From Bacilli bacterium (lineage in GTDB: Bacteria > Bacillota_I > Bacilli_A > RF39 > UBA660), in contig JAZRPV010000058.1 of assembly GCA_045649455.1 (NCBI GenBank), positions 106-64,105 on the forward strand: DNA of 64,000 nt. Reading direction: 5' to 3'. Made by a program: the position numbers and the translations under genes. Positions 1 through 64,000 of the stretch are shown here, in pieces (positions within the stretch are counted from its first letter, which is position 1; every line of letters starts with the position of its first letter). The notes beneath the pieces are model-generated. The model ran no database searches. It was not told where the DNA came from and saw nothing but the letters and a program-made list of their open reading frames with translations.

Positions 1-557
1 TTACCACTACGTGAACCTAACATACAACTCATTAAACATTCTCCTGAGTATGAGATACATAAAGCTCCATGAATAAATACTTCTTTTTCTATTGGTGTTT
101 TAATTTGTTCTATTTCTTTAAGAGTCATTTCTCTTGAAAAGACAATTCTTTTTACACCAATACTATGATAAAATTCTGCAGTATCACGTGAAGATGTATT
201 TGCTTGAGTTGAAGCGTGAATTTCTAGTTCTGGATATTTTTCTCTTACTAAGCAAATCATACCAAAGTCTTGCATGATAAGAGCATCTACTCCACTCTTA
301 TATAAGAACTCTATTTGTCCTAGGAAGTATGGAACTTCTTCATCCTTTACTAGTGTATTCATTGTTACATATAATTTAACTCCATATAGATGACAAATTT
401 TTACGGCTTGTTGTATTTCATTGTTATCAAAATTTTTGGCAAATTTTCTAGCACCAAAGTTTTTGCAACCAATGTATACAGCATCTGCTCCATTTGCTAC
501 AGCTTGTGTTAAACATTGCATATCTCCTGCTGGTACTAATAATTCATGTTTTACCAT
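1..557 (-). CDS. Peptidase U32 family protein, N-terminal part (gene runs off the left edge)
   Basis: Not in the ORF track because no stop lies in the window. Minus-strand ATG at 557 is preceded by GAGGTGA. Translation MVKHELLVPAGDMQCLTQAVANGADAVYIGCKNFGARKFAKNF... is a typical U32 (collagenase-like) N-terminus. Confidence 0.7.
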   Translation of the reverse strand, partial: MVKHELLVPAGDMQCLTQAVANGADAVYIGCKNFGARKFAKNFDNNEIQQAVKICHLYGVKLYVTMNTLVKDEEVPYFLGQIEFLYKSGVDALIMQDFGMICLVREKYPELEIHASTQANTSSRDTAEFYHSIGVKRIVFSREMTLKEIEQIKTPIEKEVFIHGALCISYSGECLMSCMLGSRSG

Positions 558-640
558 TTTTTATCACCTCGACTATATATCATTATACCATATTTATTGT
601 TATTAATAGTATGATTTAAAATATTTTTATTGTTGATAGT

Positions 641-669
641 AAAATAAAAAAGAAGACTTTTGTCTTCTT
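641..669 (-). terminator. Intrinsic terminator downstream of rubrerythrin
   Basis: Stem aagaagac/gtcttctt with a tttt loop, followed on the minus strand by a T-rich run, directly after the stop at 672. Confidence 0.6.
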
Positions 670-671
670 AA

Positions 672-1214
672 TTACATATAGTTATCAGCTTTAACTTCCA
701 TGTAAGCTTTTGGATGTGCACATACTGGACATACTTCTAGAGCTTTTTCTCCTTCATATACATGTCCACAGTTGCGGCATACCCAAATTTTATTTCCATC
801 TTTTTTGAATACTCTATCATCTTTAACATTGCTTAATAATGTTAAATATCTTTGTTCATGTTCTTTTTCAATTTTTCCTACTTCTTCGAAAAGGAATGCT
901 AAACGAGTGAATCCTTCTTCTCTAGCAGTTTCAGCAAATTCTTTATACATTTCTGTATATTCATAGTTTTCTCCATTTGCTGCATCTAATAAATTTTCTT
1001 CTGTAGATGGGATTTGTCCACCATGTAATTCTTTAAACCATAATTTAGCATGTTCTTTTTCATTTTCAGCTGTTTCTAAGAAGATAGCTGCTAATTGTTC
1101 ATAACCATCTTTTTTAGCTTTGCTTGCGTAATAAGTATATTTGTTACGAGCTTGACTTTCTCCTGCAAATGCAGTCATTAAGTTTTGTTCTGTTTTACTT
1201 CCTTTTAATTCCAT
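672..1214 (-). CDS. rbr: Rubrerythrin
   Basis: N-terminal ferritin-like di-iron domain (TEQNLMTAFAGESQARNKY..., ENEKEHAKLW, EKEHEQRY) and C-terminal rubredoxin-like CRNCG...CPVC. Good RBS. Confidence 0.9.
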   Translation of the reverse strand: MELKGSKTEQNLMTAFAGESQARNKYTYYASKAKKDGYEQLAAIFLETAENEKEHAKLWFKELHGGQIPSTEENLLDAANGENYEYTEMYKEFAETAREEGFTRLAFLFEEVGKIEKEHEQRYLTLLSNVKDDRVFKKDGNKIWVCRNCGHVYEGEKALEVCPVCAHPKAYMEVKADNYM

Positions 1215-1282
1215 AAATTATACCTCTTTCCTTTAATTTATTTACAATATTATTATACTATATTTTTTGAATTTTTATATAA

Positions 1283-1666
1283 TTATTTATTACAATTTGA
1301 ACAAGTTCCTTCTAAAAGAATAGTTGCCCTATCAATTGTAATTTTATTTTTCTTTTCAATTGATTCAAAAATATCATTGTAATCATTATCAAATATATCA
1401 ATTATTTTTCCACACTTTTTACAAAGTAAATGATCATGACTAGAAATATCTATATCATAATGATAACTATCATCAGTATTATTAGGTAGTTTTATTATTT
1501 TACCTTCTTCAACTAATTTATTAACATTTCGATAAATAGTTGCTTGACCAATACTTGGATATTTTTCTTTAGCTAATTCATATATTTCGTGTATAGTAGG
1601 ATGAATTCTATTAGCTTGTAAAATATCTAAAATTATTTCTTTTTGTTTTGTATTTCTACTAGTCAT
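1283..1666 (-). CDS. Fur family transcriptional regulator (PerR-like by context next to rubrerythrin)
   Basis: MTSRNTKQKEIILDIL...HPTIHEIYE...GQATIYRNVNKL winged helix plus CKKCG and CSNC metal sites. Start moved to the ATG at 1666, which has AAGGAG upstream; the track start at 1696 lacks an RBS. Confidence 0.8.
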   Translation of the reverse strand: MTSRNTKQKEIILDILQANRIHPTIHEIYELAKEKYPSIGQATIYRNVNKLVEEGKIIKLPNNTDDSYHYDIDISSHDHLLCKKCGKIIDIFDNDYNDIFESIEKKNKITIDRATILLEGTCSNCNK

Positions 1667-1762
1667 AATAATCTCCTTATTGATAATCATTATCATTATT
1701 ATATCATATCATTTGATGTTGTCAATTATTTTTTTTATGAATAAATTATTATAGGTGATTAT

Positions 1763-1972
1763 ATGAAGAGACATCCTTTCTTTTGTAGATGTAACTATTG
1801 TAAACAAAAAAGAAGAAGTAGTATCTTCTATCTAGGATTTATTTTGATGTTTTTGATTGTTATTTTTTATCAACTAATCCTTCTTGTCTTTATAACTACT
1901 AGACTTAATGCAATTATTTTATTATTAGAATTTATTTTTATTTGGGGATTAATCTTCTTTATTGTATTTTGA
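1763..1972 (+). CDS. Possible small membrane protein with N-terminal Cys motif (CRCNYC) and two hydrophobic helices
   Basis: Lies mostly in an otherwise empty gap. AGGTGATTAT-ATG is the same RBS context as the plus-strand TspO-like gene at 55113. No recognisable family. Confidence 0.3.
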   Translation: MKRHPFFCRCNYCKQKRRSSIFYLGFILMFLIVIFYQLILLVFITTRLNAIILLLEFIFIWGLIFFIVF

Positions 1973-2770
1973 GATAAATTCAGTTGTTTTTGTTACATAG
2001 TCTATTAAATATTTTGTATTAATTGTATTTGTTATTTCTTGATTATTAAAAGTTATTTTTTCAATTAGTGTTAGTTTTGATAGTAGTAGTAATAACTCTG
2101 GTTTATTTAATTTATATTTAGAATTATATAATTCAAATAATGGAGAGAATTCTAGTGATTTATATTCATTTTGATATAAGTTTATAAAGTCATAAATAAC
2201 TAAATCTTTTTTATAATTGTCCCATGATGTTAGATAGTAATTATTTTCTTCTTGTTTTAATATTTTTGTACGTAGATTTTGATGAAGAAGAGCTTTTCTA
2301 CAAGTCTTTTCTTCTTTTATTGTGTTGTACCATCTATCTATTAAGTTTTCTCCAATGTTTAGTAGTTTGTAAATTTTAGATATGTTTCTAATGAGTAAAT
2401 ATTCTGATGGTGAGAAGTATAATTTCATTTCTATTTTATCTTGAAGAGAATAATAATAGTCTTTTAATCTATATATTTCTTCTTTGGTATCTTCATATAT
2501 TTCTTTTATTTCATTTTGAGATATTGGTTCATATGTTGTTGTTTTAGTATGAAGATTAGTTAATATATAAATTAAATCGATGGCTTTATCTTCTTTAGAA
2601 ATATTATCATCAATATATCTATATGTTTCTGTTTTAGTTGTTTCTTCTAATGGTTCTAAATAATTAGTAAAGTTTCTACTTGATAAATAATTATATAATT
2701 CTTGTTTTTGTCTTACTTTAATTTTCTTTTGATACTTAAGATTATTATTTATTATTATTCTATTTGTCAT
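1949..2770 (-). CDS. YsxE/CotS-like spore-coat-associated protein (degenerate kinase-like fold), tentative
   Basis: Sits immediately downstream of, and overlapping, the SpoVID-like gene, as ysxE does in Bacillus. Has weak CotS-like segments (LLHQNL..., SWDNYKKDLVIYDF). Call rests on position and weak motifs only. Confidence 0.3.
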   Translation of the reverse strand: MTNRIIINNNLKYQKKIKVRQKQELYNYLSSRNFTNYLEPLEETTKTETYRYIDDNISKEDKAIDLIYILTNLHTKTTTYEPISQNEIKEIYEDTKEEIYRLKDYYYSLQDKIEMKLYFSPSEYLLIRNISKIYKLLNIGENLIDRWYNTIKEEKTCRKALLHQNLRTKILKQEENNYYLTSWDNYKKDLVIYDFINLYQNEYKSLEFSPLFELYNSKYKLNKPELLLLLSKLTLIEKITFNNQEITNTINTKYLIDYVTKTTEFISKYNKED

Positions 2771-3443
2771 TTACTGGGATTATTATTTTACTTCCTTCAG
2801 TTATATTAGATAAATCATTATACTCTTCTAGTTCTTCTTTGGTAATTTTATATTTATCTAGGACAGTTTGAATTGTTTCATCTTGTCTAATTATATAGAT
2901 GCTATAAGTAGTGAAGGTATCTTCATCATCTTTTAGGTTTGAAAATAGTGATTGTTCTTCTTCAAATTCTTCTCTTAATTCTTCTACTGGTGGTTCAGTT
3001 TTTTCTTCTTTTTCTTTTTGATGTGGTATTTCTATTTCTTTATTTATGTCTCCATCACATTCTCTGATTTCTTCTATTTGTCTTTCTACTTCTTCTAGAG
3101 GTGGTTCTTCTATTAAGATTTCTTCTAGACCTTCTACTAAGACATCAATATGACAAACTAAGTTTTCTTCATCCTCAATTTCATAAAAGAAATCATCTAT
3201 TGTTATTTTTCCAGTTGTTACATCAATATTTTCTGTTAACATGATTTCTGTTGGTACTTTAAAATTAAAATTATCTTCTATACATGAAGCTTCTGTTAAT
3301 TTATATGTTCCAGAAATTAGAAAGGCTCCTTCAATTAAAGTTGGAGATTTAAATGCTAAGGTATGTTCTAATGAGATAGATGTAATTTCACCTACCATAG
3401 ATGGAAATTCTAATTTCTTTTCAAATGATATTATTTTTTTCAT
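2760..3443 (-). CDS. SpoVID-like protein (N-terminal SPOCS-like region, acidic linker, C-terminal LysM)
   Basis: C-terminal LysM (YSIYIIRQDETIQTVLDKYKITKEELEEYNDLSNITEGSKIIIP), a Glu-rich middle and an N-terminal beta-rich domain. Synteny tig-lon...spoVID-ysxE resembles Bacillus. Confidence 0.5.
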   Translation of the reverse strand: MKKIISFEKKLEFPSMVGEITSISLEHTLAFKSPTLIEGAFLISGTYKLTEASCIEDNFNFKVPTEIMLTENIDVTTGKITIDDFFYEIEDEENLVCHIDVLVEGLEEILIEEPPLEEVERQIEEIRECDGDINKEIEIPHQKEKEEKTEPPVEELREEFEEEQSLFSNLKDDEDTFTTYSIYIIRQDETIQTVLDKYKITKEELEEYNDLSNITEGSKIIIPVNDK

Positions 3444-3482
3444 AAATATCCTCCTAGATAATTGTATGAAAAAAAAGAATCA

Positions 3483-4139
3483 TTATGATTGATTCTTTTG
3501 TTCTTCTATTAATCCTAAAGTAAATTTAGCACCTTTTTTAAGTTTTAATTTTGTTAATTGAAAGGCATTTTCTTTTTCTATTTGCTTACATCTTTCTCTT
3601 GCAGTTTGATACATTTCTGGTGTCATTATATCTAGGTCAACTGCAATAAAGAATGTTACTGCTCCTAGAAATGAAACATCATCTACTAATGAGGTATCAT
3701 TTGCTTTTAATCCTACATAAGTATCATAATCTTTAGATATTGTAGTGACAAAGTCTTCTAATGTATCAAATTCTAATAACCTGATATCTTCGTGCATACA
3801 GATATATTCATCTATTACAGCATTTTCTCTTTCGTTGGTCATTGTACTTAGACCATTTAGTTGACCAATAATTTCATTAGATTGTTTATTTAGATTTGGA
3901 TCTCTATATATAAATCTAAAATGATTAACCATATCATATACTTTATCTTTAATAGAGTCATCTAATAGATAGATTACACATTCATTTTCTAGTACTCTTA
4001 ATGTTTGTTCTAGAAACAAAGCATATTCTTCTTGTGATGAATATCTTTTTCTTAATTCATCTTTAGATAGAGTTATAACATTCTTTTTATATTCTAATAA
4101 TTGGATAAATTCTTCTTTACTATAATCCAAGTACTCCAC
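3483..4139 (-). CDS. Hypothetical protein
   Basis: Long uninterrupted ORF overlapping the lon stop by 20 nt. No family recognised and no GTPase motifs, so it is not EngB. Confidence 0.55.
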   Translation of the reverse strand: MEYLDYSKEEFIQLLEYKKNVITLSKDELRKRYSSQEEYALFLEQTLRVLENECVIYLLDDSIKDKVYDMVNHFRFIYRDPNLNKQSNEIIGQLNGLSTMTNERENAVIDEYICMHEDIRLLEFDTLEDFVTTISKDYDTYVGLKANDTSLVDDVSFLGAVTFFIAVDLDIMTPEMYQTARERCKQIEKENAFQLTKLKLKKGAKFTLGLIEEQKNQS

Positions 4140-6441
4140 CTACTTTAAATATTTTTTTGTATAACTCACTATAATTTTTTACATAGATGAATTTTGTATC
4201 TTTTTTAATTTCATCTGGTATTTCAGCTACATCTTTTTCATTTTCTACTGGTAAGAATACTTTTCTTATTCCTGCACGATGAGCACCTATTACTTTTTCT
4301 TTTAATCCACCTATTGGTAAAATTCTACCTCTTAGTGTTATTTCTCCTGTCATAGCAATTGTTTTATCGACAGCTTTATTTGTTAATAGACTTATTAATG
4401 CAGTTGTAATTGTTATTCCAGCAGATGGTCCATCTTTATTTACCGCACCTTCTGGTACGTGAATATGAATATCATTTTCAGTAAATAATTTTTCATCTAT
4501 ATTAAATTTTTTCATATTAGATTTTATATAGCTTAATGCAATATGACAAGACTCTTGCATTACATCTCCTAAGGAACCAGTTAATATTAATTCTCCTTTT
4601 CCTTTGAACGATGTTGCTTCTATTGGAAGAACGTCTCCACCGAAAACTGTGTAGGCCATTCCGTTTACAACTCCAACTTCTTCTTTCTTATGGTTCTTTG
4701 TAGATGGATATTTTTCTTTTCCAAGTAGTTCTTCTACTTTTTGTTCATCTACATGATAGAATGATAAATCTTGTTCTAATAAAATCTTTTTAACTATTTT
4801 TCTAAAGATAGTAGCGATTGAACGTTCTAAGTCTCTTACTCCCGCTTCTTTTGTATAGTTATTAATTATTAATTTAATTGCTTCATCTGTTATATCTACT
4901 TGTAATGAAGTTAGTCCATGCTCTTCTAATTCTTTTGGAATTAAGTGATTTTTGGCAATATCTAATTTTTCATATTCTGTATAACTAGATAAATTTATTA
5001 TTTCTAATCTATCTCTTAATTCGTATGGGATTTGTTCTATGTAGTTTGCTGTTGCGATGAATAATACTTTTGACAAGTCAAAATCTTCTTCTATATAGTG
5101 ATCTGAGAACTTATTATTTTGTTCTGGATCTAGCACTTCTAATAAACTACTTGCAGGGTCTCCTTTTATATCTTTAGTCATTTTATCTATTTCATCAATT
5201 ATAAAGACTGGGTTTGTTGTTCCGGCTTTTCTAATACCTTGAATAATACGACCTGGATTTGCTCCGATATATGTTCTTCTGTGTCCAATTATTTCGGCTT
5301 CATCATTTATTCCACCAACACTAATTTTGGCAGTTTTTCTATTTAAACTTTTTGCAATACTAATTGCTAGAGATGTTTTACCTACTCCAGGTGGTCCAAC
5401 TAAACATAAAATTGGACTACGTAGATTATTTGTATTTTGTTTTACTGCTAAATACTCTAAGATACGTTCTTTTACTTCATCTAAAGCATAATGAGATGAA
5501 TCTAAGATACTTTTTACTTTCTTTAAATCTGTTGTATCTTTTGTGTAGTTATTCCATGGAAGATTTAACATCCAATCTAAGTATTCTCTAATCATTCCTA
5601 ATTCTGGTGAATTAGAGTTTGCTGCTTCATAACGAGATAATTCTCTTTTTATTTTTTCAGTTACTTTAGGAGAACATTTTAATTTAGATAATTTTTTATT
5701 AAAATTAATTACTTCTTCATCTTTAGAATTAGCTTCTCCTAATTCTTTTTGCATTGCTTTGATTTTTTCTCTTAGGAAATATTCCTTTTGTGTTTGATTT
5801 AATTCTTTATCTACTTCTCTTTCTATTTTTTGTTCTAGTTCAATAAATTTTAAATCTTGAGTCATATCTTCAATTAGATGTTTACATCTTTCGATAGGAT
5901 CAACTGTTGTTATATATTTTTTCTTTCTCTTATAATCAATATTTAAGAAAGATGCGATTAAGTCACATAAATCATTTAAATTATCTACTTTATTTAATTG
6001 TGTAATAATTGCATTTCCCATGTATGGTACTTTATCAATATATTGTTCTAATGATTTTATTAAAATATTATAGTAGTCGTCTTCTTCTTGTTTTTTAGCA
6101 TGATGTATTTCATTATAATTAGCATAGAAGAAATGTTCATCGCTATTGTAATTTGTAACTTCTACTCTTTCTAAACCTTCAATAACAATTCTTGTTTTTC
6201 CATTAGGAACATTCATTTTTAATTTTAAGCGACCTAAAACTCCATAATTTGGAAGTGCTGTTACATCAAGTTTGGCATCTTCATCAATTGGGTTTACTAT
6301 TAACATTAAATCATTGTCTAATTTTTCAATAATACTTATCATTTGTTTATCAAAAGTATTATCGTATTCAACACGTACTTCATTATTGGGGAAGATTACC
6401 ATATCGTTGATTATTAATACTAATAACTTGTCTTGTTGCAT
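4120..6441 (-). CDS. lon: ATP-dependent Lon protease
   Basis: LON N-domain, AAA+ Walker A GPPGVGKTS, Walker B FIIDEIDK, protease motif DGPSAGIT with GGLKEK. Confidence 0.95.
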   Translation of the reverse strand: MQQDKLLVLIINDMVIFPNNEVRVEYDNTFDKQMISIIEKLDNDLMLIVNPIDEDAKLDVTALPNYGVLGRLKLKMNVPNGKTRIVIEGLERVEVTNYNSDEHFFYANYNEIHHAKKQEEDDYYNILIKSLEQYIDKVPYMGNAIITQLNKVDNLNDLCDLIASFLNIDYKRKKKYITTVDPIERCKHLIEDMTQDLKFIELEQKIEREVDKELNQTQKEYFLREKIKAMQKELGEANSKDEEVINFNKKLSKLKCSPKVTEKIKRELSRYEAANSNSPELGMIREYLDWMLNLPWNNYTKDTTDLKKVKSILDSSHYALDEVKERILEYLAVKQNTNNLRSPILCLVGPPGVGKTSLAISIAKSLNRKTAKISVGGINDEAEIIGHRRTYIGANPGRIIQGIRKAGTTNPVFIIDEIDKMTKDIKGDPASSLLEVLDPEQNNKFSDHYIEEDFDLSKVLFIATANYIEQIPYELRDRLEIINLSSYTEYEKLDIAKNHLIPKELEEHGLTSLQVDITDEAIKLIINNYTKEAGVRDLERSIATIFRKIVKKILLEQDLSFYHVDEQKVEELLGKEKYPSTKNHKKEEVGVVNGMAYTVFGGDVLPIEATSFKGKGELILTGSLGDVMQESCHIALSYIKSNMKKFNIDEKLFTENDIHIHVPEGAVNKDGPSAGITITTALISLLTNKAVDKTIAMTGEITLRGRILPIGGLKEKVIGAHRAGIRKVFLPVENEKDVAEIPDEIKKDTKFIYVKNYSELYKKIFKVGGVLGL

Positions 6442-6531
6442 GGATATTCCACCTCCAATTTTTTTATATCTTACTATTATAAATGAAATATTATTTTTTT
6501 CAAGAAAATAAGGGTAATTTATTCATTTTTT

Positions 6532-6560
6532 AAAATAAAAAAGAACTCAATTGAGTTCTT
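6532..6560 (-). terminator. Intrinsic terminator downstream of tig
   Basis: Palindrome aagaactcaattgagttctt followed on the minus strand by TTTTATTTT. Confidence 0.6.
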
Positions 6561-6565
6561 TTAAA

Positions 6566-7870
6566 TTATTTATTTAATTCTTTTAATAATTCGATTGTTT
6601 TACGAACTTCTAAGTCGTATTGAACCATATCGATTCCACCAAATTGTTTTAAGAATTCTGCTTTATCCATTTGATATTTATTAGCTAATTCTTCAGCTTC
6701 ATTTAAAGCTTCTTCTTTAGTTACTTCGATTTTTTCTTCTGTCATGATTTGTTCTAACATTAATCTATATAACACATTGTTGTAAGCTTCTTTTTCCATT
6801 TGAGATCTTAATGCTTCTTCATTAGATTGAGTGAATTGATAATATAAATCTAATGAGATTCCTTGCATTTTCATTTGTTCTTCAAATCTTCCAACTAAAC
6901 GATCAGTTTCTTCATCTACCATAGTTTGTGGAACATCTGCTTCAACGTTCTTAGCTACTGCTTCTAATAATGTATCAACATATTTATTTTCAGCTTCAGC
7001 TTCTTTTTGAGCTTGGATTGATTCTTTAATTTGTGCTTTTAAAGTTTCTTCAGAATTGATTCCTTCCATTCCTAAATCTTCAAAGAATTCTTCATCTAAT
7101 TCTCTAGCAACTTTTTGCTTAATTTCATTAACTTTAACTTTGAATACTACTGGTTGTCCTGCTAAGTCAGCAGCTCCGTATTCTTCTGGGAATGTTACAT
7201 TTAAATCTTTTTCTTCTCCTGTAGCCATTCCAATTACTTGTTCTTCAAATCCTGGAATAAATGTATTTGATCCGATTTCTAAAGAGTAATTTTCTCCTTT
7301 TCCACCATCAAATGCAACACCTTCTTTGAATCCTTCAAAATCGATAACAGCGATATCACCATTTTCAACTTTTCCTTCTTCTTTAACTACTAATTCTGTA
7401 TATCTTTCTAGTAAGTGTCCTAATTCATGATTTACTTCTTCGTCAGTTACTTCTACTGTTTCAGGTTTGATATTTAATCCTTTATATTTTTTAACAACTA
7501 CTTCTGGTTTAGTTGTAATTGTAAATACAAATTCAACTCCATTTTCATCGATTGATTTAATATCAACTTCTGGTTTTGTAACTGGGATTAATTTAGAATC
7601 AGTTATTGCTTTCATATAAGCAACTTGTACTGACATATCAGCAGCATCTATAAATAATGCTTCTTTTCCAAATTTCTTTTCGAAGATATCTCTAGGTACT
7701 TTACCAGCACGGAATCCATCAACTCTAACTGTTTTTTGTTTTCTAGCAAAAGCTTGATCTAATGCTTTAGTCCAGTCAGCTCCTTCAATTTTTACATTTA
7801 CTTTATGAACATTTGCTGGTTCTTTTCTAGTTTCTTCAATATTTTCTACTTTTGTTTCTTTTTTTGCCAT
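6566..7870 (-). CDS. tig: Trigger factor
   Basis: Ribosome-binding motif GFRAGKVP, central FKBP-type PPIase region (DFEGF...FIPGFEEQ) and a C-terminal helical arm domain. Confidence 0.95.
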   Translation of the reverse strand: MAKKETKVENIEETRKEPANVHKVNVKIEGADWTKALDQAFARKQKTVRVDGFRAGKVPRDIFEKKFGKEALFIDAADMSVQVAYMKAITDSKLIPVTKPEVDIKSIDENGVEFVFTITTKPEVVVKKYKGLNIKPETVEVTDEEVNHELGHLLERYTELVVKEEGKVENGDIAVIDFEGFKEGVAFDGGKGENYSLEIGSNTFIPGFEEQVIGMATGEEKDLNVTFPEEYGAADLAGQPVVFKVKVNEIKQKVARELDEEFFEDLGMEGINSEETLKAQIKESIQAQKEAEAENKYVDTLLEAVAKNVEADVPQTMVDEETDRLVGRFEEQMKMQGISLDLYYQFTQSNEEALRSQMEKEAYNNVLYRLMLEQIMTEEKIEVTKEEALNEAEELANKYQMDKAEFLKQFGGIDMVQYDLEVRKTIELLKELNK

Positions 7871-7934
7871 ATATATTCCTCCAACGTCTAATATTATACA
7901 TTATAATTTTTTTTAAGACAACCTTTTTAATATT

Positions 7935-7960
7935 AAAAAAAGTCCAATTACTTGGACTTT
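7935..7960 (-). terminator. Intrinsic terminator
   Basis: Stem agtccaa/ttggact followed by a T-run on the minus strand, just after the stop at 7963. Confidence 0.55.
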
Positions 7961-7962
7961 TA

Positions 7963-8460
7963 CTATTTAACATATTCTTTTGCGTTTTGTTTTTGTGTTA
8001 ATGGTAATAATGGATCTCCTTGGATAGCTCGTTTAGCTACTGAATATAAAACATTTCTTCTTTTTGGAATATTATGTTGATCAAATTCATCTATAATTTG
8101 TTGCCACATTTCTAGAGTTACTTTTTTCTCTACCCCATCGATGATATATCCAATAGTTTCACTTTTAAATTTTTCTATTGTCATTTCTGTATCTAGAGCT
8201 TGGTTTTTACCTAAAAATGTACAAAGAATTCTACGTTCGTTTGGATCCATTTTTTGTTTGAACTTTCTTATATAAGAAAGTAGTTGACCTGGTGCAAGGT
8301 CTGTTAAACAGAAGTAATCAGCAACTGTAAATGGTAGCGTCTTATCTTCTGTTAATGGAATATTTGTATATAAATGTTCCATTACATCTTTTATAGCTTT
8401 TTCATATTTATTACTTAGCATATCTACATGACATTTTTCTACTGTTAAATATGAAATCAT
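7963..8460 (-). CDS. Hypothetical protein
   Basis: Clean 165-aa ORF between terminators. No family recognised. Confidence 0.55.
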   Translation of the reverse strand: MISYLTVEKCHVDMLSNKYEKAIKDVMEHLYTNIPLTEDKTLPFTVADYFCLTDLAPGQLLSYIRKFKQKMDPNERRILCTFLGKNQALDTEMTIEKFKSETIGYIIDGVEKKVTLEMWQQIIDEFDQHNIPKRRNVLYSVAKRAIQGDPLLPLTQKQNAKEYVK

Positions 8461-8522
8461 ATTTTCATCCCCCTAAGCCAAATGTGCATACATTATACCA
8501 TATTTAGGCTTAGAAGTCAATT

Positions 8523-10265
8523 TTAACGTACTTTGATATGTACTTCTCTTAGTTGTTGTTCAGTTACTTCTGTAGGAGCATCCATCATTAAATCAGCACC
8601 TGATGCAGTCATTGGGAAAGCAATTGTTTCACGAATTGTTTCTTCATCTAAAAGTAACATTAACATTCTATCAATACCAGGAGCCATTCCTGCATGTGGT
8701 GGTGCTCCGTATTTAAAGGCTTCATAAAGTGCTTTAAATCTTTTTTCAATTTCTTCTACTCCGTATCCAGCAATTTCAAAAGCTTTTTTCATAATATCTA
8801 AGTCGTGGTTTCTTACAGCTCCACTAGCCATTTCAATTCCGTTACATACGAAGTCAAATTGGTATGCAAGAATATCTTCTGGTTTCTTAGTAGTTAAAGC
8901 TTCTAATCCACCTTGAGGCATACTGAATGGGTTGTGAGTGAAGATATATTGGTCTTCTTCTTCAGACCATTCATACATTGGGAAGTCTTTAACGATACAG
9001 AATTTAAACTCATCTTTATCAATTAAATCTAATTTTTTTCCTAATTCATCTCTAATTAAACTTGCATATTTATAGGCATGTTTTCTATCTGCGATAAAGA
9101 AGATTACACTTTCTGGTTTTAATTTTGCTACATCAATTAAATCTTCTCTTTCTTCTTCAGATAAAAATTTATCAATTGGTCCAGCAAATGACATATCTTC
9201 TAATACTTTGAAGTATCCAATACCTGGCATTCCAATACTTTCTGCATATTCAACTAATTCGTTGAACCAAGAGTTTGATTTAGATGCGATATCTTCTACA
9301 ACAATACCTTTTACTGTTACTCCTCTAAATGGACGGAATGTTGTTTCTTCAAATACATCTGTTAAATCAATTAATTCAAGAGGGTTTCTTAAGTCTGGTT
9401 TATCAGTACCAAATCTTTCCATTGATTCTTTATAACTTAATCTTACAAATGGTTTTTCACTTAATTTTTTAGTTGGAGCGAATTCTTTAAATGTTTCATA
9501 GAATACTTTTTCTCCTACTTCTAATACATCTTCTTCTGTAGCGAAAGCCATTTCTAAATCTAATTGGTAGAATTCTCCATAAACTCTATCACTTCTTGCA
9601 TCTTCATCTCTGAAACATGGAGCGATTTGGAAATATTTATCTATTCCACCACACATTAATAATTGTTTAAATTGTTGAGGTGCTTGTGGTAATGCATAGA
9701 ACTTTCCATGGAACTTACGAGATGGAACGATAAAGTCTCTTGCACCTTCTGGTGAAGATGCTGTTAAAATTGGAGTTTGAACTTCTAAGAATTCATCTTC
9801 TTTCATTATCTTTCTTAAATAATCAATTACTTTAGTTCTAAAGATAATGTTTTCTCTAACTTTAGGGTTTCTCATATCTAAGTATCTATATTTTAATCTT
9901 ACATCTTCAGCTACTTCTTTAGATGTCATTACTTCAAATGGTAAGATGTTTTGAGCTTTTCCTAAAACTTTTAAATCATCTACTAATAATTCAATAGTTC
10001 CTGTTTCAATTCTTTGGTTGTAATCTTCTTCAGCTCTTTTACGAATTGTTCCTTCAATAGTAATACTTGATTCACGAGTGATACCATCAAAGATATGATC
10101 ATCGTTTGATACTACTTGAATTACTCCAGTCATGTCTCTAATGTCTACGAAGATTACTCCTCCATGGTCTCTTATATTTTCTACGAAACCTGCTATTTTT
10201 ACTTTTGTTCCAATTTCTTTTTCAGTTAATTTTCCACAATAGTGGTCTCTATATTTACTTGTCAT
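8523..10265 (-). CDS. aspS: Aspartyl-tRNA synthetase
   Basis: Class IIb aaRS with an OB anticodon-binding N-domain, FRDED motif 2 and GGIDR-like motif 3 (APGIDRMLML). Overlaps the gatB stop, so it belongs to the same operon. Confidence 0.95.
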   Translation of the reverse strand: MTSKYRDHYCGKLTEKEIGTKVKIAGFVENIRDHGGVIFVDIRDMTGVIQVVSNDDHIFDGITRESSITIEGTIRKRAEEDYNQRIETGTIELLVDDLKVLGKAQNILPFEVMTSKEVAEDVRLKYRYLDMRNPKVRENIIFRTKVIDYLRKIMKEDEFLEVQTPILTASSPEGARDFIVPSRKFHGKFYALPQAPQQFKQLLMCGGIDKYFQIAPCFRDEDARSDRVYGEFYQLDLEMAFATEEDVLEVGEKVFYETFKEFAPTKKLSEKPFVRLSYKESMERFGTDKPDLRNPLELIDLTDVFEETTFRPFRGVTVKGIVVEDIASKSNSWFNELVEYAESIGMPGIGYFKVLEDMSFAGPIDKFLSEEEREDLIDVAKLKPESVIFFIADRKHAYKYASLIRDELGKKLDLIDKDEFKFCIVKDFPMYEWSEEEDQYIFTHNPFSMPQGGLEALTTKKPEDILAYQFDFVCNGIEMASGAVRNHDLDIMKKAFEIAGYGVEEIEKRFKALYEAFKYGAPPHAGMAPGIDRMLMLLLDEETIRETIAFPMTASGADLMMDAPTEVTEQQLREVHIKVR

Positions 10266-11694
10266 TTTCTTTTCTCCTTTCTAATTCTTTCTTTATTAAT
10301 TCTAAAGAGATATTAGGGTTTGCTTGTCTATTTGATTTTTTCATTGTTTGACCTATAAAGAAGTTGATTACATGTTGGTTATCTTCTTCAATATATTGTC
10401 TTACTTGTTCTTGGTTTTCATCCATAATAGATGTAATTAATTCTAATAAAGTATCTTCATCAGATATTTGTTGTAAGTTTTCTTTCTTAATTAATTCTAC
10501 TGGATCTATTTTTTGTTCAATGGCTTGATATAAAATTTTCTTACCATGATCTAGTGATATTTTACCTTCATGAACATAGTCTACTACTCCGCTTAACATC
10601 TTTGGTGTGATGAATAATTCATCTAGTGTTATTTCTAATTTGTTTAATGTAGAAAGTATTGCTGATGTTAAGAAGTTTACTGTTAATTCTACATCTGAAC
10701 CATATGATAATACTTCTTCAAAATAATCTGCTGTTGGTCTTTCTTTTGAAAGTACTTTAGCATCATATTCTGATAGAGAATATTCTTTCATATATCTTAG
10801 GAATCTATCTGTTTTTAATTCAGGTAAAGATTGTTTTAATTCATATAAGTATTCATCTGATAATGGAGTTGATGGGATGTTTGGTTCTAAGAAGTATTTA
10901 TAATCAACGGCATCAACTTTTTCTCTCATTGAATAAGTTTTTCCATCTTCTGCAATTCTTCTTGTTTCTTGAATTACTTTTTCTCCTTTTAGAAGAATTT
11001 CACTTTGTCTTTTTATTTCATATTCGATAGCATCTCTTACACTTGTAAAGGCGTTGATGTTCTTCATTTCAACTTTAGTTCCTAATTTATCAGAACCTTC
11101 TTCCATAAGTGAGATGTTGACGTCACATCGCATTTGTCCATAGTTTGATTTGGCTTCACTTACTCCTAAGAATAAGAATACATCTTTTAAATCTTCTAGG
11201 AACGTTACGGCTTCATCAGCACTTTCAATACATGGTTCTGTTACTATTTCAATTAGTGGTACTCCACTACGGTTGTAATCAATTAATGAGAACTTTGTAT
11301 CATGTTCTAAAGATGCAGTATCTTCTTCTAAGTGTAATTGATGAATATATACTCTTTTTGGTGTTCCTTTTACTAAAATGTCTAAGTATCCATCTTTTCC
11401 CATTGGTTTAGTTACTTGAGTTATTTGATAACCTTTTGGTAAGTCTGGATAGAAGTAGTTTTTTCTATCAAAAATTACTTCATCTGGGTTCTTACAATGA
11501 AGAGCCATTGCTGTTAGAAGTGCTTTTCTTACAGCTTCTTTATTTGGTACTGGAAGGATTCCAGGTAAACCAAGATCAACTGTTGAAACAGATTCGTTTG
11601 GTATCATTGAGAACTTGTTTGGAGATGCTGAAAAGTTTTTTGACTTTGTATCTAATTCACAATGTACTTCTAATCCTATTACTACTTTAAACAT
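10255..11694 (-). CDS. gatB: Asp/Glu-tRNA amidotransferase subunit B
   Basis: MFKVVIGLEVHCEL... and RCDVNISL, with a C-terminal YqeY-like GatB tail. Confidence 0.95.
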   Translation of the reverse strand: MFKVVIGLEVHCELDTKSKNFSASPNKFSMIPNESVSTVDLGLPGILPVPNKEAVRKALLTAMALHCKNPDEVIFDRKNYFYPDLPKGYQITQVTKPMGKDGYLDILVKGTPKRVYIHQLHLEEDTASLEHDTKFSLIDYNRSGVPLIEIVTEPCIESADEAVTFLEDLKDVFLFLGVSEAKSNYGQMRCDVNISLMEEGSDKLGTKVEMKNINAFTSVRDAIEYEIKRQSEILLKGEKVIQETRRIAEDGKTYSMREKVDAVDYKYFLEPNIPSTPLSDEYLYELKQSLPELKTDRFLRYMKEYSLSEYDAKVLSKERPTADYFEEVLSYGSDVELTVNFLTSAILSTLNKLEITLDELFITPKMLSGVVDYVHEGKISLDHGKKILYQAIEQKIDPVELIKKENLQQISDEDTLLELITSIMDENQEQVRQYIEEDNQHVINFFIGQTMKKSNRQANPNISLELIKKELERRKENDK

Positions 11695-13150
11695 CTATAT
11701 CACCTACCTTACTATATATTCCTTTATATCCTGTTAGTTTTTCAACTTGGTATGCAAGTTTTAAAACTTCGTCATCTTCTTTAATTCTTCCTGTGATGTT
11801 TAAACCGATTGGCATATCTTCTACCATTCCATATGGAATTGTTATTGATGGAAATCCTCCAAAGTTTCCGATTGCTAAGTGGTTTTCTAATAATAAATAT
11901 CTATCAGATAATTTTTCACTTGAATCTGTAAATTTAGGAGCAATTCCTCCAGATGCTGGTAGAATCATTCCGTCGTATTCTTTAAATAATTCTGTTATTT
12001 TTTCTACTAATAATCTTCTTACTCTCCCAGCATTTAAGAATAATTTATCTTGGTTTTCTTTTTGAAGGATGAAACTTCCTAAAACGAAACGTCTTTTGAT
12101 AAGCTCACTAAATCCTTTTGTTCTAGCATCAAAGATAATTTCTTCAATTGATTCACCTTCTCCTCTTGGTCCAAATTGAATTCCTGTTAGGTTGGCGTTG
12201 TTTGAAGTTGCTTCTGCACAACTAATACACATGTATGTTGGATAAATGGCATTTAATAAGTCTTTATCAATTGATACTTCTTCAATAGTAAATCCTTCTT
12301 GTCTACATTTATCTAATAATTCATGGAATTTTGTTAATACTTCAGTTACTTCCTTAGAATCTTTATATAATTCTTTATCGCATATTTCTTTGATGTAGAA
12401 TAGTTTTTTACTTTTTGGTTCTTCTGTTACTAATTCACTATATTTTTTCCCATCATCTTTTAATGTTGTCATATCCATTGGATCTTGTCCTTTTAAGATA
12501 TCTGTTACAATTGCAGCATCTTCTACTGACTTTGTAAACATTGCAACATGGTCTAAGCTTGATGCGAAAGCGAACATTCCATAACGAGAAATTCTTCCGT
12601 ATGTTGGTTTAAATCCAACTAATCCACCGAAGGCAGCTGGTTTTCTTACTGAGTCACCAGTGTCTGAACCGATTGAGAAAGGTACAATTCCTAAGGCTAC
12701 TGCTGCGGCAGAACCTGCTGATGAACCACCAATCATTCTTTCTTTATCCCATGGGTTCTTTACTACTCCAGTTGCTCCTGTTGTTCCTGTTCCTCCCATG
12801 GCTAACTCATCTAATACTGTTTTTCCAACTAATGTTGCTCCTGCTCTTTTTAATTTTTTATAAACTGTTGCATCATATACTGGTACATAATCTTTTAAGA
12901 TGTTAGATGATCCTGTTGTTAAGATTCCTGTTGTTGAAAAGTTATCTTTTAAAGCATATGGTATTCCACCAATTAGTGTTTCTCTTTCTTTTACTTTAGT
13001 ATCATCTGTTATTGTTACGAATGAGTTGTAATCATCTTGAAAATAATGAGCTAGTCTTAGTGCTTTTGAATATAAATCTTCTGCTGTTGTTTTTCCTTCT
13101 TTTAGTTCTTCTTTTAATTCTTTAATAGTTTTTTCTCTATACATCTTCAT
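11687..13150 (-). CDS. gatA: Asp/Glu-tRNA amidotransferase subunit A
   Basis: Amidase signature GGSSAGSAAAVA...GSDTGDSVRKPA. Confidence 0.95.
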   Translation of the reverse strand: MKMYREKTIKELKEELKEGKTTAEDLYSKALRLAHYFQDDYNSFVTITDDTKVKERETLIGGIPYALKDNFSTTGILTTGSSNILKDYVPVYDATVYKKLKRAGATLVGKTVLDELAMGGTGTTGATGVVKNPWDKERMIGGSSAGSAAAVALGIVPFSIGSDTGDSVRKPAAFGGLVGFKPTYGRISRYGMFAFASSLDHVAMFTKSVEDAAIVTDILKGQDPMDMTTLKDDGKKYSELVTEEPKSKKLFYIKEICDKELYKDSKEVTEVLTKFHELLDKCRQEGFTIEEVSIDKDLLNAIYPTYMCISCAEATSNNANLTGIQFGPRGEGESIEEIIFDARTKGFSELIKRRFVLGSFILQKENQDKLFLNAGRVRRLLVEKITELFKEYDGMILPASGGIAPKFTDSSEKLSDRYLLLENHLAIGNFGGFPSITIPYGMVEDMPIGLNITGRIKEDDEVLKLAYQVEKLTGYKGIYSKVGDIDV

Positions 13151-13436
13151 CCACCACCTTTGGTACTTTTACTTGGTCTCTTGTTTGATACTTAGCATTT
13201 TCTAATACTTCTCCGACTGTTAAGTAATCTCCTATTTCATCTTCTCTTAGTTCGGCATCTGTATTTTTAAATGGGAATGTCATAGGTTCTACTTCTGAGA
13301 TACTTGGTATTTTTCCTATTAAATCCATTTGTTTTAAAATTACTTCGAATTCTTCTTGAAGAGTTTTATATTCTTCATCATTCATATCAAACATTAATTT
13401 ACGTGCATAATCTTTTAACTTATCTTTTTCTATCAT
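13137..13436 (-). CDS. gatC: Asp/Glu-tRNA amidotransferase subunit C
   Basis: Small acidic GatC-like protein. Start moved to the ATG at 13436, which has AAGGAGGAAT upstream; the track start at 13469 falls inside the T-box terminator. Confidence 0.9.
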   Translation of the reverse strand: MIEKDKLKDYARKLMFDMNDEEYKTLQEEFEVILKQMDLIGKIPSISEVEPMTFPFKNTDAELREDEIGDYLTVGEVLENAKYQTRDQVKVPKVVDEDV

Positions 13437-13459
13437 ATTAATTCCTCCTTTTATATAAA

Positions 13460-13730
13460 CAAAAAACACTAGTTAAACGTCCTTCATTATTTTGAAGGGA
13501 CGAAAACTAGTGTTCCGCGGTACCACCCTAATTACTATAGATCTTCTCCATAGTCACTTTCGGTTCTATTAAACCTTAGCGTTGTTAACGGTACGCGCTC
13601 CGACTTATTCTACTAAAATTCTTTAAGTACTCAGAAGTGTTGTTTCAAAAAACATTATTGTTATGTTTCACCAACCCATAACTCTCTACAAATAAGTGGT
13701 TTTTCTACTTGTCTTCCTCATCGATTTCTT
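13460..13730 (-). promoter_or_regulatory. T-box riboswitch leader of gatCAB-aspS, probable Asn (AAC) specifier
   Basis: On the minus strand: Stem I GA/K-turn AUCGAUGAGGAAGACAAGUAG, AGAGAG box, distal GGUUGGUGAAA, specifier context GAAAC-AAC-A-CUUC (AAC at 13639-13641), T-box AAUUAGGGUGGUACCGCGG (13516-13529), then the terminator ACACUAGUUUUCGUCCCUUC...GAAGGACGUUUAACUAGUGUUUUUUG. Confidence 0.85.
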
Positions 13731-13734
13731 TTTA

Positions 13735-13763
13735 ATCTTACTAAATATTTTTTATTTTGTCAA
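13735..13763 (-). promoter_or_regulatory. Sigma-A-type promoter for the T-box/gatCAB-aspS operon
   Basis: TTGACA (13758-13763), 17-nt spacer, TAAGAT (13735-13740), immediately upstream of Stem I. Confidence 0.55.
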
Positions 13764-13767
13764 ATTT

Positions 13768-14217
13768 TTATTTTCCTTGGTATCTTTCACCATATTTTTT
13801 TGCCATGACTTTATCTGTTTCTTTACTTTGTTTTATAATTGTTTTAGCAACATCCATTTGTGATGCATTTTCTGGTAAATTTTGAAGAGCTGTCATATCA
13901 AAGAATAAGATTGCCCATTCTAATTGTTCAATACCATGTTCTGTAATACCTTTAATACTATGTAAGTCTGTTTCCATTAATTCTAATAATGTATTAATAT
14001 TATTTTTCTTTAATGTTTGTAATACATCCCAATCTAAAACCATATCTTCTACTTTATAAAAAGCATTCCAGTTAGTTTTTCTTTTTTCTTCTCTTTCTTT
14101 TTTTACAGATTGAATCATTGGTAATATTTCTTCTGTTGGTAAAGATAAAAACATTTCTTCTAATATATCTAGAGCTTCTGTTGAAAATCTAGTTAATTGT
14201 TCTTTGTGTTTTTCCAT
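13768..14217 (-). CDS. Hypothetical protein with a possible helix-hairpin-helix segment
   Basis: 149-aa ORF. LQTLKKNNINTLLELMETDLHSIKGITEHGIEQL resembles RpoA-CTD-like HhH. This is a weak call. Confidence 0.5.
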   Translation of the reverse strand: MEKHKEQLTRFSTEALDILEEMFLSLPTEEILPMIQSVKKEREEKRKTNWNAFYKVEDMVLDWDVLQTLKKNNINTLLELMETDLHSIKGITEHGIEQLEWAILFFDMTALQNLPENASQMDVAKTIIKQSKETDKVMAKKYGERYQGK

Positions 14218-14345
14218 TTCCTACACCCCTTACTATGGTCTCCTTTGACCAATGTGGCTACATTATACCACATTTTCTTATTTTTTGCAAGTTTTACCTT
14301 CTTTTATGGTGTTTTTGTGGTAGAATAATGACAGGAAGTGATATT

Positions 14346-15350
14346 ATGAGAAAAACTATTTTAACAGGTTTAAGACCTACTGGTAACTTACATTTAGGTC
14401 ATTTATTTGGGGCTGGTCAAAACTATGTTAGATTACAAGATGATTATGATTTTTATTTAGAAATTGCTGATGTACAAGCTTTAACTGATAATTTTGATAA
14501 TCCTGAAAAAGTTAGAAAAAACGTTTATGAAATTACAAAAGATTTATTAGCAATTGGGCTTGATCCTGAAAAAGTTAATTTCTTTATTCAATCAAAAATC
14601 CCTGAGATTGCAGAACTTACTGTTTATTATTCAAACTTAGTAACAGTTGCAAGATTACAAAGAAACCCTACTGTTAAAACAGAAATAAGTCAAAAGAAAG
14701 AGTTATTTGGTAATAGTGGTGAAAGTATTACTTATGGATTCTTAGGATATCCAGTTAGCCAAGCTGCAGATATTACTGCTTTTGATGGTGAAGTTGTTCC
14801 AGTTGGTGATGATCAATTACCTTTACTAGAACAATGTAGAGAAATAGTTCGTAAATTTAATTCTATTTATGGTGAAACATTAAAAGAGCCTGAAGCTGTT
14901 TTAAGTAAAAATACAAGAATTAAAGGTCTTGATGGAAATGAAAAGATGGGAAAAAGTCTTGGTAATGCAGTTTACTTAGTTGATGATGAAGAAACTATTA
15001 AAAAGAAAGTTATGGGAGCGGTTACAGATCCTGAAAAAATCAAAAAAGATGATCCTGCAAATCCTGACGTTTGTATGGTTTACTACTATCATAAGTTAGT
15101 TAATAATGAAGAAAATATTAATACAATTTGCAGTGAATGTAAAAAAGGTTCACGTGGATGTGTTCAATGTAAAAAAGAATTAATTGAAGCAATGAAAGAA
15201 TTCTTAAGACCAATTCAAGAAAGAAGAAAATTCTATGAAGAAAATCCTGAAGAAGTTGATAGAATCTTACAAAAAGGTACTGAAGCTGCTAGAAGTAAAG
15301 CCGTAGAACAAATGGCTAAAGTTAGAAAAGCAATGAAGATAGATTATTAA
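14346..15350 (+). CDS. trpS: Tryptophanyl-tRNA synthetase
   Basis: Class I aaRS with HIGH-type motif TGNLHLGH and KMSKS-type KMGKS. Start moved to the ATG at 14346 (AGGAAG upstream); the track start at 14235 adds a non-homologous hydrophobic extension. Confidence 0.93.
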   Translation: MRKTILTGLRPTGNLHLGHLFGAGQNYVRLQDDYDFYLEIADVQALTDNFDNPEKVRKNVYEITKDLLAIGLDPEKVNFFIQSKIPEIAELTVYYSNLVTVARLQRNPTVKTEISQKKELFGNSGESITYGFLGYPVSQAADITAFDGEVVPVGDDQLPLLEQCREIVRKFNSIYGETLKEPEAVLSKNTRIKGLDGNEKMGKSLGNAVYLVDDEETIKKKVMGAVTDPEKIKKDDPANPDVCMVYYYHKLVNNEENINTICSECKKGSRGCVQCKKELIEAMKEFLRPIQERRKFYEENPEEVDRILQKGTEAARSKAVEQMAKVRKAMKIDY

Positions 15351-15370
15351 ATCTATCTTTTTTTAATAAA

Positions 15371-15398
15371 AAAAAGACATATTGTCTTTTATTTTTTT
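15371..15398. terminator. Bidirectional hairpin between the convergent trpS and the small basic ORF
   Basis: aaaagaca-tatt-gtctttt flanked by an A-run and a T-run. Confidence 0.5.
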
Positions 15399-15589
15399 CT
15401 TTTCTTTTTCTTTGGTCCACGTTCTCTTTTAGGTTTAACACTATATGCACTTAATACTTGATAATTGGCAGTATTTACTTTTTGTTTTTGATATATGTCT
15501 GCTCCTGTAGACATCAACAATTTTTTATAATCATCATGTATTTCATCTAGAAGATTTGTTTCTTTTTTTACAACTTTTATTTTTGCCAT
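15389..15589 (-). CDS. Small basic hypothetical protein
   Basis: 66-aa ORF with a Lys/Arg-rich C-terminus (KRERGPKKKKRKK). No family recognised. Confidence 0.4.
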   Translation of the reverse strand: MAKIKVVKKETNLLDEIHDDYKKLLMSTGADIYQKQKVNTANYQVLSAYSVKPKRERGPKKKKRKK

Positions 15590-15662
15590 ATTCTCTACCT
15601 CTTCCCTACTTTGATATATCTAAGAATATTTTATCATATAATCAGAAAAATTAAAACTATTG

Positions 15663-16298
15663 TTACTTTTTATTATATGTTAATTTTAAAATATCATATA
15701 AGACATTATACTTTGATTCATAATTTTCTTGAATTGATTTTTGTAATTTTAAATATTTTGATTCAAATGACAATGATGAATCATTATATATTTCTTTATA
15801 TAGATAATTCAATTTATCTATATTTTTTGTTTGGTATACTTTTTCTAATTCTTTTAAAATATAGTTTCTTTTTTTATTTTCTTGTCTTGTTAAGAAGCTT
15901 TTATTTAATGTTGAAATTGTTTTATAATATATTTTTTCTATTAAATCAAATCGACATTCTAATATAATTGTTTCTTCTTCATCTAATAAAAGTGAACTTC
16001 GACATATATTATTTCCTTCTTTTGTAAATTCTATACCAACCACTCTATTTAAATCAGTAAACAAAGCTGAGTATTTTAAATCATTTGTTTTTCTATAACA
16101 CTTTGTTTTGTTTTTTATTTTTTGAATAAAATCATTACTTATAATTATATTTTTATTTACTAAGTCATTTAAGTTTTGTGTTGTTACTCTAAAAATAGGA
16201 ATTCTTTTTATATGATCTATGGTATCTTCACTTGACCATTCATAAAACTCAATAAGTTCATCTTGAAAGTTTAATACTACATCATAAATGTAATTCAT
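15663..16298 (-). CDS. Hypothetical protein
   Basis: 211-aa ORF overlapping the stop of the upstream small membrane ORF. No family recognised with confidence. Confidence 0.55.
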   Translation of the reverse strand: MNYIYDVVLNFQDELIEFYEWSSEDTIDHIKRIPIFRVTTQNLNDLVNKNIIISNDFIQKIKNKTKCYRKTNDLKYSALFTDLNRVVGIEFTKEGNNICRSSLLLDEEETIILECRFDLIEKIYYKTISTLNKSFLTRQENKKRNYILKELEKVYQTKNIDKLNYLYKEIYNDSSLSFESKYLKLQKSIQENYESKYNVLYDILKLTYNKK

Positions 16299-16506
16299 CT
16301 TTAATCTCCTTTTTTGTCTTTATTGTTAATATTTCTATTATGATACCTAATGGTAAAGTTAAACATTCTATTTGGGATATGATAAATAGAAAATATTCTT
16401 TAATAGTATAACCAAATGTAAATAAATTTATATATAAAAATATATAAGTTATTCCTATTGTGATTAAATAAAAACCTAAGATAATAAAAATTATTTTTCT
16501 TATCAT
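16282..16506 (-). CDS. Small hypothetical membrane protein
   Basis: 74 aa with two hydrophobic helices. Confidence 0.4.
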   Translation of the reverse strand: MIRKIIFIILGFYLITIGITYIFLYINLFTFGYTIKEYFLFIISQIECLTLPLGIIIEILTIKTKKEIKDELHL

Positions 16507-16545
16507 AATTAAATTTATGTTTTTTTAGAAAAAAAAGAATGTCTT

Positions 16546-17622
16546 TTAGACATCCTCTTCTGAAGTTTCTATTAACGCTACTTCTACTTTATTGATTGAT
16601 TCAAATTTCTTTGTAATTTTATCTGTTGTAATTGAGACATTTTCTACATCTTTATTTACTGTTTGAATACTTCTAGCAAGTTTATCCCAACGTTCTTTAT
16701 ATCTAGCAAATTCTAGTCCTAATTTATTTAATTCTTCATGAATGATTGAAGTATATTTATCTCTTTCCATATTTTTAATTATCATTTCAATTACTGTTAA
16801 TGTTGAAATTAAAGTTGTTGGTGAAGTAATCCATACTTTTTTTCTGTACGCATAATTAATTATATCAGGATGATATGCATTAACTTCTGCGAAGATTGCT
16901 TCTGCTGGTAAGAAAAGAATTGCTTGATCTGTTGTTTCTCCTGGAATTATATATTTACTAGCGATGGCATCGATATGCTTTTTCATATCTTGTCTAAACA
17001 TCTTTTCATAATTTTCTCTTAGTTCTGGAGATAGTTTCTTATCAGTCATTAATTGATAATGTTCTAGTGGGAATTTAGAGTCAATGGCAATTGTCCCTAG
17101 AGGCTCTGGTGCAAATACTACAGAGTCAGCAATTACACCTGTACTTAAAGTATGTTGTAATCTATAGATTGAATCATTTCTTTCTCCAAAGACATTTGAA
17201 AGTATATGTTTTAAATTTACTTCTCCAAAGATACCTCTTGTTTTCTTATCAGTTAAAATACTTTGAAGTGAAACAATATCTGTTGATAGTGTTTCAATTT
17301 TCTTTTGAGCTTCATCTATCTTAGACAATCTTTCAATGACGTTCATAAATGTTTTATTTGTTTTATCAAAATTTTCATCTAAACGTTCATTTACTTTTTC
17401 ATTTATAGCGATTAATCTTTTTTCTAATTGTTCATTTAGAGTATTAAAATCCTGATTTAAATTTCTAGTAATATCATTTTTAAAATTACCCATTTCCTTC
17501 ATCATTGCTAGTTCTAATTTACCTAGTCTTTCTGTAATATTACTTTCATTTATATTTTTTAATAAAGACATTACTACTAAAACTAAATTTAATATTAATA
17601 ATCCAATAATTATATAATCCAT
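16546..17622 (-). CDS. rmuC: DNA recombination protein RmuC
   Basis: N-terminal TM, long coiled coil, and a C-terminal RmuC nuclease-like core (TRGIFGEVNLKHIL, DSKFPLEHY, FLPAEAIF). Confidence 0.85.
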   Translation of the reverse strand: MDYIIIGLLILNLVLVVMSLLKNINESNITERLGKLELAMMKEMGNFKNDITRNLNQDFNTLNEQLEKRLIAINEKVNERLDENFDKTNKTFMNVIERLSKIDEAQKKIETLSTDIVSLQSILTDKKTRGIFGEVNLKHILSNVFGERNDSIYRLQHTLSTGVIADSVVFAPEPLGTIAIDSKFPLEHYQLMTDKKLSPELRENYEKMFRQDMKKHIDAIASKYIIPGETTDQAILFLPAEAIFAEVNAYHPDIINYAYRKKVWITSPTTLISTLTVIEMIIKNMERDKYTSIIHEELNKLGLEFARYKERWDKLARSIQTVNKDVENVSITTDKITKKFESINKVEVALIETSEEDV

Positions 17623-17632
17623 ATTATTTCTC

Positions 17633-18211
17633 CTATTCTATGTTCATTTTTTTACTTACTACTTTTGAAATTATGTATGCGAGAAGTAAGATTATTCCAA
17701 TATATATTAGCGCTTTAACATCTGTTAAACTTTCTATGAAACTTTTACCTATGTATCCCCAAAATGTTATCATAAATGCTTTTCCAATTAGTATGGCACT
17801 TAAATATTTTTCTTTAGACATACTTGATACACCTGCTAGTAAATTTATTAAACATGATGGTGTGAATGGTAAGGTTAATATTAAAACAAGACTTTGAAAT
17901 TTTATTTTGTTAAATTTATGAATTTGTTTTTCTACTTTTTTTATAGTTTTATTTTTAACTAATTTATATAATATTTTTGTTTCTAATAGATTAAAAAATA
18001 AAAAAGCTATGTAACTTCCCAGACATGTTGCGAGCCAAGAAATTACTACTCCTATTAAAAATCCAAATGCATTAATATTTAAACTTACAAAAACACCAAG
18101 TGGTAAGATTGGAAGAAAGGCTTCTGATAATACCATTAAGAAACCAAATAGTAGACCACCAGATGCAACTAATTGTGTTGATTTTTCTATTATTTGATTT
18201 ACTAATTCCAT
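17633..18211 (-). CDS. TVP38/TMEM64 (DedA-related) family membrane protein
   Basis: Polytopic 192-aa protein. The ...LTLPFTPSCLINLLAGVS... motif is typical of the SNARE-associated/DedA superfamily. Confidence 0.7.
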   Translation of the reverse strand: MELVNQIIEKSTQLVASGGLLFGFLMVLSEAFLPILPLGVFVSLNINAFGFLIGVVISWLATCLGSYIAFLFFNLLETKILYKLVKNKTIKKVEKQIHKFNKIKFQSLVLILTLPFTPSCLINLLAGVSSMSKEKYLSAILIGKAFMITFWGYIGKSFIESLTDVKALIYIGIILLLAYIISKVVSKKMNIE

Positions 18212-18244
18212 CTTATCACCTTCAATTTTAATTATATTACAAGA

Positions 18245-18526
18245 TTATTTTCTTAACAAGTAATTAAGGTATCCACCAATTATGTTGACAGTTCGATATC
18301 CTTGTATATTTAGTTTTTCAGTTAATACTTTACTTGTTTTACCATTATTACAAAAGATGTAATATGTTTCATTTTTATTTAAATATTTTTCTGGAGAGAT
18401 TTCTAGTTTTATTGCAGGTATATTTTTTGATGATGGGATAGTTCCCATTAAAAATTCATTTTCATTACGGATGTCAATTATATTAGGATTATTTTTATAC
18501 ATTAGTTCTTGGAGTGTAATTTGCAT
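18245..18526 (-). CDS. Rhodanese-like domain protein
   Basis: 93 aa. IIDIRNENEFLMGTIPSSKNIP...YYIFCNNGKTS contains an active-site Cys loop. Confidence 0.8.
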   Translation of the reverse strand: MQITLQELMYKNNPNIIDIRNENEFLMGTIPSSKNIPAIKLEISPEKYLNKNETYYIFCNNGKTSKVLTEKLNIQGYRTVNIIGGYLNYLLRK

Positions 18527-18551
18527 TTTTTCACCTCCAATATAAAGTATG

Positions 18552-18582
18552 AAAAAAAAGAATCTATAATAATTATAGATTC
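18552..18582 (-). terminator. Strong intrinsic terminator closing the Tad/T4SS cluster
   Basis: Perfect 10-bp stem gaatctataa/ttatagattc with a 3-nt loop, followed on the minus strand by T8. It begins 1 nt after the TAG at 18583-18585. Confidence 0.75.
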
Positions 18583-19827
18583 CTATTTTACGATATATGG
18601 ATTTTCTTTTGATCCATCTCCACTCTTATAAAGTGTTCTTGAATTTAAGTGAATAACTGGTCTTAAATTAGAATAGTTATTTACTGTTTTTGTTTTAATT
18701 TCTCCATCTGTATCGATTGAGTAAGCTTCATAAGTATTTTCTTTTACTGGAGTTACTGTCCACCATTCTTCACCATTTACTAAATAGTTATAATTTTGGC
18801 ATGCTGCAGATAAAGAATTTTTACAATTAGTATCAGTACTTGCTGACATATATTCAGATACTGTTAGTAATCCTACTAATTGTTGTTTTGCTACTTCTCT
18901 ACATTCAGATGCATTATCTGAACCTTGTTCAGTTTTTGAACGTTTTCCAGTACATAAGTTGAATGGTACTATACGTGCTTTATCTTTATCACTTAAGAAC
19001 AATTCGGCATCTTCTGTATCTTCTGGATATTTTAAGAATTCATTAATACTTTCTCTAATTCTACTTGTTGAATAAGTATTAATTCCAGAAGCATAGTCAA
19101 CTGAGTGATTATATCTATCATCCCATGGTAATCCATATGATGGATATTCATCAGTAATTAATACCATTTCTCCTGTTGAAGTTATTTTTACAATTCTCCA
19201 TACTCTTAAATCTAATTGTACATAGTTATTAACAACTTCTCCACGGAATACTTTGTTTCCTGCTTTATTATATAGACCATATCCATTTGAAGTATTTTTA
19301 TTATTACTTTCTACTACTCTATATAATTCTTGAGTCATGTATAATTCACCACAATTTAATTTTGGTGTATATAAGTGTGTTCCGTTAGAACTTTGTACAT
19401 TAACTGATCCTGTACATACTGAACCTTCTGGTACATATTCTTCTAATGGTTTCATTTCTCCTGCTGCAGAAAGTGTTCCACAATCTATTTCAATTGAAGA
19501 TGTTCCTGTTGGTAAACTTTCTGGATGCTTTTGAAAATATGATTCAGCGGCATTTACCATAATTGTTTCAATTTCTTCATATGTGTATGATCTGTTTATT
19601 AAGCTTAATACAATTATTATTAATAATACAACAATTACAATACCACCAATTATTACGAAAGCAAATTTAGTCATTTGGTCTTTCATATTAGGTTGATTAT
19701 ATGATGAAGTTTGTTCTTCATAATCATCTTCTTCATCATACTCATCAATTATTATTTCCGCTTCTTTTTCTTTTGTTGTTTGTGTTTCTTTAATATTTTT
19801 TGCTAAATTGAAATCAGTATCTTTCAT
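18583..19827 (-). CDS. Membrane-anchored surface protein with one WRI/NPY module (paralogous to the modules in 41315-43225)
   Basis: Acidic N-terminus, single TM (FAFVIIGGIVIVVLLIIIVLSLI) and an 8-Cys ectodomain. Contains RVWRIVKITSTGEMVLI and the C-terminal LRPVIHLNSRTLYKSGDGSKENPYIVK. Confidence 0.6.
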   Translation of the reverse strand: MKDTDFNLAKNIKETQTTKEKEAEIIIDEYDEEDDYEEQTSSYNQPNMKDQMTKFAFVIIGGIVIVVLLIIIVLSLINRSYTYEEIETIMVNAAESYFQKHPESLPTGTSSIEIDCGTLSAAGEMKPLEEYVPEGSVCTGSVNVQSSNGTHLYTPKLNCGELYMTQELYRVVESNNKNTSNGYGLYNKAGNKVFRGEVVNNYVQLDLRVWRIVKITSTGEMVLITDEYPSYGLPWDDRYNHSVDYASGINTYSTSRIRESINEFLKYPEDTEDAELFLSDKDKARIVPFNLCTGKRSKTEQGSDNASECREVAKQQLVGLLTVSEYMSASTDTNCKNSLSAACQNYNYLVNGEEWWTVTPVKENTYEAYSIDTDGEIKTKTVNNYSNLRPVIHLNSRTLYKSGDGSKENPYIVK

Positions 19828-19844
19828 ATTTATATCTCCTTTTA

Positions 19845-22127
19845 TTAATTATCAAAAAAATCATCGAAGAAGTCATCGTCGTCATTATCATCTGGAATAT
19901 CAAGATTAATTGAAGGTTTTACTGGTTCTTCTTGTAATCTTGGTAACTCTTTTGGTTGTTCATTAACTACAACTGGTTTTGCAGGTTCCAATTTTGGAAG
20001 TGTTGTTGGTTCAAATACATCTTCATCTAATTTTTCAATTGGTTTTGATTCTGCTATTGTTTCTTTTATTTCTTTCTTTTCTTCTGCTTCGATTTCTGCT
20101 ATTTTTGCATCTATTTTCTTGATTAATTCATCAACATTGAATCCAAAATCTTCATCATCTTCTGCTGGAACTGGATCACTTAATCTTTCTGGTTTAGTGA
20201 TTGGTCTTACAGGATTAGAAGATTTACCTCTACTCATTCCCATTTCCATTGGAGGAAATTCAAATTCTTTTTTATCTTCTAATGGTTCATCTTTTCTTGT
20301 TAAGAAATCTGGTAAGGCTTGAGATTGATTTGAATTTGCTTGACGCATTAAATCAATCGGAGGCATATCTGTTGGTAGAGATTTCTTATCCATATCAGCA
20401 TTATTCATCATTTCTAGTAATTTCTTCTTTTTTTGAGACTTAACAAACTCTTTAATATCGAATGTTCTTACCGGTCTCTTAGCTCTTGTTGGATATTTTG
20501 CTGTTGGATATCTTTCACCCCAATCTAATTGGAAGTATGGAGTAAATTTAGTTTTAAATGGTTGTTTTCTGATTCTTAAGATAATTACTTCGAATTGTTT
20601 CATACGTTGTAAGTCTGAAACTGTTACTAATGGTGTTGATGCAGTTTTATCATCTTTCTTAGATTTAACTTCACCACACATCTTAGAAATTTCTTCTAAG
20701 GCTTTTAATTCGGTTGTAATTAAGTAAATAATATTACCACAGTTACCTCTAATTGTTTCAGCATCTTCTTTTCCATACACTGAATCTAATTGAGCAAAGT
20801 TTTGGATAATCATTGTAAATCTAATTGCTCTGGAACGGGCAGCTGTGATCATTGTTGTAACATCTTTTAGTGGAGGCATGTTAGCAAACTCATCTAATAA
20901 GAAGTTTGTTCTAACAGGTAATTTACCACCGTGTTTTTGTGCTACTGAAATTAATGTTTCATAAATTTGTTTTAATAAAATTGTTACTAATGAGTGATAT
21001 GTTTTCTTTTCATCTTGAATAACGATGAATACAGCAGTTGGTCTTTCACCAATACTTTCTAAGTCTATATCACTGTGTGATAACATCTCACTTAAGTTTT
21101 CACGAGATGCGAATAATTTAACTTTTTGTTTGAATACTGAAAGGATTGATCCTTTTGTTTCTGATGGTGCCATGATTGTACTTGATGCATTGATTGCTGC
21201 AGCACTTGCAGGATCTTTTGCCGCAAAGTATTCTTTAATATATGTTGATGCTCCAAATTTTTCTTCACCAATTGTAGTTGCTAATGAAATACTATTGATG
21301 TTTATTTCTTCTGGTCTTGCATCTTCAAATAATCCTAAGGCTACTCCAGAGAAATAGTCTGCTGATGTTTTTTCCCAGAATGGATCAGCATTTTTATTTG
21401 AATCATCATAAAGGATGTTTAAAGCTAAGTCATCTAATAACTCAATTGCTTTATCTTGTTTACCCATTTTATACATTTTATATGGTAGTGACATTGGGTT
21501 CCATGCATTACCATTTTGAGGATCACGGAAATTTAGTAATAGTATTTGATATCCTTTTTTACGTAGCATTACACTAGTTTTTTCATAAATTTCACCTTTA
21601 GGGTCAGTGATAATCATAGATTCTCTAGCTTTTGCTAAACTATGTACTAAAGGAAGAATAACAGTTTGAGTTTTACCAGAACCAGTTGCCCCGATTACTA
21701 ATGAGTGGTATTCACTATTATCTACCCACATTTCATCTTTATTTAATACTAATGGAACTCCAGCTGTTTTAGATCTTTTTTGTTGAATTTTAACACATTC
21801 TAATTCTTCTTTAATTTCTTTTTCTTTTGCCCATCTAGAATATCCTTTATCTTTCTTTTCAGTTGTTAATCCAAATCCTTTTTCTCTTTCAAAGAAATAT
21901 GATTTTACACTAACAAATAATCCTATGATTGATAAGATGTAAACAAAGATTGTATCTAAAATGTGGTCTGGCATTAAAGCTGGCAAAGGATTTAATCCTG
22001 ATAATCTACCTGCTTGTGCAAATGTTAATATATTTGACACTGCCATAGCAATTACAAAGAATAATACGATTGCAATAATCATAAAACGCATTAGATCTTC
22101 TGGTGTTGCTCTAAATTTAAATTTCAT
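19845..22127 (-). CDS. VirD4/TraG-type type IV coupling protein with a long acidic C-terminal tail
   Basis: Two N-terminal TM helices, Walker A GATGSGKTQ and FLLDEFANMP. About 215 residues of low-complexity P/E/K tail end in DDNDDDDFFDDFFDN. Confidence 0.88.
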   Translation of the reverse strand: MKFKFRATPEDLMRFMIIAIVLFFVIAMAVSNILTFAQAGRLSGLNPLPALMPDHILDTIFVYILSIIGLFVSVKSYFFEREKGFGLTTEKKDKGYSRWAKEKEIKEELECVKIQQKRSKTAGVPLVLNKDEMWVDNSEYHSLVIGATGSGKTQTVILPLVHSLAKARESMIITDPKGEIYEKTSVMLRKKGYQILLLNFRDPQNGNAWNPMSLPYKMYKMGKQDKAIELLDDLALNILYDDSNKNADPFWEKTSADYFSGVALGLFEDARPEEININSISLATTIGEEKFGASTYIKEYFAAKDPASAAAINASSTIMAPSETKGSILSVFKQKVKLFASRENLSEMLSHSDIDLESIGERPTAVFIVIQDEKKTYHSLVTILLKQIYETLISVAQKHGGKLPVRTNFLLDEFANMPPLKDVTTMITAARSRAIRFTMIIQNFAQLDSVYGKEDAETIRGNCGNIIYLITTELKALEEISKMCGEVKSKKDDKTASTPLVTVSDLQRMKQFEVIILRIRKQPFKTKFTPYFQLDWGERYPTAKYPTRAKRPVRTFDIKEFVKSQKKKKLLEMMNNADMDKKSLPTDMPPIDLMRQANSNQSQALPDFLTRKDEPLEDKKEFEFPPMEMGMSRGKSSNPVRPITKPERLSDPVPAEDDEDFGFNVDELIKKIDAKIAEIEAEEKKEIKETIAESKPIEKLDEDVFEPTTLPKLEPAKPVVVNEQPKELPRLQEEPVKPSINLDIPDDNDDDDFFDDFFDN

Positions 22128-22151
22128 ACTATTACTTCCCTTCTGGTTTTT

Positions 22152-22160
22152 ATTATAACA
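22152..22160 (-). promoter_or_regulatory. Candidate extended -10 promoter (TGTTATAAT) upstream of the VirD4-like gene
   Basis: TGnTATAAT lies in the 52-nt gap, about 25 nt upstream of the ATG at 22127. AT-rich background makes chance matches common. Confidence 0.3.
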
Positions 22161-22179
22161 TTAAGTTTATTTTATTTCA

Positions 22180-22956
22180 TTATTGATTTGATATAAGTAA
22201 ATCAAATTTTTCTTTATTTAATTGAAATAACATGTCTTCTGGTTCTTGTACACTATATTTTGCACAAGTTAGTATTAATTCATGTTTGTCATCATCATTT
22301 ATATCTAAGAATGTTCTAATATATGGCTTACATCCATTACCATAATTAGCTTTTTCTATATTAGTATACATTGAATATATTTTTTGTTCTTTTACCATAA
22401 ATACTATGGAGAATATTGTATCTGGATAAAAATCTGAAGCAAAAGCGTTACTTATAACATAGAATTGTTCTTCTACTCCATCAGCATCAATATCAAAATT
22501 AACAATATTATTAACTGTCATTTGTGATGATGTTGATAAATTATTATCTTTTAAGACTTGATGTACATAAGTGTTATTGTTATTTTCTTTTGTTTCAAAC
22601 TCTTTAATTTTTAAATCGTAGTTAGCTTTATATGCAATTAATTCTCCTTCCATTTTTACGGCTGTCTTATTTGAATTAAAAGCATACCATTTGTTGTCAT
22701 CATACCACATAGAGTACTCTCCAAAATATTTATTATCTAAAAATACTTTGTACTCTTGCCAATTTAATGAATCTAATGTTTCTTCTCTTGTTATATTTAA
22801 CCATGACTTGTTGGAGTAATCCCAAACAGTATTATCTCCAACAAGTAAAGTTAATTTTCTTTGTCCATTTTTTATGTTAGAAAGTCCATAAATTAGAAAA
22901 AAGACTACTAAATATACTACTAAAATAATTGTAATTACTTTATATCTACTTGACAT
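22180..22956 (-). CDS. Bitopic membrane protein of unknown function (VirB8/TcpC-like candidate by position and topology only)
   Basis: N-terminal TM (VITIILVVYLVVFFLIYGL) plus a ~225-aa ectodomain, located between the wall hydrolase and VirD4. Confidence 0.5.
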   Translation of the reverse strand: MSSRYKVITIILVVYLVVFFLIYGLSNIKNGQRKLTLLVGDNTVWDYSNKSWLNITREETLDSLNWQEYKVFLDNKYFGEYSMWYDDNKWYAFNSNKTAVKMEGELIAYKANYDLKIKEFETKENNNNTYVHQVLKDNNLSTSSQMTVNNIVNFDIDADGVEEQFYVISNAFASDFYPDTIFSIVFMVKEQKIYSMYTNIEKANYGNGCKPYIRTFLDINDDDKHELILTCAKYSVQEPEDMLFQLNKEKFDLLISNQ

Positions 22957-22969
22957 TAAATCACCCTAT

Positions 22970-25291
22970 TTATACTTTGTACCAAGCTAATGTACTTGTG
23001 TTTCTCCAATTATATTGACCCCACATGTCTGTTGATGAACTTCCTGGGTCCATCATTATGATTGTATCACCTTGAACGGCATCTATTGCTACCCAGTGTT
23101 GTCCTGTGTTACCTTTTACTTCGGCAACTACATAGTATCCAGCACTTAACATTTCTTTAATTTTGTTCATTTTTTGTTGTCTACTTTGACTATGGATATT
23201 TATTTGTCCTTGATAAATAAATCCTGGACATGCTTTTGTTGCAGCACCCCATACAAAGTTTCCACCACTTACAAATCCACCATTTCTATTTAAGAATTCT
23301 ACAAATGTTCCTGGGTTGAAATCACCTTGAATATTTGTTGGTAAACCGCTCTTGGCAATTAACATTGATACAGATGTTGCTAAACATCCAATTTGTTTAA
23401 TTGTTTTTCCACTGTTACCCATTGGTACGCCAATCCATGGACCTTCATATTGTTTCCAACTTGCAAATGGTCCAGTTGAAACCATTCCACATGCAGAATT
23501 GTTTCCTGAATTACATGCCATCTTTTGGATATCGGCTGCACCTGAGGCTCTTTTTCCAGTGTTATATATTTCCATTAATATTTGTTTATAATTATATCCT
23601 TGTTTTGCAAGTGCATTAAATTTATTTTGTTCTGTAGATGTATATCCTGTTGAAATAATATATCCGTTGGCATCTACTAATACTTCTCCTTGGGTTTCAG
23701 CAGCAGCTACTCTTATTACACTATCTGCTGGTAATGGATTTCCTCTATTTCTTCCACCTGGTACATGACCACTTACAACATAACCACCTTGGCCATCTCC
23801 ACCACCCATTGCTGTACATCCTTCATTGATGTTACAGAACACTTGGTCGGCTACGCATGATGAAATTTGTAATATCCATTGTCCGTTTTCTTGCTCTAAC
23901 TTTAATCCTCGAGCATTTCCCATCGCAGTAGGTCTAGCTAAAGCAAAGCTTCTTGCCGCTACCATTTGAGCTTTAATTGCTTCAATATGGAACGATGTTC
24001 CTACTTCGGCATAAGCAACTCCTGCTACATAATCTTCAAATGGAACTAAATCTTGATCAATTGGTGTTGTGTAATTTCCATTTCCATATTTACCACCACA
24101 TTGCATTAATCTAACCATTAAGTTAGAAATTTGTAATGCCTTAGTATATGTTCCACTTCCACCTATTCTAAATCCTTTTATATCATATATACATGTTCCT
24201 GTTGCAGCACATGTTGTTGAATCTTTTCCAATTAAATCAAAATATCTAGATATATAATCAAAGACATCTTCTGTCAATTGTTCTCTATCTGCTTGTGATT
24301 TTGTTGGGAAGTATTTTTTAAATATTTTATTTGTTAGATTTTGTTTAAATAAATCTTCATTATAACTATTACCTTGGAACATAGCATTTGCTATTTCTTG
24401 TAATCTGGCTTTAGTCATATATTTGTAATTATAATCAGGATTATTAACACTTAGAACGTGATAAACAGCTACAAGTTTAATTGTATCTACTGATTTACCT
24501 CGTGTTTGATAATCTAATTTAATATCATTTAATCTTTCATAGAAAGCTTTGGCATCTTTATTTTCTGGTTGGAAGTCAATTCCACCATTTTCTCCACCAC
24601 TATATGTTGCAGCTCCTAGGGCATCGTTATATTCTCCAATACTTCCAGAACCAGCACTAGCAACTACAGTAATTAATAGTATACCAACTAATCCTCCTAC
24701 GATAAGTCCTAGTATCATTTTTTGTTTGAAAGTTAATTTTGCTGAAAAGTTAAATCCACCTTTTGAAGAATCTTCATCAGCTTCTTCTCCTGGAGGTGTA
24801 TCATCTCCACCAAATGAACTACCAAAACCACCTGATTTTCCACCTAAAGCTCCAAGTCCTGATTTTTCTCCTCCACCTGATGGTGTTGATCCAGAACCCA
24901 TACTTGAAGCGGCTCCTCCTGCGGCATTTGCAGCTGCTCCACCAGTACCACCGGCTCCACCTTTACCGCCATACATATCAATTCCTTTGTCAACAGCATC
25001 TGTTACTCCTGAATCATTTAATTGTTTGGCAGCTTTACCCATTCCGGGCATTCTATTTAAGGCTTGTCCACCTTTATTTAATATCTGTTGTCCTGCTTTA
25101 GTATTGGCAAGTGCATCTACTGCTTTACCGCCAAGAGGGCCTGCATAGTATGTTGCGGCCCCTTTTGCGGCAGTCTTTAAAGCTTTTGCCGAAGCTTGTT
25201 GTTCTTGTTGTTTTTGACTTTGTTTTTCATCCATTGGCGATGCTTCATTGCCACTAAAATTTGAATTGTTTCTTCTACCTTCGTATGACAT
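22970..25291 (-). CDS. T4SS-associated cell-wall hydrolase: Gly-rich N-terminal region, TM, SpoIID/LytB-like domain, C-terminal papain-like Cys peptidase (C39-like/CHAP-like)
   Basis: About 195 aa of G/A/S-rich sequence, then TM ILGLIVGGLVGILLITVV. SpoIID-like EDYVAGVAYAEVG...IKAQMVAARSFAL. C-terminal IGCLATSVSML ... GQHWVAIDAV Cys/His pair. Confidence 0.75.
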   Translation of the reverse strand: MSYEGRRNNSNFSGNEASPMDEKQSQKQQEQQASAKALKTAAKGAATYYAGPLGGKAVDALANTKAGQQILNKGGQALNRMPGMGKAAKQLNDSGVTDAVDKGIDMYGGKGGAGGTGGAAANAAGGAASSMGSGSTPSGGGEKSGLGALGGKSGGFGSSFGGDDTPPGEEADEDSSKGGFNFSAKLTFKQKMILGLIVGGLVGILLITVVASAGSGSIGEYNDALGAATYSGGENGGIDFQPENKDAKAFYERLNDIKLDYQTRGKSVDTIKLVAVYHVLSVNNPDYNYKYMTKARLQEIANAMFQGNSYNEDLFKQNLTNKIFKKYFPTKSQADREQLTEDVFDYISRYFDLIGKDSTTCAATGTCIYDIKGFRIGGSGTYTKALQISNLMVRLMQCGGKYGNGNYTTPIDQDLVPFEDYVAGVAYAEVGTSFHIEAIKAQMVAARSFALARPTAMGNARGLKLEQENGQWILQISSCVADQVFCNINEGCTAMGGGDGQGGYVVSGHVPGGRNRGNPLPADSVIRVAAAETQGEVLVDANGYIISTGYTSTEQNKFNALAKQGYNYKQILMEIYNTGKRASGAADIQKMACNSGNNSACGMVSTGPFASWKQYEGPWIGVPMGNSGKTIKQIGCLATSVSMLIAKSGLPTNIQGDFNPGTFVEFLNRNGGFVSGGNFVWGAATKACPGFIYQGQINIHSQSRQQKMNKIKEMLSAGYYVVAEVKGNTGQHWVAIDAVQGDTIIMMDPGSSSTDMWGQYNWRNTSTLAWYKV

Positions 25292-25312
25292 TTACATCAC
25301 CTTACTTCTTTT

Positions 25313-27103
25313 CTAGAATCCTCCGCCTGAACCAAATGAATCTAATTCTTCTTTTGTTACGGCTACATTTATTCTCATACGACGAGAACCACATACGAAT
25401 AAAGCTTCTCCTTGAGAATAGTGTTTAATACTATCTTTTTCATTTTCATTTAAATCAATTAATTGACTTAAATCTTCAACTGCTTGTTTCTTTAATCCCA
25501 TTACTAAATAGTAAGAAGCATTATCGAAAATAGCTTTACCTTGAGTGATTACTGATGGTGCAGCAAAGTCACTAGGTTGTTGTGTAATGATAATTGTTCC
25601 TGTATTGTACTTACGAGCACGTCTTTGTACTTGAGCTAAGAAATCAGCTCCTAATACGTTATTTTCTCCTAATAACACGTGTGCTTCATCAATCATCATT
25701 ATTGTATCAATATTGTAATCTAAACATAGTCCCCATGCGAATTTAATTACATTAAAGAATAATGCATTTCTAATATTTGAATCAGTATTCATTAATTCTT
25801 TAATATTAAATACCATGAAGTCACTGTTTTTACGAATTGTTGTATGACCATTGAAATAGAATTGTAATTCTTTTGTTAATGGTCTTACTTTTAATTCAAG
25901 ACGTTCCATAATATCACGTTCTTGAGTCATATCTGTCATTGACATTAAACGACCTCTAATTGTTGCATATACGTCAGAGAATGTTGGATAATCTTTTGAT
26001 GTATAGTTTGAGAAATCTGTATTAAAGTCAATACCAAATCTTTTGTATGTATCTTGTACAACTTCACTAAACATTGTTAATACATCTTCTTGAATAGATG
26101 GATCATAATATTTCATGAAAGCTTTTAAGAATTGAAGTGTTCTTGTTAATACTGTGTATCCAAGACCTTGTTTAATTTCTTCTTCATCAGCATCTATAAT
26201 TACTTCTAATGGGTTAATTAAACCAAATTGTCCACCTTTACCGATGTCAACACAGTCTCCACCAAATGCTTTTGTAATTTCACGATATTCATCTTCTGGG
26301 TCAACTACTACGATTTGACAACCATTTCTGATATGTGTTCTTAACATTAATTTAGCTGCTGTAGATTTTCCTGATCCTGATGTACCAAGAATAATCATGT
26401 TAGCATTATTTCTGTTATGTTCTTTTCTTATCTTATATAAGAATTGATTAAATAAAATAACTCCTCCAGAGAAGTCTACTCCTAATAAAGTAGAAAGTCC
26501 TGGGTCTTTAATACTATCAAAAATAAATGGATACATTGCTGACATTGTTACTGATGGAATCGGTGTTCCAATTCTTTGTTCAATATCTTGAGATGGGAAA
26601 ATTGGTAAAATTGATTTTAATACCTTTTCTTGTTCAAAACGTAAAGATACAGCTTTTAATTCCATTGCATCTAAGTAGTTTTTAACATTTACTTTCTTCA
26701 TTTCAAGTTCTTCTTTTGTATCAGCAGTTATCATAATATGCATTTGGAAATCAAATACTTTTGATTGTCCACCTGCAATCATTGAAGTGAAGTATTCCAA
26801 ACTTTCAGCATCTTGTCTAATTCTTTCACGTACTGTTTGGTCTCTTTCAGTTCTATATCTTTCTTTCAAGTCTGCAACTTGTTTATTTAACATTTTAACC
26901 ATTTCTTGAAATGGTACGGGGATGTGTTTTACAACTATTTTAATCCCAGGCATATTTGTTAATGAAGATAAATATCCTGGAGTAATATATTTTGGCCATG
27001 ATACAACTGTTAAGATAGTTGCATATTTATCACTTATAAAAAATTCACTCGCCGAAAATTGTAATCCTTTTGGCGCTATTTGACTTCTTAATCCTGTACT
27101 CAT
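25313..27103 (-). CDS. VirB4-type T4SS ATPase, C-terminal 596-aa part
   Basis: Walker A GTSGSGKST, Walker B MMIDEAH and a typical Gram-positive VirB4 middle region (IAPKGLQFSASEFFISDKY...). The start overlaps the upstream ORF stop as ATGA. Confidence 0.88.
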   Translation of the reverse strand: MSTGLRSQIAPKGLQFSASEFFISDKYATILTVVSWPKYITPGYLSSLTNMPGIKIVVKHIPVPFQEMVKMLNKQVADLKERYRTERDQTVRERIRQDAESLEYFTSMIAGGQSKVFDFQMHIMITADTKEELEMKKVNVKNYLDAMELKAVSLRFEQEKVLKSILPIFPSQDIEQRIGTPIPSVTMSAMYPFIFDSIKDPGLSTLLGVDFSGGVILFNQFLYKIRKEHNRNNANMIILGTSGSGKSTAAKLMLRTHIRNGCQIVVVDPEDEYREITKAFGGDCVDIGKGGQFGLINPLEVIIDADEEEIKQGLGYTVLTRTLQFLKAFMKYYDPSIQEDVLTMFSEVVQDTYKRFGIDFNTDFSNYTSKDYPTFSDVYATIRGRLMSMTDMTQERDIMERLELKVRPLTKELQFYFNGHTTIRKNSDFMVFNIKELMNTDSNIRNALFFNVIKFAWGLCLDYNIDTIMMIDEAHVLLGENNVLGADFLAQVQRRARKYNTGTIIITQQPSDFAAPSVITQGKAIFDNASYYLVMGLKKQAVEDLSQLIDLNENEKDSIKHYSQGEALFVCGSRRMRINVAVTKEELDSFGSGGGF

Positions 27104-27657
27104 ACTGGCATCACCATTCCAAACTCTGTTGTGTCTCCCCCATTTAAGAAGTTATCCATAATAACTCTTAAGTCTGCATTGCTTGCTTGTGAAGCATTTA
27201 GTCCACAAGTAGCTAATCCATTAATCATCATTCTTACTCTTTTTTGTAAAAGTTCAGGGTCTTTTGCTCTGAATAAGAAATAATATTCTGTATCTACGAT
27301 ATTGTTATGAATAAATGTTTGTCCTTTTTCAATATCTTGTCTAATTAATTTTCTAATCGCTGGATTTTGTGTTTCATTGTAAAGTAGTTGCATTTGTGAC
27401 ATGTAAACAGAAATATCTACAGGTCTGTCGGCAACAACTAACCAGAACTCAAAATCTATCATATTATAAAAGTTCTTTAATCCTATTAATGTATTTTCTT
27501 GCGAAATACCATCTAAGATGAAGATATTTTTTGGAGATATCTTAACTCCTGCAACTTTATGATTATCACGTGTAATAATCATATTGTTTTGAATACCTCT
27601 TAAAGGTAACCAATCTTCAGTATAACCACTACTTGGTTTTTTTGTTTTTGTAGCCAA
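27100..27657 (-). CDS. VirB4 N-terminal-domain-like protein (separate 185-aa ORF, TTG start)
   Basis: YTEDWLPLRGIQNNMIITRDNHKVAGVKISPKNIFILD... resembles the extreme N-terminus of Firmicute VirB4 proteins. 185 + 596 aa adds up to about one normal VirB4 length. Confidence 0.6.
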   Translation of the reverse strand: MATKTKKPSSGYTEDWLPLRGIQNNMIITRDNHKVAGVKISPKNIFILDGISQENTLIGLKNFYNMIDFEFWLVVADRPVDISVYMSQMQLLYNETQNPAIRKLIRQDIEKGQTFIHNNIVDTEYYFLFRAKDPELLQKRVRMMINGLATCGLNASQASNADLRVIMDNFLNGGDTTEFGMVMPV

Positions 27658-27949
27658 CTTTATAGCACCAACCTTTCCAACGATATGTTTGTCTGTTTGT
27701 TAAAAACTCGTATAGTTCAATTATTATATTCAGTACATTATGATAATAAGGTACTGGTAGTACCAAGAACCCGCATATTATTGCAGGGCTCAATACTAAG
27801 ATTGTAATGATTGGTGATGACATATCTGTTGTTGCCATCATAAATAATGAAACTAATATTCCACCAGCAAGGATTGCTAAATCATGGGGTTTAAAGAACC
27901 CTAGAATTAGTTTTCCTCTTTTTGTATTAGCAGGAATTAAATAATTCAC
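27629..27949 (-). CDS. PrgI/VirB3-like small membrane protein (GTG start)
   Basis: 106 aa. IPANTKRGKLILGFFKPHDLAILAGGILVSLFMM plus a second TM, directly upstream of VirB4 as in pCF10 and Tn916-type systems. Confidence 0.6.
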   Translation of the reverse strand: MNYLIPANTKRGKLILGFFKPHDLAILAGGILVSLFMMATTDMSSPIITILVLSPAIICGFLVLPVPYYHNVLNIIIELYEFLTNRQTYRWKGWCYKVGYKNKKTK

Positions 27950-27972
27950 TTATATCACACTCCCTAATTTTA

Positions 27973-30024
27973 TTATTTTTTATTAGCTTGATTGTTAGCT
28001 CTTGCCATAATATTACGCATGTCAGTAGATTGATTTCTAACTGCATCATTAGCTTTTCCAATACTTCCACCGATAGAATCATATTCCATATATTCTCCAG
28101 TGTATGTTATTTCAGTATCAGCAAGCGCTTGTTTTGCATAACCCCAAGTATCTTGAAGTTTTCCATTTTTGAATTCATGTTTTGCAGAGTCGTAATCTTG
28201 TTGGATATATCTTGCTGCTTGTGCATCTTCGATACCCGCCATTACGTTAGAATCAAATTCACTAACATTGAATGTATGACTTCCACCATCAGCATCAACA
28301 TATGTGAAGTTTCCAGCTGTATCTTTTGCTTGCATAGAAGCAGAAAGTTTTGAATAGTTGAATTTGATTCCACCAAGTGATCCATATTTTGATGGATCCA
28401 AAACACCATAATCTCCTTTTTTCTTAGACTCATCAACAGCCATACTCTTGTATTTTTTAAGTGTATCTGCAGCTTTCTTATTGGCTTCAAGAATATTTTG
28501 ATTTTTAGTTGTAAGTGATTGTCCATGTAACATTCCATATGTACTATCTGCAAGACGACCACTATATGTTGAGTGGGCTGCTCTTTGCGCATTATGCTGT
28601 TGTAATGCTTTGATTGCAGCTCCAGCACGATGGTCTTTAGCATCCATCGCAGCTGACATACCTTTATATCCACCTGTAATTCCATTTAGTAAAGCTGAAC
28701 CTGCATTTCTAGCAAAATTGAATTTGCTTCCTGGATGTAACTCATTATTTTCTTCTTTTGCAGCTCTCCATCCAGCAGCAGCTGCTCCAACAGCTCCTGC
28801 TGCACCTACTCCAATACCAAATGCTTGTCCTAATCCTCCGAATAGTTTTCCACCATCGTCTTTCATACCAAATACTTGTTTAATGAACTTAGGTGCTTGT
28901 TTAGCGAATATGAATAATCCTAAGAATATAAAGATATATGTTAAGATTCCAACTATTCCTGTTGCTTGGTTAATTACTAATCCATTCTTTGTAATATCTT
29001 CTACTAAGAAAATTACGAAGTATATAATTGCTAAACGTAAGAATAAATCTAAATAAGTTGATGTTAATAATTTAGTCCATGAACTAAATGCTTGTTTTTC
29101 TCCACTTGGATCAATATAAGCAATAATTGGTATTGGTGCTAAAAGTCTTAATATAGCTAACTTAATAGCACGTACGGCAATATCAATTGTGAAGTTTAAT
29201 AAGATATAAACAAATACTCCACCTACTATTGCTGAAATTAATCCTCTATATGCGAACATATAACGTTGATTACTGTTAAATACTTTGGCAACTAATGATG
29301 CATCATCTGCATCACATTTTTTTGATGTTAGTCCAATTACTAATTCTGGATCAGCATATAGGTCTGTATAGATTTTCTTTGTATCTTCATCTAAATCTTT
29401 ACACATCCAGTTTGCTGATTTTGTTTCATCAGTCGCACCATCTTTTAAGTTTATTCGTATAAAACCTTTTAAAATTGTCGATGTAAATAAATTAGCTGAT
29501 TGTTGTAATTTTTGTGTCTGATTTTTATTTGAACCACCGGTTTGCACGGTATTACCACCGTCGTTTGTACCGAGTATTAATCTACCTAATGTATTGTTAG
29601 ATAAAATTCTGTTTTGTAACGAATATAATGTACCAAATAATAGACCATTATTATTAAGTTGAATTTCATATTCATTTCTTGCATTTGGTATATTAATTGG
29701 AGCAATGATTGTTAACATTACTAAAGAAAACATAATACGATATATTATATTTCCGAATCCTTCTTTTTTATCTACAAATGTGTCAGGATTAACGATACCT
29801 TTTACTATTGATACCGCTAATTTAAATATCATAAATACACCTAAGATTAATTGAACTCTACCATAGAAATTTTTTACAGTTTCATTAGTGAATAATTCTG
29901 CTGATGCAACATTAAAGAATATTTGATACATCAACCCTAATAACCAATATACAACTGTATCTAATAGACGATAAATAGTTCTAATTATGTCTCCCCAGAT
30001 GTTTGCTACTGTATTATCTGTCAA
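27973..30024 (-). CDS. VirB6/TrbL-like polytopic membrane protein with a ~270-aa soluble C-terminal extension (TTG start)
   Basis: At least six hydrophobic helices in the first ~400 aa, a G/A-rich segment (GGLGQAFGIGVGAAGAVGAAAAGW), then a hydrophilic tail. Positioned between the VirB2-like and VirB3-like genes. Confidence 0.6.
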   Translation of the reverse strand: MTDNTVANIWGDIIRTIYRLLDTVVYWLLGLMYQIFFNVASAELFTNETVKNFYGRVQLILGVFMIFKLAVSIVKGIVNPDTFVDKKEGFGNIIYRIMFSLVMLTIIAPINIPNARNEYEIQLNNNGLLFGTLYSLQNRILSNNTLGRLILGTNDGGNTVQTGGSNKNQTQKLQQSANLFTSTILKGFIRINLKDGATDETKSANWMCKDLDEDTKKIYTDLYADPELVIGLTSKKCDADDASLVAKVFNSNQRYMFAYRGLISAIVGGVFVYILLNFTIDIAVRAIKLAILRLLAPIPIIAYIDPSGEKQAFSSWTKLLTSTYLDLFLRLAIIYFVIFLVEDITKNGLVINQATGIVGILTYIFIFLGLFIFAKQAPKFIKQVFGMKDDGGKLFGGLGQAFGIGVGAAGAVGAAAAGWRAAKEENNELHPGSKFNFARNAGSALLNGITGGYKGMSAAMDAKDHRAGAAIKALQQHNAQRAAHSTYSGRLADSTYGMLHGQSLTTKNQNILEANKKAADTLKKYKSMAVDESKKKGDYGVLDPSKYGSLGGIKFNYSKLSASMQAKDTAGNFTYVDADGGSHTFNVSEFDSNVMAGIEDAQAARYIQQDYDSAKHEFKNGKLQDTWGYAKQALADTEITYTGEYMEYDSIGGSIGKANDAVRNQSTDMRNIMARANNQANKK

Positions 30025-30040
30025 TTTCCATCACCTCTTT

Positions 30041-30520
30041 TTACTCTAATCCACATGTTGGATCATTACTCATTCCAAATATATCTAGTATTGCTATTGT
30101 TATTGTTGGAACAAAGAATAATAATGCTATAAGTATTAATCTTGTGATTAATTTCTTTTGGGCTTTTTTCATTCCATCATCATCGCTTGTTATAATTACC
30201 TTGGCAAATTCTACACCACTTAATACAACAACAATTGCTGGTCCTAATGCTCTAATATAATTTAAAATTTGTTGTAATAACCACGCTACTGAATCAGGGT
30301 CACTAGTTGAACCTAAGATACTGTTATTACAGTCTGCTAATATTTGTACATTCTTATTTACAGTAGATGCTAAAAAGATGCTATCTTCTTGATACCATTT
30401 TTCTTCCACTTTATAACTTGTATTATTTTGATTATACTCTTTAGCATCAACGGATGCAGGCATAAATAATAACGTCATAATTAATACTACTGCAATGTAT
30501 AAAATACGTTTGTTTTTCAT
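30041..30520 (-). CDS. VirB2/TrbC-like pilin-type protein, long form (signal peptide + ectodomain + two-helix hairpin)
   Basis: Start set at the ATG at 30520 (GGAG upstream), giving signal peptide MKNKRILYIAVVLIMTLLFMPASVDA. The C-terminal hairpin VEFAKVIITSDDDGMKKAQKKLITRLILIALLFFVPTITIAILDIF is paralogous to 30609-30938. Confidence 0.6.
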   Translation of the reverse strand: MKNKRILYIAVVLIMTLLFMPASVDAKEYNQNNTSYKVEEKWYQEDSIFLASTVNKNVQILADCNNSILGSTSDPDSVAWLLQQILNYIRALGPAIVVVLSGVEFAKVIITSDDDGMKKAQKKLITRLILIALLFFVPTITIAILDIFGMSNDPTCGLE

Positions 30521-30566
30521 AAAAAGATCACTCCATATACATTTTATCACAATAAGTATAACAAAG

Positions 30567-30601
30567 AAAAAAAAAAATAGCAATGATACACTATTTTTTT
30601 T
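30567..30601 (-). other. A8...T11 inverted homopolymer hairpin between the two VirB2-like genes (weak attenuator or slippage-prone tract)
   Basis: On the minus strand: AAAAAAAATAG-TGTATCATTG-CTATTTTTTTTTTT. It is followed by a TGATAAAAT extended -10-like element at 30541-30549. Confidence 0.35.
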
Positions 30602-30608
30602 ATTGATA

Positions 30609-30938
30609 TTATTTTGCTTGATTCCAGCAAGCTTCCCATCCACCAGTATTTCCAGTTTCTCCTGCTGAAATTAAGTTCATTACAACTGTTACAAGAACTA
30701 CAACGAAATAAATAATTGCTGTATAAATAGCACGTTTAATAGCTCTTCCTTGAGCTGCTTTTACTTCTTTTTCATCACTTGCGATTACTGCTTTAGCAAT
30801 ATCAATTGTTACTAATAAAATAAGTACAATTGGCATGATTAAGTATAAAATCCAGAATAATCCTTTTCTTACTACTTTTACTAATGGTAATAATCCACCG
30901 CATGCATCAAGTGCTCCAATTTGAAATAAATTTGACAT
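30609..30938 (-). CDS. VirB2/TrbC-like pilin-type protein, short form
   Basis: Start set at the ATG at 30938 (AAAGGAGAGG upstream). 109 aa with two hydrophobic helices around a charged loop (IDIAKAVIASDEKEVKAAQGRAIKRAIYTAIIYFVVVLV) and Cys residues on both sides of the hairpin. Confidence 0.6.
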   Translation of the reverse strand: MSNLFQIGALDACGGLLPLVKVVRKGLFWILYLIMPIVLILLVTIDIAKAVIASDEKEVKAAQGRAIKRAIYTAIIYFVVVLVTVVMNLISAGETGNTGGWEACWNQAK

Positions 30939-30962
30939 ACAAACCTCTCCTTTACTAAGAAT

Positions 30963-30991
30963 ATCATACATTATAACATTTTCTTTGTCAA
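30963..30991 (-). promoter_or_regulatory. Candidate internal promoter upstream of the short VirB2-like gene
   Basis: TTGACA (30986-30991), 17-nt spacer, TATGAT (30963-30968), overlapped by an extended -10 TGTTATAAT (30970-30978). Confidence 0.45.
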
Positions 30992-30995
30992 TTAA

Positions 30996-32012
30996 TTAAC
31001 GTCTAAACAAACCAAATACCTTTGATTCTTTCTTTTCTACGGGTTTTTCAGATACTAATCCAAGTCGTCTTAGTAATTCAACAACCTCGTTATTTTGCTT
31101 ACGTTCATTAAGTGGTGGCATATTATAAAATACTTTTATTCCTGCTTCATATTCAAATTCGCTTAAATCCTTGCTGTTTAATAAACTTTTATTTAATACA
31201 ACTTTCTTATGTTTAAGTCGGTTGAATATACTTCTGTTAGTTTTTATTAACTTATTTAATTTTATTGTACTAGGTTCTACTAAGTAGATAACATCTGTAC
31301 ACATTGTTAAATCATCGTAATCAGCTATATCAACTAATAAAATTGCTCTTCCACGATATTTTTCAATTGTAGCTCTTATACTATCAGGATTTACTGATAA
31401 CATATTTTTTTCATTGAAAATTGGAAAATCTTTTTTATTAATTTCCATGGCTATTACTTTTTCACCATAAATAGCATTTAATTCCTTTTTCATCATATAT
31501 GTTAATGTTGTGGAACCGGCATGCTCTGTAGCATTTTTTACACCGATAATTGTATTCATAGCGAATGTTGCATCTTTTTTTTCTTCAGTTTTATCAGGTT
31601 GTTTATTAGGATCTCTAATTACTCCTCCACCACCCATTTTTTGGATATGCTCTACATCTTGTAAGGTGTTTGGTTTTTTTAATAAATATTTAACACCATC
31701 TGTATTAGTTGTAAAGTTATAAATTCCTAATGTTACAAGTGGTGCTAAAAATTGAGGAGTACACAAATTAGTTCCTTCAGGTAAGAATAAAACTAATTTT
31801 TCTGGACCTAAACCTCTTGCTAAAACTTGGTATGCTTGAATATTATTGTAATCTTTTATTGATGTTACGTCTAAAATAATTTTTTCGCAGAAGAAATCTT
31901 TAAACATTTCTACTATTTCGAATGCTGTATAATTACCTTGAATATTTTTGATTATATCAACATCTAATACTGCTAATTTTTGTTGTTGTTCATTTGTTAC
32001 TATAACGTTCAA
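30996..32012 (-). CDS. TadZ/CpaE-like protein (receiver-like N-domain + ParA/MinD-like domain with degenerate P-loop), TTG start
   Basis: The N-terminal ~120 aa is receiver-like. The C-terminal domain has the ParA/MinD layout (IIGVKNATEHAGSTTL ... AILLVDIADYDD ... YLVEPS ... VVLNK) but no GK[ST]. Confidence 0.5.
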   Translation of the reverse strand: MNVIVTNEQQQKLAVLDVDIIKNIQGNYTAFEIVEMFKDFFCEKIILDVTSIKDYNNIQAYQVLARGLGPEKLVLFLPEGTNLCTPQFLAPLVTLGIYNFTTNTDGVKYLLKKPNTLQDVEHIQKMGGGGVIRDPNKQPDKTEEKKDATFAMNTIIGVKNATEHAGSTTLTYMMKKELNAIYGEKVIAMEINKKDFPIFNEKNMLSVNPDSIRATIEKYRGRAILLVDIADYDDLTMCTDVIYLVEPSTIKLNKLIKTNRSIFNRLKHKKVVLNKSLLNSKDLSEFEYEAGIKVFYNMPPLNERKQNNEVVELLRRLGLVSEKPVEKKESKVFGLFRR

Positions 32013-32018
32013 GAATCA

Positions 32019-32477
32019 TCACCATCCAATTACTATTGGTTTTGTATCACCAGTTACTTGGAATATTTTAAGTCCTGGCATTATTTTATTGAAAATTGGT
32101 ATATCAATATTAATTTGTGTTACTATTTTGAAATAGGCTCTTTGCTTCATATCATCATTTGGCCCACCTGCTGTTGTAGTTATATCTACTCTTTTGAAAC
32201 AATAACCATAATGGCAGTTCCATCCTGGTTCATTTATATTGAAGCTTGGTGCATTGTATCCTACTGAAGCCATATATTTTTGGATTTCATAGTTACAAGT
32301 TCCTTCTGTTGCTGTATCATAACAGTTCCCTTCAAATTGTTCAAATGTAGTTATAATCTTATTTTTTACCCTAAATGCTTTTGTATAGTTAACATTGAAT
32401 GCTAAATATCCAGAAACGATTACAAGGAAAACAACGATTACCACGATATTGGCAATACCTCCAAAAGCATCACGCAT
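32019..32477 (-). CDS. TadE-like / minor-pilin-like membrane-anchored protein
   Basis: Short N-terminus plus a hydrophobic helix (MRDAFGGIANIVVIVVFLVIVSGYLAF) and a 4-Cys ectodomain, immediately downstream of the Flp-like ORF. Confidence 0.45.
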   Translation of the reverse strand: MRDAFGGIANIVVIVVFLVIVSGYLAFNVNYTKAFRVKNKIITTFEQFEGNCYDTATEGTCNYEIQKYMASVGYNAPSFNINEPGWNCHYGYCFKRVDITTTAGGPNDDMKQRAYFKIVTQINIDIPIFNKIMPGLKIFQVTGDTKPIVIGW

Positions 32478-32498
32478 CTATAATACACCCTCTTTTTA

Positions 32499-32666
32499 CT
32501 AAATTTGTCTTTCGATCGCTACCATTCCAGTACCTGAAATGTTTTGCCATTGTGTATTCAAAGAATTTTGAATATTTGGCCACATTAACCAGAAAAATCC
32601 GATTACTGCTCCGATAGCTATTAATGTAATAACTGTTAAATTTAATTCTCCTGTTGCTGCTTGCAT
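32499..32666 (-). CDS. Flp/Tad-type pilin candidate, 55 aa (absent from the ORF track)
   Basis: ATG at 32666 with AAAGGATG upstream, TAG at 32499-32501. Translation by hand: MQAATGELNLTVITLIAIGAVIGFFWLMWPNIQNSLNTQWQNISGTGMVAIERQI. Short leader ending in Gly, one hydrophobic helix, and its own promoter. Confidence 0.6.
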   Translation of the reverse strand: MQAATGELNLTVITLIAIGAVIGFFWLMWPNIQNSLNTQWQNISGTGMVAIERQI

Positions 32667-32697
32667 TAAATTTCACATCCTTTCATCCTATGATTAA

Positions 32698-32726
32698 ATT
32701 ATATCAAAATTAAATTTTATTAACAA
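32698..32726 (-). promoter_or_regulatory. Near-consensus internal promoter driving the Flp-like ORF
   Basis: TTGTTA (32721-32726), 17-nt spacer ending in TGA, then TATAAT (32698-32703), i.e. an extended -10 TGATATAAT, about 32 nt upstream of the ATG. Confidence 0.55.
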
Positions 32727-32742
32727 TAATTTTAGTTTTACT

Positions 32743-33549
32743 TTACATATTGAACATCATCATCATTGCAATTAGGATAATTATCATTACACCAACTCCA
32801 GTTACAACTAACATAATCATTGTTTGGCTTTCCATATATCCTAGACGTTCTTTATATTTAGTTTCTCTTGCTTTATTTTGTAATGATGAAACTGTCTTTG
32901 AGAACATCATTAAACGTTCTTGTTTCTTTTCTTGAGAACCTAATCCAAGACGATATAAAAGTCTCATCATACGCATTGAATCTCTTACTGGGTATGTATT
33001 TGCAAATTCCATATAAGGTTCAATTGTTGAATCTCCAGAATTAATTCTATCAATTAATTTTCTTAGACCAGGTCTAAAGATTTCTGGAGCATCCTCTATT
33101 GATTTTCCTAGCGCTACTGGTACAGTGTAGTGTTGAATCAAAATTTCCAAACTCTTTAAATAGTATGGTAACATTATGTCAATTTCATGCAAATGTTTTT
33201 TATAATAACCTTTTAATTGTGTATAATTACTTTTAAACATGAAATATGCTACTACTGTAGATAACACTAAATTTAGGAAGAATTGTGATGACATTAGTCC
33301 ACCAGATGATCCTCCTAATGAAAATGCTAATACCATGAAGAATGCTATGATTGCAGATGATATTCTTTTCGAATATAAAATATCTGCATCAGCTTCTTCA
33401 CCATATCTAGCGGCAACTAAGAATGAATAATCTTCTTCTCTTAGCATTTCTAATAATTTTTCATTGTCGGCAAAGAATTTATTTTTATCGATGGTTTTGT
33501 TATATGATAATACAAATAATATTATCGCTGCTACTATTAATATTTCCAT
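32743..33549 (-). CDS. TadC-like T2SS-F family inner-membrane platform protein
   Basis: TM helices flank a cytoplasmic GspF-like domain (LPYYLKSLEILIQHYTVPVALGKSIEDAPEIFRPGLRKLIDRINSGDSTIEPYMEFA...). The ATG overlaps the upstream stop (TAATG). Confidence 0.65.
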   Translation of the reverse strand: MEILIVAAIILFVLSYNKTIDKNKFFADNEKLLEMLREEDYSFLVAARYGEEADADILYSKRISSAIIAFFMVLAFSLGGSSGGLMSSQFFLNLVLSTVVAYFMFKSNYTQLKGYYKKHLHEIDIMLPYYLKSLEILIQHYTVPVALGKSIEDAPEIFRPGLRKLIDRINSGDSTIEPYMEFANTYPVRDSMRMMRLLYRLGLGSQEKKQERLMMFSKTVSSLQNKARETKYKERLGYMESQTMIMLVVTGVGVMIIILIAMMMMFNM

Positions 33550-34451
33550 TATTCAGCACCTACATTCTCATTATAATATTTTTCTCCTCTTAATAAGAAG
33601 TATGTATTTATAATTAATACTCCGTGAAGAAGTACTTGTATATACCATCTTTGTAATAAAATAATATAAGTTTCTCTACCTAATAAATATTGTACAATCA
33701 TAACCATTAAATAAAGAATAATTCCGAATTGTAAGAATTGTTTATGGAATTGTTGTCTTTCAATACGGTCACGATATACACTTTCAATTAACATGTCGAT
33801 ATCTAATTGCATGTTATCTAATGAATCAGCACTATTACGTGCACCTTCTTTTGTAATTTGTAAGAATAATTGGTGCATGTTTTTAACTATATAATATGGG
33901 TATTTTTCACTCATATAGTTAACTGCTTCATCAATTGTACCATTGTCATATGATAATTCAATCATGTATGCTACATCACTTAATACTGGATCTTCTAAGA
34001 TTCCTGAATCTCTTACACCTTCTAGTGCTTTAACAAATGATTGAGTTGTAGCAAATTCCATAATAACGTTTGATGTATATACTTGGATTTGCTCAAAAAT
34101 ATATTCACTATATACTCTCTTACATCTTAGATATGCTAAATATGGCACAAAAGCCATTGATACTAAAACATAGACAACTGTTGTTGTTACACTATAGAAG
34201 TATAGATATGTAACAATTCCAGTAAATCCTGATATCATGGCTATTTGCATTGCATATTGTCTTGGAGTATATTCTTGTCCTAACTCTTTTGTTTTATCAC
34301 GAACCATTTTGAAGGAATATGGAGCAAATTTGTCATAGACAACTTGTACTTGTGATGTAATATACTTTCCAACGTTTTGTCCTTGATAGTTACGATACAT
34401 TATTAAAGCTACGGCAATGGCAATTAATATTAATAACTCTTCTAAAAACAT
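33549..34451 (-). CDS. TadB-like T2SS-F family inner-membrane platform protein
   Basis: GspF-like domain (FATTQSFVKALEGVRDSGILEDPVLSDVAYMIE...IDEAVNYMSEKYPYYIVKNMHQLFLQITKEGA) flanked by TM helices. Confidence 0.65.
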   Translation of the reverse strand: MFLEELLILIAIAVALIMYRNYQGQNVGKYITSQVQVVYDKFAPYSFKMVRDKTKELGQEYTPRQYAMQIAMISGFTGIVTYLYFYSVTTTVVYVLVSMAFVPYLAYLRCKRVYSEYIFEQIQVYTSNVIMEFATTQSFVKALEGVRDSGILEDPVLSDVAYMIELSYDNGTIDEAVNYMSEKYPYYIVKNMHQLFLQITKEGARNSADSLDNMQLDIDMLIESVYRDRIERQQFHKQFLQFGIILYLMVMIVQYLLGRETYIILLQRWYIQVLLHGVLIINTYFLLRGEKYYNENVGAE

Positions 34452-34464
34452 ATTTTACTCCTTC

Positions 34465-36261
34465 CTATGCTGCTTGTGGAGTTGAATCTAATGCTACTGG
34501 AGGGTTAACAGTTCCTGGCATTTGTGCATTAATATCAATAGCAGGTGCTGCAGGTTGAATATTAATGATTGGTTCTGTTGCAGGATTTGGGGCAACTACT
34601 GTTGGTGGTGGTAATGGTACTGGTGCTTCTCCCATTGTTTGTGTTGGAAGAACTGGTGTTTCTGTTGGCATTACAACTTGATTTTCAACAGGTATTGCTA
34701 CCTCCGGTTGAACTGGTATTTGTTGAGGTTGTTCTACAGGCATCACTGCTTCCATTGGCATAGGTGCAACAACTTGTTCCATTGACAATGGTTGCTCTAC
34801 TGGAGCAATTGGTGCAGCTTCTACTACTGGAGCTTGACCTTCAATTGGAATAACTGGTTCCATTGGAAGTATTGGTTGTTCTACAGTTGTTTCTGTTGGA
34901 AGTACTGCAAAATCAGCTGTATTTACTTCAGTTGGAAGCGCTGTATCAGTTGGCATTTCTAATGGATTTTCTGTAGATTGTTCTACTGGAATTGCTTCTG
35001 TAGGCATTTCAACAGGAGCTTCAGTTATCATTTCAGTAGTAGGTTCTTCTACTACTTCTGTTGATACTTCTTCAGTAGTTACTGGTTCAGTAACTTGTTC
35101 ATCAGTTGAAACTGCTTCTGTAGTAGTTTCTTCCACTGGTTCTGTAACCTCTTCATTTGATTCATCCATATTAAAATCTTCTTGAGATTTGATTGGGAAA
35201 TCCTCTGGTAAATTTTCAATGATATGAGATACATCAATATTTTGATTTTCTAGATATTGACATAAGTGATCACTTGGTTTACGCATAACAGGTGTTTGCC
35301 CATATATTTTTTGATAAATTGTTCTGGATATTGGTTTTTGATTATCATCAACATAGAATTCTGTTACTTCATCTAATTCACGATGGAATTTTCCATATTG
35401 CTTACTATAATAAGCTTTAATATGAACTCCTAATTGAATGTAACGATAAATTGTTGATAAGAATTGATTAACATCTAAGTCTGTTTCCATTAATGAATAA
35501 AGACGATAAGGAATTGCCGATGCTTTATCAGCATGGATTGTAGATAAGATGTTGTGTCCAGATGATATTGAGTTACGTACTGCTGAAACAGCTTCAGCAC
35601 TACGAACTTCGGAAAGTAGAATCCACTTTGGATTTTGACGCATACATGTAACTAATACATCTGAGTAACTAGCTACATTATTTGTCTTCATTGCAACAAT
35701 ATCTCTTTGTGGGAAGATTTTGTCTAAGTGTAATTCTAATGTATCTTCAATTGTAATAATTTTTTCATTAACTTTTGTATGACTTGCTAGATATTTAACG
35801 AACTCAGTTTTACCTGAACCAGTTTCTCCAGCAACCATTATATTACAGTGACCCTCTACACATTTAATTAGGAAGTCATGTATATCTTGAGTAAAGTAGT
35901 CTTCTTTCATCAACTTTTCTTTTTCAAGACGAATCTTAGCTGGTGTTTTACGGATAACTAATGCTATACCGTTTGTCGCTATAGATTGGTGTACGAAGTT
36001 CATACGTAGTTCAGCAGACTCCGCATCTAGGAAAGGTTTAGCATTATTAAATGTTGTTCCCATTACATTGGAACATTGGAATGCTAACTTTTCAATAAAA
36101 TCTGGAGTTGCTCCTGCTACTTCTACTCTCATGGATCCTTGAGTTAAAGAACGAATCCATATCTGTCCGTTGTTGTCATATGAAATATCGGTAATGTCAT
36201 CATTATCCAATAGTGGTTTTAGTGGTCCAAAGTCTAATTTGTCAAATATATTTTCATTCAT
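34465..36261 (-). CDS. CpaF/TadA/VirB11-superfamily secretion ATPase with a ~230-aa P/E/V/T-rich C-terminal extension
   Basis: LRMNFVHQSIATNGIALVIRK, Walker A VAGETGSGKTEF, ITIEDTLEL, Walker B WILLSEVRSAEA, His box LSTIHA. A low-complexity tail follows (TEPVEETTTEAV...PVEQPQQIPVQPEVAIPVE...). Confidence 0.85.
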   Translation of the reverse strand: MNENIFDKLDFGPLKPLLDNDDITDISYDNNGQIWIRSLTQGSMRVEVAGATPDFIEKLAFQCSNVMGTTFNNAKPFLDAESAELRMNFVHQSIATNGIALVIRKTPAKIRLEKEKLMKEDYFTQDIHDFLIKCVEGHCNIMVAGETGSGKTEFVKYLASHTKVNEKIITIEDTLELHLDKIFPQRDIVAMKTNNVASYSDVLVTCMRQNPKWILLSEVRSAEAVSAVRNSISSGHNILSTIHADKASAIPYRLYSLMETDLDVNQFLSTIYRYIQLGVHIKAYYSKQYGKFHRELDEVTEFYVDDNQKPISRTIYQKIYGQTPVMRKPSDHLCQYLENQNIDVSHIIENLPEDFPIKSQEDFNMDESNEEVTEPVEETTTEAVSTDEQVTEPVTTEEVSTEVVEEPTTEMITEAPVEMPTEAIPVEQSTENPLEMPTDTALPTEVNTADFAVLPTETTVEQPILPMEPVIPIEGQAPVVEAAPIAPVEQPLSMEQVVAPMPMEAVMPVEQPQQIPVQPEVAIPVENQVVMPTETPVLPTQTMGEAPVPLPPPTVVAPNPATEPIINIQPAAPAIDINAQMPGTVNPPVALDSTPQAA

Positions 36262-36299
36262 TTAACTCACATCCCTTTACTTACTCTTTTTTCTTCTTT

Positions 36300-37106
36300 T
36301 TATGTTTCAGACCAAACAGTAACTTTGTTGATCCAATCTTTTAATTGTTCACTACTAATTTCTAAGTCCCCAGGAGTATCTTTTAATCCTTCATTTGTAG
36401 GAACTGGAATTAGTGTTGAATCATATGTTCTTAAATATTCTGCTTTCTTTAATAAAATGTAATATTCTTCTGGTACAGCAAATACAATCATCGATGGAAC
36501 TCTTTGTTCATCTAAGTTTGCAAATACTGGTTTACCATTTGAATCTTTTACCGCAAGTACTTCTACGTTAGAAATAAATTTTCCTAACATGATTTTATCA
36601 GCATCAGCAGTCATTGTTTCACCATCAGAAAGTTTATTAACTGCTTTTAGATAAATATCAATGTAGTTTCCTGGATAAATTGAGTTTCCATATGTTGTTG
36701 CTGTTGTAACTGATAAATTATAAAGTACGTATCCTTTTGGATATTCTAAGATAATATTTGCAGGTAATTGTTCTTTAGATACTACTGTTCTATTGAAGAA
36801 GAAACTTCCTTCTGGAATTACAGTATCTGCTGCTGAATATTTATCCACGATATCTAATTGATTTCTCATTACTTTTTCAGATAACATTGATTCAGTTACT
36901 TGTCTTGTTCCAATCATATCTGAGGTAATTTGCGTACCTGGATTAATTTGTACTTTAGCATATGGAACTGTTATTGGACTTAATTCTGATTGAATTCTCA
37001 TATTATATCCAACATATAATACTACAAACGCTAATACTACACCAACGATTGTTACTGTATTTTTATTTGAAAATAATCGTCCAATTGATTGTGTTAAGTT
37101 TCCCAT
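36300..37106 (-). CDS. CpaB/RcpC-like Flp pilus assembly protein (SAF domain)
   Basis: N-terminal TM (VTIVGVVLAFVVLYVGY) and a SAF-like segment ITVPYAKVQINPGTQITSDMIGTRQV. Sits immediately upstream of the ATPase. Confidence 0.6.
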   Translation of the reverse strand: MGNLTQSIGRLFSNKNTVTIVGVVLAFVVLYVGYNMRIQSELSPITVPYAKVQINPGTQITSDMIGTRQVTESMLSEKVMRNQLDIVDKYSAADTVIPEGSFFFNRTVVSKEQLPANIILEYPKGYVLYNLSVTTATTYGNSIYPGNYIDIYLKAVNKLSDGETMTADADKIMLGKFISNVEVLAVKDSNGKPVFANLDEQRVPSMIVFAVPEEYYILLKKAEYLRTYDSTLIPVPTNEGLKDTPGDLEISSEQLKDWINKVTVWSET

Positions 37107-37123
37107 TTTTATCCCCTTTCTTT

Positions 37124-37630
37124 TTAATCTGTTAATTCTGTTTTCTTTTTAACTTGATTGTTACTACGTTTGTCTAAAGCTTTACCCATATCATCATTTA
37201 AGTCTCCTAATGATTTTTCTGTAAATAAATCTTCTGTATATGTTGTTTCAAGAATTGAATCAACACTAGTTGAGATGTTTGCAGCTGATCCTGAGAAGCT
37301 TAATGCTGTTAATGAGTCAATTTTAACACTTACTTTAGGTGGAACTTCATTAATATCATAAAAACTAATATTATAAGTTCTTGTGTTATCTACACTATCA
37401 GCAAATCGACGAAGGAAGCTCTCAATGAACTTCTCCTTGTCGATTCTATATAATGAGTTAAGTCGATAGAATTCCATATCTACTGAATCTTCCATAGCGG
37501 CTTCAACTGTTTCTTTTACTAAGTAGTAGTCTAATTCTCCACCTGTTGAATAGTTTGTAATAACGTTAATTAGTAATAGTGCCATGATTGCTAGCATAAT
37601 TACTCCTACTGTTAACATACCCTTGTTCAT
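37124..37630 (-). CDS. Bitopic membrane protein, pseudopilin-like N-terminus
   Basis: MNKGMLTVGVIMLAIMALLLINVI helix followed by a ~140-aa soluble domain. No family recognised. Confidence 0.45.
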   Translation of the reverse strand: MNKGMLTVGVIMLAIMALLLINVITNYSTGGELDYYLVKETVEAAMEDSVDMEFYRLNSLYRIDKEKFIESFLRRFADSVDNTRTYNISFYDINEVPPKVSVKIDSLTALSFSGSAANISTSVDSILETTYTEDLFTEKSLGDLNDDMGKALDKRSNNQVKKKTELTD

Positions 37631-37647
37631 ATATTAAATTCTACCTC

Positions 37648-40485
37648 CTATTCGTTATTTACACCAGGAGAACCAATTGTTACAACTGCTTTTGTATCTA
37701 ATATATTTGGTTCTTCTCCAACAATTCTAAATAAGTTACTTTGATATGACATAACTCCGTTGATTGATGAAGTGTCTCCTAGCCATTCTGTATAGTTATA
37801 TTTTTTATTATATCTTCTTAATGTTGTTAAATCTGAAGGTGTTAATGTGAATTCATAATCTGGATCTTCTGCATAAATTGAATCAGCATTTGCTTCAATT
37901 GATTCTTTTAAGTCTTCTGGATTAATCTTATATTTATCATTCTTTTGACTTAAGATTGTTGCTTTTGATGTCCAGTTGAATCCGATTTCTCTACGTTGAG
38001 CTTCAGTTACATTCATTCCACTATTAGGGAATAGGTTTCCTCTATCTACAGCTCTAATAATATATCCTGCAGTTTCTTCAATTTCATCAGGTGCTGCTGC
38101 AGCTCCTCTTCCTCCAGGTTGATTATTAATTGCGTAGAAACATTTTGTTGTTAAATCCCATCCGAAGTATCCAAAGTCTTTAGCAATTGCTTCAATGTTG
38201 TATCCATCAGATGTTCCTGTTTTAGCTGTTACTGCTGGTGCAGTTCCAACTCCATTATTTGTAACTTTCCATGTCCACCAGTTTGCATTTACTGTTTTTG
38301 CATTTAGTGGGATACAGAATTTTTTATTTTCTAAATACCATCCTGATAAATCATCTGGTGTTGAGAATGAAATTTCACCAGTCTTATTATTGATGTAAGT
38401 TCCTGGGAATCCCCATTCTGTTAAGTACCATCTATTGTTATCTGAACTTGCATAACATCCATCATAATCAATTATTGTACTTGAATCATTTTTAAATCCA
38501 ATTCCATCAGTGAATGTATCTTTTGCTAATGCGTTATATTCATTAGTTCCTTCATTTGGATTTGTTTTATGTTGTGAGTTTGAAGTATATGGATAATATA
38601 CTTTATGAACTGTATATGGTTCTTCTCCATCTTTAGTATCATACTTAACTGCAATTGTGAATGTTGCTGTTTTCTTTGAACATGTTGCAGCAGCTTTACA
38701 AGCACTTACTGCACTGTTATATAATTCAATATTCTTAGCGTCATCAGCTACTCCTGAACCTGGGTTAAGGTATCTTCCTCTTGCAACTGTTTCGCCTCTC
38801 CACCAACAGATATCTGTACATAAGCTTCCGTTAGATTTTATTTGACGTTTAAATCCATTTTCATCAGCAATATAGTTAACTCCATTGATCTTCATAGATA
38901 GTCCTCTACCTGAATCAATGTAGAAACGAGATAATGATGCTGGATCATAACGATCGTATGTATTTGGATCTTCTCTCCAGAAAATTTCATCTCCAGATCT
39001 AATGAAGCATCCATCTGGGTTATCAATTAAACATTGATCTAATGTGTAATTAATTTTTGAAATTCCATTATTTGCTACGTTAGCATAATTAATTTTTAAA
39101 TTTTTATTATCTTTATAAACTTGTTTATAACATTTTAAACTACAACTTTGTGTGTACTTTCCACCGTCACAGTTTTTAATACATCTTTCAAAGTCTTCTG
39201 TTGGACCGGCTCTAGGATATGGTCTCATTTTGTTTTCTTGTGACTTACAAGCTCCTTCAGGATAATCATATTGTCCGTCATATGTTTTTGGTTTTGAATC
39301 GGCTTTTACGTCTGCGCTACATTTTACATAACTTTCAACTTTAACTGTATATTCGAAACATAATCCAGCTTTAGAAGCTACTGGTGGACCATATTCTACT
39401 TTTACAGCTTCTTCACAAACTCTATCACATACAGTTTTTGTTACTTTTTCTACATCACCAGGTGCATAGTTATATGTATATTCTACTGTTTGTGAATCAG
39501 TAATTTGTGTTGAATAATAACTTTGTGATGCTCTTTCAGTTTGAGTTGTTGCACACTTAGTTTCATATGATAATGCTGTTCCTTTTGGAACTGGTGCAGT
39601 TAATGTACCATTTGTTTTTCCTGCCGCAATTGCCGCATTTTTAATAGCATTAAATGTTTCATTGAAACTTGCTGTTCCACCAGATACTGGTGTTGAGTAT
39701 TGTTTCCAGATTGAAATGGCATCTCCAATCATTTCTGTTAATTTTTTATCGTCATATACATGATTTTTATTAACTCTAGCATTGAAACAATAAGGAATTA
39801 ATTCTGCATAGTATTGTTTTCCTTCTTGAGATACTGCTGCATAGTTATATTTATCAAAATCATCTTTCTTTATTACTGTGATTGAATTAAATTGATTTGT
39901 ATCATAAACTCCTGTAATAAAGTTTGTACAAATTTTACCAGGACCTACATGCGGATTATCAATTGTTTGGTCACCTTGATAAATGCTTGCTGTTCCTCCG
40001 ATCATTGCTTCATATTCTAAGTCAATATAGAAGATACTGTATTCCATATTATTAGTTTTAGCATATTCTTCATCATCTAATCCTAAACATCCAGCTTGGA
40101 TATCAGTAGTTTTCATTGTTACTTCAACTGCTGCTTTTCCATTTACTGCATCAATATTTAAGTATAGCGGTTGATCTTTTTTGATGATACCTAATGTATT
40201 GATATCTCCAACTAATGTTCCTGAAGTAACTTTTGTTACTTTAAATTCAGTATCTCCAGCATCACTACCATTTACATCAATGATGTATTGATTTCCTGCT
40301 GCATCAACTTTTCTTAACTCTAAATCATATTTTGATGAAATTGTAGATATATTACATTTACTTTCATATTTTTGTAATCTTTCTTCTTGTGTTTCTGCTA
40401 AAACGTCATATCCAAATGTAACTAATCCAATTGCTGCAACTGCTGCTGTTAATTTAAATAACTTTTTACATTTCAACATTTTCAT
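37648..40485 (-). CDS. Large secreted Cys-rich protein (candidate adhesin or fibre-tip protein)
   Basis: Sec signal peptide (MKMLKCKKLFKLTAAVAAIGLVTFGYDVLA/ETQ). 945 aa with about two dozen Cys, often in close pairs (CDRVCEE, CIKNCDGG...CSLKC, CLIDNPDGC, CTDIC, CKAAATC). No LPXTG or TM tail. Confidence 0.6.
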   Translation of the reverse strand: MKMLKCKKLFKLTAAVAAIGLVTFGYDVLAETQEERLQKYESKCNISTISSKYDLELRKVDAAGNQYIIDVNGSDAGDTEFKVTKVTSGTLVGDINTLGIIKKDQPLYLNIDAVNGKAAVEVTMKTTDIQAGCLGLDDEEYAKTNNMEYSIFYIDLEYEAMIGGTASIYQGDQTIDNPHVGPGKICTNFITGVYDTNQFNSITVIKKDDFDKYNYAAVSQEGKQYYAELIPYCFNARVNKNHVYDDKKLTEMIGDAISIWKQYSTPVSGGTASFNETFNAIKNAAIAAGKTNGTLTAPVPKGTALSYETKCATTQTERASQSYYSTQITDSQTVEYTYNYAPGDVEKVTKTVCDRVCEEAVKVEYGPPVASKAGLCFEYTVKVESYVKCSADVKADSKPKTYDGQYDYPEGACKSQENKMRPYPRAGPTEDFERCIKNCDGGKYTQSCSLKCYKQVYKDNKNLKINYANVANNGISKINYTLDQCLIDNPDGCFIRSGDEIFWREDPNTYDRYDPASLSRFYIDSGRGLSMKINGVNYIADENGFKRQIKSNGSLCTDICWWRGETVARGRYLNPGSGVADDAKNIELYNSAVSACKAAATCSKKTATFTIAVKYDTKDGEEPYTVHKVYYPYTSNSQHKTNPNEGTNEYNALAKDTFTDGIGFKNDSSTIIDYDGCYASSDNNRWYLTEWGFPGTYINNKTGEISFSTPDDLSGWYLENKKFCIPLNAKTVNANWWTWKVTNNGVGTAPAVTAKTGTSDGYNIEAIAKDFGYFGWDLTTKCFYAINNQPGGRGAAAAPDEIEETAGYIIRAVDRGNLFPNSGMNVTEAQRREIGFNWTSKATILSQKNDKYKINPEDLKESIEANADSIYAEDPDYEFTLTPSDLTTLRRYNKKYNYTEWLGDTSSINGVMSYQSNLFRIVGEEPNILDTKAVVTIGSPGVNNE

Positions 40486-41302
40486 CTACTCCTTTCATCA
40501 AGTTCTTTACTTCTTTGTAATTTGAACTTTCTTTTACTTCATAGTTTGTAGTTTTTGAATTATTATCAATCATCTTACCTACAACTAAGAATTGTTTTTT
40601 ATCATTACCATACATTCTTGTACATGTAATTAAACTTATTACTTTTTCATCTTTATTTACTTCTACATCGTATTTATATAGACTCTTATCTAAACTTCTT
40701 TGAATAAAATCAGCTACTTCTTCATCTTTATATTCATCTGGATTATATAAATCTAAGTTATATATTTCATCAAAATATACTGCGAAAATTTGATATAAAT
40801 AATTCTTTCCATCTATTGTATATTGAATATATTGATTTTCTTTAGCAAAGTCTAAATATACAAATGCCATTAAATCTTCAAATCTTGTAAAGTAGTCTAG
40901 TCCTACTTCTGGTTTTGTTGAAAGATTTAATACATTGTGTCCTTGAATATTTACTCTCTTTTGGATTTTTTCTTCTGGATATTCGTTCCATAGGTAATCA
41001 TCCTTATTAACTTTATCCATACTTTCTACTGAGTCATATTTAATGATTGGTGTATCTATTTTAGTACCTTGAACTCTTAACCAACCAATTGTTGTATAGC
41101 CGTTTTCATTTTTTTCTTTTTTCTTTTCTTTTTTTATGTTTTTAACTCTATCAACTGTTTTAAAAGTTGATGATGTTGCATTATTTGAAAAGTATACTAT
41201 CAATCCTACTGGAATCGATACTACCAAGATAAATGCTAAACATGCTAGAACTAACCTTGCAAGTTGTCGTTTTTGCTTTTTTGTCAGTCTCTTCTTTGCC
41301 AT
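40466..41302 (-). CDS. Class B sortase-like protein (catalytic Arg position apparently Gln)
   Basis: N-terminal TM, TIGWLRVQGTKIDTPII, His motif NIQGHN, Cys motif SLITCTR. The residue aligned by eye to the SrtB catalytic Arg (K-R-IVVV) reads K-Q-FLVV. Confidence 0.6.
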   Translation of the reverse strand: MAKKRLTKKQKRQLARLVLACLAFILVVSIPVGLIVYFSNNATSSTFKTVDRVKNIKKEKKKEKNENGYTTIGWLRVQGTKIDTPIIKYDSVESMDKVNKDDYLWNEYPEEKIQKRVNIQGHNVLNLSTKPEVGLDYFTRFEDLMAFVYLDFAKENQYIQYTIDGKNYLYQIFAVYFDEIYNLDLYNPDEYKDEEVADFIQRSLDKSLYKYDVEVNKDEKVISLITCTRMYGNDKKQFLVVGKMIDNNSKTTNYEVKESSNYKEVKNLMKGVDENVEM

Positions 41303-41314
41303 TTTCTCACCTTC

Positions 41315-43225
41315 CTATTTTGTTATATTATAAGGATTATCAAAAGTACCTTTTCCTTTTGTAATCATTATATTTTCATTTAAGTTTCCAACTACACGAA
41401 TTCCATATAGGTCGTAGTCTCCAACTGTTGTAAGAATTACTCCTATATCTGTCATCACTGCTTTTGTAAATTCTTGTTTAGATGAATTTATTAACCAGTG
41501 TGCTTTCATATTTCCCCTAGTATATGTGTAGGCACTGAACATTTCATATATATTAGGTGCTGAAAGTTTTACTTTATATTTCTTTGTAGTTGATTGTTTA
41601 CCATATTGAATTTCTCCATCGTATATTGGAACTTCAACATTTTTATTTACAAAATAACTTGTATCTACATATTCACTTACTTTATTTTTTATAAAGTAAC
41701 CAATGTTTCCTTTTTCAGTTGGATTATATACTTTTGATTTAGATTGATAATATGTTTGTACTTTTTTATTATCTTTTGATTTAATACTTTCCATAGAGAT
41801 TATCTTTGTTGTTCCATCTTTATTTACTTCTACTATTCTCCATAGCATTCCGGAATACTTAATGAATTCTCCAGGAGTTCTAGTATTAATCTTATCATCA
41901 ACTTTTCCTTTAGGTGTTTCCCCTAAATTGTATGGACTTTTATAAGTACCAGTTCCACTTTTTATTAGTGAATCTCCTTTTATTGTTATTACAGGTCTTA
42001 CTCCATAGTTATATGTTTTTTTATCTTCTAGATATGATTTACCATCTGCATAAGTGAATACATCTACTGTATAAGCACTTTCGTCGTTTTGTTCATTTGC
42101 TAACCATGAGATTGTTTGTGTAATTAAATAATTACCTTCATCTGAATGAGCTTTATTTACATCTTGTGCTGATAGTATGTAACTATTAAGTTTCTTTGTA
42201 TAAGAATTACATTCTAATAAGTCGTGTGGAGCATTAGTTAATGTTTCATTACAGTATTTATTCTTTACGATTAATTTCTTCGCACCATCTGATAAATGGT
42301 CGTAAAAATAATCCATCCATTTATTTATACCAGCAAAGTTAACGTTTGCGATATCTTCATAAGCAACTAATCTTACATTCTTTCCATCAGTATCAAGGAT
42401 TCTCCATAGCATACCTGATAAATAAATATAATTATTAGGATCTTTTCCACTATAGTAATTTGCATTAACTGTATCTTTTGAAACTATACTTTTTAACTTT
42501 GCTATTACTTTTACTTTTCTTGTAACTGTTGTTTTATTACTTAACTTATCAGTTGCAATATATTTAATTTCATATTCACCAATTTCATTTGTATTAAGAC
42601 CACTTGATTTTATTACTACATCTTTATTATCAAGTTTTCCGTCTTTTTTATCTTTAACACTTTTTACTCCTGGCTCTTCGTATGTTTCCCCAAGACCAAT
42701 TGTCATTTCTTCTTTTCCATTTAGTTCAATAACTGGACCTTCATGGTCAACATCTGATTCTTGAAGTCCACATTTTAAGTATGTGTAGTATTTATATTCA
42801 CCATTTTCTTTTCTAACCTTTACCCAACTATTTTGTGAGTCACATGGTTTTGTGCTATTTGGTATATATAAATCTTTTGTTAAAAAAGCTTTGTCATATA
42901 GTTGTTGGATTGAAAGAGTTGCTACTCTTTCTCCTGTTGGAAGTTGACTATAATTAAATTCATAGTAACGTCTAGCAGCTTCCTCTACTATTTTTTCGTT
43001 ATTTTTAAAGTCTATTGTAGGTTTTATCATAAATTGCCAAACAATAAATATTAATAACGCACTTAAGACTAAGATTAAACTTAGTCTTATAAAATTATCT
43101 ATACCAACACTTGATGATTGTTCTGGTTGGTTCAAAACTTCTTTAATTTCATCCTTAACTTTATTTATAGGATTGGATGTCTTTTGTTCTGAAACAACTT
43201 GTTCTTCTTTTTTTTCTTCGTTCAT
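41315..43225 (-). CDS. Membrane-anchored surface protein: Ig-like (DUF5011-like) domain + two WRI/NPY modules
   Basis: N-terminal TM (LSLILVLSALLIFIVWQFMI), an Ig-like segment (GPVIELNGKEEMTIGLGETYEEPGVKS...YEIKYIATDKLSNKTTVTRKVKVI), and two repeats containing MLWRILDTDG.../MLWRIVEVNKDG... and RPVITIKGDSLIKSGTGTYKSPYNL / ...ITKGKGTFDNPYNITK. Confidence 0.6.
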   Translation of the reverse strand: MNEEKKEEQVVSEQKTSNPINKVKDEIKEVLNQPEQSSSVGIDNFIRLSLILVLSALLIFIVWQFMIKPTIDFKNNEKIVEEAARRYYEFNYSQLPTGERVATLSIQQLYDKAFLTKDLYIPNSTKPCDSQNSWVKVRKENGEYKYYTYLKCGLQESDVDHEGPVIELNGKEEMTIGLGETYEEPGVKSVKDKKDGKLDNKDVVIKSSGLNTNEIGEYEIKYIATDKLSNKTTVTRKVKVIAKLKSIVSKDTVNANYYSGKDPNNYIYLSGMLWRILDTDGKNVRLVAYEDIANVNFAGINKWMDYFYDHLSDGAKKLIVKNKYCNETLTNAPHDLLECNSYTKKLNSYILSAQDVNKAHSDEGNYLITQTISWLANEQNDESAYTVDVFTYADGKSYLEDKKTYNYGVRPVITIKGDSLIKSGTGTYKSPYNLGETPKGKVDDKINTRTPGEFIKYSGMLWRIVEVNKDGTTKIISMESIKSKDNKKVQTYYQSKSKVYNPTEKGNIGYFIKNKVSEYVDTSYFVNKNVEVPIYDGEIQYGKQSTTKKYKVKLSAPNIYEMFSAYTYTRGNMKAHWLINSSKQEFTKAVMTDIGVILTTVGDYDLYGIRVVGNLNENIMITKGKGTFDNPYNITK

Positions 43226-43235
43226 AACACCCCTC

Positions 43236-44786
43236 CTATCTTAGTTTATATACATAATTCTTATTACGTACTGTATATTCTAATTCAATGCTTTGCGATG
43301 TTTCAAGCGCTGCAGGAACCTTGATATATAAGTATTTTCCGTAGTAAGTTTTTTGTATTGGACTCTTAATTTCTACACTCTTACTCTTATTATTATCTAT
43401 GTAATTAATTTTACCATATTTGCTTGAAAAGTCAATCATGTCTTTGCCTTCATAAGTGTCTGAAGCAAAGGCAATTTTTAATACTTTGTAGTTCTTTGGA
43501 GCAGTATATGTTCCGTATAAATTACTACATGATGATGTATTACAAATACGATATGTGTAGTCAAATTTATTTAATATTTGATATTCTTCAAATACGATAG
43601 TTTCTTTTTCATCTCGTACTTTAAATTTAAATTCTTCTCCGATTAATAAAGTGTTTTCTTTTTTGATTTCTGATATATTTTCTAAATTAAGTTTTATTTT
43701 ACGTAAGTGGATATTTCCACCATTAAGTTCTTGATAATATAAGACAAAACGATTTTCTTTTAGTTCTTTACTTACTTTAAAGACTAATATCATATTTAAA
43801 GATTCATCTCTTCTTAGTTCTTTTGATTTGTAAGTATCTCCTAAATCTTGAAATTCTGTTCCAAAAGTTTTAGCAGTATAAGTGTAGTCATGAGTCCCAT
43901 TCATAATATGGAATCTTGCTAAGTCTAATTCACGCTTTTCAGCGTTATTAGTAATTGTAACATCAACGATAATAAAATTTGATTCTTTGGAAATTACTTT
44001 TCCATTGAAATCTTTGTCCGTAAAATAACTTTTATTTAATTGAATTGTGTACCCATCGGCACTGAATGTTTGCCCTACTTTGTATGACTTGTTTGTTACA
44101 AAGGCATATGTGTAGGCGTTTTTACCTAAGATTAATATTAAGATTAAAATTATGCAGTTACATACAAATTTATGTTCCTGGTAGAAATAGTTTGTGTTTC
44201 TAAGCAATCTTTTAATTTGTCTTTTGACGTTATCTTTATCTATATTGATATTAATTTCTAATTCTTCTTTATCTTCATTAGTTAAATCAATATATTCTTC
44301 ATCAAATTTAAAATTAAATTTATTTAAGTCTAAACCTAAGATACGTATAATAAATACAATTATCGATGGGAACTGTAAGAATGTAATTATTCCCATCATA
44401 TCTAGGTAAGCTCTAAATACAGCTTTTTCTAAGTTTCCATTGTAAGTGTCAAAAAATCCTATTAACAATGTATAGACTATGAACATTGCAGCGTAACCTA
44501 TTACAGGGAATAAGTACAATTTCCAAGGCTTTTCTTTCTTCTTTAGTAAAAGTACCAAGGTAACGCTTGATGCGATTAATACAATTAAAGCTAACATTGT
44601 AAATAGGGATAAGTATTTAGTAATTGGTTCGTTGTAACTATCATATGTTCCTAATTCAGTAAATTCACTTAGGAATGCATTTACTTTATTAGTTATGTAA
44701 TACAAATAGAAACATAATAATAGTAAGACAACATGGACTTTTTTGAAGTGTTTTATCAAAAAAGCATATGGCTTTCTAATAATCAT
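43236..44786 (-). CDS. Polytopic membrane protein with a C-terminal DUF4352-like extracellular beta domain (first gene of the cluster)
   Basis: Four to five N-terminal TM helices, a charged linker, one more TM, then FIIVDVTITNNAEKRELDLARFHIMNG, typical of DUF4352-type Ig-like domains. Confidence 0.5.
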   Translation of the reverse strand: MIIRKPYAFLIKHFKKVHVVLLLLCFYLYYITNKVNAFLSEFTELGTYDSYNEPITKYLSLFTMLALIVLIASSVTLVLLLKKKEKPWKLYLFPVIGYAAMFIVYTLLIGFFDTYNGNLEKAVFRAYLDMMGIITFLQFPSIIVFIIRILGLDLNKFNFKFDEEYIDLTNEDKEELEININIDKDNVKRQIKRLLRNTNYFYQEHKFVCNCIILILILILGKNAYTYAFVTNKSYKVGQTFSADGYTIQLNKSYFTDKDFNGKVISKESNFIIVDVTITNNAEKRELDLARFHIMNGTHDYTYTAKTFGTEFQDLGDTYKSKELRRDESLNMILVFKVSKELKENRFVLYYQELNGGNIHLRKIKLNLENISEIKKENTLLIGEEFKFKVRDEKETIVFEEYQILNKFDYTYRICNTSSCSNLYGTYTAPKNYKVLKIAFASDTYEGKDMIDFSSKYGKINYIDNNKSKSVEIKSPIQKTYYGKYLYIKVPAALETSQSIELEYTVRNKNYVYKLR

Positions 44787-44821
44787 ATAATTCTAATCTC
44801 CCTATTTTCTATTCTCTTATA

Positions 44822-44827
44822 ATTATA
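44822..44827 (-). promoter_or_regulatory. Candidate -10 box (TATAAT) for the cluster's first gene
   Basis: TATAAT lies in the 112-nt gap between the greA terminator and the ATG at 44786. The -35 is poor (T-run). Confidence 0.3.
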
Positions 44828-44871
44828 CCTTAGATTAGTACAAAAAAAAAGAACTAAATATGAATTTAGAC

Positions 44872-44898
44872 AAAAAAAAGATAATCATTTTGATTACC
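44872..44898 (-). terminator. Intrinsic terminator of greA
   Basis: GGUAAUCA-AAA-UGAUUAUC hairpin with one G-U pair, followed by U8, starting right after the greA stop. Confidence 0.7.
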
Positions 44899-45369
44899 TT
44901 ATTTTATTTCAATAATTTCTACTTCGTATGAACCATTAGGTGATTCAACTGTAACGATATCTCCTACTTTATGTTCAAATAAAGCTTTAGCAATTGGACT
45001 TTCATTTGAAATTTTGCTTTCAAATGGATCAGCTTCTTGTGAACCAACGATTTTATATTCTTCTTCTTCATCGTCGTCAACATATTTGATTGAAACTGTA
45101 TTTCCAATTCCTACTGTATCATTTGATACTTCTGTAATAATAGAAACGTTTTCAAGCATTTTTTCTAATTGTTGAATTCTAGCTTCGATTTGAGCTTGTT
45201 CATTTCTTGCTGCATCATATTCAGCATTTTCTGATAAGTCTCCTAATGATCTTGCTTCTTTAATGGCTTGAATGTTTTCAGGTCTACGAACATTAATTAG
45301 ATTATCTAATTCTTTTTTTAATTCTTCTAACCCGGCTTCTGTTAAATAAACTGTATTTTTATTTCCCAT
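44899..45369 (-). CDS. greA: Transcription elongation factor GreA
   Basis: YLTEAGLEELKKEL...LSENAEYDAARNEQA coiled coil plus a C-terminal FKBP-like domain. Start at the ATG at 45369 with GAGGTGA upstream. Confidence 0.93.
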   Translation of the reverse strand: MGNKNTVYLTEAGLEELKKELDNLINVRRPENIQAIKEARSLGDLSENAEYDAARNEQAQIEARIQQLEKMLENVSIITEVSNDTVGIGNTVSIKYVDDDEEEEYKIVGSQEADPFESKISNESPIAKALFEHKVGDIVTVESPNGSYEVEIIEIK

Positions 45370-45450
45370 GTTTATCACCTCATTAAATGTTTTTTATACT
45401 TGTGAGTTTCTAGATTCATTTACAAGCGGAATCTAGACTCAACTTGCGAT

Positions 45451-45479
45451 AGTATATCACATTTTTGAACTTAGTGCAA
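45451..45479 (-). promoter_or_regulatory. greA promoter
   Basis: TTGCAC (45474-45479), 17-nt spacer ending in TGA, then TATACT (45451-45456). Confidence 0.5.
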
Positions 45480-45489
45480 TAAGTTTTTG

Positions 45490-46158
45490 TTATTTAGAAC
45501 TTTGACTTTTTACATATTGTAATCCAGTCTTTTGTTCTCTTTCCATATTATCAATAATTGTTTCTAAGTCTTCTTGTGAAAAACTATCAATATTTAAAAT
45601 ACTGAAAGGATTTTCTTCTTCTTCAATTAAGCTTGTTACTTTAGATGAAACCCCTACTAATGAATTGGCATATTCATCAATATGACTTAATTGTTCTTTA
45701 TGAGTATCACGATATTCAATTTTTTCTAATTCTTTTACTTTACCATGGTTTTGCATTAATTTTGAAAATGCTGGAATTGTACCTAAAATTGTAATAATTC
45801 CTGTTCCGATTGCGAAAGTAATTGCTGTTGGATCTACAAATCCCATTGTTGTTGCTAATGTAGTTAATCCATAACCAGCTGCTCCTGCAACTACTGCAGA
45901 TAAACCAGTTAACACACCAGTTTTAGTTCTTCTACTAATAAATGTTTCTTTATTAGCTACACCGTTTTTAGCTTGTTCTTCTTGAATTCTTTCAATTTTT
46001 TGTAAGTTAGCTTCGTCAGCTCTAACGTTTTTAAATACTGTTCCATCAGCGAAGATAATTTCATATTCATCTCCACCTTCTGTTTTTACTGTTCTAAAAT
46101 CTTTAATATAATGTTTTGCTTGTTCTTTATCTAATGAATAATCTTTCATTTTCTTCAT
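45490..46158 (-). CDS. Hypothetical membrane protein
   Basis: 222 aa with a central pair of Gly/Ala/Thr-rich hydrophobic helices. No family recognised. Confidence 0.55.
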   Translation of the reverse strand: MKKMKDYSLDKEQAKHYIKDFRTVKTEGGDEYEIIFADGTVFKNVRADEANLQKIERIQEEQAKNGVANKETFISRRTKTGVLTGLSAVVAGAAGYGLTTLATTMGFVDPTAITFAIGTGIITILGTIPAFSKLMQNHGKVKELEKIEYRDTHKEQLSHIDEYANSLVGVSSKVTSLIEEEENPFSILNIDSFSQEDLETIIDNMEREQKTGLQYVKSQSSK

Positions 46159-46166
46159 TCCCTTCT

Positions 46167-46204
46167 AAAAAAAATTTGCCGCTTCCCCCTTTTTAGAAAG
46201 CGAC
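46167..46204 (-). terminator. Hairpin + T8 downstream of the dGTPase-like gene
   Basis: On the minus strand: GUCGCUUUC-loop-GGAAGCGGC followed by AAAUUUUUUUU. It sits only ~10 nt before the RBS of the next gene. Confidence 0.45.
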
Positions 46205-46224
46205 TACATTATAACATATTTTTT

Positions 46225-47352
46225 TTATTTTTGCAAGTTTTTTAGTTCCGAAATGAATAAATCATCTGTCATACCCGCTAGAAAATCAATTACTTTTCTT
46301 TTATTTGAAGTTTCCTTTAAGTATTTTTCATTCTGATTATTTAGAAACATTATGTAGATTGGAGAATGTTTATTCTCTTTATCTAGTGCATCTAAATATT
46401 CAGTAAATAGTTTATTCATACCAGTTCTATAATATTCTTTTTCTTCACTTGTAAGTGATTTTTTATATATGTTTTCATAGTTGAATTTTTTCAATTTAAA
46501 TAATGCATTGTATACATCTTCACTCATTTTTATGTATGGTTTATTCATACTTTGTTCAACTATATCTAAAATAATTGTATTGACAATTTCTTTATTAGTG
46601 GTACCTAGAACAGATGAGATTTCTGTTGGTACTTCTTCTCTTTTGATTTTACCTAAAATGATGGCATCTTCTATATCTCTTCCAATATATCCAATAATAT
46701 CACTTATTCTTACAACACAGCCTTCCAAGGTCATTGGAGCATGTGACTTTGTTTCTTTATAGTTGGTATATGACTCATTAAATTCTCTTAAGAATTCTTC
46801 TTTAGTCTTTTTTTCTGGAACATATGTGTTTGATAAAATTTCTCCATTATGACACATAATACCATCAAGTACTTGAATAGAAAGATTTAATCCTTCTCCT
46901 TGTTTTTCTACATACATACAGTGTCTTACACTTTGAATATTATGTGCGAATGTCTCATTTAATTCTCTTTGTGATATTTCATCTAGAATATATTCTCCTT
47001 CATGTCCGATTGGAGTATGACCAATGTCGTGACCTAAAGCGATTGCCTCTATTAAATCCTCATTTAAGTTTAAAGCTCTTCCGATTGTTCTTGCAATCTT
47101 ACTAACTAATTGAACATGAATCATTCTTTTTGATATGTGATCATTATCTTTAAATGAGAATACTTGAGTTTTATCAGTATATCTTGTGTAACTTAGTGAA
47201 TGAATAATTCTATCAATATCTCTAAAGAAAGCAGGTCTCATATCAGAAGATTCATCATTTAATCTGATGGCATCAGTACTCTTAGTGGCATATTCGCTTA
47301 GAGTTGACTCTTTTAATAAGAAATTCTTTTTAGCTTCTTCTATATATTTCAT
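46225..47352 (-). CDS. HD-domain dGTP triphosphohydrolase-like protein
   Basis: HVQLVS...ALGHDIGHTPIGHEGE HD motif and dGTPase-family length. Confidence 0.8.
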   Translation of the reverse strand: MKYIEEAKKNFLLKESTLSEYATKSTDAIRLNDESSDMRPAFFRDIDRIIHSLSYTRYTDKTQVFSFKDNDHISKRMIHVQLVSKIARTIGRALNLNEDLIEAIALGHDIGHTPIGHEGEYILDEISQRELNETFAHNIQSVRHCMYVEKQGEGLNLSIQVLDGIMCHNGEILSNTYVPEKKTKEEFLREFNESYTNYKETKSHAPMTLEGCVVRISDIIGYIGRDIEDAIILGKIKREEVPTEISSVLGTTNKEIVNTIILDIVEQSMNKPYIKMSEDVYNALFKLKKFNYENIYKKSLTSEEKEYYRTGMNKLFTEYLDALDKENKHSPIYIMFLNNQNEKYLKETSNKRKVIDFLAGMTDDLFISELKNLQK

Positions 47353-48537
47353 TTATTCACCTTTTTTCTTAAGTCTTAGCATTGAGTATGCTGGTAATTC
47401 AAAATCAAATTTTAATTTTAATATTTGTTCTGGATGACGAGCTACTTCTAATTGATTCATATCTTCATCAAATATTTCATCTACTGTATATTCATATACT
47501 TCCATTGTAGGTGTGAATATTTCTATTTCATCTGTTGGTTTGAAGTAGTTTCTTTCGACTAAGATGATACATTTATTTTCATGATCATAACCTGTTATTA
47601 GACCTAGATAATCTTGATTTGATATTTCTTGTCTGCCTGTATAGTATTGGTCTGTTTCATCGGCTTCTTTATTGAAGTAATGAGTTGATACTTCTCTATT
47701 TGCTACTCTACTTAGACGATATTCTAGTAATTCTAGTTTTTCTTCTGTTAAAGTATTGTCATAGTATGAGTCAATAATTTCACGATATGTTCCAATTACT
47801 GTAGCTAGATAATATAGAGAACGCATTCTTCCTTCTACTTTTAAACTTGTTATTCCAATATCAATCATTTCACCAATATGTCTTGCCATATTAATATCTT
47901 TTGTAGCCATAGTAAATTTCTTTTCTTCATCAGCTTCAAAGGCAAAACGACATACTTGAGCACATCCACCACGATTGGCATCTCTATTAGTTACATAATT
48001 TGATAAAGCACATCTTCCTGAGAAACATGTACACATTGCTCCGTGAATGAACACTTCAATATCTACACCTGTTTTATCAATTATTTCTTTTATTTCTTCT
48101 TTTGATAATTCTCTTGCAAGTACTACTCTATCGATTCCTTCATCTTTAAAGTATTCTACACTTTTATAGTTACTTGTAGAGTTTTGTGTTGATAAATGTA
48201 CTTCCACCTGTGGATAATTTATTTTAATATGAGAAATAATAAATGGATCACTTACGATAAATGCATCAATTCCAGCATCTACTACTTCTTTAATATATTC
48301 TTCTACTCCATCCATATCTTCGTTATGGAAGACAATATTTAAAGTTAAATATACTTTTTTATTTAGTTTATGTGCGAAGTCACATCCTTCTTTAATTTCT
48401 TCTATAGAGAAGTTTGTGGCATTTGCACGTAGAGAATATTTTTGTCCTCCAATATATACAGCATCTGCCCCATATGTTAGAGTTACTTTTAATCTTTCTA
48501 AGTCTCCTGCTGGAGATAATAATTCTATTCTATCCAT
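47353..48537 (-). CDS. Peptidase U32 family protein (YrrO-like; family linked to tRNA/rRNA hydroxylation)
   Basis: LLSPAGDLERLKVTLTYGADAVYIGG... and a Cys-rich motif CTCFSGRCALSNY...GGCAQVCR. Synteny with the yrrM-yrrN-yrrO block. Confidence 0.85.
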   Translation of the reverse strand: MDRIELLSPAGDLERLKVTLTYGADAVYIGGQKYSLRANATNFSIEEIKEGCDFAHKLNKKVYLTLNIVFHNEDMDGVEEYIKEVVDAGIDAFIVSDPFIISHIKINYPQVEVHLSTQNSTSNYKSVEYFKDEGIDRVVLARELSKEEIKEIIDKTGVDIEVFIHGAMCTCFSGRCALSNYVTNRDANRGGCAQVCRFAFEADEEKKFTMATKDINMARHIGEMIDIGITSLKVEGRMRSLYYLATVIGTYREIIDSYYDNTLTEEKLELLEYRLSRVANREVSTHYFNKEADETDQYYTGRQEISNQDYLGLITGYDHENKCIILVERNYFKPTDEIEIFTPTMEVYEYTVDEIFDEDMNQLEVARHPEQILKLKFDFELPAYSMLRLKKKGE

Positions 48538-49390
48538 TTTTCTTCACCATATAGATTGTCTTTTTGAAGAAGAAATTTGTATTATCTCCTAGTGATTTGT
48601 ATTTTTCAACATAATCATTATTTTGACAACTACCTTCTATATATTCTTTTGTATCTTGCAATAATTCTTTAAAAATATTTTCAATACCATACTCTCTAAG
48701 AACAATATATTCAATTTTATTATCAAATAATTCTTTAATAATAGAAGTTCCATTTACTAATTCTTTTAAGAAGAAACTCGTACCATTCATATCTTCTTGT
48801 AATTCATATTCAGCATTTGATACTTTTTCTGTTACTGTTAATTTATCTTTTGATGGTTTATTTAAATCTTTAAAGAAATTTGTTATTAGTTTTCTTTTAG
48901 AAAATGCTACACTTGGTAATCCCACTACTTCTACCATTGAAGTTATTGTTGATAATTTATTTATTTCAAGTATTTCTTCTAGTGTTATTTCTTTTCCTAG
49001 AAGTGCATATTTAACACCTTTTGAATGATAATAATTACATGTTTTATAATTATTAACCATGTGAGTTTGACTCCATACTAAATCTATTTTTAAACTTAAT
49101 TCTTTCTTTAGTTTTGGAATTGCTAAGTCATAGAAAAATATTCCTTGTAGATTTAAATTATCTAATTCTTTTAATATTTCTGATATTGGTTCAATATCAT
49201 CGTTTGATAAGTTTTTATTAATATTAATAAAGATTTCTAGATTAGGATTATTCTTTCTTATTTCTTTGATTTCGTCTAGATTAAAATAAACATTACTTTG
49301 TACAGCATATTTATCTAATGAAAGAATTATTCCTGTTGTTATATCTTGATATAAATTATTTTTTGTTGATGGTTCAATTAATATTTTCAT
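48530..49390 (-). CDS. Peptidase U32 family protein (YrrN-like)
   Basis: U32-like TIM-barrel partner protein. Overlaps the start of the YrrO-like gene. Confidence 0.7.
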   Translation of the reverse strand: MKILIEPSTKNNLYQDITTGIILSLDKYAVQSNVYFNLDEIKEIRKNNPNLEIFININKNLSNDDIEPISEILKELDNLNLQGIFFYDLAIPKLKKELSLKIDLVWSQTHMVNNYKTCNYYHSKGVKYALLGKEITLEEILEINKLSTITSMVEVVGLPSVAFSKRKLITNFFKDLNKPSKDKLTVTEKVSNAEYELQEDMNGTSFFLKELVNGTSIIKELFDNKIEYIVLREYGIENIFKELLQDTKEYIEGSCQNNDYVEKYKSLGDNTNFFFKKTIYMVKKNG

Positions 49391-49458
49391 AAGGTCACCT
49401 CTTTCTTCTTATTATAATACAATTGTCAAAAAAGACAAAGAAGGTTTTCTTTGTACTT

Positions 49459-50199
49459 TTATTCTAATTCAATAGGTTTTTCTGTTATTAAGAAAACAAA
49501 ATGTTTATCTTTAAAATATTCTTCTTCTCCAAAGATTGATGCAAAAACAAATGGTTTATAAACATATAGTTTTCCATCTGATATGTAATATGCAATTCCT
49601 TTTGTGTAGTCCTCTATATTACGCCATTTTAGGAAACATGTAAAGTTGCATTGTTGTAATGAATAATATTTTTCTTTAATTATATCTTGGTGATATTGTT
49701 GAAGTTGATTTTTTATTCTATCACTTACATATCCTGCATTAATATTATATAAATCTAGAACATCTTGATTTGTGTATACTTGTTGATTTTTTAAATTAAT
49801 ATTAAATGAAATAAATTCTGCTTCTGATGCATAGTTTGTTTCATAGTTTATAGCTTTTACAATTACTGAAAGAATTTGTCCTGTAATTGAATAATCATAT
49901 GTAATAATCGCTCTGTTTAAATTTGTATATTTTGTTGAGAATGCTTCTATTTGATTATTTATTTCAGTTATTTGTTCTCCTCTTATGTTGATATATGGTA
50001 CTTCTTTTACATATTCATTTCTATCATCATAATATGAAGTATATATTAAATTATCAAACCAAGATTCTTTTATATAGTTGTAATTTTTTACATTATTCTC
50101 GTGAAAACTGTATGCTAGCATGGCAACTATAGCGATGGCAACTACTATGATTAAAGTTGTTTTTTGGTCTTGTAAATTAGGTCTTTTTTTTCTTTTCAT
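49459..50199 (-). CDS. Bitopic hypothetical membrane protein
   Basis: Basic N-terminus, one TM (TLIIVVAIAIVAMLAYSF) and a ~200-aa ectodomain. No family recognised. Confidence 0.5.
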   Translation of the reverse strand: MKRKKRPNLQDQKTTLIIVVAIAIVAMLAYSFHENNVKNYNYIKESWFDNLIYTSYYDDRNEYVKEVPYINIRGEQITEINNQIEAFSTKYTNLNRAIITYDYSITGQILSVIVKAINYETNYASEAEFISFNINLKNQQVYTNQDVLDLYNINAGYVSDRIKNQLQQYHQDIIKEKYYSLQQCNFTCFLKWRNIEDYTKGIAYYISDGKLYVYKPFVFASIFGEEEYFKDKHFVFLITEKPIELE

Positions 50200-50208
50200 A
50201 ATAGCCTC

Positions 50209-51108
50209 CTAGTTAACCCCTTTAATTCTCATGATACCAAGAATAGCATGAGAAGAACATTTACGATAGTCTTTATCTTTTACAACTCCCCATTTAGAAC
50301 CTTTAGCGTGAATGATTTCTGCTCCGTTACCAGTAAGGATTCCTACATGACCATCATACATTATTAAATCTCCTGCTCTAATATCTGATGCTGATACTAA
50401 AGTAAATTTTGATTTATCGGCCCATTGAGTTGAAGTTGTTCTATTTAATTTAATACCATGATGTCTAAATACACCTTGAACAAATCCACTACAATCAGTT
50501 GGCGTATAAGGCATTTCTCCATTCCATGAACCACCATATACATATCTTTGACCAATAAACTTAGAAGCATATGCTACAATAGCTTGTCCTGTTGCTGAGG
50601 CTGTTCCATTACTTACATAGCCATTATCAGAAGATGCACTCTCTCCATTACTTCCACCATTTTGATAATTAGGAACTGCTCCGGCATCATAGGCACTTGG
50701 ATCTGTTAATACAGGTGATTTTCTATCATTTTTATTTGGATTAATATATTGTGTATCTAATGCATTTACAACATGATTAGATTGAGCTGCTTGTTGCCAA
50801 CATGTAGCAATTTGGAAGTTTTCTCCTCCAGGCATTAGATTCATAACTGTATCTACAAATACTGGAAGGAAGAATACTATTACAGTTGCTAAAACCATAT
50901 TATAAATTCTTTTCATTCCATCTTTCATTTCTGGATTTGCTGTTAGTTTAACAAAATGAATTATAGTCATCATAATTAAAATGATAGGTGCTAAAATTTG
51001 TACTAAATTAAAGACTTTTCTGGCTATATCAAATAGTGCAACTAATCCGTAGTCATTACAACATGTTCCTAAAGCTTCACTACATGATAATATTTGAAAA
51101 TAATTCAT
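50209..51108 (-). CDS. NlpC/P60 cell-wall endopeptidase fused to an N-terminal VirB2-like two-helix hairpin
   Basis: Start at the ATG at 51108 (AGAGAGGTG upstream). The N-terminus is paralogous to 30609-30938 (IHFVKLTANPEMKDGMKRIYNMVLATVIVFFLPVFVDTVMNLM, ATCWQQ). C-terminal NlpC/P60 motifs are DCSGFV and GHVGIL...IHA. Confidence 0.8.
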   Translation of the reverse strand: MNYFQILSCSEALGTCCNDYGLVALFDIARKVFNLVQILAPIILIMMTIIHFVKLTANPEMKDGMKRIYNMVLATVIVFFLPVFVDTVMNLMPGGENFQIATCWQQAAQSNHVVNALDTQYINPNKNDRKSPVLTDPSAYDAGAVPNYQNGGSNGESASSDNGYVSNGTASATGQAIVAYASKFIGQRYVYGGSWNGEMPYTPTDCSGFVQGVFRHHGIKLNRTTSTQWADKSKFTLVSASDIRAGDLIMYDGHVGILTGNGAEIIHAKGSKWGVVKDKDYRKCSSHAILGIMRIKGVN

Positions 51109-51177
51109 ATTAACACCTCTCTTTTTCATCTTTCATTATAACAAATAATAAATAAAAAAAATAGTTCTTTCGAACTA

Positions 51178-51768
51178 TTATATTGGTTTACTTACTGCAA
51201 GTCCATCTCCTATATTTAGAAACTCAGTTTTATAGTCTTCATTATTTTCTAAGAATTCATGATATGCTTTTACTTTTCTTATTAAAGCACGCAGATTTCT
51301 ACTTTCTATTTTACTTTCATCTTCTACTAAACCATGGAAATTCATATTGTCTGTAATGATTGTTCCTTGTTTAGCAAGATTCGTTGAGAACTTTTCAAAG
51401 AATTTAGTGTTTTGAGCTTTTGCGGCATCTATAAATACTAAATCAAATTCTTCATCTAACTCAACATCAAAAGCATCTTTGTATAGAAGTGTTATTCTTT
51501 CTTGAAGATGGAATTTTTTTATATTTTTTACTGCTTCTAAATATCTTTTTTCATCTCTTTCAATTGTTGTGATTGTTATTTCTTCATCTGTTAAAGCCAT
51601 TAAAATAGATGAGTATCCTATAGCTGCTCCTACTTCTAAAATTCTTTTGATATTATTTTCTTTTATATAATTTCTTATGTAATCTATGCCTTCATCAGTA
51701 ATAATTGGTACATTATTATCTTCAGCATATTCTTTCATTTCTTTAATTAAATCTATGGTATTTACCAT
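51178..51768 (-). CDS. SAM-dependent O-methyltransferase, YrrM/TrmR-like
   Basis: Class I MTase motif ILEVGAAIGYS...FIDAAK. Positioned between mltG and the U32 pair as in Bacillus. Confidence 0.8.
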   Translation of the reverse strand: MVNTIDLIKEMKEYAEDNNVPIITDEGIDYIRNYIKENNIKRILEVGAAIGYSSILMALTDEEITITTIERDEKRYLEAVKNIKKFHLQERITLLYKDAFDVELDEEFDLVFIDAAKAQNTKFFEKFSTNLAKQGTIITDNMNFHGLVEDESKIESRNLRALIRKVKAYHEFLENNEDYKTEFLNIGDGLAVSKPI

Positions 51769-52856
51769 ATCCAGTCACCTTTTTTCTTAATTTCCGCTAC
51801 TTTAGCATTATGCTCTTGAAGCGTTTTTGTAAAATATATTTTACCATGTTTATCGGCAACAAAGTATAAATATTCATTATTATTTGGATTTATTGCTGCT
51901 TCTAAAGAAGAATCTGATGGATTACAAATTGGTCCGATAGGCATTTTTCCTGCCATTGTTGATGATCTAGTGTTATATGGATTTACTGTATTAAATTGTT
52001 CTGTAGTTAAATCTTGGTTCATTGGATGTTGTAAAGCATAATATGTTGTAACATCACTTCCTAGATTCATTCCTCTTTGTAATCTATTATTAAATACTGC
52101 AACAATATCTTTTCTATTTGTTGTATTTGTTCCTTCTAATTCAGCCATTGATGCCATTGCAATATAATGATGTGGATTAGTAGATATTTTACTTTTATAT
52201 TTTTCTAAGATTATTGATGTTTGATCTAACATCTTTTCTATTATAGTTTCTACTGTAACTTTGCTATTTCTAAAATGATATGTATTTGGTGCTAGATAAC
52301 CTTCAAGAGGATAATAAATACCTTGTTGTAATATTGAGTTTGTTAAGAACCAATACTTATTTATTAAAGTATTTAAGTACTCTTTATTATTAATTGTACT
52401 AATTACTGTTTCATAATCATTTTCTGTATATTTTGCTATTGCTTTAGCAAAGTCTGTAATTCTTTCTCCTTCTCTAAATGTAATCTTTATTTCATCAGGA
52501 TTATATGAATTACCCTTTTCTAACATAGTTACTATTTCTTTTAGAGGCATCGATTGTTTCATTTGATATGTTGATGCTTTTAAGTAGTTTGTTTTTGATA
52601 CTTTTAAATACACTCTAAAGAAGAATTCACTTCTAATCAATTCTTTATCTTTTAATATAGTTGCTATTTCTTTAGAAGTTGCTCCATTTTTGATAACTAC
52701 TTCTATTTGTTTATCATTATTTTTATCAACCGGACTCATCATTACATTCCATGTAACTATAGCACTTACTAGCAATACAACAATTAGAACTGCTATAGAT
52801 ATCAAAGCTATTAATAATGGTTTTGCTCTTCTTTTTACTACCACTGTTGCCTCCAT
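51762..52856 (-). CDS. mltG: Endolytic murein transglycosylase MltG (YceG family)
   Basis: N-terminal TM, LysM-like segment and the YceG core (LEGYLAPNTYHF, ASMAELEG, NPYNTR). Start uncertain: GTG 52895, ATG 52856 or GTG 52844. Confidence 0.85.
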   Translation of the reverse strand: MEATVVVKRRAKPLLIALISIAVLIVVLLVSAIVTWNVMMSPVDKNNDKQIEVVIKNGATSKEIATILKDKELIRSEFFFRVYLKVSKTNYLKASTYQMKQSMPLKEIVTMLEKGNSYNPDEIKITFREGERITDFAKAIAKYTENDYETVISTINNKEYLNTLINKYWFLTNSILQQGIYYPLEGYLAPNTYHFRNSKVTVETIIEKMLDQTSIILEKYKSKISTNPHHYIAMASMAELEGTNTTNRKDIVAVFNNRLQRGMNLGSDVTTYYALQHPMNQDLTTEQFNTVNPYNTRSSTMAGKMPIGPICNPSDSSLEAAINPNNNEYLYFVADKHGKIYFTKTLQEHNAKVAEIKKKGDWIW

Positions 52857-52872
52857 AAAAAATAAAGAGCTA

Positions 52873-53166
52873 TTATTGCTCGTTATTTTCTCCACTCATT
52901 TTATTTCTTACTTCTTCTTGTAATGTTTCAAGAATTGTTTCAATTACTTTCCATTCTTGTTCAGTTTCAACCGCTCCTAAACGACTTTGTGGGTTTGTTG
53001 GATCATATGTTGATGCATATACAACGATATTTCCTGTTTCGTCTAAAGAGTTATCAGTATAAACGATATAATTGTTTCCATTTTCTTCACTTTCGAATGT
53101 GAATAATACATCATATGTATGTTCTTGTCCTTTTTCATCTAACATTGTAAATGTGTTCTTTTTCAT
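52873..53166 (-). CDS. DUF1292 family protein (YrzB-like)
   Basis: LDEKGQEHTYDVLFTFESEENGNNYIVYTDN is a typical DUF1292 signature. Synteny after ruvX. Confidence 0.8.
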   Translation of the reverse strand: MKKNTFTMLDEKGQEHTYDVLFTFESEENGNNYIVYTDNSLDETGNIVVYASTYDPTNPQSRLGAVETEQEWKVIETILETLQEEVRNKMSGENNEQ

Positions 53167-53582
53167 TATTTATCTCTCCTATCTAAATACGATTGTAATA
53201 TTATAGTAGCTGCGAGGCTGTCGACTACTTTTTTGCGATCTTTTCTTGAGACATTACCCATTATTAACATGTCTGTTGCACTTTTTGTAGTTAATCTTTC
53301 ATCTTGAAGATGAATTGGGATGTCTAATATTTTTTCTAATTGTTCTTTAAATGATAGACTAAGTTCTCCTTTTGGTCCTATAGTGTTATTCATATTTTTA
53401 GGAAACCCTAATACAATGGCAGCAATATTTAATTCTTCTACGATTGATTTAACTTCATCTAAAAGTCTGTCATATTCTTCATTGTGTCTTATTGTTTTAT
53501 ATGATGAAGCAATTAATCCTGTTCCATCGCTAACAGCAATCCCTAAGGTTCTACTTCCTAAATCTAGTCCTAAATATTTCAT
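53166..53582 (-). CDS. ruvX: Putative pre-16S rRNA nuclease / Holliday junction resolvase-like RuvX (YqgF)
   Basis: MKYLGLDLGSRTLGIAVSD...DERLTT. Confidence 0.9.
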   Translation of the reverse strand: MKYLGLDLGSRTLGIAVSDGTGLIASSYKTIRHNEEYDRLLDEVKSIVEELNIAAIVLGFPKNMNNTIGPKGELSLSFKEQLEKILDIPIHLQDERLTTKSATDMLIMGNVSRKDRKKVVDSLAATIILQSYLDRRDK

Positions 53583-53833
53583 TTATTCTTTTTATGAAAC
53601 TCAATTAGAAGAATTTCTACTATCTTAGCGCGATCGATTTCTTGTATTTTATTTCTAGCATCTTTATAGCTTGAAATATATCCAGGATCACCACTAATTA
53701 GATATCCAACAATTTGATTAATTGGATTATATCCTCTTTCTTCTAATGCTTCATATACCTCTTTTAATACTTGACGTGTCATTTCTGTATCGATTTCTTT
53801 AACGTCAAATAAAGTTGTTTTATCTTGTGACAT
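53579..53833 (-). CDS. ireB: IreB family regulatory phosphoprotein (UPF0297, YrzL-like)
   Basis: VLKEVYEALEERGYNPINQIVGYLISGDPGYISSYKDARNKI. Confidence 0.85.
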   Translation of the reverse strand: MSQDKTTLFDVKEIDTEMTRQVLKEVYEALEERGYNPINQIVGYLISGDPGYISSYKDARNKIQEIDRAKIVEILLIEFHKKNK

Positions 53834-53897
53834 ATTATCACCTCACTATAATATTTATACTTTTATTCTATCATTTTTTATTTTTAATTACAAGGTA

Positions 53898-55046
53898 TTA
53901 TCCTGCATATACAAAGGCCATGTAAATGGCAAATGCAAAGAAAATTATTGTTGTAATTAATCCATTCATTCTTTCAAAATTTGTACTCTTATCTTTTATT
54001 CCTAAAGCAACTGTTGCAAGAGTTCCTCCGATAAGACCTCCTATATGAGCACTATTATCTACTCCTGTCATTACAAATCCTAATACTAAGTTAAATACAA
54101 TTAACGGAATAATTTGACTCTTTATCACGTTTCCTAAATATACTCTGTAATGATATCCAAAGTATACTAGCGCTCCCATTAATCCAAATATTGCTCCAGA
54201 TGCACCAATTGATGCTGCATTTCCATTGAAGGTAATTGAGAATAACGATCCCATAACACCTCCAGCAAGATATATCACTGCAAATTTAAATTTACCTAGG
54301 AAACTTTCGATTTGTGACCCTATAACATATAGAGCATAAGAGTTAAAAATTAAGTGGAAGATGCTTCCATGTAGGAACAATCCTGTAAACAATCTATAGT
54401 AATGACCATATCTTATACTTGGTCCATGTACACAGAATTGTGCTACCATTGCTTCTGATTGGCCATATAAAAGTGGAATTACAAATATAATTATATTAAT
54501 TGCAAGAATTGCGTAAGTGACTGTAGGGAATTTTGGTTTAAATACTCTCTCTACTTTCTTAGAATCTTCTTGATTATGTTTATTAATATCCTTTGTAATC
54601 TTCATAAATAATTCTACACCTTTTTCATTGTAGATTAATTTTTTTGGAAGATCTGGGAATTTATTTTTAATAATTTGATTCTTTTCCAATTCTTTTTCGT
54701 CTTCTGCTTTTACCCAGAAGAAGTTTGGTATTGGTTCTTCAAATTTAACATTATCTCCTAAATTCACGAATATACTTAATACATTTATGTTAATTGATAA
54801 TGTTTTTTTCTTTATTTTTTTAACAATTCTTTGTGTTTTAAATTTATCAAATCCAAATTGTTCATTATTATGAATATAACCTGAAACTATACGTACAATT
54901 TGACATTCAGAAGATAAGTTTTCCAGCCAAATTTCATTTTCTACACCTTGTAAAATAATGGGATTATAGTTCTTCTCAGTAATAAAATAATGAAGCAGTT
55001 TCATGACAATAACATTTTTTTCGTCTTTCATTATTTCTGATTCCAT
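53898..55046 (-). CDS. Rhomboid family intramembrane serine protease
   Basis: Cytoplasmic N-domain plus six TM helices with HGSIFHLIFN, GASGAIFGL and AHIGGLIGG motifs. Confidence 0.85.
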   Translation of the reverse strand: MESEIMKDEKNVIVMKLLHYFITEKNYNPIILQGVENEIWLENLSSECQIVRIVSGYIHNNEQFGFDKFKTQRIVKKIKKKTLSININVLSIFVNLGDNVKFEEPIPNFFWVKAEDEKELEKNQIIKNKFPDLPKKLIYNEKGVELFMKITKDINKHNQEDSKKVERVFKPKFPTVTYAILAINIIIFVIPLLYGQSEAMVAQFCVHGPSIRYGHYYRLFTGLFLHGSIFHLIFNSYALYVIGSQIESFLGKFKFAVIYLAGGVMGSLFSITFNGNAASIGASGAIFGLMGALVYFGYHYRVYLGNVIKSQIIPLIVFNLVLGFVMTGVDNSAHIGGLIGGTLATVALGIKDKSTNFERMNGLITTIIFFAFAIYMAFVYAG

Positions 55047-55112
55047 TTTTTACCTCCTAAAATACTAATATTATTATAATATAAAACATAAAATAAAAAA
55101 AGAGGTGATTAT

Positions 55113-55571
55113 ATGTTTAAAAAGATTTTATTTTACATTATTTGTCTTGCTCCTTGGTTCTTAAGTAGTATAATTCCAGTTGATTTTGATTACTATGATA
55201 CAATTAACCTTCCCTTCTTTGCACCTGGTAATTGGTTCTATATTATAGCATGGCCTACTGTATATATTTTATTAGCATTTAATCTTTATTTGTTATTTAA
55301 AGAAATTAGTTTTAGGGATACGCCATGGTCATATAAAATAAGTTTATTTATTAACTATATATTTAACCAAGGATATACTCTTGTTGCATTTGGTTTAAAA
55401 AATAACTTTTTAGGGTTTATATTCTGTTTAGGTAATTTAATAAGTTTATTATTTTTATATGAGGAAACTTATCAATTGAAAATTAGTAAAATTAAGTTAT
55501 TATGGCCATATATTTTAATAAGTATATTTGCAGTTATTTTATCTTTTTCTATTTATATTATTAATCTATAA
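55113..55571 (+). CDS. TspO/MBR-like membrane protein
   Basis: 152 aa, five TM helices. INLPFFAPGNWFYIIAWPTVYILLA and INYIFNQGYTLVAF resemble TspO signatures. RBS AGAGGTGA. Confidence 0.55.
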   Translation: MFKKILFYIICLAPWFLSSIIPVDFDYYDTINLPFFAPGNWFYIIAWPTVYILLAFNLYLLFKEISFRDTPWSYKISLFINYIFNQGYTLVAFGLKNNFLGFIFCLGNLISLLFLYEETYQLKISKIKLLWPYILISIFAVILSFSIYIINL

Positions 55572-55606
55572 AAAAAGTAATAGTTGGACTATTACTTTTA
55601 TTTTTC
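55570..55606. terminator. Bidirectional terminator between the TspO-like gene and the hybrid kinase
   Basis: agtaatagt-tgg-actattact stem flanked by an A-run and a T-run. Confidence 0.6.
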
Positions 55607-57862
55607 TAAATAGTTAGTTGTTATTCTAAGAACATTTTTATATTCTTCTTCTAACTTGTTAAAGTTTTCATTTACATATGTTGAATCATTTTCTTTACTC
55701 TTTAATTCGTGTTGATATGCTACATCTGCTAAATTCATAAATCCTAGATATTTACAGTCACTCTTCAACGAATGAACATCTATAGCATAGTTTGGCATGT
55801 CATTATTATTTTTAAATTCTGTAATTCTATTCCATTTACTTGGTAACTCATTATAGAAGTCTTTTATTGTGTCATTGTACATATCCATATCACCTAGAAG
55901 TTCTAAGGCTTTGTCCATATCAACACCATTTTGAATTAAATATTCCTTTGTATTTGTTGATTCTTGTTGTACAGGTTCTTCATATTCTAATATTTCCAAT
56001 TGTTCTACTTCTTCTTGTTGTATTTCTTGTTTAGCTTTTTTTGCATTATTTAACACTTCGTTTAATACTTTTACTAATTCATTTTTATCAATTGGTTTTG
56101 CTAAATAACTTGTGAATCCTTCATTTAGATATTTTTCTTTCATACCTGTGATAGCATTTGCAGTTAATGCAACTACTGCCGTATTAAAGTTTGGTATTTT
56201 CTTTAATTCTTTTAGTGTTTCTGTACCACTCATTTTAGGCATCATATCATCTAATAGAATTACATCATATTTATCATTATTTTGAATACTTTTTAAACAT
56301 TCAATTCCGCTTGTGAATGAAGTAATGTTTGTTGCGTTATGTCTTTCTAATAATTTAGTCGCTACTTTTATATTTAATTCATTATCATCAACTAGTAAAA
56401 TCTTCTTATCTGTTAAATCTAATGTATTATTGATTTCTTCTTTAGGTTCTTCTACTTTAATATTTTCTATTCTTTGAGATAGAGTTACTGTGAATTTAGA
56501 ACCTTCTCCATAAACTGTATGAACGATTATTTTTCCACCCATCATTTCTACTAGTTGTTTTGTAATTGCTAAACCTAATCCAGTTCCTTCTACAGTTGTA
56601 TTTCTATCTTCATCTAAACGTTGGAACTTTTTAAATAGTTTATCAATATCTTCTTTCTTAATTCCTCTACCTGTATCTTCAACAGATATTATTAATTTAC
56701 AAATACCATTTACATTAAAACATGATACTTCATAATGAACATTTCCTTTTGATGTGTACTTGCAGGCATTACTTAATAAGTTTGTAATAACCTTTTTTAT
56801 ATTAGCATGATCTCCATATAATGTTTCTGGTAAATCTGGTGCAATATTATAAGTGAAATTTAATCCTTTTTCGTTCATTTTAGGTGTTATTAATTTTGCA
56901 AGAGATTCAAATGTCAATCTTGCATTATATGGTGAATTTACTATTTCTAATTTTCCTGCTTCAATCTTAGAAATATCTAAGATACCATTAACAATTTCAA
57001 GTAATGTTTGAGATGCATTTACAATGTCTTTAGCATTTTCTTTTGCTTCCGTAATTGTATCTGCATTAATAACACATTCACTAAATCCTACGATAGCATT
57101 TAAGGGTGTACGTATTTCATGTGACATACTCGATAAGAAATCTGTTTTAGCATGGTTAGCTTTATCCGCTTGATCTTTGGCTAAGTTTAATTGTTCAATC
57201 ATTTTTACATCTGGGTTTTCAATTGTGTTACACATTAAAAATATTAAGAATGTTTCCATTGATGTTGCTAAAGTTAATGCTGGATTAAATTGTTGGATTA
57301 ATGCAACTGCTCCACATCCTAAAATATATGCAAAAAGAACAATTGTTTTTTTTCTTTTAATATTTTTAAATTTAAAAGTCATCATAAGTACACAAATAAG
57401 TGTACAAAGTGCTGATGCAAAATATACAACATTAGCAGATGGTCCAGATGAATACATTACCCATCCTTTACTGTATAAATCAATTGGTAAAATTATTACT
57501 AATAAACCCATAATTACATCGGCAGCAAAAGCAATTTTTCTTATTAATTTATGTTTTTCAGAAAAATCTTCTTCTCTTGCGTCAATTAATGTTATGTATG
57601 CTGCATATATGCTAAATAGTATGGCGAATGTTAATAAATATAATAAGAATAATTTATTAATCATTATAGCTATAAAACTTTGTGTTCCTAAATAGTAAAG
57701 TGAAAATATACAACTAAATTCTAAAACAATTCCTATTAAGTTACTTACCATCATAATACTAAACATTTTTGTTTCATATGTTTTGATATGTTTTTTAGAA
57801 AAATATAATATATTTAAAAATATACTATATAAAAAACTTATACATAAAATTGCTATACCCAT
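55598..57862 (-). CDS. Hybrid sensor histidine kinase (membrane sensor, HisKA, HATPase, REC, HPt)
   Basis: Six to seven TM helices, H-box SHEIRTPLN, G-boxes DTGRGI/GTGLGL, receiver LLVDDNELN...LLDDMMPKMSG...LTA, and a C-terminal HPt-like DVHSLKSDCKYLG. Confidence 0.88.
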   Translation of the reverse strand: MGIAILCISFLYSIFLNILYFSKKHIKTYETKMFSIMMVSNLIGIVLEFSCIFSLYYLGTQSFIAIMINKLFLLYLLTFAILFSIYAAYITLIDAREEDFSEKHKLIRKIAFAADVIMGLLVIILPIDLYSKGWVMYSSGPSANVVYFASALCTLICVLMMTFKFKNIKRKKTIVLFAYILGCGAVALIQQFNPALTLATSMETFLIFLMCNTIENPDVKMIEQLNLAKDQADKANHAKTDFLSSMSHEIRTPLNAIVGFSECVINADTITEAKENAKDIVNASQTLLEIVNGILDISKIEAGKLEIVNSPYNARLTFESLAKLITPKMNEKGLNFTYNIAPDLPETLYGDHANIKKVITNLLSNACKYTSKGNVHYEVSCFNVNGICKLIISVEDTGRGIKKEDIDKLFKKFQRLDEDRNTTVEGTGLGLAITKQLVEMMGGKIIVHTVYGEGSKFTVTLSQRIENIKVEEPKEEINNTLDLTDKKILLVDDNELNIKVATKLLERHNATNITSFTSGIECLKSIQNNDKYDVILLDDMMPKMSGTETLKELKKIPNFNTAVVALTANAITGMKEKYLNEGFTSYLAKPIDKNELVKVLNEVLNNAKKAKQEIQQEEVEQLEILEYEEPVQQESTNTKEYLIQNGVDMDKALELLGDMDMYNDTIKDFYNELPSKWNRITEFKNNNDMPNYAIDVHSLKSDCKYLGFMNLADVAYQHELKSKENDSTYVNENFNKLEEEYKNVLRITTNYLEK

Positions 57863-57922
57863 ATTGTTACACCTCTAGTATAAATATATCATATTTAAAA
57901 TAAAAAAAATAGATTTGATAAT

Positions 57923-59881
57923 CTATTTTTTATATACTTTTGGACTACTTACTACTGGATGTAATTTATATAATCCGTCATAACCAACTTCAACAGGAAT
58001 AACACATTTTTCTGTTACACCTTCGGCTTTTAGAGCTTGATTATTTCTTTTTCCACATCCTGTTAGTTCAAATGCTTCATCAAATGAGTGAAGTCTATAA
58101 ACTATTCTTGATGCAAATTCTTCTCCAAAATCTCTTATACATCTTTGTTTAGCACTCATTAATATATCTTCGAAATTTGATTTTCCTGGTTGTAATTCTA
58201 CGTGAGCAACATAATAATTTGTTGCTTCATCTTCTATTACTTCACAAGATAGTATATTCTTTGTATCTTTTAAAATTGTATCTGCAATCATAAATGGCGG
58301 AAGTGTTTCTTTTGATGTTGGAATTCTTCCTTTCATATGTACTCCACCTTTTGCATCTATGAAACTGTATACATTACAATCTCCCCATACTTTTCCTGTT
58401 GCATCAGTTATGAAGAATTTATCTGTTGCTTCTGGATTATTCTTATAGCATTTCATATTACATGGTGAGTTTGCTACTAATCTTCCCATTTGATATGGTT
58501 CACAATAGTTTCCATTTTCATCAAGTACTGCTACATCTACCATTTGGAACGGATTCATTCCTGCCACATCAGTTTTTCTTCCTGGAATTTTACTTTGAAG
58601 TGCTCTAAATAATATCCAGAATATTCCTCCGTGTTCACAGTCTCCTCCAGCAACAGACATTGTTATTGGCGAAATTGGTGAAGGAATTTTATCTCTTCCT
58701 GCTGATACTTTTCTTAATCCTTTATTAATAAACTTTTCTTCATTTCTTTCTAATGGCTCTCCTACTGAGAACGGAATTAATAAGAAAGGCATTTTGATAT
58801 TTTTATATCTTTCATCATACATTGCTTTTTTCATCGTATTTAACCAGAAACTTCTTGTTGCAACTACATAATTTGGTCTATTTATTAATAGTGAATCTAT
58901 AAAGAAATCTTTATCATAAATAGGTTCTAGTGCAAGTCTTGATCCTTGCATTAAAGAGTCTGAAATACTTGCGATTATATCTGTATTTGAATGTGTTGGA
59001 ATTTGTGCTTGAATAGTAAACTCTTTCATTGATGCTGATTTTTGCACATCAGTATCATGACATCTTCCAATTGTAATAAAACTTCTTACAGTATGAACAA
59101 TAGCTTTTGCACGTGATGAGTTTGTTGAACCAGATGAGTATGTAATTGTAAATTCATCATCTAAATTAACATCTGAGATTAATTCTCCTTGATAATCTTT
59201 ACCACTTTGAACAAATTCATTTATATCTTGAATGTTTGAATTTTGTGATTTATGTTCTTCAACTGTATTAACAAATTTACCATGTTTTTTATCATATTCT
59301 TCATATAAATTCGATGTTTTTGGAAGTGAATCAGTTAATGATGTCATAATTATATTTGAAATATGACTTCTATCGATTGAATCTTTTAATTCTTCGTATT
59401 TTCCATCTTCTACAAACATGATTTCTGAATTACATCCATCTATTATTTCAGTTATATATTCTGGATCAAATTCTTCATTAAAGATATTTGCTTTTGCTCC
59501 TACCATACTGATTGCACCAAGTAAATATACTAACTCTGGTGTATTTGACATACAGATTGGAATTTCTGTACCCTTTTCAACTCCCTGTTGTCTTAATGCC
59601 TTAGCATACTCTTTCATATGTTCAAACATTTCACCATATGTTACTTCTGTACCTCTATAGAATAATGCTATATCATCTAAAGTTTGTTCATTTCTTAAAT
59701 ATAATTCTTCAAACCAAGAATGATTATGATTTGCTTCTAAATCTTCCAATACACCTTGAATGAATTTATCATTTTTCTCTTTTTTTCTTTCAGCGAAACT
59801 TTTTCTAGTAATGTAACCTTCTTGTGTTCTAAAACTTGCTTTCTTATTTAATGTTTCTATTATTTTCTTTATATTAATCAT
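57923..59881 (-). CDS. AMP-dependent synthetase/ligase family protein
   Basis: Adenylate-forming core motif TYSSGSTNSSRAKAI (a degenerate T[SG]GTTGxPK) and ANL-superfamily length. Confidence 0.7.
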   Translation of the reverse strand: MINIKKIIETLNKKASFRTQEGYITRKSFAERKKEKNDKFIQGVLEDLEANHNHSWFEELYLRNEQTLDDIALFYRGTEVTYGEMFEHMKEYAKALRQQGVEKGTEIPICMSNTPELVYLLGAISMVGAKANIFNEEFDPEYITEIIDGCNSEIMFVEDGKYEELKDSIDRSHISNIIMTSLTDSLPKTSNLYEEYDKKHGKFVNTVEEHKSQNSNIQDINEFVQSGKDYQGELISDVNLDDEFTITYSSGSTNSSRAKAIVHTVRSFITIGRCHDTDVQKSASMKEFTIQAQIPTHSNTDIIASISDSLMQGSRLALEPIYDKDFFIDSLLINRPNYVVATRSFWLNTMKKAMYDERYKNIKMPFLLIPFSVGEPLERNEEKFINKGLRKVSAGRDKIPSPISPITMSVAGGDCEHGGIFWILFRALQSKIPGRKTDVAGMNPFQMVDVAVLDENGNYCEPYQMGRLVANSPCNMKCYKNNPEATDKFFITDATGKVWGDCNVYSFIDAKGGVHMKGRIPTSKETLPPFMIADTILKDTKNILSCEVIEDEATNYYVAHVELQPGKSNFEDILMSAKQRCIRDFGEEFASRIVYRLHSFDEAFELTGCGKRNNQALKAEGVTEKCVIPVEVGYDGLYKLHPVVSSPKVYKK

Positions 59882-59985
59882 TGGAACCCTCCTATATAGA
59901 TTATACTCTCAAAATAATTATTTCATATTATTTTTTTAGTTGTCAATAAATTAGACTTTTATTGTCAAAAAAAAATACTAATTTC

Positions 59986-60417
59986 TTAGTATTTTATATT
60001 TTCTATAACATATTTTGCGAATGGCGATAAGTCGTCTTTATTTAACGTTTTTATGTCATACCAGTTGCAACCCTCTGAATCTAGGAAATCTGGTGTATCT
60101 TTTAATTTTTCTTCTTTTATTTCTACTTTATATAATATTCCGATGTGATGTAAATCTTCTTTTGTATCTTCTGTCATTTGCCAAATTATATTAGTAGAGG
60201 TTACGCCAAATAGTTCTTTATTAACTACCGTTACATCAGCTTCTTCTTGTAGTTCTCTTATTAAAGTTTCTTCGGGAGTTTCTGTATGTTCAATTCCTCC
60301 ACCTGGTAAATCTAATTTTCCTTTATATCCACCGCGTGCCTTTTTGATTAAAGCAATTTTTTCATCTTTAATAATTATTCCATATGATCCTATATGAGTT
60401 TTAACAACTGTATTCAT
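59986..60417 (-). CDS. NUDIX hydrolase
   Basis: Nudix box GGGIEHTETPEETLIRELQEEADV. Confidence 0.88.
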   Translation of the reverse strand: MNTVVKTHIGSYGIIIKDEKIALIKKARGGYKGKLDLPGGGIEHTETPEETLIRELQEEADVTVVNKELFGVTSTNIIWQMTEDTKEDLHHIGILYKVEIKEEKLKDTPDFLDSEGCNWYDIKTLNKDDLSPFAKYVIENIKY

Positions 60418-60419
60418 AA

Positions 60420-61304
60420 TTATTCTCCTTCTAATTCATTTAATTTATCTTGAAACTCTTTTGGAGGTTCAACTGTAAATGATAATAATTTGTTTGTTCT
60501 TGGATGAACAAATTCAATATATTTAGAATGAAGCATTTGACCAAAGTCTGTTGCTTTCTTTTTACAGTATGTTGGATCATTATTTACTGGATATCCAATA
60601 TATGCTAAGTGAACTCTAATTTGATGAGTTCTTCCTGTTTCAAGAATACATTCTAGTAATGTATTTTCTTTATATTGTTTTAATACTCTAAAGTGAGTTA
60701 TGGCATCTTTAGCATTAATATCTGTAACAGTCATTTGTTGTCTATTATTAGGATCTCTTCCTATTGGTGCATCAATTGTACCAGTGTCATGTTTAATTAA
60801 ACCATTTACGATTGCAAGATAATGTCTTTTTACGTCTTTTTTAGAAATCATATCTGATAGACGTTCATGAGTCCATTCGTTTTTTGCAACTAACATTACT
60901 CCACTTGTGTCTTTATCTAAACGGTGAACAATCCCTGGTCTTATCTTATCCTTTGATTCAATATTAAAATGATATAAAAGTGCATTTACTAATGTTCCTG
61001 TATAGTGTCCTGCTGCTGGATGAACTACCATTCCACTTGGCTTATTAATTACTAATAAGTCATCATCTTCATATACAATATCCAATGGTATATTTTCTGG
61101 TTCTACTTTCATTTCATAATCTAAATCATCATTTATTTCTATTTCATCATTTAATTTTACTTGATAACTTCCGTTTACATTTTTTCCATTAACTGTTACT
61201 AAATCTTCTTTAATAAGTTTTTGAATTTTACTTCTTGAAAGTTCTAATTTTTCTGCTAAATAAGTATCTAATCTAGATGTTGTTTCTTCTTCTACTCTTA
61301 TCAT
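60420..61304 (-). CDS. rluD: RluA-family 23S rRNA pseudouridine synthase (RluD-like)
   Basis: N-terminal S4 domain (RLDTYLAEKLELSRSKIQKLI) and catalytic HRLDKDTSG. Confidence 0.88.
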   Translation of the reverse strand: MIRVEEETTSRLDTYLAEKLELSRSKIQKLIKEDLVTVNGKNVNGSYQVKLNDEIEINDDLDYEMKVEPENIPLDIVYEDDDLLVINKPSGMVVHPAAGHYTGTLVNALLYHFNIESKDKIRPGIVHRLDKDTSGVMLVAKNEWTHERLSDMISKKDVKRHYLAIVNGLIKHDTGTIDAPIGRDPNNRQQMTVTDINAKDAITHFRVLKQYKENTLLECILETGRTHQIRVHLAYIGYPVNNDPTYCKKKATDFGQMLHSKYIEFVHPRTNKLLSFTVEPPKEFQDKLNELEGE

Positions 61305-61340
61305 ATTAGGTACCTCCTTTTATGTCGTGGTTGTATTATA

Positions 61341-61709
61341 TCATAGTTTAATGTTTTTGTCTTGTAGTTTTTTTGAATAAACTTTTGGTTTTTCTGGATT
61401 TTCTAACTCATCGTTTGCAAGTTCTACTTCTAATTGTCTGACATCTTGTTTTAAAAGTTCGCGCTCTACAATTCTTTTTGTTCCAATAGTTGCATTAGTA
61501 ACTGCTGATGCTGCTGATATAATCCCTACAAAATTATCTATAACTTCATTGTGTGAAAACTCACCATCTATTGCAAAAATTGCAACAGCCATGCCTACAC
61601 CTAAGAAAGTAAACATACCACTTCTATTTACTTGAAAGTATAGTCTTTGTATTTCTTCTTCATAATTCTTAAGAATTTCTATTTTGAATTTTCTTTGTTG
61701 CTCGTTCAT
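61341..61709 (-). CDS. Hypothetical membrane protein
   Basis: 122 aa with a central hydrophobic pair. Overlaps the lspA 3' end by 41 nt. Confidence 0.45.
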   Translation of the reverse strand: MNEQQRKFKIEILKNYEEEIQRLYFQVNRSGMFTFLGVGMAVAIFAIDGEFSHNEVIDNFVGIISAASAVTNATIGTKRIVERELLKQDVRQLEVELANDELENPEKPKVYSKKLQDKNIKL

Positions 61710-62178
61710 TTTTATCCCCTGCTTTGTTTTCTATTATATACCCTATTATCAATAGAAATGTTCCTACTGTAATAGCTACATCCGCTAAATTAAATACCGG
61801 AAAACTATATTTAAATATATCAAATGATAAGTAATCAATTACCGCATGATACATAATTCTATCAAATAAATTTCCTAATGTTCCACCTACTATTAAACCT
61901 AAGGAAACCATAGATAGATTTGTTATATTTTTTTCTTTTTTTATGTACTCTTTAATAATTATTAAACATAGACAGCTTACTACAATTAATAGTAACGTTT
62001 GATTTCCCAATATAGAGAATGCTGCTCCTGTATTTTTTACATAATATATAGAGAAAAAATTTTTTATTATTTTAATTTCTTGGTGTAGGTCCATGTTATT
62101 TACTACTAATACTTTTATTAGTTGATCAAGTATTAATACTATAAACGAAATTGAATAAATTAATTTTTTCTTAGTCAT
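61669..62178 (-). CDS. lspA: Lipoprotein signal peptidase (signal peptidase II)
   Basis: Four TM helices with NTGAAFS and FNLAD motifs. Confidence 0.9.
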   Translation of the reverse strand: MTKKKLIYSISFIVLILDQLIKVLVVNNMDLHQEIKIIKNFFSIYYVKNTGAAFSILGNQTLLLIVVSCLCLIIIKEYIKKEKNITNLSMVSLGLIVGGTLGNLFDRIMYHAVIDYLSFDIFKYSFPVFNLADVAITVGTFLLIIGYIIENKAGDKNERATKKIQNRNS

Positions 62179-64000
62179 TTTCTTCTCCTTCTAAATATTT
62201 TATTTTTTCAACAACTATTTGATATTGATCTAATCTTCTTTCCACAGTTCCTCTTACTTTTAGTAAGTCACCTTTGGAAATATTTGGATACATTTCATAA
62301 GTTTTTGGAAATAATGTATATTCTTGTGTTGATGTTTCATCACTACCCGTAAAGAATGCCATTTTATCACCTTTTTTAGTATTGATTGTTTTTGTTTTAT
62401 CCACAAGAACTAGTGTATCAATCTTCTTTCCAAAATTTTTATCCACAGAATTTAGTGGAATACAATATGGATTATCTTTCTTATACATTGTTGTTGGGTG
62501 TGATGATAAGTAGAATCCGAATGTTTCTTTTTCTTTTTCTAATAAGTATTGTTGATCATACTCATCTTTTATTTCTATATCTGGTTTCATTACTAGTGAT
62601 GGATCAATGTCTTTTGTAAGTTCAGCATAATTAAATAGACTATCTAAATTATAGATTAAGGTATTTCTATTATAATTATAAATATTAAATACATCAGCAT
62701 AGATTAGAGTTTCTAAATTTTTCTTACCTACTCCTGCAATATAAAGTCTACTTACACAATCATATATGTCTGTGAATGGATCTTGTTCTTTTGCTCTTCT
62801 TATGGAATCACATACAACAGTACCTATTGATTTTATATTTGATATTGGATAAATAATTTTATTATCTTTTACAATATATCTATTTTCTGACTCATTAATT
62901 GTAGGTTTAACTACATCAATCTTATTAGCTTTTGCTTCCATGATATACTCATGTGTTTTTGATTCACTACCTATTACATTTGTAAGTAAGTTAGCAAAGA
63001 ATATTGTCTTGTAATGAGTTTTTAAGTAAGCCATTTTATAAGCAATAATTGAATATGCTACTGAGTGAGATCTATTAAATCCATATCCTGCAAAGTTTAA
63101 TACTAAATTGAATATTTCTTTTGCTTGGTCATAGGTATGATTATTTTTCATGCTCTTTTCAATAAATTTCTCTTCTTCTGCTTTTAATAGTTCTAGTTTC
63201 TTTTTACTCATTGCACGTCTTAGTATGTCGGCTTCACCTAATGAATAGTTGGCGTAGATACTTGCTAGTTGAATAATTTGTTCTTGATATATAAATATTC
63301 CATATGTATTAGAAAGTATTTTTTCTAATGATGGATCTTGATATGTAATCTTTTCTTCTTTATGTTTTCTTTTTATATATGAATCAATATTTACAGCCGG
63401 ACCTGGTCTAAATAAGGCTATTGCTGCAAAGATATCTTCAAAAGTATTTGGTTTTAATCTTCTTATGAAGTTACGCATACCAGTTGATTCAAATTGGAAT
63501 ATTCCACTAGTATTGGCTGTTTCGAATATTTTTAATGTTTCTTTGTCATCTAATGGTATCTTTGAAAATTCTATTACTTCTCCTGTTTGTTCTTTTATAT
63601 CATTTAAAATATTATCAATAATAGTTAAGTTTTTTAGACCTAGGAAGTCCATTTTTAATAGCCCTAGTTCTTCTAGATATTCCATTGTATAACTTGTTAG
63701 ATACATATCATCTGATGTTGTAAGTGGGATTACTTCGTCAAGATCAACTTGACTCATTATAATACCGGCTGCATGAGATGATGTATGTCTTGGAAAACCT
63801 TCTAGTTTGGATGCTATTTTATACATATTTTTTAATGATGTATCACTGTCTACTCTAGCTTTAAATGATTGATTATTTTTATAAATATCCTCTATCGAAT
63901 CTTTTGTTGTTCCGGGTATAAATTTACATAATCCATCTACTTTATAGATTGGTATATTTAATACTCTCGATACATCTCTTATAACTTGTTTTGCTCCTAA
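62171..64000 (-). CDS. dnaE: DNA polymerase III alpha subunit DnaE, C-terminal part (gene runs off the right edge)
   Basis: FPRHTSSHAAGIIMS, LLKMDFLGLKNL, FQFES, a RAMSKKK-type segment and a C-terminal OB fold. The frame stays open upstream of the track's first Met (63826) to the window end. Confidence 0.92.
   Translation of the reverse strand, partial: LGAKQVIRDVSRVLNIPIYKVDGLCKFIPGTTKDSIEDIYKNNQSFKARVDSDTSLKNMYKIASKLEGFPRHTSSHAAGIIMSQVDLDEVIPLTTSDDMYLTSYTMEYLEELGLLKMDFLGLKNLTIIDNILNDIKEQTGEVIEFSKIPLDDKETLKIFETANTSGIFQFESTGMRNFIRRLKPNTFEDIFAAIALFRPGPAVNIDSYIKRKHKEEKITYQDPSLEKILSNTYGIFIYQEQIIQLASIYANYSLGEADILRRAMSKKKLELLKAEEEKFIEKSMKNNHTYDQAKEIFNLVLNFAGYGFNRSHSVAYSIIAYKMAYLKTHYKTIFFANLLTNVIGSESKTHEYIMEAKANKIDVVKPTINESENRYIVKDNKIIYPISNIKSIGTVVCDSIRRAKEQDPFTDIYDCVSRLYIAGVGKKNLETLIYADVFNIYNYNRNTLIYNLDSLFNYAELTKDIDPSLVMKPDIEIKDEYDQQYLLEKEKETFGFYLSSHPTTMYKKDNPYCIPLNSVDKNFGKKIDTLVLVDKTKTINTKKGDKMAFFTGSDETSTQEYTLFPKTYEMYPNISKGDLLKVRGTVERRLDQYQIVVEKIKYLEGEEND

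Follow-up and report, generated by a model that had tools for sequence, protein, structure and literature searches.

The cluster described here raises the question of how a chromosome comes to carry Tad-like pilus genes joined to a monoderm-type T4SS, and what such a machine could do with no gene beside it for a relaxase, which in conjugation normally initiates the transfer of DNA. A first-pass annotation of the window (the whole 64-kb stretch of DNA that was analysed) had proposed a domesticated composite.

Layout of the cluster

ORF calls on the window give a 26-kb cluster of 22 co-directional minus-strand ORFs (g1 to g22) at 18583-44786. Computed from the ORF coordinates, the intergenic gaps range from 6 to 88 nt, and neighbouring genes overlap at four junctions (g3/g4, g8/g9, g16/g17 and g17/g18), which, with a terminator at each end, confirms the layout first described. 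The 88-nt gap holds only with the g14 start at ATG 30520, and the start of g13 was corrected to ATG 30938 from its orthologs. Neither end hairpin was flagged by a consensus terminator scan, because the stems are AT-rich.

The predicted internal promoters are conserved. A site that matches the consensus at 10 or more of 12 positions lies at the g10 junction in 48 of the 58 orthologous loci (in-gene controls, 0), a perfect or near-perfect -35/-10 pair at the g12/g13 junction in 62 of 63, and a promoter at the VirD4 junction in 29 of 38. The g12/g13 site is predicted to drive the T4SS half.

Table 1. Features of the cluster from its 5' to its 3' end, with positions in the window
Feature	Positions	Strand	Description and basis
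greA terminator	~44898-44872	-	GGTAATCA..TGATTATC then T8; read by eye
Promoter-like site before g1	44815..44840	-	TTGTAC-17-TATAAT, just past greA terminator; read from sequence
g1	43236..44786	-	Polytopic membrane protein, 516 aa, Ig-like extracellular part, surface module; weak Pfam DUF4352
g2	41315..43225	-	Membrane-anchored surface protein, 636 aa; Pfam Bact_surface_Ig-like, E 4.8e-17
g3	40466..41302	-	Sortase-like, LITCT motif; Pfam Sortase 29.7 bits vs cutoff 26.6
g4	37648..40485	-	Secreted Cys-rich protein, 945 aa; by position, candidate adhesin/tip protein of Tad-like module
g5	37124..37630	-	DUF5411 protein, N-terminal hydrophobic helix; Pfam DUF5411, E 3e-47
g6	36300..37106	-	CpaB/RcpC-like SAF-domain protein; RcpC 25.4 bits, TIGR03177 34.9 bits, both under cutoffs
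g7	34465..36261	-	T2SSE-family secretion ATPase, FlaI/CpaF type; Pfam T2SSE, E 2e-27
g8	33549..34451	-	Polytopic membrane protein, 300 aa, TadB-like; placed in T2SSF via transitive homology
g9	32743..33549	-	TadC-like, 268 aa, g8 paralog; hhalign g8 vs g9 families E 2.5e-4
Predicted promoter before pilin-like g10	32698..32726	-	TTGTTA-17-TATAAT with TG
g10	32499..32666	-	Pilin-like, 55 aa; N-terminus MKAATGELNLTVITL then hydrophobic helix, near invariant
g11	32019..32477	-	152 aa, N-terminal hydrophobic helix; candidate minor pilin in TadE-like position, from position and topology only
g12	30996..32012	-	Two domains: N-terminal alpha/beta, and ParA/MinD-type (SIMIBI) with degenerate P-loop; AlphaFold pLDDT 76.5
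Predicted promoter before T4SS half	30963..30991	-	TTGACA-17-TATGAT, directly past g12 stop codon
g13	30609..30938	-	VirB2-like T4SS_pilin protein; weak NCBIfam match Mycoplasma MMCAP2_0566; family PF18895 matches
g14	30041..30520	-	Second T4SS_pilin-domain protein, signal peptide; PF18895, E 0.0027
g15	27973..30024	-	VirB6/TrbL-like polytopic channel protein; Pfam TrbL_4, 30.7 bits vs cutoff 27
g16	27629..27949	-	VirB3/PrgI-like small membrane protein; directly upstream of VirB4
g17	27100..27657	-	Split VirB4, N-terminal part; NCBIfam VirB4_plasma residues 98-276
g18	25313..27103	-	VirB4 ATPase part; P-loop_TraG, AAA_10; VirB4_plasma 361 bits vs cutoff 590
g19	22970..25291	-	Cell-wall hydrolase, SpoIID and C-terminal Cys-peptidase, Gly-rich N-terminus; Pfam SpoIID E 1.4e-11
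g20	22180..22956	-	Membrane-anchored, 258 aa; same position kept in 41 loci
Predicted promoter before VirD4 (g21)	22152..22180	-	ATGAAA-17-TATAAT with TG
g21	19845..22127	-	VirD4-type coupling protein; Pfam T4SS-DNA_transf, E 5e-56
g22	18583..19827	-	Membrane-anchored surface protein, DUF6273 C-terminal domain; Pfam 24.9 bits vs cutoff 23.5
Terminator-like hairpin	18552..18582	-	GAATCTATAAT/TATTATAGATTC then T9; cluster 3' end; read by eye

Gene assignments

Assignment of the T4SS half (g13-g19 and g21) is solid. The best NCBIfam matches of g15, g17 and g18 are Mycoplasma ICE families (for g15, Mbov_0396 at 25.5 bits, under cutoff); g17 covers residues 98-276, and g18 residues 295-891, of a single VirB4 model, and a g17 ortholog matches PF26593 TraC-like. 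VirB4 is likewise split on the Bacillus thuringiensis plasmid pBMB67 (g17 blastp E 8e-12), whose 'PrgI family' protein resembles g16 (blastp E 0.003), a protein with no profile match in Pfam or NCBIfam. PF18895 is matched by 26 of the 49 g13/g14 family members, and the N-terminal part of g14 is highly length-variable among species (orthologs of 109-568 aa). Peptidase_C39_2 was found on an ortholog of g19, while g20 has no family match in Pfam or NCBIfam and a VirB8-like role for it is only a guess. The coupling protein g21 passes the cutoff of the NCBIfam CD1115 family (305 bits against 250), and ends, after a hypervariable linker, in an invariant tail, D(n)FFDDFFD, that is kept in 60 orthologs. 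As first annotated, the Walker motifs of the three ATPases are all intact in the translations (GETGSGKT in g7; GTSGSGKST and MIDEAH in g18; GATGSGKTQ and LLDEF in g21).

The Tad-like half (g5-g12) is supported mostly via transitive homology. In PDB sequence searches g7 matches FlaI (75 bits), CpaF (72) and VirB11 (57); its NCBIfam matches to VirB11, TadA and FlaI are all under cutoffs, and blastp aligns it with a Priestia CpaF/VirB11 protein (E 3e-55). Its tail of about 250 aa is rich in Pro, Glu, Val and Thr and hypervariable, differing in length and sequence among orthologs. SAF proteins encoded on plasmids align with g6 over its full length in blastp (E 3e-28 and 3e-25). The gene g5 lies directly upstream of the CpaB-like gene here and wherever a locus was read far enough upstream, and DUF5411 occupies the same position on pBMB67 (26 bits) and on a Priestia plasmid.

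For g8, Pfam, NCBIfam and PDB sequence searches gave no match, and its AlphaFold model (pLDDT 51) is too low for use. The HMM of its orthologs detects a 'type II secretion system F family protein' on the Priestia plasmid (50.7 bits; g8 blastp against the Priestia T2SSF-family protein, E 4e-10 over 284 aa), which itself matches Pfam T2SSF (24.2 bits, E 3.4e-5). The g9 HMM detects the protein that follows T2SSF on that plasmid (57.9 bits) and its pBMB67 counterpart (39.9 bits). In g10, residues G6, E7, L8, T11 and T14 are invariant in a 35-ortholog alignment from which the canonical Flp G/XXXXEY processing motif is absent; the protein matches no Pfam family, and only its size and hydrophobic helix suggest an Flp-like subunit. 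No family match to g11 was found in Pfam or NCBIfam, and on the plasmids DUF4320 stands at its position. With no sequence-profile match, g12 gave Foldseek matches to FlhF, SRP54, HypB, ParA-family proteins and BcsQ (E 3e-4 to 2e-3); its C-terminus KIFGLFRR is conserved, and its predicted fold is compatible with, not specific to, a TadZ/CpaE-like architecture. Throughout g8-g12 the Tad-like assignments come from transitive homology, fold class or position, and no family cutoff is passed. Profile and plasmid homology bear out the first-pass claim that Tad-like genes and a monoderm-type T4SS are joined in one cluster; its individual assignments stand for T2SSE, VirD4, split VirB4 and VirB6, but TadB/TadC (g8 and g9), Flp and TadZ have no direct profile match.

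Among the surface proteins, g1 has an ortholog of 518 aa at the same position in loci L087-L089, and alignment with g22 orthologs reveals a common N-terminal domain that makes g2 and g22 paralogous. In some species a g22 copy sits between g13 and g14. The sortase-like g3 reaches 56 bits against the NCBIfam class B sortase, far under cutoff, and the translated C-termini of g2 and g4 have no LPXTG sorting signal. Pfam and NCBIfam profile searches found no family match for g4, which weakly resembles a Priestia Ig-like protein (blastp E 4e-4) and has positional counterparts of 851 and 993 aa upstream of DUF5411 on plasmids.

Mobility genes and inheritance

The cluster is chromosomal. A Pfam scan of each ORF 100 aa or longer whose identity was not given by reading its translation, together with those readings (by which alone Lon, trigger factor, AspRS, GatA/GatB and TrpRS were named), found no domain typical of relaxases, integrases, replication or partition in the 64-kb window. 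Neither a tRNA nor att or border repeats were found there, as first noted; two look-alike promoters account for the only long repeat in the flanks. Across 1.7 Mb (the window and 88 related loci) the cognate MobP3 relaxase has no homolog.

Contigs representing one genome per species yielded at least 527 matches, and at least about 500 species-level genomes carry the cluster; we take the carriers to be uncultured, small-genome gut Bacilli of an order-level, RF39-type lineage. The loci read were the best 80 of the at least 527 matches, all from species-level genomes. Across these 80, VirB4 (g18) identity is 77-87% and the cluster is colinear, and a rhodanese/VTT/RmuC/TrpRS flank is common to many loci. 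VirB4 is better conserved than the flanking RmuC (mean pairwise distance 0.136 versus 0.197), distances correlate at 0.57 for VirB4-RmuC, 0.61 for RmuC-VTT and 0.83 for VirB4-g8, and dN/dS is 0.05-0.10 for cluster genes versus 0.037 for RmuC. Only one 50%-identity cluster lies near the query, with the next relatives at 43% and 40%. The cluster genes are under strong purifying selection and co-diverge with the flanking housekeeping genes. The comparisons support the cluster as a vertically inherited, fixed core trait of this gut Bacilli lineage that behaves as the domesticated machine first proposed.

The first-pass annotation had also raised the question whether the two halves always co-occur. 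Of the roughly 60 loci that extend far enough upstream, three (L078, L084 and L079) have Tad-like genes that do not adjoin the T4SS half. With these exceptions, and with a conserved promoter of its own for each half, the halves might work independently.

Proposed function and known relatives

Our preferred reading, held tentatively and at a little under an even chance, is that the cluster is a relaxase-less, lineage-fixed chromosomal copy of a pXO2/pAW63/pBMB67-type conjugation apparatus (MPF_FATA-like), with DNA as its guessed cargo. Contact-dependent macromolecule transfer is the likely function. Cell-cell contact would be made by the surface proteins g1, g2, g4 and g22 and by a predicted Tad-like fibre, which g5-g12 would build from small pilin-like subunits with a CpaF-type ATPase, two TadB/C-like platform proteins, and CpaB-like and ParA-like accessory proteins. 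In the first-pass view, such a fibre may stand in for the pilus missing from monoderm T4SSs. The SpoIID/C39 hydrolase would open the cell wall, split VirB4 and the VirB3-, VirB6- and VirB2-like proteins would form the membrane channel, and VirD4 would feed it with substrate. The invariant C-terminal tail of VirD4, acidic and aromatic, would serve to recruit either the substrate or an adaptor.

Since the cluster is fixed, conserved and relaxase-less, the machine has probably taken on a new, core function between cells. That it moves DNA between cells of the lineage, independently of a relaxase or with one encoded elsewhere, is a guess, because the analysis turned up no relaxase, no oriT and no gene for DNA processing; VirD4-type coupling proteins serve protein-secreting T4SSs too, which counts against a DNA cargo. 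Such exchange would resemble chromosomal transfer by the T4SSs of Mycoplasma ICEs, the systems from which the best-matching VirB4 and VirB6 profiles come.

Parallels to the architecture are found on plasmids, and they overturn two first-pass claims: that monoderm conjugative T4SSs do without CpaF, TadB, TadC and CpaB, and that the composite was unknown before. On its T4SS side pBMB67 carries a MobP3 relaxase, VirD4, TrbL, PrgI and split VirB4, and on its Tad-like side DUF5411, SAF, AAA, T2SSE, two membrane proteins and DUF4320; parts of it are homologous to g5-g9, g16-g18 and g21. Equivalent T4SS and Tad-like modules are found on the Priestia plasmid, typed MOBP, and on a Mycoplasmatota plasmid typed non-mobilizable, while pAW63, a pXO2-family relative of pBMB67, has the same tra ATPases as pBMB67. 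With large surface proteins added, the plasmid apparatus already comprises three modules. VirB4, VirB11 and VirD4 have been described on pAW63/pXO2, and published accounts of Listeria LGI1 and of pXO1-like regions report cpa/tad genes together with T4SS genes, the LGI1 mix being likened to pXO1 (PMC1196294, PMC2834635); the literature on plasmid systems further includes PMC9673590. Because homologous composites occur on plasmids, the architecture derives from a plasmid type that is already known, if poorly characterised, and was not invented in gut Bacilli. Whereas the pBMB67 composite comes with a relaxase, the cluster in the window has none, and what appears new is its domestication on a chromosome rather than the combination of a T4SS with a Tad-like module.

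Layout and chromosomal setting of the cluster

The cluster consists of 22 ORFs (g1 to g22, numbered from the 5′ end), all of them on the minus strand, with gaps of 6-88 nt between them and overlaps at four junctions. Genes g5 to g12 make up the Tad-like half and g13 to g21 the T4SS half, and surface proteins are encoded by g1, g2, g4 and g22. The GC content of the cluster is 28-36%, without a sharp break relative to the flanks. A hairpin followed by a run of T residues lies at either border, and both hairpins went unflagged in a consensus terminator scan because their stems are AT-rich. The first-pass annotation had described a relaxase-less cluster of 22 genes that joins a Tad-like module to a T4SS, and the gene layout, the profile searches and the scans for mobility genes confirm this observation.

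We scanned all flanking ORFs of at least 100 aa with Pfam, except for seven ORFs of housekeeping type that were identified from their translations alone. All flanking ORFs that were scanned or identified, covering about 18 kb on either side of the cluster, are of housekeeping type. One flank encodes rubrerythrin, Fur, Lon, trigger factor, AspRS, GatCAB, TrpRS, RmuC, a VTT protein and a rhodanese, and the other encodes GreA, an HD hydrolase, U32 peptidases, MltG, RuvX, a rhomboid protein, LspA, RluD and DnaE. The sole Rfam match in the window is a T-box leader 5′ of the gatC-gatA-gatB-aspS operon.

The first-pass annotation had reasoned that a relaxase, an integrase and att repeats would mark an ordinary ICE. 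Pfam scans and reading of translations revealed no relaxase domain in the 64-kb window, and no recombinase, replication or partition domain; nor were att-like repeats or a tRNA found there. The cognate MobP3 relaxase has no homolog in the 1.7 Mb formed by the window and 88 related loci. The longest direct repeat bracketing the cluster was considered as an att pair and rejected, since both copies are look-alike promoters of minus-strand genes: each copy, read on the minus strand, is a TTGCAA-17-TGnTATAAT promoter preceding a small gene. Judging by its sequence, this repeat reflects a common strong-promoter design rather than att sites.

Coordinates and promoter counts for features of the cluster, its surroundings and orthologous loci
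Feature	Position	Strand	Remarks
Cluster of 22 ORFs	18583-44786	-	
Hairpin, then T9	~18582-18552		directly 3′ of the last gene, g22; read by eye
Hairpin, then T8	~44898-44872		end of greA; read by eye
Promoter TTGTAC-17-TATAAT			upstream of g1; read from sequence
Promoter at g9/g10			48 of 58 loci
Promoter at g12/g13			62 of 63 loci; perfect TTGACA directly after the g12 stop
Promoter at g20/g21			29 of 38 loci
Promoter at g6/g7, g7/g8, g15/g16			0 loci
T-box leader	13493-13730	-	RF00230, 129.6 bits
Direct repeat, 54 nt	14242-14295; 46188-46241		78% identity
Small genes behind the repeat copies	13768-14217; 45490-46158	-	
T4SS_pilin-NlpC/P60 fusion gene	50209-51129	-	
VirD4 (g21) C-terminal tail	19845-19900		
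g12 C-terminal peptide	30996-31020		
g7 C-terminal tail	34465-35200		
Broken VirB4, locus L088	18167-19959 (in L088)		
g22-like gene, loci L060, L079, L083	~4700-6970		locus coordinates

Protein families of the two halves

Profile searches upheld the earlier family assignments in part: the VirD4, VirB6-like and sortase proteins pass the cutoffs of their families, and Tad-specific cutoffs are unmet by all proteins. VirD4 (g21) scores 305.5 bits with the NCBIfam model 'VirD4-like conjugal transfer protein, CD1115 family' (cutoff 250) and matches Pfam T4SS-DNA_transf with an E-value of 5e-56; an exact-sequence look-up of the window's VirD4 matched no record. VirB4 is divided between g17 and g18, which match residues 98-276 and 295-891 of a single NCBIfam VirB4 model. 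Since the same split is kept in all relatives and on plasmids, it does not represent a pseudogene. The g18 part carries the Pfam domains P-loop_TraG and AAA_10. NCBIfam matches to VirB4_plasma (E 1e-107) and to the CD1110 family (E 3e-54) are both under the equivalog cutoffs, and blastp aligns VirB4 with that of plasmid pBMB67 at E 1e-87. In one metagenome assembly (locus L088), VirB4 is found in two pieces of 195 aa and 358 aa, which could reflect either a long-read indel error or true inactivation in that strain.

Among the remaining proteins of this half, the VirB6-like g15 passes the cutoff for Pfam TrbL_4 (30.7 bits, cutoff 27), and the T4SS_pilin domain (PF18895) was matched in 26 of the 49 members of the family of VirB2-like proteins g13 and g14. 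From its position and a weak blastp match (E 0.003), g16 is probably VirB3/PrgI-like. The g19 hydrolase has a SpoIID domain (Pfam), and Peptidase_C39_2 was seen on one ortholog. Profile searches gave no family match for g20, nor for g11 in the Tad-like half. The translations of all three ATPases in the cluster retain unbroken Walker A and Walker B motifs.

Outside the cluster, at a distance of about 5 kb and among the housekeeping genes, a further gene encodes a T4SS_pilin domain fused to an NlpC/P60 peptidase. This protein, whose N-terminal domain matches PF18895 with an E-value of 1.5e-6, is a paralog of g13 and g14 (32% identity to g13 in the alignment), and may be an extra, unlinked component of the machine.

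The C-terminus of VirD4 ends in a D(n)FFDDFFD(N/E/D) tail that is invariant in all 60 orthologs (from loci L002-L084), and the approximately 200 residues ahead of it are hypervariable in the same 60 orthologs. Such a pattern suggests a conserved docking partner for the tail.

In the Tad-like half, the g7 ATPase matches Pfam T2SSE (E 2e-27). Its best sequence matches in the PDB are FlaI (75 bits), CpaF (72) and VirB11 (57), and in NCBIfam the VirB11 model (119 bits) scores above the TadA-type model (108 bits), with every model far under its cutoff. The protein ends in a tail enriched in Pro, Glu, Val, Thr and Gln that measures 70-260 residues and has a different length and sequence in each species, and such an extension is unusual among CpaF/VirB11-type ATPases. 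Matches of g6 to CpaB/RcpC remain under the family cutoffs, and g6 aligns over its full length with plasmid SAF proteins. The g5 product is a DUF5411 protein (Pfam).

Direct searches with g8 and g9 returned no Pfam, NCBIfam or PDB sequence match. The two proteins are weak paralogs of one another, have the size and topology of TadB/TadC, and are homologous to two membrane proteins encoded 3′ of the ATPase on Bacillus and Priestia plasmids (HMM, 40-58 bits). For g8, the match to a Priestia 'T2SS F family protein' has a blastp E-value of 4e-10 and an HMM score of 50.7 bits, and this Priestia partner itself scores 24.2 bits with Pfam T2SSF (cutoff 25.2, E 3.4e-5). The g8 and g9 families gave a negative result in hhalign against bona fide T2SSF proteins of a Mycoplasmatota plasmid. 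Profiles of g8, g9 and g12 yielded no matches among PDB sequences, and the profiles of g8 and g12, used for homolog searches, recovered solely close relatives, annotated 'hypothetical protein' and without a Pfam domain, and did not reach distant families. An AlphaFold model of g8 was discarded (pLDDT 51, Foldseek matches meaningless); the model is poor because the usable alignment is too shallow.

The 55-aa g10 product has an invariant N-terminus, MKAATGELNLTVITL, followed by a hydrophobic helix. It contains no Flp G/XXXXEY motif: in the invariant N-terminus MKAATGELNLTV, E stands at +1 after the glycine and there is no EY at +5/+6. On this reading of its sequence, g10 appears pilin-like in shape and devoid of the Flp processing motif. 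No peptidase A24 (TadV/CpaA prepilin peptidase) is encoded in the 64-kb window. For g12, which has no sequence-profile match, AlphaFold predicts two alpha/beta domains (pLDDT 76.5), the C-terminal one of ParA/MinD class; Foldseek aligns this domain with SIMIBI NTPases including ParA-family proteins (E ~1e-3). The P-loop is degenerate and the Walker A lysine is absent. The modelled domain layout resembles that of TadZ/CpaE. At the C-terminus of g12 there is a conserved basic-hydrophobic peptide, KIFGLFRR, which could be a MinD-like membrane-targeting helix or, as a speculation, the partner of the acidic VirD4 tail. Both peptides look like docking or membrane-targeting peptides.

The sortase domain of g3 scores 29.7 bits (Pfam cutoff 26.6). 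The C-termini of g2, g4 and g22 lack the combination of LPXTG, hydrophobic segment and basic tail, and no recognisable LPXTG substrate for g3 was found within the cluster. An 'LPTG' that follows the membrane anchor in g2 and in g22 was considered as an unusual sortase motif and rejected, as only 'LP' is conserved across orthologs. In three loci, a g22-like gene lies between two VirB2-like genes and not after VirD4, and the length of the second pilin-domain protein (g14 family) varies between 109 and 568 aa among species. Parts of the system that are exposed at the surface are therefore reshuffled, and the ATPases are fixed.

Conservation across species and transcription units

In a survey with one genome per species, at least 527 loci encode a relative of the machine. 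VirB4 identity is 77-87% in the best 80 of these loci. The records of these 80, from uncultured Bacilli of the gut, carry the titles 'Tenericutes', 'Mycoplasma sp. CAG:877', 'Clostridium sp. CAG:710' or Candidatus Onthousia, and close g8 homologs bear Candidatus Faecimonas names. We take all of these titles to belong to the GTDB order RF39. Clustering of a library at 50% identity leaves one close sequence (73%) for the clade, and the next VirB4 relatives (43% and 40%) sit on 2-kb contigs without genomic context. Genomes of the RF39 lineage measure 1.5-1.9 Mb, have about 30% GC and miss several biosynthetic pathways (PMC7301438).

The locus is present and colinear in all 80 of the species-level genomes examined (the best 80 of at least 527). 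Genes g6 to g22 are colinear in nearly all loci, the rhodanese/VTT/RmuC/TrpRS flank is common to many, and the complete order from g1 to g22 also occurs on a 1.42-Mb circular contig of another species. The first-pass annotation had asked whether the two halves always occur together in relatives; the modules adjoin in about 95% of the loci that reach far enough, and do not in three. Two of these (L078 and L084) have unrelated genes upstream of the T4SS half, and in the third (L079) g12 alone of the Tad-like genes stays with it.

The mean pairwise distance of VirB4 (0.136) is smaller than that of the neighbouring RmuC (0.197), and dN/dS is 0.05-0.10 for cluster genes versus 0.037 for RmuC. Distances of cluster and flanking genes are correlated (0.57-0.67) as highly as those of RmuC and VTT (0.61), and the correlation between the two halves is higher (r = 0.79-0.83) than that of either module with the flanking genes.

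We counted sigma-A-type promoters at gene junctions across orthologous loci, using in-gene stretches as controls. Conserved promoters were found at three junctions (table), and the controls gave no match at each junction tested, except for one match at g15/g16. The cluster therefore comprises at least four transcription units, with the T4SS core having its own promoter; at the three conserved junctions, transcription is predicted to start near 32.69, 30.96 and 22.15 kb. The divergent arrangements in L078, L084 and L079 are consistent with a separate promoter for the T4SS core.

Possible function and relation to known systems

In our reading, the machine is the mating-pair-formation apparatus and coupling protein of a pXO2-type conjugation system, stripped of its DNA-processing and mobility functions and fixed in a lineage with reduced genomes. 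By analogy with such systems, adhesins and the Tad-like fibre would make cell contact, the hydrolase would breach the wall, VirB4, VirB3, VirB6 and the VirB2-like proteins would form the channel, and VirD4 would choose the cargo. We favour DNA exchange as the function, because VirD4 is retained and falls within a conjugal-transfer family, because the nearest families all move DNA, and because the best profile matches of VirB4 and VirB6 are T4SSs of Mycoplasma ICEs, which support relaxase-less chromosomal transfer. The domestication proposed in the first-pass annotation is upheld. Its claim that the composite is unprecedented is not, since the same modules occur on plasmids. The underlying premise, that monoderm conjugation systems do not include CpaF, TadB, TadC or CpaB, is wrong in view of the composites on pBMB67, Priestia and Mycoplasmatota plasmids and of published related systems such as LGI1.

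Distribution, synteny, constraint and the lack of a MobP3 homolog in the window and 88 related loci together exclude a recent ICE or decaying remnant. An ordinary ICE, or a remnant of one, with its relaxase and integrase just beyond the window is hardly credible. The proteins do belong to conjugation families, and VirB4 is broken in one assembly, but the evidence contradicts this explanation: the housekeeping genes that extend for about 18 kb on either side include no recombinase, many species have the flank and gene order in common, dN/dS is 0.05-0.10, VirB4 is more conserved than RmuC, and the window contains neither att-like repeats nor a tRNA. It is also improbable that the halves are independent neighbours, a Tad-like adhesion pilus and a T4SS without functional coupling. 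Although the separate conserved promoters before g10, g13 and g21 and the three divergent loci would fit such independence, the modules are found together on at least three unrelated plasmids, adjoin in nearly all loci of sufficient length, and diverge in a tightly correlated manner, above the correlation of module and flank.

To our knowledge, neither ComB nor Ced has a VirD4-type coupling protein, and it is thus quite unlikely, given the presence of VirD4 in the cluster, that the machine serves competence, taking up DNA as Helicobacter ComB does or as archaeal Ced/Ted do in concert with type IV pili. Import needs no relaxase, and domesticated DNA-importing conjugation machineries are known, e.g. 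Ced with Ups pili (cited in PMC12102498). There are also weak NCBIfam matches to CedD and CedB, but these are limited to P-loop regions (17-46 bits versus cutoffs of 600-700), and VirD4 is conserved and passes the cutoff of a conjugal-transfer family. A doubtful but real possibility is exaptation for a role other than DNA transfer, such as delivery of proteins or effectors into neighbouring bacteria or into cells of a host, or a structure for contact or feeding on which a metabolically reduced organism relies. Such a role would have its counterpart in Patescibacteria, whose chromosomal T4SS with T4SS_pilin proteins derives from MPF_FATA systems and lacks a relaxase (PMC12102498), and it would suit the missing relaxase (domain scans of the window, MobP3 searches of related loci), the metabolic reduction of the host lineage (1.5-1.9 Mb, biosynthetic gaps; PMC7301438) and the very strong, housekeeping-level conservation of VirB4, g8 and g9; an effector adaptor could dock on the tail of VirD4. 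However, profile searches recognised no effector, toxin/immunity pair or chaperone among the 22 genes, the closest relatives of the cluster proteins are DNA-transfer systems, and VirD4 is here both conserved and part of the cluster, whereas the coupling protein of Patescibacteria rarely lies beside virB4 and was not essential in one species tested (PMC12102498). By analogy with that phylum, co-option for protein delivery or for interaction with a host or partner is nearly as plausible as DNA exchange.

The machine is probably central to the biology of its lineage: a large conjugation-type apparatus is conserved as housekeeping genes are across hundreds of species, and may underlie genetic exchange, partner attachment, or acquisition of nutrients or macromolecules. 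The guts of humans and animals commonly contain RF39-type Bacilli, which are known nearly solely from metagenomes and have small genomes with unexplained dependencies. We raise tentatively, as a doubtful idea, that this order-level lineage of prevalent uncultured gut bacteria depends on a conjugation-derived core organelle, composed of T4SS channel, Tad-like fibre and adhesins and occupying 26 kb (~1.5% of a 1.5-1.9 Mb genome), for obligatory cell-to-cell exchange. This exchange could be relaxase-independent transfer of chromosomal DNA, in effect a built-in sexual system, or it could consist in the acquisition or delivery, upon contact, of macromolecules from partner cells. If true, this would add a second, independent case to that of Patescibacteria, and dependence on the organelle could account for the cultivation resistance of the lineage. 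The cluster is also a natural experiment in which the mating-pair-formation part was kept with its Tad-like module and the DNA-processing part was lost, so that comparison with pXO2/pAW63-type plasmids could reveal the role of the 'VirB11'/T2SSF module in monoderm conjugation. Experiments could be aimed directly at the invariant tail of VirD4 and at the conserved promoters inside the cluster.

Among known systems, Mycoplasma ICEs provide the best NCBIfam matches (Mbov_0396/Mbov_0397) for VirB4 (361 bits), its N-terminal piece and the VirB6-like protein, which fall under the cutoffs (590 and 70). Like the cluster, these elements have no canonical relaxase that we know of. Unlike it, they are mobile and have a DDE recombinase, and we know of no T2SSE/T2SSF module in them. 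The cluster resembles Tad/Flp pili (Aggregatibacter tad, Caulobacter cpa) in a CpaB-like SAF protein, an ATPase putatively of the FlaI/CpaF clade, two paralogous candidate platform proteins of TadB/TadC size, a pilin-like protein of about 50 aa with a larger, pseudopilin-like one behind it, and a ParA/MinD-fold protein with an additional N-terminal domain, as in TadZ/CpaE. It differs in that every protein stays under the Tad-specific family cutoffs, G/XXXXEY is missing from the pilin, the window has no TadV/CpaA, the ATPase has a long disordered tail, and a secretin is absent, as a monoderm predicts. Ced/Ted with Ups pili and IncI R64 with its thin pilus are precedents for a conjugation-type channel combined with a contact-making type IV filament, and Ced/Ted is a further precedent for domesticated, relaxase-less conjugation machinery. 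However, Ced/Ted imports DNA and has its pili at separate loci, and R64 belongs to diderms, encodes a relaxase and has a pilus of type IVb.

The T4SS of Patescibacteria/CPR is, like the cluster, chromosomal, relaxase-less, MPF_FATA-derived and equipped with PF18895 T4SS_pilin proteins, and it is widespread in a reduced-genome lineage and read as co-opted; its genes are reported essential for epibiotic growth (PMC12102498). Phylum and VirB4 clade are different, its coupling protein seldom adjoins virB4, its type IV pili are encoded apart, and no Tad-like module is reported within it.

The two-module build itself is that of the pXO2-family tra regions (pAW63, pBT9727, pBMB67) and of Priestia and Mycoplasmatota plasmids, and the closest plasmid relatives of VirB4 are on B. 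thuringiensis plasmids and one Mycoplasmatota plasmid. For the tra region of pAW63, pXO2 and pBT9727, VirB4, 'VirB11' and VirD4 have been described (PMC1196294, PMC9673590), VirB11 being the literature name of the ATPase (PMC1196294), and a mixture of cpa/tad and T4SS genes is known from Listeria LGI1, pXO1 and several clostridia (PMC2834635). Cluster and pXO2-type systems have in common a T4SS module (VirD4 of the CD1115 family, TrbL/VirB6, PrgI/VirB3, two-gene VirB4, wall hydrolase) and a Tad-like module (surface protein, DUF5411, SAF/CpaB, T2SSE ATPase, two polytopic proteins, small hydrophobic proteins). Plasmid pBMB67 encodes a MobP3 relaxase, VirD4 (CD1115 family), TrbL, PrgI and a split VirB4, and about 8 kb further there follow a large surface protein, DUF5411, SAF, AAA, T2SSE, two membrane proteins, a small protein and DUF4320; nine pBMB67 proteins are homologous to their positional counterparts in the cluster. 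A Priestia koreensis plasmid has the same Tad-like block, labelled by PGAP as 'CpaF/VirB11 family' and 'type II secretion system F family', and the Mycoplasmatota plasmid encodes VirB4 and then SAF, AAA, CpaF, a hypothetical protein and T2SSF.

Pairwise homology between cluster and plasmid systems extends to g5, g6, g7, g8, g9, g16, g17, g18 and g21, with identities of only 23-33%. VirD4 comes last in the cluster and first on the plasmid, and the ParA-like gene follows the pilins in the cluster and lies between SAF and ATPase on the plasmid. The plasmid systems, of which pBMB67 is predicted and pAW63 experimentally known to be conjugative, have a MobP3/MOBP relaxase (adjoining VirD4 on pBMB67) and partition genes. 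The cluster has neither, and unlike them it occupies a conserved chromosomal context. The literature that we searched contains no report of the cluster for this lineage and none linking RF39 with VirB4 or a T4SS, and searches for VirB4/VirD4 with CpaF in clostridia yielded nothing relevant. What does look new beside all of these systems is the domestication of a Gram-positive conjugation system, as a chromosomal derivative without a relaxase that is spread through the order and has kept its Tad-like module.

Follow-up and report, generated by a model that had tools for sequence, protein, structure and literature searches.

A 55-residue helix-only candidate pilin encoded between a Tad-like module and a chromosomal type IV secretion system in uncultured gut Bacilli

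The locus

The window, i.e. the whole stretch of 64,000 nucleotides that we analysed, carries a block at ~18.5-44.8 kb (18500-44800) between housekeeping genes, with Lon, trigger factor, AspRS, GatA/B and RmuC on one side and GreA, U32 peptidases, MltG and RuvX on the other. Along the minus strand the order is a sortase-like gene, a 945-aa surface protein, DUF5411, a CpaB/RcpC-like protein, a T2SSE ATPase and two polytopic proteins of 300 aa and 268 aa, then genes for proteins of 55, 152 and 338 aa, and finally the genes of a type IV secretion system (T4SS): two VirB2-like proteins of the T4SS_pilin type, a TrbL/VirB6-like protein, a VirB3-like protein of 106 aa, a 185-aa protein, a VirB4-like protein, a SpoIID-type hydrolase, a 258-aa protein and a VirD4 coupling protein. 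The features discussed below are as follows.

37124-37630, minus strand: DUF5411 protein (PF17424 at 3e-47), beginning with MNK(G/A) and then a hydrophobic segment
36300-37106, minus strand: CpaB/RcpC-like protein, a weak match to PF16976 and TIGR03177
34465-36261, minus strand: secretion ATPase of the T2SSE family (TadA/CpaF/VirB11-like), PF00437 at 2e-27
33549-34451, minus strand: 300-aa polytopic membrane protein in the TadB position, placed by synteny
32743-33549, minus strand: 268-aa polytopic membrane protein in the TadC position, placed by synteny in 78 of 80 loci
32499-32666, minus strand: 55-aa gene, putative major pilin (open reading frame, family conservation, AF2 helix)
32470-32676, minus strand: overlapping 68-aa ORF with a GTG start, spurious by its stops and pN/pS in 81 loci
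32019-32477, minus strand: 152-aa protein, candidate minor pilin (MRDAFG start, predicted fold, co-transcription)
30996-32012, minus strand: 338-aa protein with no Pfam match, always after the 55-aa/152-aa pair
19845-30971, minus strand: T4SS module of the monoderm type (Pfam and NCBIfam; fixed synteny with the 55-aa gene)

The 55-aa gene lies in a gap of 265 nt between the stop of the 268-aa polytopic gene at 32743 and the start of the 152-aa gene at 32477. It opens with an ATG at 32666, ends with a TAG at 32499-32501 and encodes MQAATGELNLTVITLIAIGAVIGFFWLMWPNIQNSLNTQWQNISGTGMVAIERQI; the coordinates, codon count and translation given in the original prediction are correct.

The 55-codon frame is the gene

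The 55-aa ORF is a genuine, conserved and transcribed gene, and the overlapping 68-aa ORF, whose product is basic and of low complexity, is not. We compared the reading frames over the ungapped first 44 codons in 81 homologous loci. The variable sites fall at codon positions 1, 2 and 3 of the 55-aa frame in the numbers 23, 13 and 38, and its pN/pS is 0.21. The two alternative frames have values of 1.45 and 2.11 and carry stops in 81 and 79 of the 81 loci. The 68-aa frame is interrupted by internal stops in 79 of the 81 loci and has a pN/pS of 2.1. Since the alternative frames are full of stops and their pN/pS is high across the 81 loci, we regard the 68-aa ORF as an accident of one sequence. 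The choice of the 55-aa frame in the original prediction is thus borne out by the comparison. An Rfam scan of 31800-33000 gave no match.

A public call for the gene exists (P0001, 59 aa, beginning MWNLMQAATG...). Its additional start lies at window positions 32666-32678, with the ATG inside the Shine-Dalgarno sequence. P0001 was called with genetic code 4, because the codon TGA after its ATG was read as Trp. Trp in the 55-aa gene of the window is encoded by TGG, and TGA terminates only 3 of the 55 long ORFs of the window, which fits code 11.

A promoter of its own

The gene has its own promoter and ribosome-binding site, both conserved, and RNA contigs indicate that transcription begins about there, as originally predicted. 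The elements are the following.

32721-32726, minus strand: -35 hexamer TTGTTA, TTG kept in 99-100% of 81 loci at a fixed spacing of 17 nt
32698-32706, minus strand: extended -10 element TGATATAAT, TGnTAYAMT in 81 of 81 loci
32676-32691, minus strand: inferred transcription start zone, ~7-20 nt after the -10 element, from the ends of metatranscriptome contigs
32673-32683, minus strand: Shine-Dalgarno sequence AAAGGATGTGA, GAAAGGAkGTG conserved in 81 loci

The TATAAT at 32703-32698 is directly preceded by TGA and is separated by a spacer of 17 nt from the TTGTTA at 32726-32721. A lone match of this kind carries little weight, because the DNA is AT-rich (29% G+C) and such matches do not exceed chance: we counted 43 promoter-like sites in 8 kb, with 50.6 expected from shuffled sequences. 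The promoter of the 55-aa gene is conserved far above chance. The near-consensus elements lie where they had been predicted and are kept in 81 of 81 loci; in 80-81 of them the TTG and the -10 hexamer are separated by exactly 17 nt, the spacer positions drift without constraint, and an A-rich stretch lies upstream. In the 110 nt upstream of the gene, all 80 genome loci and 61 of 63 divergent metagenome loci have the pattern TTGnnn-16..18-TAnAMT, compared with 3.6% (genome) and 5% (metagenome) of random 110-nt windows from the same loci.

The ribosome-binding site AAAGGATGTGA is a near-perfect site of the Bacillus type at optimal spacing: it agrees at 10 of 11 positions with AAAGGAGGTGA, the Shine-Dalgarno sequence of Bacillus type, and its GGATG stands 9 nt from the ATG.

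The RNA data consist of assembled contigs of related strains, with 88-99% identity to the window, from bovine, pig and other gut metatranscriptomes. Whole contigs span the 55-aa gene, in some cases together with the 152-aa gene, and they end at 32676, 32684, 32686 and 32691 in four runs from two studies; one further contig ends at 32709 and another reads through from upstream. Compared with the upstream gene, the 55-aa and 152-aa genes are covered at a 3- to 10-fold contig depth. Together the ends and the depth indicate a start near 32691 and high expression; this evidence is supportive rather than decisive, as it comes from assembled contigs of related strains and not from raw reads.

A large family in uncultured gut Bacilli

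The 55-aa protein belongs to a large, unnamed family of helix-only proteins. A protein search found at least 718 clusters (90% identity) of homologues 49-66 aa long, and a full HMMER scan covering 1.84 billion representatives gave 516 clusters at 50% identity. Across the family the length ranges from 35 to 107 aa, with a median of 57. A scan with one genome per species detected relatives in 164 species-level genomes, from which we retrieved 80 genome loci, and we added 83 further divergent loci. The host genomes are all uncultured gut Bacilli of the RF39-like kind, labelled Bacilli, Tenericutes, Mollicutes, 'Mycoplasma sp. CAG' or Candidatus Faecimonas.

The literature on RF39 and pili, T4SS, VirB4 or Tad, as far as our search reached, does not describe the family or the locus. 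Where public annotations give the family a name, it is 'hypothetical', and at least one of the public calls was made with the wrong genetic code. An HMM for the family could readily be built and would keep the gene from being lost to a spurious overlapping ORF.

Anatomy of the protein

The window protein consists of a six-residue N-terminus (MQAATG), the pair Gly6-Glu7, a hydrophobic helix at ~10-30, a polar half at 31-44 and a variable tail. AF2 with the family alignment predicts one uninterrupted helix from residue 10 to 44, with a block-mean pLDDT of 91-97 for residues 11-40, and no structure for residues 1-9 and the tail, in keeping with the originally proposed size and shape of a helix-only pilin.

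The family is nearly invariant at its N-terminus, MK(A/E)ATGELN(L/M)TV(I/V)T, and A4, G6, E7, L8, T11 and T14 are invariant in two independent alignments. Beyond about residue 44 both sequence and length vary, with total lengths of 48-107 aa among the aligned proteins, and the longer tails are rich in Cys. The tail has no Cys in 209 of 275 family members, and 58 of the 66 tails with Cys hold an even number, which suggests disulfides and hence a C-terminus facing outwards. The positive-inside rule leaves the topology unfixed, because the net charge of the N-terminus is 0 or -1.

The leader shares one feature with those of type IV pilins, namely a short N-terminus ending in the invariant Gly6 and followed by a hydrophobic helix. 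It is otherwise atypical in the way first described, with Glu directly after Gly and no G/xxxxEY. The Glu at mature position +5 of bacterial type IV pilins is absent; if cleavage occurs after Gly6, the invariant Glu7 becomes +1, and it would become +5 only by a cut after Lys2, for which there is no precedent. Having no net positive charge is also unusual for a class III signal peptide.

Tests against known families

The protein has the build of an Flp pilin, i.e. 40-90 aa, helix-only, with a hydrophobic N-half, a polar C-half and no globular domain. 'Flp-like', as it was called, holds for this shape and size and does not extend to sequence. Flp pilins are cleaved after Gly, with xxxxEY following (PMC10710030). 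The family reads MKAATG-ELNLTV, with Glu at +1 and no Tyr, against Glu5 and Tyr6 in the Flp motif. The window protein has no match in Pfam or NCBIfam at E<=0.1, and none of 30 family members matches any pilin model at E<=10, including Flp_Fap, Flp1_like, PF18895 and PF04956. A profile search of the PDB sequences returned only chance matches to transmembrane helices and no solved pilin, and Foldseek of the AF2 helix against the PDB returned 0 matches, a result that is uninformative for a lone helix. We therefore reject membership in Flp/Fap (PF04964; Flp1_like, PF16982), given the missing HMM match, the missing G/xxxxEY and the absence of a prepilin peptidase nearby.

As for such a peptidase, Pfam finds no Peptidase_A24 among the 56 window proteins scanned, and no hydrophobic ORF with a GxGD-K motif is found in the window or in the 2.16 Mb around 163 related loci (within 8-10 kb).

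Identity with VirB2, TrbC or T4SS_pilin proteins fails as well, because the 55-aa protein is a single helix rather than a two-helix hairpin and matches neither PF04956 nor PF18895. We also dropped the readings as a TatA-like protein, a holin-like protein or a signal-peptidase-I substrate, which have no motif or HMM match and do not fit the locus.

The only intramembrane protease seen in the window is a rhomboid at 53898-55046. Rhomboids reportedly can trim short N-terminal extensions of small single-pass proteins, as Providencia AarA does with TatA; a role of this rhomboid in processing the 55-aa protein is pure speculation.

The Tad-like neighbours

The neighbourhood resembles a Tad locus to different degrees from gene to gene. 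The T2SSE ATPase matches by sequence, and the polytopic pair fits by position, size and membrane character only. The ATPase matches the VirB11, TadA-family and FlaI models, all below their curated cut-offs, and the best NCBIfam match is VirB11 with 116 bits. The CpaB/RcpC-like protein also stays below the cut-offs, with 25.4 bits against 28.8 for PF16976 (1.4e-5) and 34.9 bits against 71 for TIGR03177 (9.4e-9). The proteins in the TadB and TadC positions have no T2SSF, Pfam or PDB match, and a profile search of one against the other was not significant either. We observed in addition that the ATPase has a C-terminal extension of ~240 residues, of low complexity and rich in Pro, Glu, Thr and Val, which is unusual for TadA/CpaF/VirB11 ATPases.

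The 152-aa protein is a candidate minor pilin. It starts with MRDAFGG, its Gly6 is invariant, and it has four (nearly) invariant Cys positions. Folded with an alignment of database homologues, it shows two helices, the N-terminal one long and the next one short, and then 4 strands, an order like that of pilins, and in RNA contigs its gene is co-transcribed with the 55-aa gene. Pfam gives no match and Foldseek of the model nothing below E=0.48. 'TadE-like', the first label of this protein, is unconfirmed for want of a significant Foldseek match, and 'TadC-like', that of its 268-aa neighbour, likewise finds no support from sequence or Foldseek. A start of the form M(K/R)xAxG is common to the 55-aa and 152-aa proteins, whose N-termini hhalign aligns in register, only at E=0.056. 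With DUF5411, three proteins of the locus therefore share a very short N-terminus that ends in Gly or Ala before a hydrophobic helix. A TadZ-like role for the 338-aa protein is only a guess. Two tandem paralogues of the 152-aa gene occur in the related loci L033, L035, L039 and L042 (about 8150-9120).

Upstream of the Tad-like genes, at 37648-44786, we noted the 945-aa protein, which is a Cys-rich surface protein, a protein with a weak sortase domain, a 636-aa Ig-like surface protein and a 516-aa DUF4352 protein. Conservation in related loci extends to the 945-aa protein and the sortase-like gene. The four proteins could be tip adhesins or wall-anchored partners.

Coupling to a type IV secretion system

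The 55-aa gene is tied to the VirB4/VirB6/VirD4 module at least as tightly as to the Tad-like module, a coupling that the original prediction did not mention. The gene order is kept in 80 of 80 genome loci as far as each contig extends, and in 78 of the 80 the ATPase and the two polytopic genes directly precede the 55-aa gene. Among the divergent metagenome loci, 54 are informative: the ATPase and platform genes stand directly before the small gene in 38, further upstream in 6, and in 10 they are absent from the available 6-10 kb upstream. The position first described, after the two polytopic genes of the TadB/TadC positions and before the protein of pilin-like order, applies almost always.

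In the ten loci with no Tad-like module within 6-10 kb upstream (L081-L083, L086, L111, L112, L116, L121, L128 and L129), the small gene comes first in the T4SS operon and directly follows housekeeping genes, e.g. rimM and trmD. L081-L083 carry the small gene twice in tandem, with products of 86 and 75 aa that have Cys-rich tails, and their operon continues with two minor-pilin-like genes, a 348-aa gene, a T4SS_pilin protein, which in L081 also matches PF18895, a VirB6-like gene, VirB4 and the hydrolase. In L128 and L129, tblastn with the T4SS proteins of the window detects no T4SS gene downstream of the 338-aa homologue. Our analysis suggests, therefore, that the small gene, the minor-pilin-like gene and the 338-aa gene always travel with the T4SS, and that the Tad-like module is usually, not always, adjacent. 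The tandem paralogues of L081 lie at 10001-11518.

The combined Tad-like and T4SS block looks like a chromosomal, lineage-wide machine rather than a typical ICE. Pfam finds no relaxase or integrase in the window. PLSDB plasmids have no DNA or protein match to the locus, the 55-aa protein or the TadB-position protein, and thus give no sign of a plasmid origin.

Within the T4SS module, the 120-aa protein at 30609-30971 has a weak PF18895 match. The same domain (PF18895, 2.8e-7) occurs together with an NlpC/P60 peptidoglycan hydrolase domain in a 306-aa protein at 50209-51129, ~5 kb outside the locus among housekeeping genes.

Channel subunit or filament subunit

This linkage admits the hypothesis that the protein is a small single-pass membrane subunit of the T4SS, a structural or gating part of the VirB4/VirB6 channel that does not polymerise, so that the adjacency of Tad-like genes is a matter of operon packing. 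It accords with the constant place of the 55-aa, 152-aa and 338-aa genes before the T4SS genes, with the 10 of 54 informative loci that have no Tad-like module in view, and with the lack of a pilin-family match and of a peptidase nearby. The expression data point the other way, since a dedicated strong promoter and a higher RNA depth fit a structural subunit made in bulk. So do the invariant N-terminal helix with its hypervariable, sometimes Cys-paired tail, which is typical of surface-exposed pilins, the tandem paralogues, and the place of the gene directly after the ATPase and platform genes in most lineages. We consider a channel subunit unlikely.

The protein could also be a pilin of the T4SS itself, assembled by the VirB4 machinery as a functional analogue of VirB2/TraA, with the upstream ATPase acting as VirB11. 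The best NCBIfam match of the ATPase, the linkage to VirB4 in all loci and the loci with no Tad-like module nearby would all agree with such a role. VirB2-type pilins, however, are two-helix hairpins and the 55-aa protein is a single helix; the locus already holds two T4SS_pilin-like proteins, and PF18895 and PF04956 do not match the small protein. We rate an assembly by VirB4 as distinctly improbable.

The conserved N-terminus and the variable, often Cys-rich C-terminal part could also be read as the leader and the core of a precursor from which a secreted or modified peptide is made, as in bacteriocins or RiPPs. This is hardly credible: the conserved part is a transmembrane helix of ~20 residues and not a soluble leader, most members have no Cys in the tail, and in the locus Pfam recognises neither modifying enzymes nor an ABC exporter nor an immunity gene.

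A Tad-like filament as the best explanation

We conclude that the 55-aa protein is probably the major subunit of a helix-only filament of the Tad-like (type IVc-like) kind, coupled to a chromosomal T4SS of the monoderm type. The resemblance to Tad pilins is one of shape, size, genomic position and expression signature, not of sequence, and the pilin function, the processing and the assembly route are all inferred. In the mechanism that we propose, a sigma-A promoter of its own, lying within a long operon, would drive the gene at a high level along with that of the 152-aa minor-pilin-like protein. The hydrophobic half of the helix would insert the protein into the membrane with the tail outside, perhaps with a cut behind the invariant Gly6. 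Lifting the subunit from the membrane and polymerising it would then fall to the T2SSE ATPase and the two platform-position proteins, and the polar half of the helix and the variable tail would form the surface of the filament. The filament probably serves the adjacent chromosomal VirB4/VirB6/VirD4 system, e.g. in cell contact.

We tentatively put forward a bolder version, which we regard as rather doubtful: the family may be a new kind of pilin that forms a helix-only filament with neither a canonical prepilin peptidase nor Glu5, is left unprocessed or is cut by a different protease, and builds the pilus by which a monoderm T4SS that is chromosomal, relaxase-less and lineage-wide in uncultured gut Bacilli makes contact or carries out transfer. 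If this peptidase-less reading is true, the whole locus would be a hybrid machine of pilus and T4SS that is undescribed for secretion systems of the Gram-positive type. If a filament is formed at all, the family would be a new pilin family missed by current HMM libraries, with a leader that breaks the Gly/xxxxE rule, and it would offer a handle on how uncultured gut Bacilli contact other cells or exchange DNA.

Comparison with known systems

One close likeness is to the Flp/PilA pilins of Tad (type IVc) pili, e.g. Aggregatibacter Flp1 and Caulobacter PilA, which are also very small single helices with a hydrophobic N-half and a polar C-half. The gene neighbours correspond as well, the T2SSE ATPase by sequence, the two polytopic proteins by position and the CpaB-like protein by a weak match, and a larger pilin-like protein comes next. 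In the Caulobacter Tad pilin the helix is hydrophobic and then polar, and the polar half is the filament surface (PMC10710030). The 55-aa protein differs in having no HMM match, Glu directly after Gly, no Glu5-Tyr6 and a leader of 6 residues with no net positive charge. Its locus has no tadV/cpaA peptidase, whereas Gram-positive tad operons often start with tadV (PMC12786226), and the proteins in the platform positions are unrecognisable as T2SSF.

Archaeal type IV pilins and archaellins, with class III signal peptides processed by PibD/FlaK, share the short leader ending in Gly, the lack of a requirement for Glu5 and the continuous N-terminal helix. Usual in archaeal pilins are also a globular domain rich in beta structure and, at -2, a basic residue. 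We found no sequence match between them and the 55-aa protein, and Tad systems are thought to derive from archaeal pili (PMC10710030).

A DUF5411/CpaF/PilC-like system has been predicted in gut Clostridia, with no pilin named (Miller et al. 2022, PMC9523054). It has in common with our locus DUF5411, an ATPase of the CpaF family and neighbouring surface proteins. The module in the window differs in being fused to a T4SS and in having a specific small pilin candidate that can be named.

The T4SS side of the locus has a parallel in Patescibacteria, where a chromosomal, relaxase-less MPF-FATA T4SS comes with arrays of VirB2-like pilins (PMC12102498). Both are lineage-wide chromosomal systems of the monoderm type in small genomes, with T4SS_pilin-type proteins near virB4 and no relaxase nearby. 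The difference is that no Tad-like module or single-helix pilin next to virB4 is reported there; the word 'Tad' occurs 0 times in PMC12102498.

The thin type IVb pilus of the IncI plasmid R64 works alongside a conjugative T4SS and aids cell contact (PMC12102498), and it is thus a case of a type IV filament encoded together with a T4SS. R64 is a plasmid of diderms with the classical pilins PilS and PilV, in contrast to our locus, which is chromosomal, belongs to monoderm Bacilli, shows no relaxase and encodes a helix-only candidate pilin. T4SSs of the monoderm (Gram-positive) type are generally said to have no pili and to rely on adhesins (PMC12102498). Here a conserved, strongly promoted, helix-only pilin candidate and a Tad-like module are joined to such a T4SS in at least 164 species-level genomes of an abundant uncultured gut lineage.
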